Assembly (NCBI GenBank): GCA_041603255.1
Contig: JBFIER010000011.1
Span: forward strand, 53,611-77,610
From: Oceanococcaceae bacterium
GTDB lineage: Bacteria > Pseudomonadota > Gammaproteobacteria > Nevskiales > Oceanococcaceae
Direction of reading: 5' to 3'
DNA: 24,000 bases
The notes under the pieces: generated by a model
The model's database searches: none
What the model saw: the letters and a program-made list of their open reading frames with translations, nothing else
What the model was told of the DNA's origin: nothing
Made by a program: the position numbers and the translations under genes
In this document: in pieces, positions 1 to 24,000 of the stretch
How positions within the stretch are numbered: the stretch's first letter is position 1
How the letters are laid out: every line of letters starts with the position of its first letter

Positions 1-303
1 CTGAGCGTCGGGTTCCTGCAGGCCTTCAATCAATTCCTGCAGATGAAACATCAGCCGCCGGGGGTCGTCGTCGGCCTCGTCCAGCGACAGCCATCCGCAG
101 AGGTTGCCGGCTTCCACGCGGGCCTCGCGAATCTGCAGCAGCGTGGTGGATTTGCCGTGGCCGGCGGGGCCTTGCAGAAAGACGACGCGGGCCTCGGGGT
201 GCGCGACGATGGTCTGCAGGATCTGTTCACGCGGCACGCTCCCGGGCACCAGCAAGGGCACATGCAATTTGTGCGAACGATTGCGTCCGGGAATCTGCGC
301 CAT
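1..303 (-). CDS. LuxR/MalT-like STAND-ATPase transcriptional regulator, N-terminal 101 aa only (continues past the window start)
   Basis: Not in the ORF track because it runs off the edge. The reverse complement of 1-303 reads MAQIPGRNRSHKLHVPLLVPGSVPREQILQTIVAHPEARVVFLQGPAGHGKSTTLLQIREARVEAGNLCGWLSLDEADDDPRR... It has a Walker A loop (GPAGHGKST) and the LSLDExD segment typical of MalT/AlkS-class LuxR regulators. ATG is at 303-301, with an AGGAGA Shine-Dalgarno 6 nt upstream (reverse complement of about 310-315). It lies 58 nt downstream of the RND gene on the same strand. Confidence 0.65.
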   Translation of the reverse strand, partial: MAQIPGRNRSHKLHVPLLVPGSVPREQILQTIVAHPEARVVFLQGPAGHGKSTTLLQIREARVEAGNLCGWLSLDEADDDPRRLMFHLQELIEGLQEPDAQ

Positions 304-361
304 GATTGTCTCCTTCCACACTGCCGCCCCGCGGGTGACGGAACACGCCGCACTCAGCAGA

Positions 362-2731
362 TCAGCCGTGCACCGTAGCGTACTCCGTTGGCGTCCCTAC
401 CGCGCGGGGTTGCAAAAATGCCGGCCGGACGAGTGCGATCAGCAAAGGCAGCACCACCAGGGCAGAAACCATGTTGATGGCCATGATGGCCATGATCAGC
501 AGGCCCATGTCGGCGACAAATTTCAGACCCGACAGCAGATACAACGGGAGAATCGCGATGGTCATGATCGACGCCGTGAATGCGATGGCCTGGCCGCTGG
601 TGGTGAGTGACTCACGCAGTGCTTGTACCCATTGCCCCGGACGCAGCGCCAGCTCTTCCTGCACCCGCGACACCAGATAAATGCCGTAGTCGATGCCCAC
701 ACCCAGGCCGATGGCCGCGACGATCATCGAGTTGACGTCCAGGCCGACCCCCAGCAGATGCATGCAGGCAATCATGCTCAGGTGGGCCAGGTTGACCGGA
801 GCCAGCAGCAACAGCCCGGCGATGGGCGAGCGGAAGGCGAACGAGGCCAGCAGGAAAATCGCCACGTTCAACAAGCCCACCACGATGTGGTGGTAACGCG
901 CGATGATGCGATTGATGGCTTCCTGGATGGCGATGGTGCCCGTGCCCAGGCGCACCCGGAAGGCGTCGTGTTCAACCCCGACCTCGTCCACCGCAGCACC
1001 GGCCGCCGCCAGCACCGCATCGACGGTTTCCTGCGTGTTGTCCGCATACCAGAGCGACACGGTCCCGTGCTGCATCGTGTCCGACACCACGTGGCTGTAC
1101 GCTGTGGAACTGGCCCCCATCATCGCGCCGACAGCGGCGGCCGTGAGGGCGCGCTCGCGCGGGTCCAGCGGTAACCAGCGGGGGTCGCCGCCATTGAACA
1201 GCCGGTTCACGTCCGAGAGGTAGTCGGCAAACGAAAGCGTGGCCCGCGGTGGCATGGCGCTGTTTTCCATCGCGCTCTGCAGCTGCTGCATGGTCTGCAC
1301 CGCATCCACCGTGGTGGTGGTCCACTGATCGCTGTCCGGGTCGCGTGCTTCGAGCACGATTTCCAGCGTGTTGGTGCCCGGAAAATCCCGGTTGATGGCG
1401 CGCACCGCGGTGTTGAATTCCGAGTCCTGCCAGAGCAGGTTGCTGCCCGGCACCGGGTTGCCGATACGGATCTGAGCGGAGGTCCACCAGGCGGCCGCCG
1501 TAATCAGCAGCATGACCACCGCCAGCGGGTAACGCCGCGGCCCGCTGACCAGGTTGGCCAGCCCGGTCAGGAAAGGCTTGAGCGCGTGGATCCGTTCGCC
1601 GTTGGCGTCGCGGCTGGGATCCGGCAATACCGCGAGCAGCGGCGCCATCATCAGCACCCCGGTCGGGATCAGCCAGAGCGCCCAGAAGCCGCAGAAAATC
1701 GCATGGTTCACCATGGCCGGTATCGGCGCGGCGACGACCACGATAATGCCGAGCACGTCGGTGATGATCGACAGCATCGAGGGCTTCATCATCGCCTTCA
1801 GCGTGGCGCGGGCAGCCTCCGTGCGGTTGGGTAGCACATGTCGGTATTCCTGGAAACGGCTGGTGAATTGCACGCCGTGGGAAAACGAGCGGGCGATCAG
1901 CAGCAGCGGTACCACCAGCAGCAGCGGTTCGATGGCGATCCGCAGGTGCCCCACAAAGCCGAAGGCCCAGACCGCCGCGGTGCCGGCGGTGATCACCGGT
2001 GTCAGCACGCCAACCAGGCTGCGCATGTTCAGCGACAGGGCGAGGATCAGTATCGTCAGGGTCAGCGTGAATATGCCGGCCATCTGCCATTCGTGGCGAT
2101 AGACCCAGCCGATCAGTGCCGGGCGTCCGGTGAGGTGGACTTCGTGGTGCTCGTCGCGGGCGTCCTCCACCAGCTGCTGCACATATTCAAAGGCCTCACC
2201 CCAGTCCACCTTGTGTTCGATGAAGGTGGCGGTGATGATCGTGGCGTCCTGCTGGGCCGAGATCAGAAAGGTGCGCACGTTGGGCGATTTTTCGACCCGT
2301 TGCCGGATTTCTTCGATATCGGCCGACGTGGTCGGCTTGGAGTCGTCCATCAGCGGGCGCATGTCCACCCCGTAGGGCGTGGCTTGTGAATAGCGCGCCT
2401 TCTCGGTGGCGATGGACATGATCTGCGCGTGATCCACGCCGGGCGCGAGATCGATGTCGCGGGTCAGCTGCCAGATCTTGCCCAGTGTTTCCGGGTTGTA
2501 GATGTCCCCGTCGACGCGTCGGACCATGACGATCATCGTCAACGGGTTGCCGAAGTTGGGGTGGTCCCGGTACACGTCCACCAGGGGGTCATCGGTGGGC
2601 AGCAGGTCGTTGAAGATCGTGCGCAGCTCCACATGCGGCAACCCTGCGGCGAAAAAGGCCGTGATCGCCGCAAATACAACCAGCGTCCAGCCCGGCCGCG
2701 CCAGCAGCCGGTCCGCTAACCAGTCTCCCAT
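362..2731 (-). CDS. RND-superfamily (MMPL/HAE3-like) inner-membrane transporter, paralog 1 (789 aa)
   Basis: Full-length ORF with two blocks of multiple hydrophobic helices, each preceded by a large soluble loop (RND/MMPL topology). It aligns along its length with the 834-aa ORF at 12848-15352. Examples: FGNPLTMIVMV / FGNPLSVVVMI, ATEKARYSQATPYGVDMRP / ATEKARYAEATPYGVDMRP, GVGIDYGIYLVSR / GVGIDYGIYLLSR. It starts 4 nt after the DUF1329 stop. Confidence 0.85.
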   Translation of the reverse strand: MGDWLADRLLARPGWTLVVFAAITAFFAAGLPHVELRTIFNDLLPTDDPLVDVYRDHPNFGNPLTMIVMVRRVDGDIYNPETLGKIWQLTRDIDLAPGVDHAQIMSIATEKARYSQATPYGVDMRPLMDDSKPTTSADIEEIRQRVEKSPNVRTFLISAQQDATIITATFIEHKVDWGEAFEYVQQLVEDARDEHHEVHLTGRPALIGWVYRHEWQMAGIFTLTLTILILALSLNMRSLVGVLTPVITAGTAAVWAFGFVGHLRIAIEPLLLVVPLLLIARSFSHGVQFTSRFQEYRHVLPNRTEAARATLKAMMKPSMLSIITDVLGIIVVVAAPIPAMVNHAIFCGFWALWLIPTGVLMMAPLLAVLPDPSRDANGERIHALKPFLTGLANLVSGPRRYPLAVVMLLITAAAWWTSAQIRIGNPVPGSNLLWQDSEFNTAVRAINRDFPGTNTLEIVLEARDPDSDQWTTTTVDAVQTMQQLQSAMENSAMPPRATLSFADYLSDVNRLFNGGDPRWLPLDPRERALTAAAVGAMMGASSTAYSHVVSDTMQHGTVSLWYADNTQETVDAVLAAAGAAVDEVGVEHDAFRVRLGTGTIAIQEAINRIIARYHHIVVGLLNVAIFLLASFAFRSPIAGLLLLAPVNLAHLSMIACMHLLGVGLDVNSMIVAAIGLGVGIDYGIYLVSRVQEELALRPGQWVQALRESLTTSGQAIAFTASIMTIAILPLYLLSGLKFVADMGLLIMAIMAINMVSALVVLPLLIALVRPAFLQPRAVGTPTEYATVHG

Positions 2732-2735
2732 CGAC

Positions 2736-4130
2736 TTAGACGCGCCCGAGCCGCTGCAGCGCTTGCTGGGTCAGATAACGCTCGTACATATCCGGGTCGT
2801 TCGGGCCGCTGAAGTGTTCACCTTCCAGTTCGCGTACCTGCTCCATGCGGGTGACCTTGCCGGTCTGGATATCCGAAGCGATGACCTGCGTCCAGCTCCA
2901 GTACGGGTGTTTGCCATCCATGACCGTCTTGTCACCGGCTTCGTACAGCGAATACGCACCGTCAAAGGAGCGATAGGGTTCGCCGCGGCGGTCGTAGGTG
3001 ACCATGCCGATCAGCGTCTGATTGCGGGCATCAAACCACAACCGCTTCTTGGAAACCGGAGCGCGCGGAAAGCCGGTGGGCTCGCATTCGATGACGATGG
3101 CTTCGGGCACCAGTTCGACTACGGTGTCCCAGAAGCTGTCGTCTTTCTCGCCACCGTGGGTGTTGTGTTCCCAGTTGTCGTGTTCGGCGTGGAAGTTGCC
3201 GGACAGCCCCGCCAGGAACGGCCCGCGTCCCACGATCTTGAAATTCCCCCAGGTGTTGAGCGGATCGCCGGCACCCCAGGCATCCGACAGATACAGCGTC
3301 GTCTTCGGCAACAGGGGCTCGAAACGCTGGCTGGTGGGGAACTGGCGGATGCGGCGGAATTCGGGAACGTAGCCGTACAGCAGCGGGAAGGTGTTCTGAT
3401 CGTAGTCCCAGATGTTCAGGAACGACGTGCCCCGAAAGTTGTACGGCTCCAGGAAGAACACCGATTGAAAGCGCAGCTTGTCCTTGTGTTCCTCCCAGTA
3501 GGGTTTGGGGTCCATGGAGACACGCGCAACGGTGTTCAGCTCGGCCCAGCCACCGGTGTATTCGAAGCTCACGGAACCGTCCGCTTCGATGTTGGAAATC
3601 TTGACCGCGTAGAAAGACGCGTCGTGTCGGCCCCAGCTCAGAACCTGGGCGGCATACAGTTCGATCGCCTTTTGCGGGTCGGGGAAGGGATTGCCGCCGA
3701 TCCACGGCTGACCGTCCAGCGTCACCACATTGCCGCTGTCATCGAACTTGGCCTGGCCCGCGTTGCGCAGTGTCGCTTCCACGTACTCCCACGGCGACAG
3801 GCGGTAGGGGTCGGTGGTGGTCGGGGCGATTTTGAGCTTGCGGCCCTGATTCAGGATCTGCTCATAGCGAATGGGCTCGAGCAGATCTTTGACATGCTCC
3901 ACGTTGGCTGCGGTGATCTCATCACCGGTGCTGATCTTGCCCTTGGTGTAGCCCTCGATGGACAGCAGCTCGTCCGGATAAGCCGACGAGATGTCGCCTT
4001 TGTCCTTGATGGCGGCCCACAACGGGCTGATCACCCCCGTGGCCAGCACACCCAGGCCGGCATCCCGTAAGAATTTGCGGCGGCTGTAGTTCGAATCGTA
4101 TCGGCGAATATGCATTGTGTTTGCTGGCAT
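2736..4130 (-). CDS. DUF1329-family (LolA-like fold) periplasmic protein, paralog 1 (464 aa)
   Basis: Full-length ORF, roughly half identical by eye to the ORF at 15379-16767. Examples: YTKGKISTGDEI / YTKGKISTGDII, FRRIRQFPTSQRFEPL / FRRVRQFPTNQRFEPL, and both C-termini end QQALQRLG. The N-terminus carries SRRKFL plus a hydrophobic stretch. An alternative start is the ATG at 4115 (MHIRRYDSNY, matching the paralog's MNIRKYDFNY). Confidence 0.8.
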   Translation of the reverse strand: MPANTMHIRRYDSNYSRRKFLRDAGLGVLATGVISPLWAAIKDKGDISSAYPDELLSIEGYTKGKISTGDEITAANVEHVKDLLEPIRYEQILNQGRKLKIAPTTTDPYRLSPWEYVEATLRNAGQAKFDDSGNVVTLDGQPWIGGNPFPDPQKAIELYAAQVLSWGRHDASFYAVKISNIEADGSVSFEYTGGWAELNTVARVSMDPKPYWEEHKDKLRFQSVFFLEPYNFRGTSFLNIWDYDQNTFPLLYGYVPEFRRIRQFPTSQRFEPLLPKTTLYLSDAWGAGDPLNTWGNFKIVGRGPFLAGLSGNFHAEHDNWEHNTHGGEKDDSFWDTVVELVPEAIVIECEPTGFPRAPVSKKRLWFDARNQTLIGMVTYDRRGEPYRSFDGAYSLYEAGDKTVMDGKHPYWSWTQVIASDIQTGKVTRMEQVRELEGEHFSGPNDPDMYERYLTQQALQRLGRV

Positions 4131-4312
4131 CCTGCAGCGAGTCTCCCGGGCGAATCATGCCCGAGCTTCGGTGAGGGTGCCCCTATCTTCCGTTAGGGGG
4201 CTCTGACGGAATCCAAGGTGACGGTTTCCTTGGTGGCGCTCCTGAGCCAGCGCCGGCGGCAAAGACAGCGGTCCCTTGCACTCGTCACAGGGCTTCCGCG
4301 CCATGGACGGCG

Positions 4313-4361
4313 CCTGCACTTCTCCGCGCCGTCCGTGGCGCGGAGACCCTGCGCCGGAACC
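4313..4361. repeat. 49-nt perfect direct repeat, copy 1
   Basis: CCTGCACTTCTCCGCGCCGTCCGTGGCGCGGAGACCCTGCGCCGGAACC, identical to 4416-4464 (offset 103 nt). It contains a 10-bp stem with a 6-nt loop. Confidence 0.9.
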
Positions 4362-4370
4362 ACTCCAAAA

Positions 4371-4480
4371 GGCCCGGGAGAGCCGGGGTTCCACCGCAGG
4401 GACGTCTGACCGGCTCCTGCACTTCTCCGCGCCGTCCGTGGCGCGGAGACCCTGCGCCGGAACCCCGGCTCTCCCGGGCC
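4371..4480. repeat. Perfect 20-nt inverted repeat pair enclosing direct-repeat copy 2
   Basis: GGCCCGGGAGAGCCGGGGTT (4371-4390) is the exact reverse complement of AACCCCGGCTCTCCCGGGCC (4461-4480). Together they could form a 20-bp stem around a 70-nt loop that itself contains a 10-bp hairpin. Confidence 0.85.
4416..4464. repeat. 49-nt perfect direct repeat, copy 2
   Basis: Identical to 4313-4361 on base-by-base reading. Confidence 0.9.
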
Positions 4481-4506
4481 GTCAGCAATGGCCAGTTCGG
4501 GTTCCA

Positions 4507-5376
4507 TCAGAGGTTTCTTGGAGGCTGGGAAGGGAGGGTGGTGAGCGGTAGAGGCTTCGTTTCCGTTTCGCAGGATGTCTCCAGGGCCGAGCGCAACAGA
4601 TCCGTGGTGTCGGGCAGCCAGCGATAGTGACCCGCATCGGCCTCGCAGTATCGAAGGCTGCCGTCGCAGCCGTTGTAAGTCATGCAGCCATTGGGGGTGA
4701 CACGCACGCTGCTGCAACCCATGCATTGGGCCCAGCCTTCGGCAGCGGAACTTCCGTAGCCGGGGAACAGGCTGTCCCGGCGTCCGTGGTACAGGGTGAC
4801 GTGGATGCCGGTCGGGCATTGAAACTCTGCAAAGTCCGCCTGCCGCAGGCCGGCGCCGCTGGCCACGATGGCTTTGGGCCGGAGTGGCTGCTCGTAGGGC
4901 AGCAGTGCCAGCAACTGCGCCACGCTGCCCCCGTCTGAGTGCCCGGTGAACGTGACTCTCTGTGGGTCCACACACCAGTGCTGCTGGATGCGCTTCACCT
5001 GCTCGGCCAGCCGTGGGATGGCGGTCGGGCTCAACCGCACGCTGCTGATATAGGCCACGATGATGCCGCGGCCGGTGGCCGCATGCGTCAAACCGACCCA
5101 GCGTTCGGTCAGATGGCTGTTGGCGCCGGCGGGACTGAACACCACCAAAAGCGGATGAGCGCGGGTAGGCTGATAGTTGCTGGGGGTGCGCACATGGAAG
5201 GCGGGCAGTGCGGGGTCCGCGGGCAGGGGGGCGGTGTTGGCGGCACACGCAGCCACGCTGGCGGCAGGGTAATCATAGGCCGCGGGTCTGATGGCCTCCC
5301 CCCAATGGAGCTGGGTCGCCAGCAGGGCAAAAGGAAGCGCCAGGATCACCGCCCAGAGGGCAAACTGTCGCATCAT
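4507..5376 (-). CDS. Secreted alpha/beta-hydrolase esterase, LpqC / PHB-depolymerase-like
   Basis: GHSDGG nucleophile elbow (GxSxG) in VTFTGHSDGGSVAQ, preceded by HPLLVVFSPAGANSH (oxyanion-region-like). The C-terminus is Cys-rich (QCPTG..., CMGCSS..., NGCMTYNGCDGSLRYCE), as in LpqC-type esterases. The start is moved to MMRQFALWAVILALPFALLATQ (ATG at 5376 or 5373), which gives a clean signal peptide. The track ORF start at 5463 would overlap the divergent MerR gene. Confidence 0.65.
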   Translation of the reverse strand: MMRQFALWAVILALPFALLATQLHWGEAIRPAAYDYPAASVAACAANTAPLPADPALPAFHVRTPSNYQPTRAHPLLVVFSPAGANSHLTERWVGLTHAATGRGIIVAYISSVRLSPTAIPRLAEQVKRIQQHWCVDPQRVTFTGHSDGGSVAQLLALLPYEQPLRPKAIVASGAGLRQADFAEFQCPTGIHVTLYHGRRDSLFPGYGSSAAEGWAQCMGCSSVRVTPNGCMTYNGCDGSLRYCEADAGHYRWLPDTTDLLRSALETSCETETKPLPLTTLPSQPPRNL

Positions 5377-5447
5377 TTGCCCCCAGCGCTTACAGTTCGG
5401 TTTGGGGAGGAAAAAGCCCGCGGGCAGGCCGCTGGTACCATAGATCG

Positions 5448-6191
5448 ATGAGCAAAATGACAAAAAAAACGCGCCCGCGAACCAGCCAGACCGAGCGGCC
5501 GGCGCCGTACAAAATGAAGCAGGTCGAGGAGATGACCGGTGTGTCGCGGGAGACCGTTCGGTTCTACATCAGCGAAGGCCTGTTGCCCCCGCCGGTGAAG
5601 TCCGCCCGCAACATGGCCTGGTACTCGGACCGCCATGTCGAATTGCTGCGTCTGATCTCGCGTTTGCAGAACGAACAGTTTTTGCCGCTGCGCGCCATTC
5701 GTTCGCTGGTGCACGGCACCGAAGACATCAGTTTTACTCCCCAGCAGGAGGCGGTGCTCGATGAAATTCGCCAGGAACTGAGCGGGGTCGACGTGCTGCA
5801 CCATGCGGCGAATGAGGAATCCATCGGTGATTGCCCGGAGGGTTTCAGTGGCTGCGAGTGCGAGGAGTTGCGTCAGTTGGGTGAACTGTCGGGGGAGAAC
5901 GACAGCGCGCTGGAAAATGACCTGCGCCGGATCTGGGCGCGTTTGCGGCAGAACGGTTTGACCGAGGAACGGGGTTTCAGTCCGGCCAACCTCGAGTTTC
6001 TGTCCGAACTGGCCAAACTCGCCGTGCAGGAGGAACTGCGGCTGTTTGGCGAAAAGATCGTCCAGATGTCCGAGGGCGAAGCCAAGCGTTTGTCCCATGA
6101 AGTCATCCCCGCGTTGAACGATGTATTCAGTCTCCTCCACAAGCAGCGCCTGACGTTGGCCATCAAAAATCTGCTTGAAGAGCGCAAGTAG
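5448..6191 (+). CDS. MerR-family transcriptional regulator with a long C-terminal domain containing a C-x6-C-x-C cluster
   Basis: MerR-type winged HTH: YKMKQVEEMTGVSRETVRFYISEGLLPPPVKSARNMAWYSDRHVELLRLISRLQNEQFLPLRAIRSLV. Cys129/Cys136/Cys138 (GDCPEGFSGCECEE, nt 5832-5861). The start is uncertain: ATG 5448, 5457 or 5514, and none has a strong Shine-Dalgarno. Confidence 0.8.
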   Translation: MSKMTKKTRPRTSQTERPAPYKMKQVEEMTGVSRETVRFYISEGLLPPPVKSARNMAWYSDRHVELLRLISRLQNEQFLPLRAIRSLVHGTEDISFTPQQEAVLDEIRQELSGVDVLHHAANEESIGDCPEGFSGCECEELRQLGELSGENDSALENDLRRIWARLRQNGLTEERGFSPANLEFLSELAKLAVQEELRLFGEKIVQMSEGEAKRLSHEVIPALNDVFSLLHKQRLTLAIKNLLEERK

Positions 6192-6234
6192 CTTAGCGCG
6201 ATAAACGCAAAGTGCGTAGTGTGTCCACGTACAG

Positions 6235-6267
6235 TTGACACAATTTGCAACATCATGCCAGCATAGT
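6235..6267 (+). promoter_or_regulatory. Candidate sigma70-type promoter upstream of the monooxygenase operon (perfect -35, over-long spacer)
   Basis: TTGACA at 6235-6240. The best -10-like hexamers are CAGCAT (18-nt spacer) and CATAGT (6262-6267, 21-nt spacer, 4/6 match to TATAAT). No experimental support; motif reading only. Confidence 0.25.
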
Positions 6268-6304
6268 TTCGCGCCCATTACGGGCCGTTGCTCGAGGAGA
6301 TCAC

Positions 6305-7114
6305 ATGAGTAAGCAAATTGAGATGGGTGCCGGCGCTGTCGACACTCCGCGTGCACCCTGGCGTGCCATCTTTCTGGCGTTGGCCGGGATTGCCGTCGTT
6401 TTCGGCTTGTATCGCGTTTATCAGCATCAAACCGCCTTTACCTTCGGCCTGGACTATTTCAGCGATGACTTCCAGAAGTACTGGATGACCGTGCTGTACG
6501 TCGAGCTGACGGTCATTCCGTTGCTGGGCGCTGCGATCGTCGGTTATCTGTGGAAGACCCGTGACCGTCATCTGGACCAGCTCAAGCCGGTGGATGAACT
6601 GGGTCGTTACATGAAACTGGTGGGCATGCTGCTGCTGTTCGTAACGGTGTTCTACCTGACCGGTTCGATCTACGCCGAATCCGATGCCGCCTGGCACCAG
6701 GTGACCGTGCGTGATACCGATTTCACCCCCACCCATATCGGCTTGTTCTACTTCGCGGTTCCGACCCTGATCGTGCTGGGTGTGAGCAGCTTCATGTACG
6801 CACGAACCCGCTTGCCGCAGTTTGCCGAGCGGGTCTCCCTGCCGTTTGCCATCGCGGTGGCCGGCCCGATCATGATCATGCCGAACCTCGGTTTCAACGA
6901 ATGGGGCCACACGTTTTTCTACGCTGAAGAGCTGTTTGCCGCACCGATTCACTGGGGCTTCGTGCTGCTGGGCTGGGCGGTGTTCGCTGCCGCCGGGCTG
7001 CTGGTGCAGGTGCTGACCCGCATCATCGCGCTGACCAAGCAAATGAACGATGACGCCGCTGCCGCCGTGCAGCCGGTGTTGAGGCAGGATCAGGCGGTCG
7101 CCAAGGCCGCCTGA
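6305..7114 (+). CDS. pmoC: Copper membrane monooxygenase subunit C (PmoC/AmoC family)
   Basis: Hallmark motifs are SDAAWHQVTVRDTDFTPTH and GFNEWGHTFFYAEELFAAPIHWGFVLLGW. These conserve the D-x3-H-x12-H (D127/H131/H144) and N-x3-H-x13-H (N198/H202/H216) ligand sets described for the PmoC CuC and CuD sites. The start is moved to ATG 6305 (MSKQIEMG), preceded by a GAGGAG Shine-Dalgarno. The track's TTG at 6245 lacks one. Confidence 0.9.
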   Translation: MSKQIEMGAGAVDTPRAPWRAIFLALAGIAVVFGLYRVYQHQTAFTFGLDYFSDDFQKYWMTVLYVELTVIPLLGAAIVGYLWKTRDRHLDQLKPVDELGRYMKLVGMLLLFVTVFYLTGSIYAESDAAWHQVTVRDTDFTPTHIGLFYFAVPTLIVLGVSSFMYARTRLPQFAERVSLPFAIAVAGPIMIMPNLGFNEWGHTFFYAEELFAAPIHWGFVLLGWAVFAAAGLLVQVLTRIIALTKQMNDDAAAAVQPVLRQDQAVAKAA

Positions 7115-7125
7115 GGGGAAATCTC

Positions 7126-7162
7126 CAAGAAGCCGCCTTGACCAGGCGGCTTCTTGCTTTTG
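7126..7162 (+). terminator. Strong stem-loop with a short T-tract between subunit C and subunit A genes (attenuator, transcript-processing or stability element)
   Basis: CAAGAAGCCGCC (7126-7137), loop TTGACCA, GGCGGCTTCTTG (7145-7156): a perfect 12-bp stem, followed by CTTTTG. It lies 12 nt after the pmoC stop and 15 nt before the pmoA ATG. Confidence 0.5.
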
Positions 7163-7176
7163 AGTGAGGGAGACAT

Positions 7177-7923
7177 ATGGCTATCTCAGCATCTGCCACG
7201 CAGGCGGAGAAGGATGCGCATCGCATCAATGTTCAGTTCGATACGCTCATCATTCCATTGGTGGTGCTGGTGTTCGCTGCGGTTTTCAGCTTTCACTTCG
7301 CGCTGTTGGTGGGGGATTGGGACTACTGGATCGACTGGCGTGACCGCCGTTGGTGGCCGCTGGTTACGCCGTTGGCCATTACTGTCATCCCGGCGGTATT
7401 CGGCTACTTTCTCTGGGAGCGTTTGCGCCTCCCGCTGGCGGCGACGCTGTCTTTTCTCGCCTTGGGTGTGGCTGCCTGGATCAGCCGCTATCTGAACTTT
7501 CACCTGTTCGCGAACTTCCCGATGAACATGGTGTGGCCCTCCACCTTCATCGGCCTGGGCTTGATCATCGACTGCGTGCTGTTGCTGACACGGAGCTGGT
7601 TCTGGACCGGCCTGTTCGGCGCCTTCGCCGTCGGCTTGCTGATCTATCCGCTCAACTGGCCGCTGCTCGCGCCCTTTCAGGTGCCGGTGGAAATTCACGG
7701 CACGATGCTGACCGTGGCCGACCTGATGGGCTTTGAATACGTGCGTACCGCGATACCGGAATACGTGCGCATTATCGAGGAGTCCACGTTGCGAACCTTC
7801 GGGGAGGCGGTCACGCCATTGACAGCCGTCTTTGCCGGCTTCCTCAACATCATGAATTACTGGCTGTGGGTATGGGTCGGGTATCTCGCTGCGAAGGCCA
7901 TCTGGCTGCGTCGTATCGTCTGA
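7177..7923 (+). CDS. pmoA: Copper membrane monooxygenase subunit A (PmoA/AmoA family)
   Basis: GDWDYWIDWRDRRWWP, NFPMNMVWPSTF, ADLMGFEYVRTAIPEYVRIIEESTLRTFG. These closely parallel the PmoA/AmoA signatures GDWDFWVDWKDRRMWP and [36 protein letters not shown] Shine-Dalgarno upstream. Confidence 0.9.
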   Translation: MAISASATQAEKDAHRINVQFDTLIIPLVVLVFAAVFSFHFALLVGDWDYWIDWRDRRWWPLVTPLAITVIPAVFGYFLWERLRLPLAATLSFLALGVAAWISRYLNFHLFANFPMNMVWPSTFIGLGLIIDCVLLLTRSWFWTGLFGAFAVGLLIYPLNWPLLAPFQVPVEIHGTMLTVADLMGFEYVRTAIPEYVRIIEESTLRTFGEAVTPLTAVFAGFLNIMNYWLWVWVGYLAAKAIWLRRIV

Positions 7924-7941
7924 TTTCCCGAGGAGAGATTC

Positions 7942-9168
7942 ATGCACAAATCAATTATGTGGGCGCTGGTTGCTCTGCTCGGGCTGTGGCTTCCGGTACA
8001 GGAGGCATGGGCGCACGGTGAGCGGGCGCAGATGCCGCAGCTCCGGATGCGCACGGTTCACTGGATGGATGTGGCCCTGTCACATTCCAAAATCGATGTG
8101 AACGATACGGTCAAGATCACCGGCAGCTTCATTCCGTCGGAGTACTGGCCGGATCACGTGGCCAGCATCGAGGATGTGGCCTTTCTCAATATCGGTGTCC
8201 CGGGGCCGTCTTTCGTGCGCCTGGATTCGCGGGTCAACGGGGTGCCGATGATCCGTTCCACCGGGTTCGAGAAAGGCAAGCTCTATCACTTCGAAGTGTT
8301 GCTCAAGGCCCGCAAGGCCGGCCGTGTGCACGTGCACCCGGTCATCAACGTCAAGGACACCGGCCCGATTATCGGCCCGGGCTTGTGGCTGGAAGTAAAC
8401 GAGGGCGCAGTGCCGTTCGAGAACACGGCCACCACCCTTTTGGGCAAGACCATCGACCTGGAAACCTACGGGTTTGCGAATGCGGCCATGTGGTCGGCAT
8501 TGTGGGGAGTGATCGGTCTGGCCTGGTTCGTGTACTGGCTGATGAAGTGTCCCATCGTCATTCCGCGGTTCAAACGCGCCGCCGAATTGGGCAAGGATGC
8601 GGATGAAATGATCACGCCAACGGATCGCAAGGTGGGCGCGGTGTTCCTGTCGCTGACCTTGCTGGTGATGCTCGGCGGGTACAAATACGCCAACGAGCGT
8701 TGGCCGATCACGACCCCGCTGCAAACCGGACGGATCAAAACACCGGGCCTGGAAGCCTACGACGGCACCGTCAAGGCGGATCTGGTCAGCGCGCGCTACC
8801 GCATTCCGGGCCGCAGTTTCCGGATGGAAATGGAAGTCACGAACAACGGCAGTTCGCCGCTGCGGGTGGGCGAATTTGCCGCCGGCGGTTTGCGCTTCAT
8901 CAATGCCGAGGTGCTTCAGGTGGCGCCCCGGGATGCGGATGACCTCATCGCTCCGGATGCGCTGCGTGTGGACGGCGGCGCGATTCCCGCCGGTGAAACC
9001 CGCACCATCGTGGTCTACGCTGATGACGCGATGTGGGAAACTCAGCGGATGACCACGATGATCGCGTCACCCGACGCCATCGTCGCTGGCATGCTGTTTT
9101 TCTTCGATGCTGAAGGCCGTCGCTACCCGCTGGAAATTGGCGGGACCATGATTCCGGAATTTGTCTGA
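7942..9168 (+). CDS. pmoB: Copper membrane monooxygenase subunit B (PmoB/AmoB family)
   Basis: A signal peptide ending AWA exposes an N-terminal His (H25, nt 8014-8016) in HGERAQMPQLRMRTVHWMD. The GRVHVHPVINV motif (H130/H132) completes the CuB-type His-brace ligand set. Two central TM helices (AAMWSALWGVIGLAWFVYWLM and VGAVFLSLTLLVMLGGY) separate two soluble domains, as in PmoB. Confidence 0.9.
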   Translation: MHKSIMWALVALLGLWLPVQEAWAHGERAQMPQLRMRTVHWMDVALSHSKIDVNDTVKITGSFIPSEYWPDHVASIEDVAFLNIGVPGPSFVRLDSRVNGVPMIRSTGFEKGKLYHFEVLLKARKAGRVHVHPVINVKDTGPIIGPGLWLEVNEGAVPFENTATTLLGKTIDLETYGFANAAMWSALWGVIGLAWFVYWLMKCPIVIPRFKRAAELGKDADEMITPTDRKVGAVFLSLTLLVMLGGYKYANERWPITTPLQTGRIKTPGLEAYDGTVKADLVSARYRIPGRSFRMEMEVTNNGSSPLRVGEFAAGGLRFINAEVLQVAPRDADDLIAPDALRVDGGAIPAGETRTIVVYADDAMWETQRMTTMIASPDAIVAGMLFFFDAEGRRYPLEIGGTMIPEFV

Positions 9169-9764
9169 TGAAGTTGTTGTCTGCACTGCTTCTGCTGTTT
9201 CTCGCCGTGGGCGTGGCCACCGAAGTCTCCGCTCACGGTGGGGTCTCGGTGGAAGACGATGCCTGTGTCATGCGCATTGGTCCGTATCGGGCGCATTTCA
9301 CGGGCTACCAACCCGAGCTGCGGGCAACCCAGGAATTCTGCGAAGACATTCCGGAAACGGCCTCGGCCATCATCGTGCTGGACTTCATCGATGGCGAGCT
9401 GCGCGATCAGGAAATGGCCTTCTACCTGTTGCGCGATGACAAGGGCATTGGCAAAACTGCGACCTTCAAGGATCTCGGGTCGATGGACGCGGTGCGTTCA
9501 GACTGCATCCTGTGCGTGGAGCCCAAGAAGTATCCTCGTGGCACAATCACGCTGGACTACCCTTTCACCGAAGGAGGCTGGTACATCGGCGTGCTGGAGG
9601 CGCGAAATCCGGAAACGGGCGAGACCATCCATTCGGTGTTTCCCTTCCAGGTTGGCGTGCGTCACTACTGGGGTTTTGTCATCGCAGGCCTGATCGTGGT
9701 GGCGCTCTCGGTGTTGCTCTACCGCGTTACCGGAAGAAACCTTGCGAGTAAAAACACGGCTTGA
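9168..9764 (+). CDS. Membrane-anchored periplasmic protein of unknown function in the PmoD/AmoD syntenic position (candidate copper protein)
   Basis: The ATG overlaps the pmoB stop (TGATG). A signal peptide ending VSA exposes His23 (HGGVSVEDDAC). There are four Cys, including C113-x2-C116 (SDCILCVEP, nt 9504-9515). A single C-terminal TM helix (HYWGFVIAGLIVVALSVLLYRV) follows. The architecture (signal peptide, about 140-aa periplasmic domain, one C-terminal TM) and the position between xmoB and copC match PmoD/AmoD/AmoE. I cannot confirm homology by eye. Confidence 0.45.
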   Translation: MKLLSALLLLFLAVGVATEVSAHGGVSVEDDACVMRIGPYRAHFTGYQPELRATQEFCEDIPETASAIIVLDFIDGELRDQEMAFYLLRDDKGIGKTATFKDLGSMDAVRSDCILCVEPKKYPRGTITLDYPFTEGGWYIGVLEARNPETGETIHSVFPFQVGVRHYWGFVIAGLIVVALSVLLYRVTGRNLASKNTA

Positions 9765-10156
9765 ATGACATGCGAGTACCCACCCGCTGGCACCATATTC
9801 TCACGACACTTGCGCTGACCCTGATCTCCGGGGCCGTTTGCGCACATGCCGCGCTGGTTCGCTCCGTTCCCGGCACGCGTGCCGTACTGCAGGGTTCGCC
9901 AACGCAAATCGAGCTGTGGTTCAACGAGGCGGTCGAGGAGTCGTTTTCGACGATCACGCTGGTGGCCCCGGGCGATGTCGAGGTGCAGCTGGGAAAACCC
10001 CATGTGGATTCCAGTGATCCCTACCGTCTGGCCGTGGATCTGCCCGCGCTGAGTCCGGGGCGCTATACCGTTCGCTATCGCGTGCTGTCCAAAGATGGGC
10101 ACCTGGTGGAATACGGATACCAGTTCGTGTTGGAGTCTGCGCCCGAACGCCCGTGA
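9761..10156 (+). CDS. copC: CopC-family periplasmic copper-binding protein (Cu(II)-site-only type)
   Basis: A signal peptide ending VCA exposes HAALVRSVPG (the N-terminal His of the CopC Cu(II) site). VRYRVLSKDGHLVEYGYQF is the CopC C-terminal signature (DGH). The mature protein has no Met, so the Met-rich Cu(I) site is absent. The start is either TTG 9761, overlapping the upstream stop, or ATG 9770. Confidence 0.85.
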   Translation: MNDMRVPTRWHHILTTLALTLISGAVCAHAALVRSVPGTRAVLQGSPTQIELWFNEAVEESFSTITLVAPGDVEVQLGKPHVDSSDPYRLAVDLPALSPGRYTVRYRVLSKDGHLVEYGYQFVLESAPERP

Positions 10157-12159
10157 TCGAATCTCTCGGCGTTGCAGGGCGCATGGTGTTCCTGCTGGGC
10201 GCACTGGGAGCAGTGGGCAGCGCCGGTTTCCTGCTTTTAGCTCCCGCGGCATCCGCACCGGCTTCTGCGGTGAGCGCCTGGCGCCTGATGTGGTTCTGGC
10301 GGTTGGGGTTTTTCCCGTTGCTGATCGGGCTGGGCCTGGCGCTGCAATTGCTGGCGCAGGCACTGAACCTCATGGGGCCGGAACTCGCCAAGGCCTTGCA
10401 TCCCGAAGTACTCGAGCCGCTGCTGCGACGAACCAATTTCGGTTGGGTCTGGAGCGCCCGGCTCGCTGCGATGTTCCTGCTGGTCTTGTTCTGGGCGGGC
10501 ACGCTGGGCATGAAGCGCGGGGATCGCCGGTACAGCGCCGCTCCGGTACTGGTGCTGGCAGCGCTGGCCGCCATGATCGGCCCTTTTGCCGGGCATAGTT
10601 CCGGCGCCGAATCACCCCCTTTGATGATGAGCCTGAATGCGCTGCACATCCTCGCGGCGGGGCTGTGGGCGGGTGCGCTGCCGTGCTGGGTAAGCTGGGC
10701 ACGCCTGAATCGGGTGCAGGCTGCCGCGCCCAATGCCATCGATACGGTGCGGCGATTTTCAACCCTTGCTGCCGGGTGCGTGGTGATCCTGCTGCTCAGC
10801 GGCGTGTGGCTTGCGGATGAGTTCGTTGAACACCTCGGTGATTTGCTCGGGACCCGTTATGGCCTGCTGATCGTCGTCAAGGTTGGGTTTTTTGCTGCGG
10901 CGCTGCTGTTGGCCAATCGCATACGTCACCGGCTGCTGGAAATGCCGAAAGGGGGCGGTGCGGGCCACTCGGGCTTTTTCGCCGGTGTCGTTATGTCGGC
11001 GCGGGGTGAGCTATTGGCGGTGCTGCTGGTGGTCATCGCTGCGGGTGCGTTGGCGCAGACTACGCCGGCGATTCACGATCAGCCGGTCTGGTTCCTGCCG
11101 TTTCGGGTATCCCCCGAAGCCGCCTGGGATGCCTGGCCGGAAGCCTTGTACGGTGGCCTTTATGGCCTGCTGGCTTTGCTGGCTCTGGGGCTCTGGGGGG
11201 GCGGCCGGGTCTGGAAGAAACCGCTGCCGACGCCACTTGCGTGGGGATTGCTGCCGACCGTACTGGTGGGGGGCAGCGGGGCGTTGTACTGGTTCTCCGT
11301 TCCCGCTTACCCGGATACCTATCGGCGTTCGGATGTGCCGTATCTGGCAGCGTCCGTGGTCCAGGGACAGTTGCTGTTCGAGCAGCACTGCGTCTCCTGC
11401 CATGGCAGCGGTGGGTTGGGAGATGGCAAGCAGGCCGCCTATCTGCCGGTGCCACCGGCCGACCTGAGCGAACCCCATACATCGCTGCATACGGCCGGCG
11501 ACATGTACTGGTGGTTCACGCATGGTATTCCCCAGAGCGGTATGCCCGGTTTCGCCGGCAAGCTGAGTGAGCAGGATCGCTGGGATCTGGTCAATTTCCT
11601 GCGGGCCTTCTCGCGTGGGTTCGAGGCCCGTGTATTGCGCGATGTGATCGTGCCGCGCGACCCCTGGCTGGGGGCGCCCAATTTCTACTTCGACAGCCCG
11701 GCCGGGTTTTCCGAGCTGAAGGCGTTGCGGGAGACCCACACCGCACTGCTGGTGTTCGCGGATTATGCGAATCCGCAGAGCCAGGAGCGCCTGGCGGCAC
11801 TGGATCGTGCGCAGCCTCGACTGCAGCAGGCCGGTTTGCGGATTTTGGTGGTGCCGATCAACCCGGAGCTGCCCGAGCCGGCGTTGCCCGCGCTGCAAAT
11901 TGTGCGCAACGAGGCGCGGCCGATCTGGGCGACCTACAGCCTGTTGTCACGCAGCCTGGCTGATCGGGGTGACGATGACGCGCTGGGGGTGCAGCGTACG
12001 CATGTGGAATTTCTGGTCGACCGGTTTGGTTATCTGCGGGCGCGATGGATACCCGGAGAGTCCAGCGGTTGGACAGATATCGAGCGTTTGCTGACTCAGG
12101 TAAATGCCTTGATGACGGAACCGGAAATCGAGCCGCCGCCTGACGACCACGTGCATTAA
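10153..12159 (+). CDS. copD: CopD-family membrane protein fused to a mono-heme c-type cytochrome and a Cys-less thioredoxin/redoxin-like C-terminal domain (668 aa)
   Basis: The GTG start overlaps the copC stop (GTGA). The N-terminal ~300 aa are polytopic with CopD-like FAGHSSGAE and LHILAAGLWAGALP. More TM helices extend to about aa 395. CVSCHGSGGLGDG (C413-x2-C416-H417, nt 11389-11403) plus a downstream GMPGF give a class I cytochrome c. From about aa 500-650, TALLVFADYANPQSQERL...GLRILVVPINPE...HVEFLVDRFGYLRARW looks like an AhpC/TSA/redoxin fold, but ANPQS (nt 11767-11781) sits where CxxC is expected. Confidence 0.8.
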   Translation: MIESLGVAGRMVFLLGALGAVGSAGFLLLAPAASAPASAVSAWRLMWFWRLGFFPLLIGLGLALQLLAQALNLMGPELAKALHPEVLEPLLRRTNFGWVWSARLAAMFLLVLFWAGTLGMKRGDRRYSAAPVLVLAALAAMIGPFAGHSSGAESPPLMMSLNALHILAAGLWAGALPCWVSWARLNRVQAAAPNAIDTVRRFSTLAAGCVVILLLSGVWLADEFVEHLGDLLGTRYGLLIVVKVGFFAAALLLANRIRHRLLEMPKGGGAGHSGFFAGVVMSARGELLAVLLVVIAAGALAQTTPAIHDQPVWFLPFRVSPEAAWDAWPEALYGGLYGLLALLALGLWGGGRVWKKPLPTPLAWGLLPTVLVGGSGALYWFSVPAYPDTYRRSDVPYLAASVVQGQLLFEQHCVSCHGSGGLGDGKQAAYLPVPPADLSEPHTSLHTAGDMYWWFTHGIPQSGMPGFAGKLSEQDRWDLVNFLRAFSRGFEARVLRDVIVPRDPWLGAPNFYFDSPAGFSELKALRETHTALLVFADYANPQSQERLAALDRAQPRLQQAGLRILVVPINPELPEPALPALQIVRNEARPIWATYSLLSRSLADRGDDDALGVQRTHVEFLVDRFGYLRARWIPGESSGWTDIERLLTQVNALMTEPEIEPPPDDHVH

Positions 12160-12184
12160 CAATCAACTTCTAGAGGAATCGATC

Positions 12185-12679
12185 ATGTTCAATACCAAAC
12201 TTCCCCGGGTTTCGGCGCTGGCCGCCTGCATGACGCTGGCCGTGACGGCCTTCACCGCTATTGCCAATGACAAAAACGATGCCCACAGCATGCACGAGGG
12301 GCACATGATGCACGCTGGTGATGCGTCCATGAAAAAGAACGCCGGCAGTTATCCGGAATTGAAGATCCTGCTGCCGCAGGACGGCGCGACCGTCAGCTCG
12401 CAATTGGCCGTGGTGTTTTCAACGCCGGGACATATGGCGGATCTCACCATGGGCGCGCCGACACCGGGCGTCCACCTGCATATTGATACCCAGGATGTGT
12501 CGTTGATGCCGACGATGCAGCAGCTGGTCTCCCTGGGCGGCGGCAACTATCTGTTTCTGTTTGATCTGCCGGTCAAGCCGGGCGCGCACAAGATCAACGT
12601 GTACTGGTCCGATGCGCAGCACAAGACCATTCAGGAGTCGGTGCGCTCCATCACCGTCACGGTGCCAGCAAAGCGGTGA
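12185..12679 (+). CDS. Periplasmic His/Met-rich protein with a DUF4399-like beta-sandwich domain (candidate copper-binding protein)
   Basis: GAGGA Shine-Dalgarno and a signal peptide ending AIA. A HSMHEGHMMHAGDASM tract (nt 12284-12331) resembles periplasmic Cu(I) Met/His motifs. The body (ELKILLPQDGATVSS..., GVHLHIDTQD..., GAHKINVYWSD...ITVTV) resembles my recollection of DUF4399 (GHHHLLID..., GxHxL...). Confidence 0.55.
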   Translation: MFNTKLPRVSALAACMTLAVTAFTAIANDKNDAHSMHEGHMMHAGDASMKKNAGSYPELKILLPQDGATVSSQLAVVFSTPGHMADLTMGAPTPGVHLHIDTQDVSLMPTMQQLVSLGGGNYLFLFDLPVKPGAHKINVYWSDAQHKTIQESVRSITVTVPAKR

Positions 12680-12695
12680 ATTTTCGGGTTTTTTA

Positions 12696-12742
12696 GATAG
12701 GGATAGTGGAAGACCCAACTAAAGTTAGGTGATCCCCCTATC
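12696..12742 (+). promoter_or_regulatory. Candidate operator: inverted GATAGGG / CCCTATC half-sites upstream of the RND-DUF1329-BNR-DUF1302 operon
   Basis: GATAGGG at 12696-12702, with an adjacent imperfect ATAGTGG, and CCCCCTATC at 12734-12742. The same 8-mer CCCCTATC plus TAGGGGG occurs at 4180-4200, upstream of the paralogous minus-strand operon. Both regions also contain GGAAGA when read in the direction of transcription. Confidence 0.25.
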
Positions 12743-12847
12743 AGCGGGTACGTACCATCACTCCACAGTCAGGCGTGCTGTCCGTACGCCTGAATTACGT
12801 GCGAGAGACACCCGCGTCGAAAGACCGGAAACGAGGGGACAATCAAG

Positions 12848-15352
12848 TTGAGCAGTACGCAATCAAATACCGGCGCGGGTCCAGGGCTGGACTCCATACG
12901 CTTCAAGGTTGCTGCATGGGTCATGCGGCAGCGAAAAGCCATGTTGGTGTTTTTCGCCCTGGTGACTTTGGGGTTTGCCGCGGGTCTGCCCGGCCTGACC
13001 ATCAAAACCATCTTTTCCGATCTGCTGCCGGCAGACGATCCCTTTGTTCAGGTCTATCAGGACCACCGCAACTTCGGTAATCCGTTGTCTGTGGTGGTCA
13101 TGATCAAGAACAAGAAAGGCGATATCTACAACCACGACACCTTGAGCAAGGTGTGGAACCTGACCCGGGACATCGACCTGGTTCCCGGCATCGACCACAA
13201 CACCTTGATCTCGATCGCGACGGAAAAAGCCCGCTACGCCGAGGCCACGCCTTATGGCGTGGACATGCGGCCGATCATGGAGGACAAGGTTCCGACCGAC
13301 CCCACCGAGATCGCGGATTTCCACCGCCGGGTTGAGCAAAGCCCGAACGTCCGGACCTTCTATGTGTCCGGCGACCAGACGGCAACGCTGATCACCGCAG
13401 CCTTCCTGGAAAACCTGCTGGATTACGGCGTGGTGTTCCAGGGTGTGCAGGACCTGGCCGAGAAGTATCGCGACAAGAACCACGAGATCTACGTGGTGGG
13501 GCAGCCGATTCTGACGGGTTGGGTGTACAAGCTGCAGAAGCAGACCTACATGATCTTCGCGATTACGCTGGGCGCGCTGGCCATCGCGTTGGCGCTGTAC
13601 ATGCGCAACATCGCCGGGACGCTCACGCCGATTATCTGTAGTTCGGTTGCCGCCATCTGGGGCTTCGGTCTGGTCGGCTGGATCAGCTCGCCGATTGAAC
13701 CGCTGCTGATGATCGTGCCGTTGCTGTTGATCGCGCGATCGTTCTCGCACTGCGTGCAGTTCTCCGAACGCTTCTACGAGATCTACTCCGAAATCGGTGA
13801 CAAGCGGAAGTCCGCAGAGATCACGATGGCCGCCATGATGGCGCCGTCGATTCTGGGTGTGATCACCGACGCGCTGGGGATTTTCTTCATCGCGCTGGCG
13901 CCGATCCCGGCCATGGAACGCTTCGCGCTGTTCTGCGGCTTCTGGGCGCTTTGCATCATCCCGACCGGCGTTTTCCTGATCTCCATTCTGCTGTCCTATC
14001 TACCGGATCCCGGCAACATCGAAGATCTGGTTTCGCACAATGACACCGGGTTCCACGCCTTCCAGAAGCGCGTGCTGCAGAAGGTCGCCGCGCTGTGCTA
14101 CGGCCGGCTCGCCAAGTACACCACCATCGCGACGCTGGTCGTGGCGGTGGGGGCGGTGTATCTGGCATCGCAGATCAAGATCGGCAACCCGGTCGAAGGC
14201 TCCAACCTGCTCTGGGAGGATTCGGACTTCAACACGGCGATCCGGGCGGTGAATGCCCACTTCCCGGGTGTGAACACGCTGGAGATCGTGCTCGAAGCCA
14301 AGGAGCGCGAGATCACCAACCGGATTGCCCGGACTCCGGATGCGGTTGCCGCATCGCTGCAGCTGCAGGCGCTGGTCGAGGCCGACCCGATCATGCCGCC
14401 CCGGGCCACTTTGTCCTTCAGTGACTACATGATGGAGGGCAACCGCTTGTTCTCCGGGGGTGACCCCAAGTGGTATCCGCTGGACCCGACGCGTTCATCG
14501 GTGGCTGCGGCCAGCAACGCGGTGACTTTCGGTACCGACCCGGTCAACTTCGCCCATATCACCGACTTCGAGTTCCAGAACTCCACGGTGTCGTTGTGGT
14601 ACGCGGACAACAAGCAGGAAACCGTGGACGCGGCGCTGGCCAGTGCGCGGCGTGCGGTCGAGATCGTGGGTGAAGACCACCCCACGTTCCGCATCCGTCT
14701 GGCGACCGGCAATATCGCTCTGCAGCAGGCCATGAACCTGGTGGTGCACCGCTATCACTGGCTGATTCTGGGCATGTTGAACTGTGCGATCTTCCTGATC
14801 TGCTGGTATGCGTACCGGTCCATGGTGGCGGCCATCATCGTGTTGATCCCGGTGAACCTGTCGAACTTCCTGCTGACGGCAACCATGCACGTCATGGGAA
14901 TTGGTCTGGACATCAACTCGGTCATGGTGGCGGTGCTGGGTGTGGGCGTGGGTATCGACTACGGGATCTACCTGCTCTCGCGTATTTGCGAGGAGTACAC
15001 CGCGAATGACCAAGACTGGACCTGTGCCATTCGGGAATCCCTGACCACCACCGGGAAGGCAATTCTGTTTACCGCAACCATCATGCTCATCGGCATCCTG
15101 CCGTGGTACCTGCTTTCCGACCTGAAGTTCATGGCGGATATGGGGCTGCTGCTGGTGGCCATCATGCTGATCAACATGGTGTTGGCGCTGGTGGTGCTGC
15201 CACTGCTGATCTGGCTGATCAAACCGAAGTTTGCTGCTCGTGATGACCTGATGGTTGGTGAGAGCATCGACTTGTCCCAATTCAAGACTGCCAGTTCGAA
15301 TGAGGGTGACAAAGGTGGGATGCCACCTCTGGCCGCGCAATCACCCGCCTAA
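12848..15352 (+). CDS. RND-superfamily (MMPL/HAE3-like) inner-membrane transporter, paralog 2 (834 aa)
   Basis: Full-length ORF with TTG start and a GAGGGGA Shine-Dalgarno upstream. Same architecture as 362-2731 and colinear with it. It has an extra C-terminal hydrophilic tail. Confidence 0.85.
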   Translation: MSSTQSNTGAGPGLDSIRFKVAAWVMRQRKAMLVFFALVTLGFAAGLPGLTIKTIFSDLLPADDPFVQVYQDHRNFGNPLSVVVMIKNKKGDIYNHDTLSKVWNLTRDIDLVPGIDHNTLISIATEKARYAEATPYGVDMRPIMEDKVPTDPTEIADFHRRVEQSPNVRTFYVSGDQTATLITAAFLENLLDYGVVFQGVQDLAEKYRDKNHEIYVVGQPILTGWVYKLQKQTYMIFAITLGALAIALALYMRNIAGTLTPIICSSVAAIWGFGLVGWISSPIEPLLMIVPLLLIARSFSHCVQFSERFYEIYSEIGDKRKSAEITMAAMMAPSILGVITDALGIFFIALAPIPAMERFALFCGFWALCIIPTGVFLISILLSYLPDPGNIEDLVSHNDTGFHAFQKRVLQKVAALCYGRLAKYTTIATLVVAVGAVYLASQIKIGNPVEGSNLLWEDSDFNTAIRAVNAHFPGVNTLEIVLEAKEREITNRIARTPDAVAASLQLQALVEADPIMPPRATLSFSDYMMEGNRLFSGGDPKWYPLDPTRSSVAAASNAVTFGTDPVNFAHITDFEFQNSTVSLWYADNKQETVDAALASARRAVEIVGEDHPTFRIRLATGNIALQQAMNLVVHRYHWLILGMLNCAIFLICWYAYRSMVAAIIVLIPVNLSNFLLTATMHVMGIGLDINSVMVAVLGVGVGIDYGIYLLSRICEEYTANDQDWTCAIRESLTTTGKAILFTATIMLIGILPWYLLSDLKFMADMGLLLVAIMLINMVLALVVLPLLIWLIKPKFAARDDLMVGESIDLSQFKTASSNEGDKGGMPPLAAQSPA

Positions 15353-15378
15353 CGTATTACTCACGAGGAGACACAACC

Positions 15379-16767
15379 ATGAATATCCGTAAGTACGACT
15401 TCAATTACGGCCGTCGGAAACTGATGGAAAACACCGCACTCGGACTGGGTGCGGGGGTTTTGATGCCGCTGGCCGACGTGTTCGCGGCTGAAGGTGACAT
15501 CAGCAAGGCTTACCCGGAAGAGCATCTGTCGATTGAGATGTACACCAAGGGCAAGATCAGCACCGGTGACATCATCGATGCCAGCAATGTCGACCTGATC
15601 AAAGAACTGTTTGACCCCAGCATCTACGACCAGATCAAGAACCTCGGTCGCAAGATCAAGATTCGTAAGACCACCACCGATTTCTCGAAGATGTTCCCCA
15701 ACGACTTCTACGAGTTGACGCTGCGCAACGTCGGTAATGGCGTCAAGGCACAGTGGGATGCCAAGGGTAATGTTCGCTCTCCCGATGGCTCGCCCTGGGT
15801 GGGCGGCCTGCCGTTCCCTGACCCGAAAACCGGTGACGAAGTGCAGGCCAACCTGGCGATGAGCTGGGGGCGGGGCAACTACTGTCAGTACGCGGTCAAC
15901 GACAGCGTATTCAACAACGGTAAACAGGCCTACAGCTATGACCTGGTCTGGGCCGAGTTGCAGATGGCCGGGCGTCCGGACGGCAAGATCTTCATGGACC
16001 GGGATGATCTGGTTCGTTTGCAGACCGTGCTGTTCACCGCTACCCAGGACGTCGCGGGCAGCTCCTTCCTCTCGATTTGGTACTACGACCAGTCCAAGTT
16101 CCCGGATCTTTACGGTTACCTGCCGCAGTTCCGCCGGGTGCGTCAGTTCCCGACCAACCAGCGTTTCGAGCCGCTGATTCCGGGCGTGACCTGGTTCCTT
16201 TCCGACCCCTGGGGCGCCGGTGACCCGATGCGCACCTGGAGCGAGTACAAGATCGTCGAGCGCAAACCGATGCTGGGGCCGTTCAACACGAACTTCGTCG
16301 GCACCAATAACTGGAACACCACCACTCACGGCGGTGAAAGCGGCGAGCTGTTCTTCGATACCGAATATGAGCTGGCTCCGGAAGTCGTGACGCTGGAGTC
16401 GAAGCCGACGGGTTATCCGCGGGCGCCGGTCGGTCATCGCCACTGCTACGTCGATACGCGTATGTGTCTGGCCGGCTCGTCGATCCGCTATGACCGTCAG
16501 GGCAAGATGTGGGTTAATTTCGAGGCCGGTTACGGTCAGCAAATCGACCCGGTCAACAACATCGAGATCAAGGGTCCGGACGGCAAGAGCACGGCCTGGT
16601 CCTGGATGTACGTGCTGTCTTATGACCACCAGAACCAGCGCATGAGCCGTGCCCGTCACCTGGAAGAGTGTGCCGGCGGCTACCAAAGTCAGCTGGGCGG
16701 TGACGATGAACTCGCGTACGACACCTTCTTCACCCAGCAGGCCCTGCAGCGCCTGGGGCAGGTTTAA
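15379..16767 (+). CDS. DUF1329-family (LolA-like fold) periplasmic protein, paralog 2 (462 aa)
   Basis: GAGGAG Shine-Dalgarno. The N-terminus has GRRKLM followed by a hydrophobic stretch ending FAAEG. Colinear with 2736-4130. Confidence 0.8.
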   Translation: MNIRKYDFNYGRRKLMENTALGLGAGVLMPLADVFAAEGDISKAYPEEHLSIEMYTKGKISTGDIIDASNVDLIKELFDPSIYDQIKNLGRKIKIRKTTTDFSKMFPNDFYELTLRNVGNGVKAQWDAKGNVRSPDGSPWVGGLPFPDPKTGDEVQANLAMSWGRGNYCQYAVNDSVFNNGKQAYSYDLVWAELQMAGRPDGKIFMDRDDLVRLQTVLFTATQDVAGSSFLSIWYYDQSKFPDLYGYLPQFRRVRQFPTNQRFEPLIPGVTWFLSDPWGAGDPMRTWSEYKIVERKPMLGPFNTNFVGTNNWNTTTHGGESGELFFDTEYELAPEVVTLESKPTGYPRAPVGHRHCYVDTRMCLAGSSIRYDRQGKMWVNFEAGYGQQIDPVNNIEIKGPDGKSTAWSWMYVLSYDHQNQRMSRARHLEECAGGYQSQLGGDDELAYDTFFTQQALQRLGQV

Positions 16768-17798
16768 TGCGTAACGGTACGTTTGGTCGAGGGCAGCGTG
16801 TTGCTGCCCTCATAGCCTTCGCCGCCATCGTTCACCCGGCATGGGCAGAGTCCAAGGACGACGCTGTGCATATCCACTCGGCAGAGAGTGAACTGGTGCG
16901 CGTGGGGACTCCGCATGCCGCGCTGTTTGACGTCAGCGCCTATGGCAGTCGTCTGTTCACCGTGGGTGCAGCTGGCCAGATCCTGCGCAGCGATGATGGC
17001 GGGAAGCAGTGGGAACCCGAGTTGGCGCCCAGCCCCGCGGCTTACCTCGGGGTGTCAAACGCCGGTGATTACGCCGTTGCGGTGGGCCAGATGGGAATCG
17101 TCGCTTACCGCAACCTTCAAGGCGAATGGGCCGTTGCCGAAAGCAACACGACGGAGCGTCTGTTCGATGTTTCCATCAACGCCCGCGGAGTCGGTGTGGC
17201 TGTGGGAGCGTTTGGCGCCCTGATCCGTACCTCCGATGGTGGCAAGACGTGGGTGGAGGCTGCGCCTTCCTGGAAAGGGGTGTTCCGGGACGGGGCCGGT
17301 CGTTTGGGTGAGTTTTTCACCCCCAGTCTTTACACCGTCCAAACCTCAGAAAGCGGCAAAGTCTGGGTTGGCGGGGAGCTGGCTCTGATCATGACCTCGG
17401 AGGATGGTGGTGTGAGCTGGACCATTCGCAATGCGGGTGGCAACGATGAAGAGGGAATCGAGCCGACGATCTCCGCGATTGACGTGCGCTCGGATGGTGT
17501 TGGGTATGCCGTGGGGCAGGAGGGGTTCATCCTGCGTACGGAAAACGCCGGAGCGACCTGGGCTTCACTACCCAGACCCACCAAATCCAATCTGCTTGGC
17601 GTTGCCAGCAAGCGGGATGGGACCGTTGTTCTCAGCGGGATGCGTGACATGCGTATCAGCCGAGACGACGGGCGCACCTTCAATCCGGTCTACGGGAACG
17701 GGATTGAAACGGGGTGGTTTCATGGGGTCGTCGCCGTTGATGGAGCACATGCGCTCACCGTGGGTATCGCTGGGAAGGTACTCCGGGTCATCAATTAA
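16767..17798 (+). CDS. BNR-repeat / Ycf48-like beta-propeller periplasmic protein
   Basis: The ATG overlaps the upstream stop (TAATG). Signal peptide ends AWAESK. Repeated SxDxGxxW-type BNR motifs: RSDDGGKQW, TSDGGKTW, TSEDGGVSW, TENAGATW, SRDDGRTF. Confidence 0.8.
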   Translation: MRNGTFGRGQRVAALIAFAAIVHPAWAESKDDAVHIHSAESELVRVGTPHAALFDVSAYGSRLFTVGAAGQILRSDDGGKQWEPELAPSPAAYLGVSNAGDYAVAVGQMGIVAYRNLQGEWAVAESNTTERLFDVSINARGVGVAVGAFGALIRTSDGGKTWVEAAPSWKGVFRDGAGRLGEFFTPSLYTVQTSESGKVWVGGELALIMTSEDGGVSWTIRNAGGNDEEGIEPTISAIDVRSDGVGYAVGQEGFILRTENAGATWASLPRPTKSNLLGVASKRDGTVVLSGMRDMRISRDDGRTFNPVYGNGIETGWFHGVVAVDGAHALTVGIAGKVLRVIN

Positions 17799-17842
17799 AC
17801 AATTCCGCGCATAGAGGCAGCGGTATACACAGGGAAGAGACA

Positions 17843-20011
17843 ATGAATTTGCGTGAAACTTGCACGGCGTTTTCCGTGGCAGTCATTGGAGTCATGGGGG
17901 TTATGCCGGTTGACGAGGCGGATGCAAAAATCCGCTTTTCGTACGGTGGCTTTCTTCGACTTGAGGCGGCATACCATATCGGGCAAGAGAACCCGAACAA
18001 TCAGGGCGGCAACCTGCTCAACGATGTTGAGGTGCACCGGGAGCCGTTCCTGCCGCCCAACTACATTCAGGGTGCAGGGCCGACGATTGCGCCGCGTTAT
18101 GACAGCGTTTCGTTGGACCTGCCCTACGGGGACGATCTCCGGCGCGGCGACCTGGTCCCCAGCACCGAAAATGATTTCAACTACACCGTCGTTCGGGGTG
18201 AGGTTGAAGGCATCCTGAAGTTCAATCGCAGCTGGCGCATCGTGACCCGGGTGCGGGGCATCTACGACCCGGTCATCTACGACGAGTTCGACGCCCAAAG
18301 TGTCAGCAACCTGCCGGTGTACGAGCAGGGCGGTATCAAGAGCGGCCCCTGGGCCGACCCGGCCCTGTATGAAAGTACACCGAACTATTTCGAGTACTCG
18401 GTTGCTGACGGGAACGGCGGTTTTGCACCGGGCAACCCGGTCGAAATCGCCGGGCGCAATTACATGGTCGACCTGCCGGCGGCGATTCTCGAGTACAACC
18501 ATCGCTCGCTGAATTTCCGCATCGGGAACCAGCAGATCGCCTGGGGGCAGTCCATCTTCTTCCGGGTGTTTGACGTGCCGAATGGCCTGGACCTGCGCCG
18601 GCACTCGATCCTGGACCGCGCGCTGGAGGAGTTCTCCGACAAACGGGTGCCGATGCTGTCCGCACGGGTGACCTACCAGGTGACCAACAACATTCTGTTT
18701 GATGGGTATGTGGGCAAGTTCCAGCCCACCGTGTTTGGCAACCCCAACACGCCCTACAACATCATCCCGGTGCAGTTCACTGTGCAGGACACCTACAAGA
18801 GCGGGGGCTACGATGACGAAATCGTCGGCGGTTTCCGCCTGAAAGGCGACTACGGGCAATGGGGCTTCCAGCTGGGTTATGCCCATCGCTATGGTACGGA
18901 GGGGGTGTTCCGCTGGACCGAAACCGGGGTCGAGCAGCCGCTGGGTGATGGCGTCGGTCCGAATGTGCTGGGAACGGCAGATCTTGTCGGCACGCTGCCA
19001 ATTATCGGAGACATCGCGGCGACAGGCTTATCGGCTGGTGCGGTCACCATGATGGATTACAACTTGAAGTCACCCGCAGGCACCGGGCTGTGCCCGGCCG
19101 AGTCCTTTGATGACCCGGACTACAACTATTCCATGTGCCGCAGCTACGCCAATACCGCCGAAGCCCTGGCCCATGCGTCCTTCCATCCCGGGGCCGGTGG
19201 TGTTTACTCGGCTGAAGAGTGGTTCCGCTATGCCGCCGAGGTGCGTCTGGACGGCATCATGGGGCTGAATGCGGCGATCAACGAATTCCCGGCTGCGCAG
19301 GATGTGTACGCCTCCCCGGTGGCCAATGCTTCCGAGGCTGAGGGTGAACTGGGCACCTTCTTTGTAGCCACCGGCGGGGCGCTGCGTGGGCATATTGCCC
19401 GTGAGTACTTCCGCGAAGACAACTTCATGGCCGGTGTGAGCTATGTGGTCGAGTCGGATATCGACTTCCTCAACCAGTTGATCATCAACCTGGAAGGGCA
19501 GTACACGCCGGAGCGACACTTCACCAACATCACGCTGTCGCGCGAGTACATCAAGCAGGACGAATACATCATCTCGCTGGTAGCCGACAAGTGGCACCGC
19601 TTCTTCAACGAGTTCCCCGGTACCTACATCGTGATGCAGGCGCTGACCCGCAACCGCGCGGATCTGGTCGGGCGTCATCTGTCCGGGATGGGCGGCAAGC
19701 CACTGGACAAGTTGAAGCCGGACGATACCCGGACGACGACGCCCATCAATCACAACTCCAACTACCTGGTGCTGGGCTTCCTGCAACCCTGGCCGAACAA
19801 GATTTATGAGCTGGAGTTTGCCTCCCTGCTGGACCTCGAGGGCGGGGTCTTTGCCCAGGCGGGTCTGCGCTGGAACCCGGGTAAGGGCATCACCATCGAA
19901 GGCTTCTACAACTATGTGGACAGCGGCCTGTGGGGCAACAAGTACAACAACCTGATGTCCACCATTGATTTCGCCGAAGAGTTCACGCTTCGCGCGGCCT
20001 ACCAGTTCTGA
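17843..20011 (+). CDS. DUF1302-family outer-membrane beta-barrel protein (722 aa)
   Basis: Signal peptide, alternating beta-strand-like aromatic/Gly-rich composition throughout, and a C-terminal AAYQF ending in Phe (OMP signature). Its size and its neighbourhood with DUF1329, BNR and RND genes match the recurrent DUF1302 gene context. Confidence 0.75.
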   Translation: MNLRETCTAFSVAVIGVMGVMPVDEADAKIRFSYGGFLRLEAAYHIGQENPNNQGGNLLNDVEVHREPFLPPNYIQGAGPTIAPRYDSVSLDLPYGDDLRRGDLVPSTENDFNYTVVRGEVEGILKFNRSWRIVTRVRGIYDPVIYDEFDAQSVSNLPVYEQGGIKSGPWADPALYESTPNYFEYSVADGNGGFAPGNPVEIAGRNYMVDLPAAILEYNHRSLNFRIGNQQIAWGQSIFFRVFDVPNGLDLRRHSILDRALEEFSDKRVPMLSARVTYQVTNNILFDGYVGKFQPTVFGNPNTPYNIIPVQFTVQDTYKSGGYDDEIVGGFRLKGDYGQWGFQLGYAHRYGTEGVFRWTETGVEQPLGDGVGPNVLGTADLVGTLPIIGDIAATGLSAGAVTMMDYNLKSPAGTGLCPAESFDDPDYNYSMCRSYANTAEALAHASFHPGAGGVYSAEEWFRYAAEVRLDGIMGLNAAINEFPAAQDVYASPVANASEAEGELGTFFVATGGALRGHIAREYFREDNFMAGVSYVVESDIDFLNQLIINLEGQYTPERHFTNITLSREYIKQDEYIISLVADKWHRFFNEFPGTYIVMQALTRNRADLVGRHLSGMGGKPLDKLKPDDTRTTTPINHNSNYLVLGFLQPWPNKIYELEFASLLDLEGGVFAQAGLRWNPGKGITIEGFYNYVDSGLWGNKYNNLMSTIDFAEEFTLRAAYQF

Positions 20012-20024
20012 CACTTCCCCCAAT

Positions 20025-20071
20025 CTCACCCACGTCAATGCCTTACGGGCGGCGTGGGTGAGTATTTGCTT
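20025..20071 (+). terminator. Putative intrinsic terminator downstream of the DUF1302 gene
   Basis: CTCACCCACG (20025-20034) pairs with CGTGGGTGAG (20053-20062): a 10-bp stem with an 18-nt loop, followed by the T-rich TATTTGCTT. The loop is long, so confidence is moderate. Confidence 0.4.
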
Positions 20072-20134
20072 GTGGCGCGGCTCGCCGTCCCACGGGTGAA
20101 CTTTGAGTATCGGATTGATAGAGAGGAGAACCTC

Positions 20135-21697
20135 ATGCACATGAGTCAAATGGTCTACCGCTGCGAGCAGATGTGTGGATCCAGCATCGCCACGGAATTT
20201 CAGGGGCGTGCATTCACTTGGGCGGAAACGGCAGATCGCGTCCGCCGCATGGCCGGCATGCTGCAGCAACTGGGCATTCAGGAGAACCAGCAAGTCGCGG
20301 TCCTCTCGCTGAACAGTGATTTATATTTCACCGCGTTGTTTGGTGTGCCGCAGATGGGGGCGCGGATTGTGCCGCTGAACATTCGTTGGGCGCTGCCCGA
20401 GTTTGTGTACGCCCTGAACGACTCGGAGACCTGTGCGTTGATGTTCGATGCGGCATTTCTGCCCATCGCCACTCAACTGCGCGATGAAGACACCCGAATC
20501 AAACACTATTTGTTTATGGGCTCGCGGGAGGCGTGTCCGGAATGGGCGGTGCATGTCGACACCGCTCTCGAGAGCGCCCCCGCCGTTCCTGATTTCAAAG
20601 TATCCGAGCAGGAGTTGGCGGGGATTTTTTACACCGGCGGCACGACCGGCTTTCCCAAAGGGGTCATGCTCACGCATACCGCCTTGTTTACCAGTGCGTT
20701 GAGCCTGGTGGCTGCATCCGATGCGACACAGCAGGACACTATGTTGCACGCCGCGCCGATGTTTCACATGGCGGATCTGGCGGCGTGTTTCATGTTTACC
20801 CTGCTGGGAGCACGCAATGTCATCGTGCCGGCTTTCGAGCCGAAGTTGGTGCTGGAAAGCATCGCCAAATACGATGTGACCGATGCGTTGCTGGTTCCGG
20901 CGATGGTTCAGATGGTGTTTGATCATCCGGAGTTCGCGGCCGAGAAGATCTCTGGCATGAAGCGCATTCTGTACGGCGCGTCGCCGATGCCCGAGGGTTT
21001 GATGCGCCGGGTGATGCAGGCATCCCCGGGCGTGCAACTGGTTCAGGCCTACGGACAGACCGAACTGGCACCGGTGGCGACGATACTCAAGGCCGAGGAC
21101 CACGTGCTCGAAGGCGAACGTTCGCGGCTACTGCGCTCTGCCGGGCGTAGCAGTTGCTCCATGTTGCTGAAGATCATCGACAAGGATGGTCAACCGGTAC
21201 CGGTGGGAGAGGTCGGCGAGATTTGCTGTGCCGGCCCCAACGTTATGTTGGGTTACTGGAACAAACCTGAGCAGACGGCCAGTACATTGATCGACGGCTG
21301 GGTGCATGCCGGCGATGCCGGATACCTGGATGACGAGGGCTACCTGTTCCTGGTCGATCGGGTGAAGGACATGATCGTCACCGGCGGCGAGAACGTGTAT
21401 TCGGCAGAGGTCGAAAGTGTGGTGTCACGCCATCCGGGTGTCGCGCAGGTCGCCGTTATCGGTGTGCCGCATGACGAGTGGGGCGAGGCGGTTCACGCCA
21501 TCATCGTGCCGCGTCCGGGTGAGGAGCCGGTTGCCGATGACATCATCAGCTATTGCCGCACGTTGATCGCCGGTTACAAGTGCCCGAAAAGTGTCGAGTT
21601 ACGGATGGACCCGTTGCCGCTTTCCGGTGCCGGCAAAGTGCTCAAGCGGGAGCTGCGTGCGCCTTACTGGGAAGGGCGCGACCGGCAGGTCAACTAA
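20135..21697 (+). CDS. Acyl-CoA synthetase / fatty-acid-CoA ligase (class I adenylate-forming enzyme)
   Basis: AMP-binding signature FYTGGTTGFPKGVMLTH. Also QAYGQTELAP, GDAGYLDDEGYLFLVDRVKDMIVTGGENVYSAEVE and the C-terminal GKVLKRELR. The start is moved to ATG 20135 (MHMSQMVYR), preceded by a GAGGAG Shine-Dalgarno. The track's start at 20054 lies inside the terminator hairpin. Confidence 0.85.
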   Translation: MHMSQMVYRCEQMCGSSIATEFQGRAFTWAETADRVRRMAGMLQQLGIQENQQVAVLSLNSDLYFTALFGVPQMGARIVPLNIRWALPEFVYALNDSETCALMFDAAFLPIATQLRDEDTRIKHYLFMGSREACPEWAVHVDTALESAPAVPDFKVSEQELAGIFYTGGTTGFPKGVMLTHTALFTSALSLVAASDATQQDTMLHAAPMFHMADLAACFMFTLLGARNVIVPAFEPKLVLESIAKYDVTDALLVPAMVQMVFDHPEFAAEKISGMKRILYGASPMPEGLMRRVMQASPGVQLVQAYGQTELAPVATILKAEDHVLEGERSRLLRSAGRSSCSMLLKIIDKDGQPVPVGEVGEICCAGPNVMLGYWNKPEQTASTLIDGWVHAGDAGYLDDEGYLFLVDRVKDMIVTGGENVYSAEVESVVSRHPGVAQVAVIGVPHDEWGEAVHAIIVPRPGEEPVADDIISYCRTLIAGYKCPKSVELRMDPLPLSGAGKVLKRELRAPYWEGRDRQVN

Positions 21698-21713
21698 CCT
21701 TGCCTGACGGCGA

Positions 21714-24000
21714 CTAGATCAGCCCCAGATCCTGCGCTCTGGCCAAAGCGCCAGAGCGGTTCTTGACGGCCAGCTTGCCGTAGATGTTGTGCAGGTGCCA
21801 CTTCAGCGTGCCTTCAGACACGAAGATGGCTTCCGCGATTTCCCGGTTGCTGAGCCCGGATTGCAGGCGTTTCAGGATTTGCGCCTCACGCTGTGTGAGC
21901 TCTTCGAGTAGTGTTTCCTGCGAGAGATTGCGCTCGCGGGCGACCGCCTTGGGCGCGCTGGTTGTGGCTTCCCGGATCCGACGCAGCAACGGCGCCGCCG
22001 CCTTGTGCGCCGGCTCGAGCTTGATTTTTCCCAGCAGGTTGGTGATCAACTCACCCTCATCCACGAAGATGCGGAAGTACTGGTGCTGGGCGCCCAGCAT
22101 CAGCGCATCACGCAGCACCAGCAGGGCCGTCGCTTCATCATCCGCCAGTGCATAGGCCTGGGCCTGCAATAACAACAGCTGGGCCTCACGATGGGCCAGC
22201 TTCAGTTCGCGGCTGTGCGCGATGGCCGAGGTCAGACAATCGGCGGCACGCTCGGGGTTGTCGCTCAAGTGCAGGCGGCTGGAGACGCGGTAGGATTTTT
22301 CGGCCTGCAGTGAAAAATCGTGCTCGTCACAGGGCTTTTGGTCCAGATCAAGCTGCCGTGCCCGCGCATGCGCCAGTTCAAACCGATTATCACGGCACAG
22401 CCAGCTGATTTCTTCGGTGGCCAATGTCAGCTCGGCGCGGTGCAGGCCGGAACGACGGGCCCGCTCCTGCCCGGCTTTGAGGCAGTTGTAACCGGATTCC
22501 GCCCCGCCATTCGCATAATAAATGCGCGCCTGGGCCAGATGCTGAATGATCAGGTAATCGGCCTGCACATAGTCGTCGTCATTCTCCGGCACGGCATCGA
22601 GGTGCGTTTGCGCTGCGCCGAAGTTTCCCCACTCGTACTCGACAAACGCCAGGATGGCGTGGCCAATGCCGGCGTGCTGATACAGACCCGGCATGTGGAC
22701 CTGCATGTGCTCGATAAGCTGCCGGGCAGTGTGGTGGGCGGCCTCGAAATCACCACGCTTGAGCATGATGAAACCCTCGATGGCGAAGTTCCAGGCCAGT
22801 GGGTAATAGCTTTCGGTGGCGACGAGGCGGGCTCTGGCGTCATGTACCACGTCCAGTGCCTGATCCAGTCTGGACCAGCTCTTGAGCGCAAAGGCATACA
22901 CGTTCAACACCGTGCCGATCCCGCTCTCGCTGTCGTTGGTCCATCGCGCCAGCCATTGCTCGCAGTTGCGCAGCATCGCTTCTTTCTGGTCGCTGATCCC
23001 GGCGAGGTGGCACTCATGCTTGCCGATTTCACGTTCCAGCGTTTCGATCAACTGCTGGTTCTCTTGCGGGCTTTTGCGGAGCTCGGCCAGCTGATCCCGC
23101 AGGATTTGCAACTGCACTTCCACGACTTGCGGGCGAGCGAAAAAAATCAGTGCAAAGACGTAGTTCAGGCGAATCTGCGGATGTTGCATTGCCCATTCAT
23201 TTGGCAGCTGATCCATCCACTCCATGATCGTATGCAGATAGCCCCGCCGAAACACCAGGGTTTCGACGCTGGCATCCAGCCATTGGCTGGCTTCCGCCCA
23301 GGCCTGCGCGCGCATCGCGTAGTGAATGGCTTCAACCAGCAGCCCGCGGTCGTACAAATTATGGGCGCCACGGATCAGGGCGTTGCGGCAGTAATCCGGG
23401 TGATGGCGCTGACCCTGCTCACGGAAGAATTGTCCGACCAGATGGTGAAAGCGGAACCAGTGCCCGCTCTGGTCCATCCGTTTGAAGAACAGATTGCGGG
23501 AGTGCAGTGAATCGAGTTTTTTTCTGGCCTCGACATCGCCGGTCGCGGCGGCCACCAGATCGGCATCAACCCGGTTGAACTGGGCGATGGCAAAAATGAA
23601 CTGCCGGGTTTCCACATCCAGGTGCTCGAGCAGCACCTCACCGAGGTATTCCATGACGCTGGCGTCGTTGCCCGCGAAGTCGGAGACCAGCTGGTTCGGG
23701 TCGGCGCTGCCATCAAGAATCAGCGTGGCCAGTTCCAGTCCCGCCGGCCAGCCCTCGGTCCGTGTGCTCAACTGTTGGATGCTGGTTTCCGACAGGCAGT
23801 CACCGAGCCGGGAGGTCACGAAATCCATGACTTCCGTATCGGTAAACTTGAGCTGGTCGGTGCCATATTCAACCAGTGTGCGACGGACCCGGAGCCGGCT
23901 CAGCGGCAGCATGCTCTCGGTACGGCTCCCCAGCACGAATTGCAGCTGTGGCGGCGCGTATTGCGTCAGCCACTGCAAGATCTTGAGCACTTCGGTGTTG
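21714..24000 (-). CDS. LuxR/MalT-like large transcriptional regulator, C-terminal ~760 aa (N-terminal ATPase part lies beyond the window end)
   Basis: C-terminal LuxR HTH: LTQREAQILKRLQSGLSNREIAEAIFVSEGTLKWHLHNIYGKLAVKNRSGALARAQDLGLI. A long helical/TPR-like middle region. The reading frame stays open from the listed GTG at 23990 to nt 24000, so the gene is truncated by the window. Convergent with the acyl-CoA synthetase, with a 16-nt gap. Confidence 0.8.
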   Translation of the reverse strand, partial: NTEVLKILQWLTQYAPPQLQFVLGSRTESMLPLSRLRVRRTLVEYGTDQLKFTDTEVMDFVTSRLGDCLSETSIQQLSTRTEGWPAGLELATLILDGSADPNQLVSDFAGNDASVMEYLGEVLLEHLDVETRQFIFAIAQFNRVDADLVAAATGDVEARKKLDSLHSRNLFFKRMDQSGHWFRFHHLVGQFFREQGQRHHPDYCRNALIRGAHNLYDRGLLVEAIHYAMRAQAWAEASQWLDASVETLVFRRGYLHTIMEWMDQLPNEWAMQHPQIRLNYVFALIFFARPQVVEVQLQILRDQLAELRKSPQENQQLIETLEREIGKHECHLAGISDQKEAMLRNCEQWLARWTNDSESGIGTVLNVYAFALKSWSRLDQALDVVHDARARLVATESYYPLAWNFAIEGFIMLKRGDFEAAHHTARQLIEHMQVHMPGLYQHAGIGHAILAFVEYEWGNFGAAQTHLDAVPENDDDYVQADYLIIQHLAQARIYYANGGAESGYNCLKAGQERARRSGLHRAELTLATEEISWLCRDNRFELAHARARQLDLDQKPCDEHDFSLQAEKSYRVSSRLHLSDNPERAADCLTSAIAHSRELKLAHREAQLLLLQAQAYALADDEATALLVLRDALMLGAQHQYFRIFVDEGELITNLLGKIKLEPAHKAAAPLLRRIREATTSAPKAVARERNLSQETLLEELTQREAQILKRLQSGLSNREIAEAIFVSEGTLKWHLHNIYGKLAVKNRSGALARAQDLGLI

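Follow-up and report, generated by a model that had tools for sequence, protein, structure and literature searches.

A CuMMO gene block set between two AmeABCD-type transport modules in an Oceanococcaceae contig

We are inclined, on balance, to read the 24,000-nucleotide stretch of Oceanococcaceae DNA analysed here (the window; contig JBFIER010000011.1) as a composite hydrocarbon-catabolic island, in which an older transport backbone would have been joined by a CuMMO block and in which the pairing of the two would be advantageous and recurrent without being obligatory. The backbone would comprise two divergent AmeABCD-type modules for trans-envelope transport of hydrophobes, an acyl-CoA ligase gene following the right module, one operator per module and a MalT/AlkS-like gene at each outer end. 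The second part, placed in the former shared divergent control region of the first, would consist of the MerR and secreted esterase genes, the xmoCAB-pmoD series, copC, the copD-cytochrome c fusion gene and the gene of a 164-aa His/Met protein. The function of CuMMOs beyond the methane and ammonia oxidisers is mostly unknown, and the DUF1302/DUF1329/BNR/RND cassettes, although widespread (including in Pseudomonas aeruginosa), are still undefined in their mechanism; a recurrent link would give the cassette a hydrocarbon or alcohol cargo hypothesis and the CuMMO a hint of envelope-managed hydrophobic substrates. An initial annotation had proposed that the region forms one functional unit. Its gene inventory was confirmed throughout, at the positions given, by open reading frames and Pfam/NCBIfam matches, including the acyl-CoA ligase, the esterase, two MalT-type regulators and the MerR regulator, as was the absence of alcohol and aldehyde dehydrogenase genes from the window.

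The three monooxygenase genes lie on the forward strand in C-A-B order (6305-9168; Pfam E-values of 1e-79 to 1e-123), with xmoC at 6305..7114 (AmoC, E 2e-79), xmoA at 7177..7923 (AMO, E 5e-79) and xmoB at 7942..9168 (Monooxygenase_B, E 3e-123). Aligned to the pMMO structure 3RGB_A, XmoB shows the CuB ligands as an N-terminal His, in AHGE, and an HVH motif, and alignment of XmoC to 3RFR_C identifies the CuC ligands D, H and H (DAAWHQ...FTPTH) and the CuD ligands N, H and H (NEWGH...IHW). XmoCAB scored below the NCBIfam equivalog cut-offs for AmoA, AmoC and the methane/ammonia monooxygenase subunits A, B and C; XmoB scored above the AmoB_BACT cut-off (507 bits vs 336). The closest named XmoA relatives are found in Sinimarinibacterium and Panacagrimonas (79-80% identity), which marks the host as a gammaproteobacterium of the Nevskiales type; the identity to Polaromonas, Rhodoferax and Hydrogenophaga is 68%, and the function of these nearest named relatives, the Nevskiales CuMMOs, is unknown (PMC8630023). 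We infer that the window encodes a hydrocarbon-type CuMMO with its own copper-handling genes alongside. A strong hairpin with a 12-13 bp stem was also observed between xmoC and xmoA (7126..7156, forward strand; -26.7 kcal/mol, z -2.76).

Downstream on the same strand, the start codon of a pmoD homologue (9168..9764, 198 aa) overlaps the xmoB stop; residues 32-163 of its product align to PDB 6CPD chain A (phmmer E 1e-10), and such a homologue comes after xmoB in 65 of 80 loci. It is followed by copC (9761..10156; Pfam E 1e-21, 78 bits, cut-off 23), encoding a periplasmic copper-binding protein, in tandem with a gene for a 668-aa CopD-cytochrome c fusion (10153..12159), whose residues 198-300 match Pfam CopD (51 bits, cut-off 32) and residues 403-484 Cytochrom_C; the NCBIfam equivalog cut-offs were not reached by CopC or CopD. 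Nevskiales and betaproteobacterial loci, along with some from Pseudomonadales, retain the fusion (38-48% identity). The last gene of the series (12185..12679) encodes a periplasmic 164-aa protein with a weak DUF4399 match, a signal peptide, a His/Met-rich N-terminus and an HLH motif invariant among 16 aligned homologues; it probably binds copper, and in the loci compared its gene is invariably found with copC-copD. Of five copper-related genes counted in the initial annotation, these four are retained; the fifth is not, and the MerR-family regulator (5448..6191, forward strand, 247 aa; Pfam MerR_1 E 1e-18) falls short of the CueR model. Considered as a CueR-type copper sensor, MerR reached 35 bits in TIGR02044 (cut-off 147) and scored far under the cut-offs of the other metal-sensor models. 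Since only its HTH (residues 24-91) aligns to the CueR model, and far below the cut-off, a copper link is unsupported; its C-terminal half is uncharacterised. Homologues of this regulator lie 5' of xmoC in L001, L003, L010, L012 and L013 (loci are designated by L numbers), and one occurs in L083, where xmo is absent.

As the initial annotation had stated, RND/MMPL and DUF1329 pairs on opposite strands flank the CuMMO, and the two pairs are true paralogues (54% identity for RND, 46% for DUF1329). The left module, on the reverse strand, consists of DUF1329_L, a LolA-like periplasmic protein (2736..4130; Pfam E 1.5e-51) with a twin-arginine-like signal, SRRKFL, whose TAT match lies right at threshold, and of the 789-aa inner-membrane transporter RND_L (362..2731; Pfam MMPL E 4e-30); BNR and DUF1302 are absent from this module, leaving DUF1329 as the sole partner of RND_L. 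The right module, on the forward strand, starts with RND_R (12848..15352, 834 aa) and the LolA-like periplasmic DUF1329_R (15379..16767; E 2e-50, 172 bits) and is indeed extended, as claimed, by a Ycf48-like, AmeC-like BNR beta-propeller (16767..17798; PSII_BNR, E 1e-18, 68 bits) and an AmeA-like DUF1302 outer-membrane barrel of a divergent subfamily (17843..20011; E 1e-18, 68 bits, cut-off 23), all over the Pfam cut-offs. Both transporters are of the HAE3/MMPL type: they score above the Pfam MMPL cut-off, and TIGR00921 HAE3 is their best NCBIfam subfamily (E 2e-35, under the trusted cut-off). RND_L has orthologues in L083 (88% identity), L088 (74%) and L084 (67%), as does DUF1329_L (92%, 83% and 81%, respectively), and orthologues of the window DUF1302 occur in L082 and L084-L086 (56-72%), the order RND-DUF1329-BNR-DUF1302 being common to the window and L082-L086. 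Over 100 homologues of RND_R were found, with identities of 63-93% and chiefly in Nevskiales, including at least three RND_R-like paralogues in Solimonas sp. K1W22B-7.

The earlier view that this four-gene set lacks a defined role is outdated. AmeABCD of Castellaniella defragrans is a genetically characterised monoterpene-tolerance system located in a catabolic island, in which AmeA is a DUF1302 protein, AmeB a DUF1329 protein, AmeC a COG4447 BNR protein and AmeD an HAE3 RND transporter, and its deletion decreases monoterpene tolerance and increases Nile Red influx (PMC6394551). In addition, the four families show cofitness in RB-TnSeq (10.1101/072470), phenotypes on Tween 20 and butyl stearate, and linkage to a LuxR-type regulator, are on record for their P. 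putida members (10.1101/2020.07.04.188060), and a DUF1302-DUF1329 complex is predicted by AlphaFold-Multimer (ipTM 0.84; PMC13499233). Because the AmeABCD and RB-TnSeq phenotypes were published, the hydrophobic cargo class had already been proposed earlier. As judged from their gene families, the flanking transport sets belong to this AmeABCD-type system: the right module holds the same four families, likewise inside a hydrocarbon-catabolic island, with an RND predicted in the inner membrane, two proteins in the periplasm and a barrel in the outer membrane. It differs in gene order, which is A-B-C-D (DUF1302-DUF1329-BNR-RND) in C. defragrans and RND-DUF1329-BNR-DUF1302 in the window, and in the divergent subfamily of its DUF1302 (Pfam E 1e-18, compared to about 1e-150 in the canonical L010 and L024 cassettes) and DUF1329 (1e-51, compared to about 1e-120). 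Furthermore, the window holds a second DUF1329-RND pair without its own barrel or propeller, the partner is a CuMMO instead of anaerobic monoterpene enzymes, and the efflux/tolerance phenotype towards a hydrophobic substrate of growth is known for C. defragrans alone. In P. putida KT2440, the same families (PP_0765/PP_0766, DUF1302/DUF1329; PP_2018/PP_2019, BNR/RND) are associated with the LuxR regulator PP_0767 and with genes of fatty-acid/acyl-CoA metabolism (10.1101/2020.07.04.188060); unlike in the window, they are split over two loci, have a fatty-ester phenotype and no linked oxygenase.

The composite nature of the island is indicated by an indel series formed by L088, L083 and the window, which illustrates how a monooxygenase module can plug into an existing transport/regulation hub. 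Collinearity with the window, at 76-82% nucleotide identity, is seen in both L083 and L088, neither of which has a CuMMO: in L088, DUF1329/RND faces RND/DUF1329 across 205 bp holding one perfect palindrome, and in L083, MerR stands alone between the two transport modules. Relative to these sister contigs, the window-only DNA corresponds exactly to 4160-5493 and 6183-12708. Since the sister contigs keep both modules without a CuMMO, the 6.5-kb xmoCABD-copCD segment is a discrete insert in an older locus of two divergent modules, and the even GC3 throughout the island together with the grouping of XmoA with Nevskiales show the insert to be native to the order. The same contigs can also be taken to mean that the genes are neighbours by accident: the xmo-cop block would have landed, or been kept, in a permissive intergenic region of an Ame-like-rich genome, with the modules serving other substrates such as lipids, long-chain alkanes or esters and being functionally unconnected to the CuMMO. 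This explanation, which we regard as possible but not probable, is further favoured by the many cassette paralogues per genome, by cassette orthologues in other oxygenase contexts, and by the closest xmo loci, L001-L003, in which there is neither an adjacent cassette nor an orthologue of the window cassette. No cassette component was found within 10 kb in 8 of the 17 Nevskiales xmo loci (window included), nor in any of the betaproteobacterial xmo loci.

Against a purely incidental placement stands the recurrence of the pairing. CuMMO loci adjoining cassette components comprise the window, L010, L024 and L004/L007/L035; immediate adjacency (within 500 bp, or with copper accessory genes alone intervening) has arisen in Nevskiales as four or more independent arrangements and is kept across Porticoccaceae genera, and the CuMMO lies next to cassette components in 11 of the 13 Porticoccaceae-type loci with enough flank; in L069, a lone DUF1329 lies about 0.8 kb past the multicopper-oxidase-like pair. 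Taking the high cassette density of these flanks (about one per 70 kb), adjacency by chance would, by rough estimate, amount to a few percent per locus. Taken together, the CuMMO-cassette link is modular, recurrent and separable, each part being of a known kind, and it is not obligate.

The same comparisons bear on whether the modules might, instead of handling hydrocarbons, help to supply the CuMMO with copper, for instance through transport of a copper chelator. Cassettes directly 3' of copper accessory genes, as after copCD-orf164 in the window and after a multicopper-oxidase-like pair in Porticoccaceae, would fit such a role, as would the lone DUF1302 barrel after orf164 in L004 and L007. 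However, orthologous cassettes stand beside AlkB, P450 and RoxA-like iron/haem oxygenases without copper genes: L084 holds both transport modules together, beside alkB, rubredoxin, MalT, ALDH, AMP-ligase, ferredoxin and P450 genes, and in L086 an orthologue of the window cassette comes after a RoxA-like gene. As the LolA-like and HAE3 components also suggest a lipid-like cargo and it is for monoterpenes and fatty esters that phenotypes have been published, we consider a role in copper handling very improbable.

A 16-bp palindrome, CCTAAC-N4-GTTAGG, sits 5' of both transport modules, the left copy (CCTATCTTCCGTTAGG, 4182..4197) 52 bp upstream of DUF1329_L and the right copy (CCCAACTAAAGTTAGG, 12714..12729) about 120 bp upstream of RND_R. 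These are the two matches in the window at up to two mismatches, both transport-linked, compared to 0.26 expected. The left palindrome is kept in L083, L088 and L082; an identical right site is present in L083, and perfect palindromes are present in L088, L082 and L003. Across 1.44 Mb of loci, the palindrome is confined to intergenic DNA beside transport cassettes, mostly directly 5' of RND or DUF1329 (L003, L082, L083, L088 and the window), or to DNA 5' of betaproteobacterial xmoC. The latter position was found in eight betaproteobacterial loci, from genera including Polaromonas, Rhodoferax and Hydrogenophaga; the palindromes 5' of xmoC are perfect in L016, L017 and L019-L022 and carry one mismatch each in L011 and L026. 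We suggest that it is a putative operator linked to MalT-like regulators. The right MalT-type regulator (21714..23990, reverse strand), whose N-terminus lies beyond the right edge, contains TPR_MalT and GerE domains and aligns to the MalT profile over positions 142-896; its recognition helix is almost the same as in the MalT linked to xmo in Polaromonas. At the left edge (1..303, reverse strand), six-frame translation revealed the N-terminus of another such regulator with a Walker A motif (GPAGHGKST), which is all the window contains of it. An operator and regulator type in common with the Polaromonas xmo promoter would tie both to one AlkS/MalT-type control, and the placement of betaproteobacterial xmoCAB under apparently the same control argues against incidental co-location. 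On the other side, the window xmoC promoter lacks the palindrome (up to two mismatches, whole window), so that co-regulation within the window is unsupported.

The Polaromonas/Rhodoferax loci (L016-L022) resemble the window in their pmoD, copC, copD-cytochrome c fusion and orf164 homologue, in the MalT-like regulator and palindrome described above, and in an acyl-CoA ligase gene. In Polaromonas, CuMMO, PQQ-ADH, GMC oxidoreductase, ALDH and AMP-ligase genes surround the palindrome, and by its gene content the locus appears to encode the full route from CuMMO through alcohol dehydrogenase and ALDH to acyl-CoA ligase. There, the palindrome lies at the divergent xmoC/ALDH promoter, whereas in the window it lies at the transport modules and the dehydrogenases are lacking; conversely, the betaproteobacterial loci have no RND/DUF1329 cassette within 10 kb, and MerR before xmoC is a feature of the window. 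The Polaromonas and Rhodoferax studied by Rochman et al. in 2020 are reported to be alkane-utilising, characterised relatives of the window CuMMO clade reportedly using gaseous C2-C4 alkanes. Gaseous alkanes of this size need no transporter, which counts against the composite-island reading. In alk clusters, the AlkB oxygenase is combined with the outer-membrane importer AlkL, the acyl-CoA synthetase AlkK and the MalT/LuxR-type regulator AlkS. The window follows the same plan, with an oxygenase in the membrane, a component for passage through the envelope, an acyl-CoA ligase and a regulator of the MalT/LuxR class; it differs in having a copper instead of a di-iron oxygenase, a four-component RND conduit instead of an eight-stranded barrel, and no dehydrogenases.

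The CuMMO of Porticoccaceae (Candidatus Reddybacter / B045 clade) has been linked to methylcycloalkane use in a study in which the cassette is unmentioned (10.1101/2022.11.07.515388). These loci likewise carry xmoCAB-pmoD, copper accessory genes, RND, DUF1329, BNR and DUF1302 in this order on one strand (L057, L065, L079); the cassettes of L071 and L072 also start with RND, but there BNR precedes DUF1329. Compared to the window, XmoA is about 51-58% and the cassette RND 55-58% identical, the accessory genes are the multicopper-oxidase-like pair instead of copCD, there is one cassette, and the regulator is of the AraC type (L079) instead of MalT. A further proposal is that the CuMMOs of Nevskiales and Porticoccaceae act not on gases but on larger, membrane-partitioning substrates (C5+ alkanes, cycloalkanes, terpenoids), with a dedicated Ame-like conduit for substrate or product that would be wired, by way of the CCTAAC-N4-GTTAGG operator, into the AlkS/MalT-type regulon behind xmoCAB expression in Polaromonas. 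This proposal we put forward only tentatively, as rather doubtful; if true, it would tell what class of cargo the uncharacterised DUF1302/DUF1329 system carries and which physiological partner it has, and widen the natural substrate range of CuMMOs.

Under the composite-island model, the CuMMO would hydroxylate a hydrocarbon in the inner membrane, and the proton-motive-force-driven RNDs, together with the LolA-like DUF1329 proteins as carriers, the propeller and the outer-membrane barrel, would manage the flux of the hydrophobic substrate or its alcohol between the membranes. By analogy to AmeABCD, the transport role would most likely be relief of overload by efflux, uptake being also conceivable. 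Dehydrogenases encoded elsewhere would oxidise the alcohol, and the acyl-CoA ligase would activate the resulting acid. Alternatively, the modules might export an outer-membrane or envelope lipid, as proposed by Price et al., in a general remodelling of the envelope on hydrophobes unrelated to CuMMO substrate or product. The pleiotropic mutant phenotypes in Shewanella and P. stutzeri (10.1101/072470) and the export of endogenous lipids by the HAE3/MMPL relatives HpnN and MmpL3 (NCBIfam matches; PMC6394551) are consistent with such a function, but cassettes recur in islands for monoterpenes and alkanes, in a rubber-oxygenase-like context and with a CuMMO, and many paralogues are present per genome. 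Since diverse catabolic islands and paralogue expansion fit substrate-specific handling better than one housekeeping lipid, we judge lipid export unlikely. Overall, the proposal of a single unit is supported in part, by the recurrent adjacency, the other oxygenase contexts, the Polaromonas route and the common operator, and is weakened by the sister contigs, the closest xmo loci and the window xmoC promoter.

Of the remaining genes, the acyl-CoA ligase (20054..21697, forward strand; Pfam AMP-binding E 2e-82) scores 503 bits against the NCBIfam long-chain-fatty-acid-CoA ligase model PRK06187 (cut-off 476), its true start probably being the ATG at 20135. The secreted alpha/beta-hydrolase esterase (4507..5373, reverse strand) has a signal peptide, a GHSDG motif and weak matches to COesterase, Lipase_3 and PHA-depolymerase; a counterpart is a Logan gene call in L081, and homologues are neighbours of xmo in 15 or more loci from several lineages. 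Finally, two 54-nt REP-like direct repeats (4308..4464), 98% identical and each with an internal hairpin, fold at -58.5 kcal/mol (z -3.1) and are located in the segment missing from the sister contig L083.

ORF listing combined with Pfam/NCBIfam scans recovered every gene class named in the initial annotation and confirmed the respective positions. On the minus strand, the left part of the window carries the N-terminus of a MalT-type regulator cut by the window edge (303-1), an HAE3-type RND/MMPL transporter (RND_L, 362-2731), a DUF1329 protein (DUF1329_L, 2736-4130) and, beyond a repeat-rich spacer, a secreted esterase with a GHSDG motif (4507-5373). The plus strand encodes a MerR regulator (5448-6191), the copper membrane monooxygenase (CuMMO) genes xmoC (6305-7114), xmoA (7177-7923) and xmoB (7942-9168), a 198-aa PmoD homologue (9168-9764; match to PDB 6CPD, E 1e-10), CopC (9761-10156), a 668-aa CopD-cytochrome c fusion (10153-12159) and orf164, the gene of a 164-aa His/Met-rich protein (12185-12679). 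These are followed on the same strand by RND (RND_R, 12848-15352), DUF1329 (DUF1329_R, 15379-16767), BNR/Ycf48-like (16767-17798) and DUF1302 (17843-20011) genes and an acyl-CoA ligase (20054-21697), and on the minus strand by a second MalT-type regulator (MalT_R, 23990-21714). Every component of the window belongs to a known kind. Pairwise identity is 54% between the two RND and 46% between the two DUF1329 proteins; both DUF1329 N-termini carry twin-arginine-like motifs (SRRKFL in 2736-4130, GRRKLM in 15379-16767), which suggests Tat export of this LolA-like component.

XmoB and XmoC retain the CuB, CuC and CuD ligands known from pMMO structures. Five copper genes had been proposed; four accessory genes are supported but MerR, as the fifth, is not, because it aligns to metal-sensor models only over its HTH domain, with scores far under the cut-offs. 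XmoA is 79-80% identical to sequences from Sinimarinibacterium, Panacagrimonas and other Nevskiales, whose CuMMOs (e.g. that of Solimonas aquatica) are regarded in the literature as of unknown function (PMC8630023, PMC6215863), and 68% identical to those of Polaromonas, Rhodoferax and Hydrogenophaga. A very stable hairpin in the xmoC-xmoA gap (7126-7156; -26.7 kcal/mol, z -2.8), followed by CTTTTG, could be an intra-operon attenuator or an mRNA-processing/stabilising element. An exact-sequence look-up with XmoA returned a single Logan contig of 8.8 kb that matches window 4425-13183 exactly; look-ups with DUF1302, RND_L, DUF1329_L and the ligase (from ATG 20135) gave no match.

Comparison with two sister contigs, L083 (RND 93% identical) and L088 (83%), indicates how this arrangement arose. 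By blastn, the window is collinear with both at 76-82% identity, except for 4160-5493, which comprises REP-like repeats and the esterase, and 6183-12708, which comprises xmoCABD-copCD-orf164. In L088, a DUF1329/RND pair stands opposite an RND/DUF1329 pair with 205 bp between them, MerR and xmo being absent; L083 is arranged likewise, with MerR alone between the modules and ∼100-130 bp in place of the window-specific segments. Judged from these alignments, the transport locus with its two modules is the older element, and the CuMMO block forms a separate insert in what was once its divergent control region, which would explain why paralogous pairs flank the CuMMO on opposite strands. For the polarity of the indel, insertion in the window lineage or deletion in L083, a history in which a MerR-esterase-xmo module was inserted and later partly lost from L083 is tentatively preferred, since MerR and esterase homologues are found with xmo at many other loci and since L088 is the more distant relative. 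A compositionally foreign origin of the xmo block was rejected, GC and GC3 being uniform across the island, and a repeat search of the window found no direct or inverted repeats bounding the block. Two REP-like 54-nt direct repeats, 98% identical and each with a GC-rich hairpin, lie at 4308-4464, within the 1.3-kb esterase-containing segment missing from L083.

The four-family set of DUF1302, DUF1329, COG4447-BNR and HAE3-RND proteins is an already described cassette, AmeABCD, located in the monoterpene island of Castellaniella defragrans, and mutants deleted for it tolerate monoterpenes less well and show a greater influx of Nile Red (PMC6394551). The four families show cofitness in several bacteria (10.1101/072470), P. 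putida mutants have defects on Tween 20 and butyl stearate, with the genes linked to a LuxR-type regulator (10.1101/2020.07.04.188060), and a DUF1302-DUF1329 complex has been predicted by AlphaFold-Multimer (PMC13499233). Because of this published work, the earlier view that the set has no defined mechanism is only partly true, and a hydrophobic cargo class had been proposed before.

Homologues of RND_R number >100 at 63-93% identity, mostly in Nevskiales, a single Solimonas genome having three or more paralogues, and their contexts vary. L084 (RND 78%) combines alkB, rubredoxin, MalT, ALDH and AMP-ligase genes with the four-gene cassette, the orthologous second DUF1329-RND pair, a ferredoxin and a P450. 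In Solimonas sp. K1W22B-7 (L086, CP031704), an orthologous RND-DUF1329-BNR-DUF1302 cassette is immediately preceded by the gene of a 936-aa RoxA-like (rubber-oxygenase-type) cytochrome c (7053-9863) and has an aldehyde-oxidase-type molybdoenzyme downstream; a role of this cassette in handling polyisoprene cleavage products is possible. AMP-ligase, short-chain dehydrogenase, esterase and Zn-ADH genes accompany the L085 cassette, and L082 (1-19249) contains the entire cassette in tandem duplicate together with MalT. Each L082 copy is followed by a ∼700-aa protein without a Pfam match.

Co-occurrence of CuMMO genes with DUF1302/DUF1329 genes was analyzed in 80 genome loci carrying XmoA relatives, with a flank of up to 10 kb on each side. 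By tblastn with window proteins, RND_R-like cassettes were restricted to a Porticoccaceae/Cellvibrionales clade, where XmoA is ∼51-58% identical. In 11 of the 13 Porticoccaceae-type loci with enough flank, xmoCAB-pmoD is followed by RND-DUF1329-BNR-DUF1302, in some cases with a multicopper-oxidase-like gene pair in between. A member of this clade, Candidatus Reddybacter, has been connected with the use of methylcycloalkanes in a paper that leaves the cassette unmentioned (10.1101/2022.11.07.515388). Joint acquisition of cassette and CuMMO from Porticoccaceae was rejected, as RND_R is nearer to its >100 homologues in Nevskiales and other Gammaproteobacteria (63-93%) than to Porticoccaceae xmo-linked RNDs (55-58%).

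The plain tblastn scan gave too low an estimate of the association. Family HMMs and Pfam uncovered divergent canonical cassettes that it had missed in L010, L024, L004 and L007, immediately beside xmo in Nevskiales. The order is RND | DUF1329-DUF1302-BNR-MerR-xmoCABD in Oceanococcus (L010), BNR-RND-DUF1329-DUF1302 | esterase-xmoCABD-copCD in Panacagrimonas (L024) and copCD-orf164-DUF1302 in L004 and L007/L035; immediate adjacency arose in at least four distinct arrangements inside Nevskiales. Components lie 3-8 kb from xmo in L003 and L012, and L069 has a single DUF1329 adjoining a BVMO-like gene. Overall, 19/80 loci contain a cassette component. Taking the density in these same flanks, ∼1 component/70 kb, as an upper bound, chance adjacency would, at a rough estimate, be a few percent per locus, the loci being phylogenetically non-independent. 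The single functional unit proposed initially is supported in part: CuMMO and cassette form a modular and recurrent pairing, but not an obligate operon-like unit, as L083 and L088 carry the modules without xmo. The searched literature yielded no description of the pairing, the indel series or the shared operator considered below.

The palindrome CCTAAC-N4-GTTAGG has two matches in the window (0.26 expected; 2/100 shuffles reach two), 52 bp upstream of DUF1329_L (4182-4197) and ∼120 bp upstream of RND_R (12714-12729). Across 1.44 Mb of fetched loci (≤1 mismatch), it was limited to two settings: cassette-adjacent sites in Nevskiales, mostly directly upstream of RND or DUF1329 (L003 19677, L082 9860, L083 3041 and 3948, L088 5899), and sites ∼110-220 bp upstream of xmoC at eight betaproteobacterial loci of Polaromonas, Rhodoferax, Hydrogenophaga and Acidovorax (L011 8880, L016 8812, L017 5999, L019/L020 8938, L021 5826, L022 8981, L026 7667). 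Each setting has a nearby MalT-like regulator gene with a KWHLHNIY recognition helix. In Polaromonas sp. AER18D-145 (L016), again with a MalT-like gene nearby, the palindrome lies inside a 172-bp region from which ALDH-GMC oxidoreductase-AMP-ligase and xmoCAB-pmoD-PQQ ADH-orf164-copCD diverge.

An AlkS/MalT-type regulator probably uses the palindrome as its operator. As the palindrome is common to both settings and the recognition helices of the Polaromonas MalT-like protein (TEGTVKWHLHNIYAKLGVKNRTGAL) and the window regulator (SEGTLKWHLHNIYGKLAVKNRSGAL) are near-identical, we infer that one regulator/operator type would drive the Polaromonas CuMMO pathway and, in the window, the transport-plus-ligase modules. 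Co-regulation of these modules with xmo in the window is weakened by the absence of the palindrome (≤2 mismatches) from the xmoC promoter and by the MerR gene preceding it. No convincing terminator candidate was found between orf164 and RND_R, so read-through into RND_R is possible. In Oceanococcus L010, another motif, TGTATAGTAAYRCTA, is present both where RND and DUF1329 diverge (∼2955-2975) and upstream of xmoC (∼8925-8945), MerR lying in between; cassette and CuMMO may be co-regulated in that genome.

As stated initially, the window contains no alcohol or aldehyde dehydrogenase gene. A route to acyl-CoA is supported by analogy, through the xmo-adjacent dehydrogenases and ligase of relatives, but lacks its dehydrogenase step in the window. 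GMC (AlkJ-like) oxidoreductases adjoin xmo in L003, L013 and L016, the last also with ALDH and AMP-ligase. Immediately downstream of its xmo-cop cluster, L008 encodes a PQQ quinohemoprotein ADH and a wax-ester synthase of the WS/DGAT type (15907-19593), which hints at longer-chain alcohol products; L052 (15878-19535) resembles this region by ORF layout alone, in size, order and strand.

In the working model, a hydrocarbon would be hydroxylated in the membrane by the CuMMO, with copper supplied or handled by PmoD, CopC, CopD-cytochrome c and the HLH protein encoded by orf164. RND pumps, DUF1329 carriers, the propeller and the DUF1302 barrel would act together as a conduit that carries the hydrophobic substrate, or its alcohol, across the envelope. 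By analogy with AmeABCD, relief of overload through efflux is favoured; alternatively, the conduit might work in uptake or export an envelope lipid. The resulting acid would be activated by the ligase, MalT-like regulators would control transport and ligase genes, and MerR would probably control xmo.

Among the accessory genes, orf164 is a constant companion of copC-copD in xmo loci. Its product may be a new periplasmic copper protein; it has a signal peptide, an H/M-rich N-terminal stretch, invariant TM, G-HLH and S-MP motifs, with HLH invariant across 16 homologues, and only a weak DUF4399 match. The CopD-cytochrome c fusion is kept beside copC at 38-48% identity in Nevskiales, betaproteobacterial and some Pseudomonadales xmo loci, a hint that copper handling involves a redox step. 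At ∼38/80 loci from many lineages, xmoCAB-pmoD is followed by genes for a 560-aa multicopper-oxidase-like protein and its 218-aa partner (among them L065 12690-15021, L003 12774-15276, L029, L045 and L053); since the pair replaces copCD-orf164 in most of these loci, it looks like an alternative accessory module. GHSDG esterase homologues, 33-55% identical, occur a few kb from xmoCAB in Gamma- and Alphaproteobacteria (L001, L003, L005, L012, L024, L029, L032, L034, L037, L044, L045, L051, L053, L055, L073), an association covering more lineages among the 80 loci than that of the RND cassette. Finally, tandem xmoC pairs lie upstream of xmoA in L002 (7912-9700), L006 (3022-4859) and L029 (6733-8832).

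Follow-up and report, generated by a model that had tools for sequence, protein, structure and literature searches.

An intact CuMMO operon, xmoCABD-copC-copD-orf164, in a Nevskiales-like gammaproteobacterium, probably serving hydrocarbon oxidation in a heterotroph

The window, that is, the whole 24-kb stretch of DNA that was analysed, carries an intact CuMMO operon of a Nevskiales-like gammaproteobacterial heterotroph, arranged as xmoCABD-copC-copD(cytochrome c)-orf164. The block is translationally coupled, spans positions 6305-12679 and consists of the following features:

6305-7114, plus strand: xmoC, PmoC/AmoC-like, 269 aa (Pfam AmoC; CuC and CuD ligands)
7126-7156, plus strand: GC-rich 13-bp hairpin, then CTTTTG, 12 nt past the xmoC stop codon
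7177-7923, plus strand: xmoA, PmoA/AmoA-like, 248 aa (Pfam AMO)
7942-9168, plus strand: xmoB, PmoB/AmoB-like, 408 aa (predicted signal peptide cut between AWA and H25; CuB His brace H25/H130/H132)
9168-9764, plus strand: xmoD, PmoD/AmoD homologue, 198 aa (PDB 6cpd_A, PmoD, E 1.1e-10)
9761-10156, plus strand: copC, periplasmic Cu(II)-binding protein (Pfam CopC 1.1e-21)
10153-12159, plus strand: copD fused to a cytochrome c domain, CSCH (Pfam CopD 1.7e-13, Cytochrom_C 4.5e-14)
12185-12679, plus strand: orf164, secreted protein with a His/Met-rich N-terminus (weak DUF4399 match, E 0.0023)

The initial annotation had described a complete C-A-B CuMMO at 6305-9168. All three structural genes are indeed full length and Pfam-matched, and chance is excluded for the assignment because of the E-values obtained (AmoC 1.7e-79 for XmoC, AMO 4.8e-79 for XmoA, Monooxygenase_B 3.4e-123 for XmoB); among solved structures, the best match of XmoA was M. 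capsulatus PmoA (E 8.5e-64). The three ORFs fit that span exactly, but the unit is larger and runs on, via the PmoD homologue, to 12679. GAGGAG precedes the xmoC ATG. The hairpin downstream from xmoC may act as a partial terminator or may stabilise the transcript; the xmoC-xmoA spacer can form a similar hairpin in most of the relatives examined.

PmoD, CopC and CopD after the structural genes are accessory copper proteins typical for pmo/amo clusters. In XmoD, a signal peptide is followed by a cupredoxin-like domain, in which Cys33 and His43 lie, and by a TM helix at the C-terminus; the xmoB stop and the xmoD start share 1 nt, and xmoD was directly 3′ of xmoB in most of the 80 loci. CopC, whose mature N-terminus is probably HAALVRS, contains the DGH motif, and the ends of its gene overlap the neighbours by 4 nt on each side. 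The C-terminal region of CopD (residues 485-668, ~180 aa) matched no Pfam family. The block is closed by orf164, a candidate copper-handling protein found after copD at 40-60% identity in eight of the compared loci and near copCD in two more. In the locus comparison, the seven-gene block was kept in Nevskiales relatives.

The nine copper-ligand residues previously cited for XmoC and XmoB were all recovered, and in alignments they fall on the CuB, CuC and CuD ligand positions of pMMO/AMO structures that have been solved. Precisely, both numbering and nucleotide coordinates were correct for D127 (nt 6683), H131 and H144 (nt 6734-6736) and for N198 (nt 6896), H202 and H216 (nt 6950-6952) of XmoC. 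The alignment with M. capsulatus PmoC (chain 1yew_C) pairs query residues 8-237 with chain residues 37-266, equal lengths that give an offset of +29, by which these residues map to D156/H160/H173 and N227/H231/H245, which we take to be the CuC and the CuD ligands, respectively. The numbering of H25, H130 and H132 of XmoB was also correct. H25 aligned with the first residue of mature M. capsulatus PmoB and would therefore be the N-terminal His after the predicted cleavage between AWA and HGE; H130-V-H132 aligned with the H-V-H of the CuB site. The reported "PmoA core motifs" were a vague claim, but 41 invariant columns were counted in 19 diverse PmoA sequences including that of the window. Of the M. 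capsulatus PmoB bis-His site, XmoB has only one half: H40 is present and the H72 equivalent is Ile64. A new detail is the clade-specific loop past the CuD histidine of XmoC, F205-Y206-A207 (nt 6917-6925): F-Y-A is present in a large clade in place of the near-universal W-F-M. This loop is, according to a review, a possible specificity determinant (PMC13058606).

Neighbour-joining (NJ) trees of the three subunits were built on a small reference set (from which Haliea emoCAB, Nitrosococcus amo, Verrucomicrobia, NC10 and the sequences of Rochman were absent) and with actinobacterial HMO as outgroup. For all three subunits, a Nevskiales clade including the window was sister to the Polaromonas/Rhodoferax/Acidovorax CuMMOs. 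In the PmoB tree the Nevskiales clade had a BS of 94 and the Nevskiales plus Betaproteobacteria group a BS of 100, and the same group of 20 was recovered with PmoA (BS 70) and PmoC (BS 46). The pMMO, AMO, Pxm and actinobacterial HMO references all fell outside this group, with weak deep nodes (BS 30-74). By its sequence, the window enzyme is placed within a large clade of non-methanotroph, non-nitrifier Proteobacteria. None of the three subunits nested in the methanotroph or nitrifier clades in these trees (NJ, not maximum-likelihood); such nesting had been named as what would speak against the initial annotation.

More than 80 species-level genomes have a PmoA closer to the window's than that of any canonical methanotroph or nitrifier. 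PmoA identity was 79% for Sinimarinibacterium and Panacagrimonas, 73% for Solimonas aquatica, 70% for Nevskia and 68% for Polaromonas/Rhodoferax, against 41% for M. capsulatus (global alignment), to whose PmoB about half of the aligned positions are identical. The Kimura distance of the window PmoB was 0.95-1.12 to the PmoB/AmoB references and 0.33-0.47 to Nevskiales and Polaromonas. XmoC and XmoA scored below the NCBIfam Amo/Pmo equivalog cut-offs, and XmoB scored above that of AmoB_BACT (507 vs 336 bits). Among named hosts, those nearest to the window belong to Nevskiales (Sinimarinibacterium, Panacagrimonas, Stagnimonas, Nevskia, Oceanococcus), and the named hosts are heterotrophs.

The remaining genes of the window lie on both sides of the block:

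1-303, minus strand: N-terminal part of a second MalT/STAND-type regulator, Walker A GPAGHGKST, gene running off the window start (weak STAND/AAA Pfam matches)
362-2731, minus strand: RND1, HAE3/MMPL-type RND transporter, 789 aa (Pfam MMPL 4e-30)
2736-4130, minus strand: DUF1329a, LolA-like periplasmic protein, AmeB-type (Pfam DUF1329 1.5e-51)
4507-5373, minus strand: secreted alpha/beta-hydrolase, esterase/lipase-like, GHSDG (gene call; COesterase 1.5e-5 and Lipase_3 4e-4, both below cut-off)
5448-6191, plus strand: MerR-family regulator, 247 aa, directly 5′ of xmoC (Pfam MerR_1 1.3e-18)
12848-15352, plus strand: RND2, HAE3/MMPL-type RND transporter, AmeD-type (Pfam MMPL 3.7e-21)
15379-16767, plus strand: DUF1329b, periplasmic LolA-like protein, AmeB-type (Pfam DUF1329 2.3e-50)
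16767-17798, plus strand: BNR/Ycf48-like beta-propeller, AmeC-type (Pfam PSII_BNR 1.4e-18)
17843-20011, plus strand: DUF1302 outer-membrane protein, AmeA-type (Pfam DUF1302 1e-18)
20054-21697, plus strand: long-chain acyl-CoA synthetase (Pfam AMP-binding 2e-82)
21714-24000, minus strand: MalT/LuxR-family regulator, N-terminus past the window end (Pfam TPR_MalT 3e-24, GerE 9e-16)

A longer ORF on the minus strand (4193-5248) was rejected as a gene, being a spurious Arg-rich frame. The MerR-family regulator has an unassigned C-terminal extension of ~150 aa; homologues with 33-52% identity occur near xmoC in seven loci. The two RND transporters are 54% identical to each other, and RND2 shares 55-58% identity with the RNDs encoded after xmoCABD in Porticoccaceae/Cellvibrionales loci. 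Homologues of the acyl-CoA synthetase are 520 aa long, therefore its true start is probably near nt 20135; its best named homologues (Oceanococcus 68%, Salinisphaeraceae 62%, Zhongshania 60%) give, for a non-CuMMO gene, a host affinity to Nevskiales and Salinisphaerales. The NCBIfam MalT match of the regulator at 21714-24000 begins at model position 142, and its frame is open to the window end. A domain search of all genes of the 24-kb window found neither a PQQ methanol dehydrogenase nor a multihaem HAO domain, in agreement with what had been reported at first, nor was any alcohol or aldehyde dehydrogenase found in the window.

The substrate of a CuMMO cannot be read from its sequence, and CuMMOs are promiscuous. 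The initial annotation had relied on lipid- or hydrophobe-oriented neighbours. These are real (two AmeABCD-type HAE3 RND cassettes, an esterase, an acyl-CoA synthetase, MalT/LuxR), but as evidence they are the weaker part, because the module has also been studied without a CuMMO link in Pseudomonas, Shewanella, Kangiella and Castellaniella; moreover, the RND/acyl-CoA synthetase/LuxR module was not at the operon flanks in the closest Nevskiales relatives. Context evidence from relatives is stronger than that of the window's own neighbours. Beside xmoCABD, relatives have genes for PQQ-cytochrome c alcohol dehydrogenase, GMC oxidoreductase, aldehyde dehydrogenase, acyl-CoA synthetase, thiolase, acyl-CoA dehydrogenase and wax-ester synthase. 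Precisely, a Polaromonas locus has MalT/LuxR, acyl-CoA synthetase, GMC oxidoreductase, aldehyde dehydrogenase and PQQ-cytochrome c alcohol dehydrogenase; a Stagnimonas locus has acyl-CoA synthetase, aldehyde dehydrogenase, thiolase, SDR and acyl-CoA dehydrogenase; a Panacagrimonas locus has aldehyde dehydrogenase, thiolase, SDR, acyl-CoA dehydrogenase, PQQ alcohol dehydrogenase and wax-ester synthase. Using isotope probing and transcription, Rochman and colleagues reportedly tied Polaromonas/Rhodoferax CuMMOs, in 2020, to ethane and propane rather than to methane; the Polaromonas loci compared here come from uranium tailings site isolates, not from the single-cell genomes of that work, and are tied to it by genus only.

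We considered the window CuMMO as probably a hydrocarbon-oxidising enzyme of a heterotroph, not a dedicated methane or ammonia monooxygenase, a reading already proposed at first and now supported by the subunit trees, the equivalog scores and the gene context of relatives. XmoABC would assemble as a trimeric (alpha-beta-gamma)3 inner-membrane complex, which would activate O2 at the copper centre(s) in XmoC and hydroxylate a hydrocarbon, an n-alkane being the most likely one. The resulting alcohol would then pass through alcohol dehydrogenase, aldehyde dehydrogenase and acyl-CoA synthetase to beta-oxidation; genes of this downstream pathway adjoin the operon in relatives, and of these the 24-kb window has the acyl-CoA synthetase alone. 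Copper would be supplied or managed by CopC, CopD, XmoD and orf164, and expression would probably be controlled by the MerR-type gene upstream, by the MalT/LuxR regulators, or by both. The flanking AmeABCD-type cassettes may, by a putative link, carry hydrophobic substrate or product across the envelope.

With a probability that we put slightly short of even, however, the RND cassettes, esterase, acyl-CoA synthetase and MalT/LuxR genes are an independent lipid/fatty-ester module that merely adjoins the CuMMO, the window context then being uninformative on substrate. In P. putida, DUF1302/DUF1329 mutants share a fatty-ester phenotype (Tween 20, butyl stearate) with a separately encoded BNR/RND pair, and the DUF1302/DUF1329 genes adjoin a LuxR-type regulator and are near fatty-acid catabolic genes; the four cassette genes are cofit in Shewanella and Kangiella. 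The gap of 168 nt between orf164 and RND2, and the xmoCABD of the closest Nevskiales relatives, which no cassette adjoins, agree with such a separation. Conversely, the same cassette type recurs 3′ of xmoCABD in an independent CuMMO clade, the Stagnimonas locus has a DUF1302 gene after the block, and in the window such cassettes stand on both sides of it.

It is unlikely that the natural substrate is not a C2-C4 gas but a bulkier or different hydrophobe (medium-chain, branched or cyclic alkane, terpene, alkene, ketone), with the RND cassette transporting the substrate or a toxic product through the envelope. In the window, the copper block has an HAE3 RND-DUF1329-BNR-DUF1302 cassette after it, and at least 12 Porticoccaceae/Cellvibrionales loci have at least the RND and some partners after xmoCABD. 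In Castellaniella, a cassette of this type makes the cells tolerant to monoterpenes (PMC6394551), and the type also occurs within phenanthrene, p-cresol and steroid islands; a CuMMO clade of Porticoccaceae has been implicated in blooms on methylcycloalkanes (preprint 10.1101/2022.11.07.515388), and acetone is oxidised by a CuMMO of Verrucomicrobia (PMC8630023). The genes for wax-ester synthase and full beta-oxidation near the operon in relatives would also suit this reading, as would the smaller F-Y-A for W-F-M in the putative specificity loop of the whole clade (PMC13058606), but its effect on pocket size is only putative. Against this substrate range, the closest Nevskiales relatives are without the cassette beside the operon, the cassette is part of a module studied elsewhere without CuMMO connection, and RND2 is no nearer to the CuMMO-linked RNDs of Porticoccaceae than to its paralogue RND1. 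The sole experimental hint for the sister genera is, reportedly, ethane and propane.

A physiological methane or ammonia monooxygenase of an unrecognised Nevskiales methanotroph or nitrifier is highly improbable: the full copper-ligand set, the pmo/amo-like accessory set, the AmoB_BACT score of XmoB and the moderate pMMO identity would fit it, and the search for MDH and HAO covered only the 24 kb of the window, but the three trees set the enzyme apart from every pMMO, AMO and Pxm reference, XmoC and XmoA are under the equivalog cut-offs, those 24 kb are without MDH or HAO, the operon of relatives is paired with genes for the metabolism of alcohols with at least two carbons, of aldehydes and of acyl-CoA, and the named hosts are heterotrophic.

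Among known systems, the actinobacterial hmoCAB (Mycolicibacterium chubuense NBB4; Rhodococcus sp. ZPP) is also a heterotroph CuMMO, acting on C2-C4 alkanes, and has an AMP-binding gene downstream, but identity is only 26-28% (B), 41-45% (A) and 34-36% (C); neither an xmoD homologue nor copCD is annotated in the NBB4 and ZPP regions, and the CuD motif N-x-W-G-H...H was not found in actinobacterial HMO by the pattern search used. With pMMO (M. capsulatus Bath, Methylocystis) and bacterial AMO, the window enzyme shares the three-subunit family, the C-A-B order, all CuB, CuC and CuD ligands, and the PmoD, CopC and CopD accessory genes; it differs in lying outside their clades, in the sub-cut-off XmoC and XmoA, in F-Y-A instead of W-F-M, in the incomplete bis-His site and in the lack of MDH/HAO genes in the window. 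The Porticoccaceae/Cellvibrionales pHMO clade (B045 group, methylcycloalkane-associated; preprint 10.1101/2022.11.07.515388) belongs to the same large clade (PmoA group of 73, BS 99), and has the F-Y-A loop and xmoCABD followed by an HAE3 RND cassette; it differs in its marine hosts and in identities of only ~50% (PmoA) and 44-47% (PmoB), and tblastn found no homologues of the window copC, copD and orf164 in these loci.

The Polaromonas/Rhodoferax xmoCABD, the sister clade, has PmoA and PmoB 65-68% identical to the window's, together with xmoD, copCD, orf164 and, nearby, a MalT/LuxR regulator and an acyl-CoA synthetase; it belongs, however, to another bacterial order, the copCD surroundings are rearranged and a PQQ alcohol dehydrogenase is inserted after xmoD. 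The most similar systems are the Nevskiales CuMMOs (Solimonas aquatica DSM 25927, Sinimarinibacterium sp. CAU 1509, Panacagrimonas/Nevskia MAGs), of the same clade in all three trees, with a PmoA identity of 70-80% in the scan of genome contigs and of 68-80% over both searches, the xmoCABD order, the F-Y-A loop and, in most, the copC-copD(cytochrome c)-orf164 tail. The window is identical to no species representative (best 80%), and its operon, without the adjacent aldehyde dehydrogenase, thiolase, acyl-CoA dehydrogenase and PQQ alcohol dehydrogenase of Stagnimonas/Panacagrimonas, is bracketed by AmeABCD-type RND cassettes instead. The CuMMOs of Solimonas aquatica, Polaromonas and Rhodoferax are listed with function unknown (PMC6215863; PMC8630023); to the CuMMOs already catalogued in Nevskiales, the window enzyme adds a new member.

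We consider the enzyme encoded in the window to be probably a hydrocarbon monooxygenase rather than one dedicated to methane or ammonia. CuMMOs carry out methane and ammonia oxidation, a few of them act on gaseous alkanes or alkenes, and genome surveys keep turning up family members in ordinary heterotrophs. As far as sequence comparison goes, the subunits in the window are intact, keep every copper ligand and are placed outside the pMMO and AMO clades; their genes form a coupled operon with those of accessory copper proteins. The map of the window, obtained by Pfam, NCBIfam and direct translation, is the following.

1-303, minus strand: N-terminus of a MalT/STAND regulator, which runs off the window start
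between this regulator and the esterase-like hydrolase, minus strand: RND1 and DUF1329a
4507-5373, minus strand: secreted, esterase-like alpha/beta-hydrolase (288 aa, GHSDG nucleophile motif), located upstream of DUF1329a and RND1, which share its strand
5448-6191, plus strand: MerR-family regulator with an unusually long C-terminal extension (about 150 aa, no family match)
6305-7114, plus strand: xmoC, 269 aa, with GAGGAG ahead of the ATG
7177-7923, plus strand: xmoA, 248 aa
7942-9168, plus strand: xmoB, 408 aa
9168-9764, plus strand: xmoD, overlapping the xmoB stop by 1 base; match to PmoD structure 6cpd_A (E 1.1e-10)
9761-10156, plus strand: copC, with 4-nt overlaps with its neighbours
10153-12159, plus strand: copD-cytochrome c fusion, with a 4-nt overlap with copC and CSCH in the cytochrome c domain
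12185-12679, plus strand: orf164, secreted, with the His/Met-rich N-terminus HSMHEGHMMH
12848-20011, plus strand: RND2, DUF1329b, BNR and DUF1302, all four Pfam families matched
right of DUF1302: long-chain acyl-CoA synthetase
21714-24000, minus strand: MalT/LuxR regulator, which runs off the right end of the window

The seven genes from xmoC to orf164 form a copper block between the MerR-family regulator and RND2. The longest ORF of the hydrolase region, 4193-5248 on the minus strand, was rejected as spurious, an Arg-rich frame of the sort common in high-GC DNA; 4507-5373 is the real gene. Regulators of the MalT/STAND-LuxR type lie at both ends of the window and, together with the two RND/DUF1329 cassettes, bracket the CuMMO block. 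AlkS of the Pseudomonas alk system is a member of the MalT/LuxR family.

The initial annotation had described a complete CuMMO in C-A-B order at 6305-9168, and this description was borne out. Exactly three ORFs are found there, in that order, and they match Pfam AmoC PF04896 (XmoC, 1.7e-79), AMO PF02461 (XmoA, 4.8e-79) and Monooxygenase_B PF04744 (XmoB, 3.4e-123) over nearly the full model length, so that the window has the three homologues, of AmoC/PmoC, AmoA/PmoA and AmoB/PmoB, by which the CuMMO superfamily is recognised. The ligand residues proposed at the same time (XmoC D127/H131/H144 and N198/H202/H216, XmoB H25/H130/H132) were all confirmed by script, with their nucleotide coordinates, and were aligned to solved chains. 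Precisely, the CuC-type D/H/H set (nt 6683-6736) and the CuD-type N/H/H set (nt 6896-6952) of XmoC are both complete and conserved in comparison with the Methylocystis, Methylosinus, M. capsulatus and AMO chains. Residues 8-237 of XmoC align with residues 37-266 of M. capsulatus PmoC at equal length, hence with an offset of +29, and the two sets therefore map to PmoC D156/H160/H173 and N227/H231/H245, which we take, from the published structures, to be the CuC and CuD sites. In XmoB, H25 is aligned with the first residue of mature M. capsulatus PmoB and H130-V-H132 with the H-V-H of its CuB site, which gives the full His brace (N-terminal His plus H-x-H).

G+C content is 0.57-0.59 across xmoC and xmoA (6001-8000) against 0.63-0.66 in the 3 kb before, a drop that would fit an operon acquired laterally. 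Two related loci, one on a Nevskiaceae chromosome (L003, 7978-9900) and one in a related MAG (L007, 3022-5100), carry xmoC twice in tandem before xmoA, with copies 64-66% identical to the window XmoC.

The operon runs beyond 9168. Proteins of the PmoD/AmoD type consist of a signal peptide, a cupredoxin-like domain with a conserved Cys and a C-terminal TM helix (PMC13058606). XmoD follows subunit B; it carries both the signal peptide and, in WGFVIAGLIVVALSVLLY, the C-terminal TM helix, and its Cys33 and His43 are aligned with 6cpd_A, so it belongs with PmoD/AmoD. For the C-terminal ~180 aa of the CopD-cytochrome c protein no Pfam or NCBIfam family was found; the fusion itself is kept in relatives at 39-47% identity. 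The sole family signal of orf164 in Pfam and NCBIfam is a weak DUF4399 match, and homologues at 40-60% identity close the xmoCABD-copCD block in Nevskiales and lie near copCD in Polaromonas, which makes the product a candidate copper-handling protein. When the window proteins were compared by tblastn with 80 related loci, xmoD was immediately 3′ of xmoB in most of them; the entire xmoCABD-copC-copD-orf164 block was kept in nine Nevskiales relatives (L005-L010, L013, L027, L040) and rearranged in two Polaromonas loci (L014, L017).

The MerR-family gene lies immediately upstream of xmoC, and at least seven related loci have a homologue with 33-52% identity close to xmoC. The 113-nt spacer between the two genes showed no convincing operator or promoter; in the sigma-70 promoter scan nothing exceeded the shuffled expectation, and upstream of xmoC there was no match. 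The TTGACA present at 6235-6240 lacks a good -10 box at the usual distance, and the single imperfect 16-nt inverted repeat that overlaps it was considered insufficient to call a MerR operator. The Rfam scan of the whole window returned no RNA family. At 7126-7156, 12 nt past the xmoC stop, there is a GC-rich 13-bp hairpin followed by CTTTTG, and in most of the relatives examined the spacer between xmoC and xmoA also has GC-rich hairpins, unrelated in sequence and often with a T-run. The xmoC transcript may be partly terminated, or else stabilised, at the hairpin.

The place of the enzyme in the family was evaluated by a PmoA search, in which the best named relatives were Sinimarinibacterium sp. 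CAU 1509 and Panacagrimonas (both Nevskiaceae, 79% identity), Solimonas aquatica (73%), Nevskia (70%) and Hydrogenophaga (68%). With one genome per species, the scan gave 548 relatives, and the best 80 of these included no recognised methanotroph or nitrifier. Among these 80 there were Nevskiales at 73-80% PmoA identity; Acidovorax, Polaromonas, Rhodoferax and a Bordetella-labelled MAG at 68-74%; Pseudomonadales at 57-64%; and Macondimonas, Porticoccaceae and Cycloclasticus at about 50%. The acyl-CoA synthetase, a non-CuMMO gene whose best named homologues are from Oceanococcus (68%), Salinisphaeraceae (62%) and Zhongshania (60%), points to the same host affinity as the CuMMO.

We built neighbour-joining trees with 100 bootstraps for each subunit, with few references: from PDB alignments, PmoB of M. 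capsulatus, M. alcaliphilum 20Z and Methylocystis, AmoB 9leg, and PmoC of Methylocystis and Methylosinus; from annotated plasmids, Methylomagnum pxmABC and hmoCAB of M. chubuense NBB4 and Rhodococcus ZPP. In the PmoB tree the window falls in a Nevskiales clade (bootstrap 94) whose sister is formed by betaproteobacterial sequences (joint bootstrap 100), and all references are outside. The same 20-member Nevskiales plus Betaproteobacteria group recurs in the PmoA (bootstrap 70) and PmoC (bootstrap 46) trees, the deep nodes of all these trees being weak, and a PmoA clade of 73 sequences (bootstrap 99) leaves out M. capsulatus PmoA, Pxm and Cycloclasticus. The window is thus a member of the Nevskiales/Betaproteobacteria xmoCABD group, which comprises putative alkane monooxygenases.

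A dedicated methane enzyme is disfavoured by these trees, in which M. capsulatus, M. alcaliphilum 20Z, Methylocystis and Methylosinus are all outside the window's clade, and by the pMMO equivalog models TIGR03078/03080/03079, whose cut-offs are not reached by XmoC (256.7 vs 280.6 bits), XmoA (251.5 vs 318.2) or XmoB (386.9 vs 394.9). For an ammonia enzyme, AmoB 9leg and the beta-AOB-like AmoC representative P0135 are outside the clade as well; XmoC (289.9 vs 319) and XmoA (273.8 vs 290) are below the NCBIfam AmoC_BACT and AmoA_BACT cut-offs, and XmoB (507.4 vs 336) is above that of AmoB_BACT. The check by subunit trees that the initial annotation had proposed, carried out here by neighbour-joining rather than maximum likelihood on three subunits and few references, hence gave no nesting in either the pMMO or the AMO clades. 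Its choice of a hydrocarbon over methane or ammonia is probably correct on the strength of the trees, of the XmoC and XmoA scores below the Amo and Pmo cut-offs, and of the gene context of relatives, and would not surprise specialists as new.

The neighbours in the window itself, from which that choice had been argued, have to be weighed differently. They are hydrophobe-oriented, as described, and the window contains no methanol dehydrogenase or hydroxylamine oxidoreductase gene in its 24 kb, again as described; genes for C1 assimilation and for the partner cytochromes of hydroxylamine oxidoreductase are likewise missing from it. RND2 (COG1033), DUF1329b, the BNR/Ycf48-like protein and DUF1302 stand together at 12848-20011 as in HAE3 RND cassettes of the AmeABCD type, and of the upstream copy only DUF1329 and RND are inside the window. 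AmeABCD is the HAE3 RND system that gives monoterpene tolerance in Castellaniella defragrans; ameABCD has the same composition as the window cassette and a different gene order (PMC6394551). A four-gene cluster of this composition is cofit in Shewanella and Kangiella, and in Pseudomonas stutzeri it is divided between two cofit pairs. In P. putida, a fatty-ester phenotype is common to DUF1302/DUF1329 mutants and a separately encoded BNR/RND pair, and the DUF1302/DUF1329 genes adjoin a LuxR regulator, near fatty-acid catabolic genes. The module is self-contained and known elsewhere with no link to a CuMMO, and it is absent beside xmoCABD in the closest Nevskiales relatives; the window context alone is weak evidence of substrate.

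The context in relatives is more informative. Beside the operon, Stagnimonas (L005) has genes for an acyl-CoA synthetase, an aldehyde dehydrogenase, a thiolase, an SDR and an acyl-CoA dehydrogenase, and Panacagrimonas (L009) for an aldehyde dehydrogenase, a thiolase, an SDR, an acyl-CoA dehydrogenase, a PQQ alcohol dehydrogenase and a wax-ester synthase. In Polaromonas (L014), a MalT/LuxR gene and, on the opposite strand, acyl-CoA synthetase, GMC oxidoreductase and aldehyde dehydrogenase genes are upstream of xmoC, and a PQQ-cytochrome c alcohol dehydrogenase gene comes after xmoD. Together these genes make up a recognisable alkane-to-acyl-CoA route adjoining the operon, which strengthens the hydrocarbon case. 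The case is also strengthened by at least 12 Porticoccaceae/Cellvibrionales loci (L043-L045, L053, L055, L059, L065, L068, L069, L071, L077, L081) in which an RND cassette of the window type follows xmoCABD, with the RND gene within 1-3 kb, usually with DUF1329 and/or BNR, and with DUF1302 detected in L059 only. We rejected RND2 as a specific orthologue of these CuMMO-linked RNDs: it is 55-58% identical to them and 54% to its paralogue RND1, hence no closer, and co-inheritance is unsupported.

As a hydrocarbon monooxygenase, the protein would be a trimeric inner-membrane enzyme hydroxylating its substrate at the XmoC copper centre or centres; current opinion, for reasons reviewed in PMC13058606, places the CuMMO active site preferably in the C subunit. 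Copper would be supplied by CopC, CopD, XmoD and orf164, and expression would be controlled by the MerR and/or MalT/LuxR-type regulators. The product would reach beta-oxidation through alcohol and aldehyde dehydrogenases, with genes in other parts of the genome, and then through the acyl-CoA synthetase. We take short n-alkanes as the default substrates. Rochman et al. 2020 reportedly linked xmoCABD in populations of Rhodoferax and Polaromonas with ethane and propane, not methane, and these populations are said to be the only members of the xmoCABD group with experimental evidence on alkanes. Polaromonas AER18D-145 and AET17H-212 were considered as single-cell genomes of that study, an identification that was dropped because a genome announcement describes AER18D-145 as an unrelated uranium-tailings isolate.

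Within the hydrocarbon reading, a bulkier or other hydrophobic substrate is unlikely, although it deserves some weight: methylcycloalkanes have been put forward as substrates of the Porticoccaceae CuMMO clade (preprint 10.1101/2022.11.07.515388), and the CuD-ligand loop, poorly conserved, is possibly specificity-determining (PMC13058606). From H202 to H216 this loop reads H-T-F-F-Y-A-E-E-L-F-A-A-P-I-H in the window XmoC, with F205-Y206-A207 at nt 6917-6925, and H-[TA]-F-W-F-M-E-E-L-F-x-A-P-L-H in all solved pMMO/AMO chains. F-Y-A is found in about 65 of the 75 related loci bearing xmoC, even at 45-50% overall XmoC identity; Cycloclasticus and one further locus (L067) keep W-F/I-M, Pxm has W-F-R, and one alphaproteobacterial group has F-F-M. 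We also considered representatives of the whole family at 50% identity. Among these the Trp is near universal, one F-W-Y-A intermediate exists, and F-Y-A is limited to six, all with N-E-W-[GA]-H-T-F-F-Y-A as in the window's relatives. The F-Y-A clade spans Nevskiales, several Betaproteobacteria and Pseudomonadales including Porticoccaceae. That the remodelled pocket and the recurrent downstream AmeABCD-type cassette adapt this clade to hydrocarbons of greater size than the C1-C4 gases with which CuMMOs have been connected until now is a speculative and rather doubtful proposal; its candidate substrates would be compounds that have five or more carbons or are branched, cyclic or terpenoid.

CuMMO operons of unknown function have already been recorded in Solimonas aquatica, Polaromonas and Rhodoferax (PMC6215863; PMC8630023), and Nevskiales MAGs with pmoCAB were catalogued in a 2026 survey (PMC13603553). 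The window adds one member to the Nevskiales CuMMO group, catalogued since the Solimonas aquatica genome, and its value is more practical than conceptual. In pmoA/amoA-based surveys, sequences of the Nevskiales type should not be counted as methanotrophs or nitrifiers. Two cultured relatives, Sinimarinibacterium sp. CAU 1509 and Solimonas aquatica DSM 25927, are open to direct assay, and the F-Y-A substitution in the CuD loop and the recurrent RND cassette are two testable handles on substrate range.

Compared with the known systems, the window operon differs from Pxm in gene order (C-A-B against A-B-C), and Methylomagnum pxmABC (L082), at 41-45% identity, is outside its clade. The actinobacterial hmoCAB of NBB4 and Rhodococcus, which served as outgroup, have a PmoB identity of 26-28%, and the window does not group with this HMO/BMO type either. 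Shortly downstream of hmoCAB on these plasmids (M. chubuense NBB4 pMYCCH.01, L083 5788-7320; Rhodococcus sp. ZPP pRZP1, L084 5043-6578) there is an AMP-binding gene, an arrangement reminiscent of the acyl-CoA synthetases near proteobacterial xmo operons. Of the bis-His copper site that H48 and H72 form in M. capsulatus PmoB, XmoB keeps one half: H40 (8059-8061) is present and the H72 equivalent is Ile64 (8131-8133). XmoD has C-V-M-R where PmoD has C-M-V-M, with different Met positions beside the Cys. Genes for alcohol and aldehyde oxidation next to the operon, a trait of the xmoCABD group seen in the Stagnimonas, Panacagrimonas and Polaromonas loci, are missing from the window, which has just the acyl-CoA synthetase and the MalT/LuxR regulators; in having xmoD after xmoB and the copC/copD/orf164 tail, the window agrees with the Nevskiales/Betaproteobacteria xmoCABD group.

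Follow-up and report, generated by a model that had tools for sequence, protein, structure and literature searches.

The open reading frame at positions 9168..9764 (+ strand; 198 aa plus stop) of the 24,000-nucleotide stretch of Oceanococcaceae DNA analysed here (the window) encodes a genuine but unremarkable member of the PmoD/AmoD family, whose periplasmic copper proteins are anchored in the membrane and accompany copper monooxygenases. Homologues, profiles and structure comparison place it in this family, its motif puts it in the Cx9HxnC class, and by these comparisons it is not a new kind of protein. The product is annotated as hypothetical and is without a Pfam or NCBIfam model, so that the assignment gives a family and a class to a protein that carried no name. 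The gene also holds a fixed fourth place in copper monooxygenase operons far beyond the methanotrophs and ammonia oxidisers to which a 2026 review regards pmoD/amoD as unique, and PmoD function matters for methane and ammonia oxidation.

The initial annotation had proposed a profile search and a Foldseek comparison as checks, and both lead to the same protein. A profile of 62 homologues matches the PmoD of PDB entry 6CPD with an E-value of 1.1e-19 in an hmmsearch of PDB sequences, with C33, H43 and C58 of the window protein paired to Cys41, His51 and Cys65; likewise, 6CPD is the top Foldseek match of the AlphaFold model (E 6e-11 to 1e-10), with a TMq of 0.76, a TMt of 0.83-0.85 and an rmsd of 2.9 A against 6CPD_A. 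Alignment by hhalign to 31 alpha-methanotroph PmoDs gives a probability of 99.85% and an E-value of 1.4e-30 over 182 columns, which run from the signal peptide to the transmembrane (TM) anchor. The features by which Fisher (2018) defines the family are all present, namely a signal peptide, two conserved cysteines, a TM helix, a length of 150-250 aa, sequence similarity to PmoD, a cupredoxin-like fold (here in the predicted model) and a monooxygenase neighbourhood. The same gene had initially been described as either a divergent PmoD or a non-homologous stand-in; the first of these stands and the second does not. That a non-homologous protein occupies the PmoD slot might be argued from the lack of any Pfam or NCBIfam match (the best hits in scans of the two collections, ATP-synt_J at E 0.047 and a P-loop ATPase at E 0.061, are both noise) and from database names that all read 'hypothetical protein', but sequence-profile, profile-profile and structural comparisons all give PmoD over the full length, and we regard the probability of this alternative as practically nil.

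The description of the protein as uncharacterised is likewise only partly apt: it holds for the database record, but an orthologue from Solimonas aquatica, Ga0070002_104146, is already in the 2018 PmoD dataset. This orthologue is 57% identical to the window protein and lies at 165511-166107, coinciding with the gene start in our locus L004; it is listed as Cx9HxnC, with operon 'cabdcd' and H1 = His (Fisher 2018, Supplementary Data 2), and it shares with the window gene both the xmoCAB-D-copC-copD order and the motif class. The structurally known relative is PmoD of Methylocystis sp. Rockwell (Met49242_1452, 6CPD; PMC6189053), which has the same signal peptide, beta-sandwich and TM anchor, and the same two invariant cysteines with a histidine ten residues after the first; its gene, too, comes directly behind that for the B subunit of a copper membrane monooxygenase. 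Identity between the two is 26%. The Rockwell protein differs in having Met49 at the place of Arg41, a mature start of Glu-Gly-Gly rather than His-Gly-Gly, and four extra Met-rich residues before the first cysteine; it also comes from a methanotroph, whereas the host of the window gene is a Nevskiales-like bacterium of hydrocarbon type.

The gene is closely tied to that for subunit B. It is preceded on the + strand by xmoC (6245..7114), xmoA (7177..7923) and xmoB (7942..9168), which match the Pfam AmoC/AMO/Monooxygenase_B set with E-values of 1e-79 to 1e-123, and as noted initially its start overlaps the xmoB stop in a TGATG that can be read directly at 9166..9170 (stop TGA 9166-9168, ATG 9168-9170). 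ATG 9168 is the most upstream start of the reading frame, and homologues align from Met1. No terminator-like site was found between the two genes. By homology, synteny and sequence rules the protein is made in step with XmoB through this overlap, its gene standing fourth in an xmoCAB-D-copC-copD operon. Relatives were found in 234 species-level genomes, of which we examined the best 80 loci, from 80 species-level genomes that span Nevskiales, Polaromonas, Rhodoferax, Porticoccaceae and others. The PmoD-family gene lies directly 3' of xmoB, with the xmoC-xmoA-xmoB order kept upstream, in all 80; a start/stop overlap of -1 or -4 nt is found in 35 of them, including nearly all Nevskiales and Burkholderiales.

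Downstream, also on the + strand, the window contains copC (9770..10156; Pfam CopC), which begins 5 nt after the PmoD-family stop, and a copD-cytochrome c fusion (10153..12159; Pfam CopD and Cytochrom_C), which overlaps the copC stop; searches of PDB sequences with the C-terminal region of CopD and with a His/Met-rich downstream protein gave no match. Among the best 80 loci copC/copD follow the PmoD-family gene in at least 24, and the downstream neighbour may be copCD, a multicopper oxidase or a PQQ alcohol dehydrogenase. Because this neighbour varies, XmoCAB is the constant partner.

The protein begins with a predicted Sec-type signal peptide of residues 1-22 (9168..9233, + strand), recognised by rule from K2, a hydrophobic core and a terminal V-S-A, and its N-terminus reads MKLLSALLLLFLAVGVATEVSA up to the predicted cleavage point and HGGV after it. 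The site before the histidine is conserved, because among the 118 close homologues position -1 is always A, G, S or T and position -3 always A, V, L, T, G, I or S, and the hydrophobic core and an N-terminal K/R are kept; the earlier prediction that cleavage after VSA exposes a histidine is thus borne out by rule in 118/118. The mature part is predicted to fold as a PmoD-type beta-sandwich in the periplasm (residues 23-165; 9234..9662, +), as judged from Foldseek against 6CPD_A and from AlphaFold models with pLDDT values of 87 and 90 (90.2 for residues 23-165), the first ten mature residues being of lower confidence (mean pLDDT 73). A C-terminal anchor at residues 168-192 (9669..9743, +), followed by a short basic cytoplasmic tail, agrees with the single TM segment first proposed: the hydropathy maximum of 2.33 (19-residue window) covers residues 169-187, and the AlphaFold helix residues 168-192. 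By homology and sequence rules the protein is exported through Sec by this signal peptide, and the TM helix keeps the beta-sandwich on the periplasmic side of the inner membrane.

In or beside the TM helix W168, L183 and Y185 show at least 90% conservation, and alpha-PmoD likewise keeps a tyrosine at the corresponding position. Together with the strict coupling to xmoB, and with a most conserved stretch (YQPE..QEFCEDIP) that is acidic and unlike a classical copper motif, this conservation could suit a structural or assembly subunit whose TM helix and conserved loop dock on XmoC/XmoB, with metal binding incidental. We consider such a role unlikely, as no PmoD-family protein has been observed in structures of pMMO/AMO, purified or in the membrane, whether by cryo-EM or crystallography, where the extra helix was assigned to other small proteins; moreover, copper is bound by all four of the PmoD classes tested (Fisher 2018, PMC6189053), and docking alone poorly explains an invariant histidine as the first mature residue.

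The residues of the family motif lie within the beta-sandwich (all features on the + strand). Cys33 (9264..9266) corresponds to Cys41 (C1) of 6CPD and Cys58 (9339..9341), within the most conserved segment HFTGYQPExRATQEFCEDIP, to Cys65 (C2); both are invariant among the close homologues. Since 6CPD has a disulfide between Cys41 and Cys65 (PMC6189053), C33-C58 is most likely a structural disulfide as well. Between them is Arg41-Ala42-His43 (9288..9296), in which His43 corresponds to PmoD His51, while Arg41 stands where PmoD has the CuA ligand Met49. The arrangement C33-VMRIGPYRA-H43 followed by C58 fits Cx9HxnC, in the motif classes defined in PMC6189053, with no methionine at -1 or -2 of the histidine. 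This is general among relatives: positions 41-43 read R/K/T/Q-A/S-H in 118/118 close homologues and Met-x-His in none, with position 41 variously given as R, K, T, Q, L or S across the 118 and never Met.

This substitution bears on the kind of copper site to be expected. The homology and fold shared with 6CPD, the equivalence of Cys33 and His43 to the CuA ligands Cys41 and His51, and the electron carriers nearby that are implied by the cytochrome c domain fused to CopD two genes downstream would all accommodate a protein that works like Methylocystis PmoD, two copies of it dimerising through Cys33 and His43 to form a mixed-valent CuA that passes electrons to the monooxygenase. We nevertheless think this distinctly improbable, as the third ligand, Met49, is replaced by Arg41 here and by R, K, T, Q, L or S in all 118 close homologues, as Met49Ala abolishes CuA formation in PmoD, and as CuA was formed only by Cx7MxHxnC proteins and not by the Cx9HxnC representative (PMC6189053). 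It is because the CuA methionine is an arginine that we assign the protein to Cx9HxnC, outside the CuA-forming subclass (Cx7MxHxnC), that we expect a mononuclear type-2 Cu(II) site rather than the dimeric CuA of Methylocystis PmoD, and that a redox-partner role by way of CuA seems unlikely.

A second pair of cysteines, Cys113-Ile-Leu-Cys116 (9504..9515, +; C113 at 9504-9506 and C116 at 9513-9515), received emphasis in the initial annotation. All four cysteines that it counted are in the sequence, but the pair it stressed is not a family feature: of 120 close homologues only 6 carry it, all of them at least 72% identical, the pair being shared with the five nearest cluster representatives and P0001. 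Its presence there would speak for the pair as the active part of the protein, a thiol-disulfide oxidoreductase or a Cu(I) site with the enzyme or CopC as its target. Such a role is very unlikely, given that the pair is missing from the other 114 close homologues, where position 113 is normally Thr, and from all 270 distant members (150 diverged representatives together with 120 alpha-methanotroph PmoDs), that gene position and the remaining sequence are conserved without it, and that neither Pfam, NCBIfam nor Foldseek gives a thioredoxin fold or family match. From its distribution we infer that the CxxC pair was gained recently in this lineage and has no part in the core mechanism.

A further candidate copper ligand is the predicted first residue of the mature protein. 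His23-Gly24-Gly25 (9234..9242, +; the His23 codon is CAC, 9234-9236) reads H-G-G in 118/118 close homologues, so that conservation of the first mature residue equals that of the two 'invariant' cysteines. In 135 full-length diverged representatives, drawn from 50%-identity clusters and with their taxonomic spread taken from Fisher's table, His is at the first mature position in 125, Gly24 in 133, and the two cysteines in 134. Alpha-methanotroph PmoDs of the CuA type have Glu, Asp or Ala at the His23 position. The initial annotation also pointed to an N-terminal His in the neighbouring PmoB and CopC, and for the window proteins the predictions agree (XmoB, WA/HGE; CopC, CA/HAA, with cleavage at the slash). 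In keeping with the strong conservation, a His-brace-type site in the PmoD-family protein is plausible as far as sequence can indicate: His23, followed by an invariant glycine, would most likely coordinate copper with its free amine and its imidazole, in either a histidine brace or a mono-histidine brace like that of YcnI. Going by the strand register of the model, 12-17 A may separate His23 from His43 if the HGG tail does not fold back; both histidines are present in 104 diverged representatives, His23 alone in 21 and His43 alone in 7, and this independent variation argues against an obligatory two-His brace.

More tentatively, and with slightly less confidence than an even balance would warrant, we suggest that most PmoD/AmoD proteins, the window protein and the AmoD and AmoE of ammonia oxidisers included, may bind Cu(II) at an N-terminal His site, either a histidine brace or a mono-histidine brace of the YcnI kind. 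Such a site may have escaped notice, because the one crystallised PmoD naturally has a Glu at this place and its construct began eleven residues further in, and because each of the published in vitro PmoD constructs carries a vector-derived Ser-Met before the His (Fisher 2018). A literature search for PmoD with 'histidine brace' gave no match, and a wider search gave only a 2026 AMO review, in which the term refers to other sites. If the proposal is correct, most of the family would have its physiological copper site at this N-terminus, which would bear on its role beside copper monooxygenases.

The representative of the class tested in vitro is MettrDRAFT_0370 of M. trichosporium, which like the window protein is Cx9HxnC with His at H1, and whose gene is not part of a pmo operon. 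Its copper content was 1.40 Cu per protein, in the form of two type-2 Cu(II) species and without CuA features, for a construct that began Ser-Met-His-Asp-Gly-Val (Fisher 2018), and the His amine was thus blocked by the preceding Ser-Met. Neither this protein nor the Solimonas aquatica orthologue has the CxxC of the window protein. Taking these comparisons together, the protein is probably a Cx9HxnC-class factor, dedicated to the monooxygenase, for mononuclear copper handling or assembly, and would probably pass copper between CopC/CopD and the metal sites of XmoB/XmoC. The choice between delivery, assembly and electron transfer is one that we make by inference. Its initial designation as a candidate for copper delivery or as a redox partner matches the role proposed for PmoD in the literature (PMC6189053), and deletion of pmoD in M. 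trichosporium OB3b leads, according to PMC6189053 and PMC13058606, to a copper-dependent growth defect.

AmoD (orf5, Cx8MHxnC) and AmoE (orf4, Cx7MxHxnC) belong to the same family and occupy the same place after subunit B, and H1 is also a His in the ammonia-oxidiser proteins NE0941/NE2060, NE0942/NE2061 and Noc_2500. They differ from the window protein in having a Met that adjoins the second His or precedes it by two residues, and in that their enzyme oxidises ammonia. We considered as relatives, and rejected, the proteins named 'AmoD' and 'AmoE' in a 2025 cryo-EM structure of AMO, as the paper describing it states that they differ from the classical amoD/amoE products.

The predicted N-terminal His-Gly also recalls the histidine-brace proteins CopC, PmoB CuB (HGE) and the AA10 LPMOs. 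In the Foldseek comparison the LPMOs rank next behind PmoD (TM 0.37-0.46, E 6e-4 to 4e-2), but we reject homology to them, since these TM values are below 0.5 and comparable to those of generic Ig-like matches; YcnI, CopC and PCuAC are not among the top 50 Foldseek matches, and YcnI has no detectable sequence relationship either. Because of the weak LPMO scores and the position of CopC, YcnI and PCuAC outside the top 50, we read the likeness to brace families as functional analogy and not as membership. YcnI of B. subtilis (DUF1775; PMC8424229) is the clearest such analogy, one of working and not of descent: it is not linked to monooxygenases as the window protein is, but it shares a mature His1, an extracytoplasmic beta-sandwich, a C-terminal TM helix and CopC/CopD neighbours, and its mono-histidine brace holds a single Cu(II) by means of the N-terminal amine, the imidazole of the His and a Glu (PMC8424229).

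The open reading frame at 9168–9764 (+) encodes a 198-residue protein, MKLLSALLLLFLAVGVATEVSA/HGGVSVEDDAC... (the slash marking the predicted signal cleavage), and all of the features described in the initial annotation are present: the ATG at 9168–9170 shares its first base with the stop codon of xmoB (TGA, 9166–9168, within TGATG at 9166–9170), a signal peptide ends at VSA/HGG to leave a histidine as predicted mature residue 1, there are four cysteines (C33, C58, C113, and C116, the last two forming the C113-x2-C116 pair), and there is one C-terminal transmembrane anchor, with the most hydrophobic 19-residue stretch beginning at residue 169 and a helix at 168–192 in the AlphaFold model. The gene is real and was correctly read. 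It lies in an array consisting of a MerR regulator (5448–6191), the copper membrane monooxygenase genes xmoC (6245–7114), xmoA (7177–7923), and xmoB (7942–9168), the gene itself, copC (9770–10156, 5 nt past its stop), and a copD-cytochrome c fusion (10153–12159, +) that overlaps the copC stop; no terminator-like site was found at the junctions between xmoB, our gene, and copC. A contig of assembly GCA_025491055.1 encodes a 98%-identical protein in an identical gene order. Of the terminator-like hairpins in the operon region, the strongest is at 7126–7156 (+) in the 62-nt xmoC-xmoA spacer, with a 13-bp stem (8 G-C pairs) and a 5-nt loop followed by CTTTTG, and it may act in mRNA processing or attenuation.

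The initial annotation left a choice between a divergent PmoD-family member and a non-homologous protein filling the same slot, and proposed profile searches and structure prediction with Foldseek. Pfam and NCBIfam scans of the protein gave no match, and when all PDB sequences were searched with a profile built from 62 homologues, the only match was 6CPD, the soluble domain of PmoD from Methylocystis sp. Rockwell (E 1.1e-19, residues 31–163; the runner-up has an E of 1). The AlphaFold model (pLDDT 87.2 for the full protein and 90.2 for the mature domain) likewise returns 6CPD as the top Foldseek match in the PDB (E 6e-11 to 1e-10, TMt 0.83–0.85, rmsd 2.9 Å, 26% identity), and profile-profile comparison with 31 in-operon PmoDs of alpha-methanotrophs aligns 182 columns, spanning the signal peptide through the transmembrane anchor, at 99.85% probability (E 1.4e-30). 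The first alternative is thus upheld, and the second is refuted by this homology. Moreover, the Solimonas aquatica orthologue (Ga0070002_104146, 165511–166107; 57% identical), whose start exactly matches the gene start we derived in that locus (L004), is listed by Fisher et al. (2018; Supplementary Data 2, PMC6189053) under group 'other', operon type 'cabdcd', and motif Cx9HxnC. The family assignment is therefore already known, and the window protein is a new member, not a new kind of protein. The best structural neighbour of the mature domain that is neither a PmoD nor a lytic polysaccharide monooxygenase (LPMO) is 6oe6_B, an uncharacterised Leptospira interrogans protein (TMt 0.59, E 2e-3). 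We also considered as relatives the proteins named 'AmoD' and 'AmoE' in the 2025 cryo-EM structure of AMO and rejected them, as that paper itself calls them different proteins.

A word-indexed search yielded 504 homologues of about 195–205 residues, every one annotated 'hypothetical', from Nevskiales (Sinimarinibacterium, Nevskia, Panacagrimonas, Solimonas), Polaromonas, Hydrogenophaga, and other Comamonadaceae; when 1.84 billion cluster representatives were searched with a profile, 687 clusters matched at E ≤1e-3 and 450 at ≤1e-10, and a scan with one genome per species placed relatives in 234 genomes. In all of the best 80 loci the gene is directly 3′ of xmoC-xmoA-xmoB, while the next gene downstream varies: at least 24 of them have copC-copD, a Porticoccaceae MAG has a multicopper oxidase (L033, 6537–9153), and Rhodoferax has a PQQ alcohol dehydrogenase that carries a cytochrome c domain (L012, 6628–8796); the monooxygenase is thus the constant partner. 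Start and stop codons overlap with xmoB by 1 or 4 nt in 35 of the 80 loci, including nearly all of those from Nevskiales and Burkholderiales, and spacers of 10–135 nt occur in more distant marine lineages. The gene is therefore genetically locked to xmoCAB and, in the window lineage, translationally coupled to xmoB.

Sequence, profile, and structure alignments equate C33, H43, and C58 with PmoD Cys41, His51, and Cys65. Cys41 and Cys65 are the two invariant cysteines of the family, disulfide-bonded in the crystal, and the CuA centre of Rockwell PmoD requires Cys41, Met49, and His51 from two monomers, its formation being restricted to Cx7MxHxnC proteins (PMC6189053). It is improbable that the window protein is a CuA electron-transfer dimer of this type, since Arg41 occupies the methionine ligand position, as does R, K, T, Q, L, or S in 118/118 close homologues, with Met in none; this residue places the protein in the Cx9HxnC class. 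By analogy with the representative of that class tested previously, which held 1.40 Cu per protein, in two type-2 Cu(II) species, and showed no sign of CuA (PMC6189053), it would bind type-2 Cu(II) and form no CuA site. A redox site at the CxxC pair is still harder to credit as the functional core, and we consider it very unlikely: although C113 and C116 are both present here, they occur together in only six of 120 close homologues, each sharing 72% or more identity with the window protein, and in none of 150 diverged representatives (50%-identity clusters) or 120 alpha-methanotroph PmoDs, position 113 usually being Thr. So rare and lineage-limited a pair cannot be the mechanism of the family; judged from these alignments it is a recent lineage-specific feature, and perhaps a second disulfide.

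The best-supported part of the finding is the N-terminal histidine. With all sequences aligned to the family HMM, His23 is present in 118/118 close homologues and 125/135 full-length diverged representatives, Gly24 in 118/118 and 133/135, Cys33 and Cys58 each in 118/118 and 134/135, and His43 in 118/118 and 111/135, so that His43 ranks below His23 and Gly24, which are as well conserved as the two 'invariant' cysteines. Immediately before His23 stands A, G, S, or T in 118/118, the −3 position holds a small or aliphatic residue, and a basic n-region and hydrophobic core lie upstream, which argues that a predicted signal-peptidase I site is kept exactly before His23; by such sequence rules the protein is secreted and membrane-anchored. 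None of the 117 full-length CuA-type PmoDs of alpha-methanotrophs has His at position 23: 106 have Glu, Asp, Ala, Gln, or Gly there and 11 have a gap (Rockwell PmoD reads ...SRA/EGGAGPEAMSMGNMC at the cleavage region). A minority subgroup (P0157, P0160, P0171, P0203, P0263, P0188, and P0149) has Gly-Gly-Gly or Ala-Gly-Gly/Ala in place of His-Gly-Gly while keeping His43 and both cysteines, and these natural 'His1-less' variants might be used as controls. Three successive secreted products encoded at 7942–10156 (+) are predicted to begin with His once mature, namely XmoB (AWA/HGE), the PmoD homologue (VSA/HGG), and CopC (VCA/HAA), as the initial annotation had noted for the two neighbours.

In the table of Fisher et al., an 'H1' column records His for the N. 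europaea proteins AmoD and AmoE, for Noc_2500, MCA2130, and MettrDRAFT_0370, and for the Solimonas orthologue; the in-operon PmoD of OB3b has Ala there. The main text contains no discussion of this residue (PMC6189053), and our literature search found no paper linking PmoD with a histidine brace. In that study every construct carried a vector-derived Ser-Met at its N-terminus, the primers specifying (Ser)-Met-His-Asp-Gly-Val for the Cx9HxnC construct and (Ser)-Met-His-Gly-Arg-Leu for the Cx8MxnC construct, and the crystallised Rockwell construct starts at Gly38 (PMC6189053); no published experiment, therefore, gave a free-amine His1 site the chance to form. By just this reasoning, from a conserved His that signal cleavage exposes, the same group later found the mono-histidine brace of YcnI (PMC8424229), an anchored extracytoplasmic copper protein whose gene adjoins CopC/CopD. 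The AlphaFold models (strands beta0 25–29, beta1 32–37, and beta2 40–47) would place His23 and His43 on one exposed face, with 12–17 Å between them for an extended HGG tail, so that a two-His brace requires the tail to fold back. Both histidines are present in 104 of the 135 representatives, His23 only in 21, His43 only in seven, and neither in three, and this independent loss fits a mono-His site better. AA10 LPMOs are the best structural neighbours after PmoD, but with TM scores of 0.37–0.46 and E of 6e-4 to 4e-2 they stand scarcely above generic Ig-like matches, and this modelled resemblance is a lead, not evidence. The finding is of modest interest overall, the family-wide candidate N-terminal His somewhat more so.

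M. trichosporium OB3b lacking pmoD shows a growth defect that depends on copper (PMC6189053, PMC13058606). We propose that the window protein handles copper for the monooxygenase, by loading, repairing, or assembling the XmoB and XmoC sites, probably in a copper relay with CopC/CopD, with His23 as a putative copper ligand and C33-C58 as a likely structural disulfide. A mainly structural subunit is unlikely, if the least so of the rivals; conservation of W168, L183, and Y185 in the anchor points to specific contacts, but PmoD has never been observed bound to pMMO or AMO.

The CopD fusion (10153–12159, +), which is kept 3′ of copC in related Nevskiales loci, has a cytochrome c domain at residues 403–484, and its residues 490–668 (about 180 aa) match nothing in Pfam or among PDB sequences. 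It is followed by a gene for a small secreted His/Met-rich protein (12185–12679, +; 164 aa, N-terminal stretch HSMHEGHMMHAG) with no match among PDB sequences and a sub-threshold match to DUF4399 (E 0.002); 17 related loci have it behind copD and four from Polaromonas have it elsewhere downstream, a pattern suggestive of a further periplasmic copper protein. MMPL/RND transporter and DUF1329 sets flank the operon on the left (362–4130, −) and on the right (12848–20011, +, there with a BNR/YCF48-like protein and DUF1302), followed by an acyl-CoA synthetase (20054–21697) and a MalT/LuxR regulator (21714–23990, −). These neighbours, together with the PQQ alcohol dehydrogenase in relatives, suggest a hydrocarbon-type enzyme, the monooxygenase putatively oxidising a hydrocarbon rather than methane or ammonia. 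The identical MMPL gene type follows the operon in the Porticoccaceae MAG.

Follow-up and report, generated by a model that had tools for sequence, protein, structure and literature searches.

The locus described here raises the question of why a copper permease encoded next to a copper membrane monooxygenase (CuMMO) carries a heme domain and a thioredoxin-like domain behind its membrane part. We analysed a window of 24,000 nucleotides from an uncultured Oceanococcaceae bacterium (about 61% GC), the CuMMO of which is closest to Nevskiales enzymes. The genes xmoCAB are followed on one strand by pmoD/amoD, copC and copD (Table 1), which is the arrangement of the extended pmo/amo operon as defined by Fisher et al. 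2018 (PMC6189053). It is nearly certain that the gene under study encodes the CopD-family inner-membrane copper permease of such an extended CuMMO operon, xmoCAB-pmoD-copC-copD. The stop codon of copC and the GTG start of copD overlap as GTGA, and for copC the ATG at position 9770 is the likely true start. The mature CopC begins with a His, contains a DGH motif and has no Met, in agreement with a preliminary description of this DNA, which had assigned to it a Cu(II) site only. The orf164 directly downstream of copD is retained in many loci.

Table 1. Features of the operon and of the CopD fusion gene, with positions in the window.
Feature	Positions	Strand	Basis or remark
xmoC	6245-7114	+	copper membrane monooxygenase
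xmoA	7177-7923	+	copper membrane monooxygenase
xmoB	7942-9168	+	copper membrane monooxygenase (xmoCAB = 6245..9168)
PmoD/AmoD homologue, C-terminal membrane anchor	9168..9764	+	PDB 6cpd, E 1.1e-10
copC, periplasmic Cu(II)-only CopC	9761..10156	+	profile matches and sequence
CopD-cytochrome c-thioredoxin-like gene	10153..12159	+	668 aa, GTG start
CopD core, residues 1-302	10153..11058	+	Pfam CopD, NCBIfam alignment, AlphaFold2 helices
His148 to His165, two periplasm-facing histidines	10594..10647	+	conservation, YebZ H135/H154 equivalents
Periplasmic loop after TM8, residues 303-329	11059..11139	+	conservation, AlphaFold2 model
Extra two-helix transmembrane hairpin, residues 330-381	11140..11295	+	AlphaFold2 model
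Mono-heme class I cytochrome c domain, residues 399-494	11347..11634	+	Pfam, c552 alignment
CVSCH heme-attachment motif	11389-11403	+	C413, C416, H417
Axial Met464 (GMPGF)	11542-11544	+	aligns with c552 Met103
Cysteine-free thioredoxin-fold domain, residues 505-655	11665..12117	+	family profile, Foldseek
N540-P-Q-S543 at the CxxC position	11770-11781	+	ResA alignment
Disordered C-terminal tail EPEIEPPPDDHVH-COOH	12121..12156	+	pLDDT 27, conservation
orf164, secreted protein, His/Met-rich N-terminus	12185..12679	+	conserved

The open reading frame of copD is not interrupted by a stop and forms a single intact gene, and the three parts that the preliminary description had recognised in it were all found again. 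The possibility that a frameshift or an assembly error has fused separate genes was rejected, since 79 complete genes of other genomes share the full-length architecture with the same length and domain order. One homologue (P0001) is 95% identical and lies in the same synteny.

The permease part consists of a core of eight predicted transmembrane helices with a periplasmic N-terminus. Pfam CopD (PF05425) matches residues 198-300 with 51.3 bits, above its cutoff of 32.1, and the NCBIfam copper_CopD alignment spans residues 6-305. The score of 75.7 bits remains under the equivalog cutoff of NF033808 (195), which points to a divergent subfamily and not to the classical CopD of resistance operons. 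Both His148 and His165 are invariant, in 31 of 31 and in 80 of 80 aligned sequences. Mutation of the equivalent residues H135 and H154 in YebZ abolished or reduced copper uptake (PMC11923076). Judged from the strict conservation of these transport histidines, the permease itself is probably functional. Behind the core, a loop with the motif TTPAxHDQPxWxLPFR, in which H308, W313 and R318 are invariant, leads into the extra hairpin, which turns in a short cytoplasmic loop (RVWKKP) and brings the chain back to the periplasm. The AlphaFold2 model thus contains ten transmembrane helices, eight from the core and two from the hairpin, and the K/R-rich loops at residues 121-128, 181-201 and 255-278 alternate as expected. 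The cytochrome domain comes after an in-to-out helix. From the positive-inside rule and the ten helices, a periplasmic location is predicted for both the cytochrome and the thioredoxin-like domain, as had been presumed, with a periplasmic C-terminal stretch of 285 residues.

The second part is a class I c-type cytochrome, having a CxxCH motif, which occurs once in the protein (C413-V-S-C416-H417), and a distal axial ligand. Pfam Cytochrom_C matches residues 403-484 with 54 bits (cutoff 21.3). The methionine of GMPGF, initially put forward as a candidate ligand, gains support from its alignment with the axial Met103 of cytochrome c552 from Thioalkalivibrio paradoxus, and CxxCH, Met464, H442 and H446 are invariant in all 80 sequences. 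This c552 (PDB 7o9u, 9vr0), a mono-heme protein with His/Met ligation, is the closest solved relative (42% identity). Its MPGF axial-Met loop and its heme-propionate-bonding histidine, His83, are conserved in the window domain, where the latter aligns with H442. Cytochrome c552 is periplasmic, and its partner in electron exchange is the copper cluster of thiocyanate dehydrogenase; His83 forms a hydrogen bond to a heme propionate and is the proposed path of the electrons. In contrast to the window domain, which is tethered to a permease, c552 is soluble and free, and its disordered termini are rich in His. We also considered H442, H446 and M451 as a dedicated His2Met copper site. This candidate was downgraded, because the soluble c552 has the same histidines and uses His83 to contact the heme propionate.

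For the third part, the window protein's own C-terminus gave no Pfam match. A family profile searched against the PDB matched ResA (E 2.9e-4) and AhpE, while AhpC-TSA (PF00578) was weakly matched by 17 of 24 homologues (best E 5.5e-7) and SCO1-SenC by one. The AlphaFold2 model (pLDDT 85, pTM 0.85) resembles structures of DsbE, ResA, TlpA, peroxiredoxin and Sco, and Foldseek returned 566 matches at E<=1e-3, including 3gl3 (E 2.3e-8, TM 0.73). The structural matches and the ResA profile match identify a thioredoxin fold with an N-terminal hairpin. The strands LLVFADY, LRILVVP and EFLVDRFGYL, which had been read as redoxin-like, correspond to the model strands 530-536, 562-568 and 617-632.

Thus, the domain shares its fold, including the N-terminal beta-hairpin, and a profile-level sequence signal with TlpA/ResA/DsbE/CcmG, peroxiredoxins and Sco1, but has none of their active-site residues. 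At the N-terminus of helix 1, where TlpA, ResA, DsbE and CcmG carry CxxC, a Cys is present in 0 of 80 sequences, and in the window protein N540-P-Q-S543 takes the place of C-E-P-C of ResA, as the ANPQS assignment had proposed. The domain lacks the peroxidatic Cys (PxxxT/SxxC) of peroxiredoxins as well as a Pfam match to them, and no Cys or His is conserved within it that could correspond to the CxxxC and distal His of the Sco1/SenC copper site. The third domain can thus be excluded as a site of thiol chemistry. The statement that it has "lost" its cysteines applies to the family as a whole only: no member retaining CxxC, which would represent an ancestral state, was present among the 80 aligned sequences and 18 further representatives. 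The classical active-site loop is variable across the family, whereas R526, R546, R600, D623, R624, R629, R631 and W632 are invariant, as is the terminal His. Invariant His residues of this region are confined to the tail, the last residue being His in 80 of 80 sequences and position -2 being His, or Met in some Nitrosomonadaceae. Matches of 160-390 aa in the representative search were rejected as stand-alone thioredoxin-like domains and taken as fragments, because they start at an internal Met (MPGFA...) or in mid-helix; a genuine stand-alone form was not seen in that search. Functionally, the Cys-less b and b' binding domains of protein disulfide isomerase are a closer parallel.

The preliminary description regarded the protein as an unusual device. 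In fact, extended amo/pmo/xmo operons ordinarily have a copD of this kind, those of Nitrosomonas and comammox Nitrospira among them, and the architecture has been published: one sentence of a 2025 paper assigns it to about 4% of CopDs, reports it for the CopD of Methylosinus trichosporium OB3b and notes that the third domain "resembles Sco1" (PMC11923076). Clustered at 50% identity, the proteins with the same architecture fall into at least 306 groups, with hosts including Nitrosomonas, comammox Nitrospira, Bradyrhizobium and Nevskiales, and proteins from these four groups align over the full length with 33-48% identity. In 48 of the 53 informative loci xmoCAB-pmoD-copC adjoins copD in the same order, so the suggested link to xmoCAB is tight. 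Wherever the locus extends far enough upstream, a copC gene precedes copD. Five loci (L030, L047, L048, L054 and L073) carry copC-copD and lack a CuMMO within 10 kb. The constant partner of the gene is therefore CopC and not the monooxygenase. A literature search with the Nitrosomonas europaea locus tags returned nothing. The gene is a member of a known, functionally uncharacterised CopD subfamily and does not represent a new architecture. The CopD-cytochrome c-Sco1/thioredoxin-like subgroup, which comprises the OB3b pmo-operon CopD (by description) and the "copD" of beta-AOB and comammox amo clusters, has the identical three parts and the same place after xmoCAB-pmoD-copC; the window protein differs from it solely in host and enzyme subtype. 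What is new here is the absence of CxxC in 80 members, the [H/M]-x-His-COOH tail and the copper-partnered c552 relative.

An electron-coupled role in the conversion of Cu(II) to Cu(I), as inferred in the preliminary description, is plausible and consistent with everything we found. The Cu(II)-only CopC would dock on the periplasmic face of the permease and offer its copper to the His148/His165 entry site. The tethered heme, held in the reduced state by the respiratory electron pool of the periplasm, would give the copper one electron, probably via the heme-propionate histidine H442, and the reduction to Cu(I) would free the tightly bound copper from CopC and make it transportable. The cysteine-free domain, performing no thiol chemistry, may position the cytochrome over the permease and/or dock a partner, for which CopC, PmoD and orf164 are candidates, and the histidine tail may act as a mobile copper ligand. 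Finally, the copper would be used by the adjacent monooxygenase, whether it passes through the cytoplasm or is handed over directly; this step is the least certain. Taken as a whole, this sequence of CopC docking, heme reduction, scaffolding and copper delivery has in our estimation slightly less than an even chance of being correct, the estimate spanning approximately a narrow range below that mark. According to a 2026 paper, CopC-CopD importers have no known partner reductase (PMC13344008). In M. trichosporium OB3b, the CopD of which is reported to have the same architecture, a copCD mutant showed that neither copper uptake nor the copper switch depends critically on these genes (PMC7558416; PMC11923076), and this result counts against the mechanism.

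YebZ of E. coli, CopD of Pseudomonas and YcnJ of B. subtilis share with the window protein the eight-helix core, the two essential periplasm-facing histidines and the obligatory CopC partner, but lack the extra hairpin, the heme domain and the thioredoxin-like domain. Such plain CopDs manage copper import with no heme domain, so that import does not inherently depend on reduction. The logic proposed for the window protein, reduction of Cu(II) to Cu(I) beside a transporter, is shared by cupric reductases that are coupled to copper trafficking. In eukaryotes these are the heme reductases Fre1/STEAP, which act upstream of Ctr1, use heme b and NADPH and are not homologous to the window protein. 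In bacteria CcoG is an example (cited in PMC13344008); it is likewise not homologous and has Fe-S clusters on the cytoplasmic side. The resemblance to CcoG, Fre and STEAP may thus lie in the possible working mode only.

Other readings of the fusion have to be weighed against reduction by the heme. Instead of importing copper, the thioredoxin-like domain and its His tail might directly metallate the monooxygenase or PmoD in the manner of a Sco chaperone, with the heme tuning the copper oxidation state and little or no membrane crossing. The fold is of the Sco/TlpA type with one SCO1-SenC match among the homologues, and both the invariant terminal His and the His/Met at position -2 are of residue types that can bind copper. 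The published comparison to Sco1 (PMC11923076) and the copCD mutant of OB3b (PMC7558416) also favour this reading. However, the Sco copper site is absent from the domain, the tail is disordered and a putative ligand only, and the transport histidines of CopD are conserved, so that we consider direct metallation unlikely. An electron wire, in which the cytochrome would pass respiratory electrons to the PmoD copper centre or the CuMMO active site and CopD would be mainly an anchor or assembly platform, seems decidedly improbable to us. To our knowledge, the physiological reductant of the CuMMOs is still unresolved, which leaves room for such a wire, and the gene's place next to xmoCAB and pmoD in 48 of the 53 informative loci and the copper-enzyme partner of the nearest solved cytochrome fit it. 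A CuA-like site, the classic electron acceptor of cytochrome c, is possible in PmoD homologues (PMC6189053), but the window homologue has C-x7-R-x-H and not the CuA motif C-x7-M-x-H. Moreover, the invariant partner is CopC, five loci do without amoCAB nearby, copCD are wholly absent from gammaproteobacterial pmo/amo operons (PMC6189053), and the conserved transport histidines again argue for a functional permease.

The direction of electron flow is fixed by no measurement here, and electrons could equally flow in reverse, i.e. from Cu(I) to the heme. In that case Cu(I) in the periplasm would be oxidised to Cu(II) by the heme, a detoxification that loads CopC, or the heme would sense the state of the respiratory chain and gate the permease through its own redox state. 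The window CopC holds Cu(II) only, and Cop/Pco systems, which include Cu(I) oxidases, were first described as resistance determinants (PMC13374858). Yet CopC-CopD pairs that are expressed alone lead to copper hypersensitivity or uptake and not to resistance (PMC8689200; PMC11923076), and the operon is built around a copper-requiring enzyme and is not a resistance island. As an account of the fusion, oxidation or sensing by the heme is highly unlikely in our view.

Returning to heme reduction of copper, two questions of the field are still open: how ammonia, methane and hydrocarbon monooxygenases obtain their copper (its selection, reduction and insertion), and which oxidation state CopD permeases carry (PMC11923076). 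This subfamily is the obvious place to test the idea of a CopC-CopD reductase, since its heme adjoins the permease and its genes belong to monooxygenase operons, both in nitrifiers and in hydrocarbon oxidisers. The window gene adds residues to mutate, namely CxxCH, M464, H442/H446, H148/H165, H308 and the terminal HxH. The strongest form of the idea, that the heme domain is the first cupric reductase within the CopC-CopD pathway and the cysteine-free thioredoxin fold with its [H/M]-x-His is a new module handing copper to CuMMOs, is somewhat unlikely; if true, that module would metallate AMO, pMMO and hydrocarbon monooxygenases.

As regards annotation, members of the clusters with this architecture carry the routine JGI label "copper export protein/cytochrome c/peroxiredoxin".

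The copD gene is one uninterrupted reading frame of 668 codons, and the three domains assigned to its product in the preliminary description were recovered. Pfam placed CopD at residues 198-300 (51.3 bits, cutoff 32.1) and cytochrome c at residues 403-484 (54 bits, cutoff 21.3), while profile and fold matches identified the C-terminal thioredoxin-fold domain (third domain). The NCBIfam CopD model aligned to residues 6-305 and scored 75.7, well below the equivalog cutoff of 195, so the permease is a divergent CopD. The protein contains only four cysteines: C178 and C209 lie in membrane helices, and C413 and C416 belong to the single CxxCH motif (with H417).

The full-length AlphaFold2 model (31-sequence alignment, pLDDT 82.6, pTM 0.70) has ten long helices in its first 381 residues, namely an eight-helix CopD core and an extra hairpin (330-353, 360-381), followed by a helical cytochrome domain (399-494) and a beta-alpha-beta domain (512-655). 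The K/R-rich loops (121-128 KRGDRR, 181-201, 255-278 and 350-362 RVWKKP) alternate with acidic or neutral ones. From helices and loop charges, both termini are predicted on the periplasmic side, which would make H148/H165, the H308 loop, the cytochrome and the third domain all periplasmic, as had been supposed for the last two. Heme attachment to a c-type cytochrome needs this location.

Among solved structures, the cytochrome domain is closest in sequence to Thioalkalivibrio paradoxus cytochrome c552 (E 3e-18, 42% identity; Foldseek TM 0.76, rmsd 1.7 A). There the heme is held axially by the histidine of CxxCH and by Met103 of a PMPGF loop, and His83, hydrogen-bonded to heme propionate-7, is the proposed route for electrons to the trinuclear copper centre of thiocyanate dehydrogenase (PMC9456337). 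In the window protein Met464 aligns with Met103, and the GMPGF motif is therefore well supported as the source of the methionine ligand; H442 aligns with His83. Thus, the nearest characterised relative of this domain trades electrons with copper.

Pfam found no match in residues 488-668 searched alone. However, a profile of 24 homologous C-termini matched ResA (E 2.9e-4), the peroxiredoxins AhpE and BCP, and TlpA among PDB sequences, and individually 17 of the 24 matched AhpC-TSA (best E 5.5e-7) and one SCO1-SenC. The domain model (pLDDT 85, pTM 0.85) matches DsbE 3gl3 (E 2.3e-8, TM 0.73) and also resembles ResA, TlpA, peroxiredoxins and BsSco; at E<=1e-3 it matched 566 PDB chains. In the ResA alignment LLVFADYANPQSQERL lies over FLNFWGTWCEPCKKEF, so N540 and S543 stand in for the two cysteines and the earlier observation that ANPQS replaces CxxC is correct. 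Among 80 aligned sequences the classical active-site loop varies in both sequence and length (LVLFS-WPESRxRL in nitrifiers), and none has a cysteine at the CxxC-equivalent position. On sequence grounds, thiol-based chemistry of the TlpA/ResA reductase, peroxiredoxin or Sco type is for this reason excluded in the whole family, and a binding or scaffold role is a reasonable reading.

These 80 sequences, the window protein and 79 complete genes from homologous loci, are at least 97% conserved at H148, H165, K243, E286 and H308 in the CopD core and loop, at C413, C416, H417, H442, H446 and M464 in the cytochrome, and at R526, R546, R600, D623, R624, R629, R631 and W632 in the third domain; H148 and H165 are invariant. 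Every protein ends in P-P-P-D-x-[H/M]-x-H, where the last residue (H668) is histidine in 80/80 and position 666 is histidine, or methionine in some Nitrosomonadaceae. The tail (660-668) is disordered in the full-length model (pLDDT 27) and in the domain model. Histidine and methionine are both copper ligands, and a mobile metal-binding element is a reasonable reading of the tail. In four Nitrosomonadaceae loci (L049, L055, L065, L082) the motif is DDMVH instead of DDHVH; this swap between copper-ligand residues supports such a role.

The architecture had been taken for an unusual device, which it is not. By word-seeded search, 268 relatives were retrieved. Essentially all are 640-680 aa long with the same Pfam pair, and their hosts include Sinimarinibacterium, Panacagrimonas, Stagnimonas, Nevskia and Bradyrhizobium; one carries the JGI label 'copper export protein/mono/diheme cytochrome c family protein/peroxiredoxin'. 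When the third-domain profile was searched exhaustively with HMMER, it gave 497 cluster representatives at 50% identity, 306 of them at E<=1e-10, with the domain always at the very C-terminus. Short matches, candidates for stand-alone proteins, were truncated gene calls. A one-genome-per-species scan found 190 relatives, and the 80 loci kept add Nitrosomonas, other Nitrosomonadaceae, comammox Nitrospira, Solimonas, Polycyclovorans, Aquabacterium and Xanthobacteraceae. One metagenome-assembled genome shows identical synteny and a homologue 95% identical to the window protein. The subgroup is already in print, in one sentence without functional proposal, as CopD-cytochrome-Sco1/thioredoxin-like proteins in a 2025 study of the E. 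coli CopD homologue YebZ (PMC11923076), and the nitrifier literature calls the gene simply copD (e.g. PMC13374858). In a literature search that covered part of the relevant work, no paper discussing the missing cysteines or the C-terminal motif was found. The window protein, whose host is uncultured, adds one more member to a CopD subfamily that is widespread, accompanies copper membrane monooxygenases (CuMMOs) and was noted before but is uncharacterised. What it offers is a hypothesis open to sharp tests and a defined set of residues, not a new kind of system.

The gene order in the window (MerR regulator, xmoC, xmoA, xmoB, PmoD homologue, copC, copD, 164-aa secreted protein gene) corresponds to the 'extended' pmo/amo operon of Fisher et al. 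2018 (PMC6189053), and tblastn against 80 loci found the same order almost everywhere. As for the suggested survey of adjacency to xmoCAB, AmoC, AmoA and AmoB were encoded within 10 kb in 48 of the 53 loci with enough flanking DNA. The other five (L030, L047, L048, L054 and L073; one Bradyrhizobium manausense and four Nitrosomonas genomes) lack amoCAB within 10 kb in both directions and still carry copC directly upstream of the three-domain copD; therefore, the module can exist apart from monooxygenase genes. CopC was missing only from loci with under about 400 nt of available sequence upstream. The tight gene junctions suggest translational coupling through the copper-handling genes, including copC-copD.

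Features of the operon region
Feature	Position	Strand	Remark
Flanking genes	362-5248	-	RND/MMPL, DUF1329, BNR, DUF1302 sets
MerR-family regulator	5448-6191	+	immediately upstream of xmoC
xmoC, xmoA, xmoB	6245-9168	+	copper membrane monooxygenase genes
Tight junctions	9161-10160	+	
xmoB/pmoD-like junction	9168	+	shared base; xmoB stop, pmoD-like start
PmoD/AmoD homologue	9168-9764	+	C-terminal membrane anchor
pmoD-like/copC junction	9764; 9770 or 9761	+	pmoD-like end; copC ATG or overlapping TTG
copC/copD overlap	10153-10156	+	GTGA: copD GTG start, copC TGA stop
copD	10153-12159	+	
orf164	12185-12679	+	164-aa secreted protein, directly 3' of copD
Flanking genes	12848-21697	+	RND/MMPL, DUF1329, BNR, DUF1302 sets

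The CopC product has a mature N-terminal histidine, a DGH motif and no methionine at all, and thus a Cu(II) site only; it is an obligatory partner, probably translationally coupled to copD. The permease has its transport histidines intact, H148/H165 corresponding to YebZ H135 and H154, which are needed for copper uptake (PMC11923076), and a predicted periplasmic His/Met heme is tethered to it. We propose that, at the H148/H165 entry site or close to it, the heme would give the electron that turns CopC-bound Cu(II) into Cu(I), that this would release copper for passage or hand-off, and that the third domain and tail may help docking and transfer. Cuproenzyme biogenesis may call for a localised cupric reductase, of which CcoG is the only known example (PMC13344008). 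However, plain CopDs work without heme, and in OB3b mutation of copCD altered neither copper uptake nor the copper switch clearly (PMC7558416). The whole proposal is tentative, with a chance somewhat short of even.

We consider the rival readings less probable. The heme domain could carry electrons to PmoD or to the CuMMO; the protein could be a chaperone of the Sco kind that works wholly within the periplasm; or the module could serve Cu(I) oxidation or redox gating.

The PmoD homologue (PDB 6cpd, E 1.1e-10) has C-x7-R-x-H in place of the C-x7-M-x-H of CuA-forming PmoDs, and therefore a CuA-like site may not form. In the orf164 product the N-terminus is rich in His and Met (DAHSMHEGHMMHAGDASM; relatives show HHxHH), and a beta-rich domain keeps T88-M89, H97-L-H99, M108-P109, W141 and H146 at 90% conservation or more over 43 sequences. 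Domain searches gave only sub-threshold DUF4399, and no PDB sequence matched. Of the 70 loci where downstream DNA is available, 38 encode the protein (Nevskiales, Bradyrhizobium, Burkholderiales); it is absent from nitrifier loci, and may be an undescribed periplasmic copper protein in the slot held by PCuAC in alphaproteobacterial pmo operons.

The MerR regulator, which the 95%-identical locus L001 shares, could switch the operon in response to metal, as CueR does, or to substrate. Although the window AmoB passes the NCBIfam bacterial AmoB cutoff (507 vs 336), with AmoA and AmoC below theirs, XmoA is 70-83% identical to Nevskiales enzymes versus only about 40-45% to Nitrosomonas AmoA. The flanks also hold an acyl-CoA-synthetase-like AMP-binding enzyme and a MalT/LuxR regulator, and this context suggests a hydrocarbon rather than ammonia or methane as the substrate.
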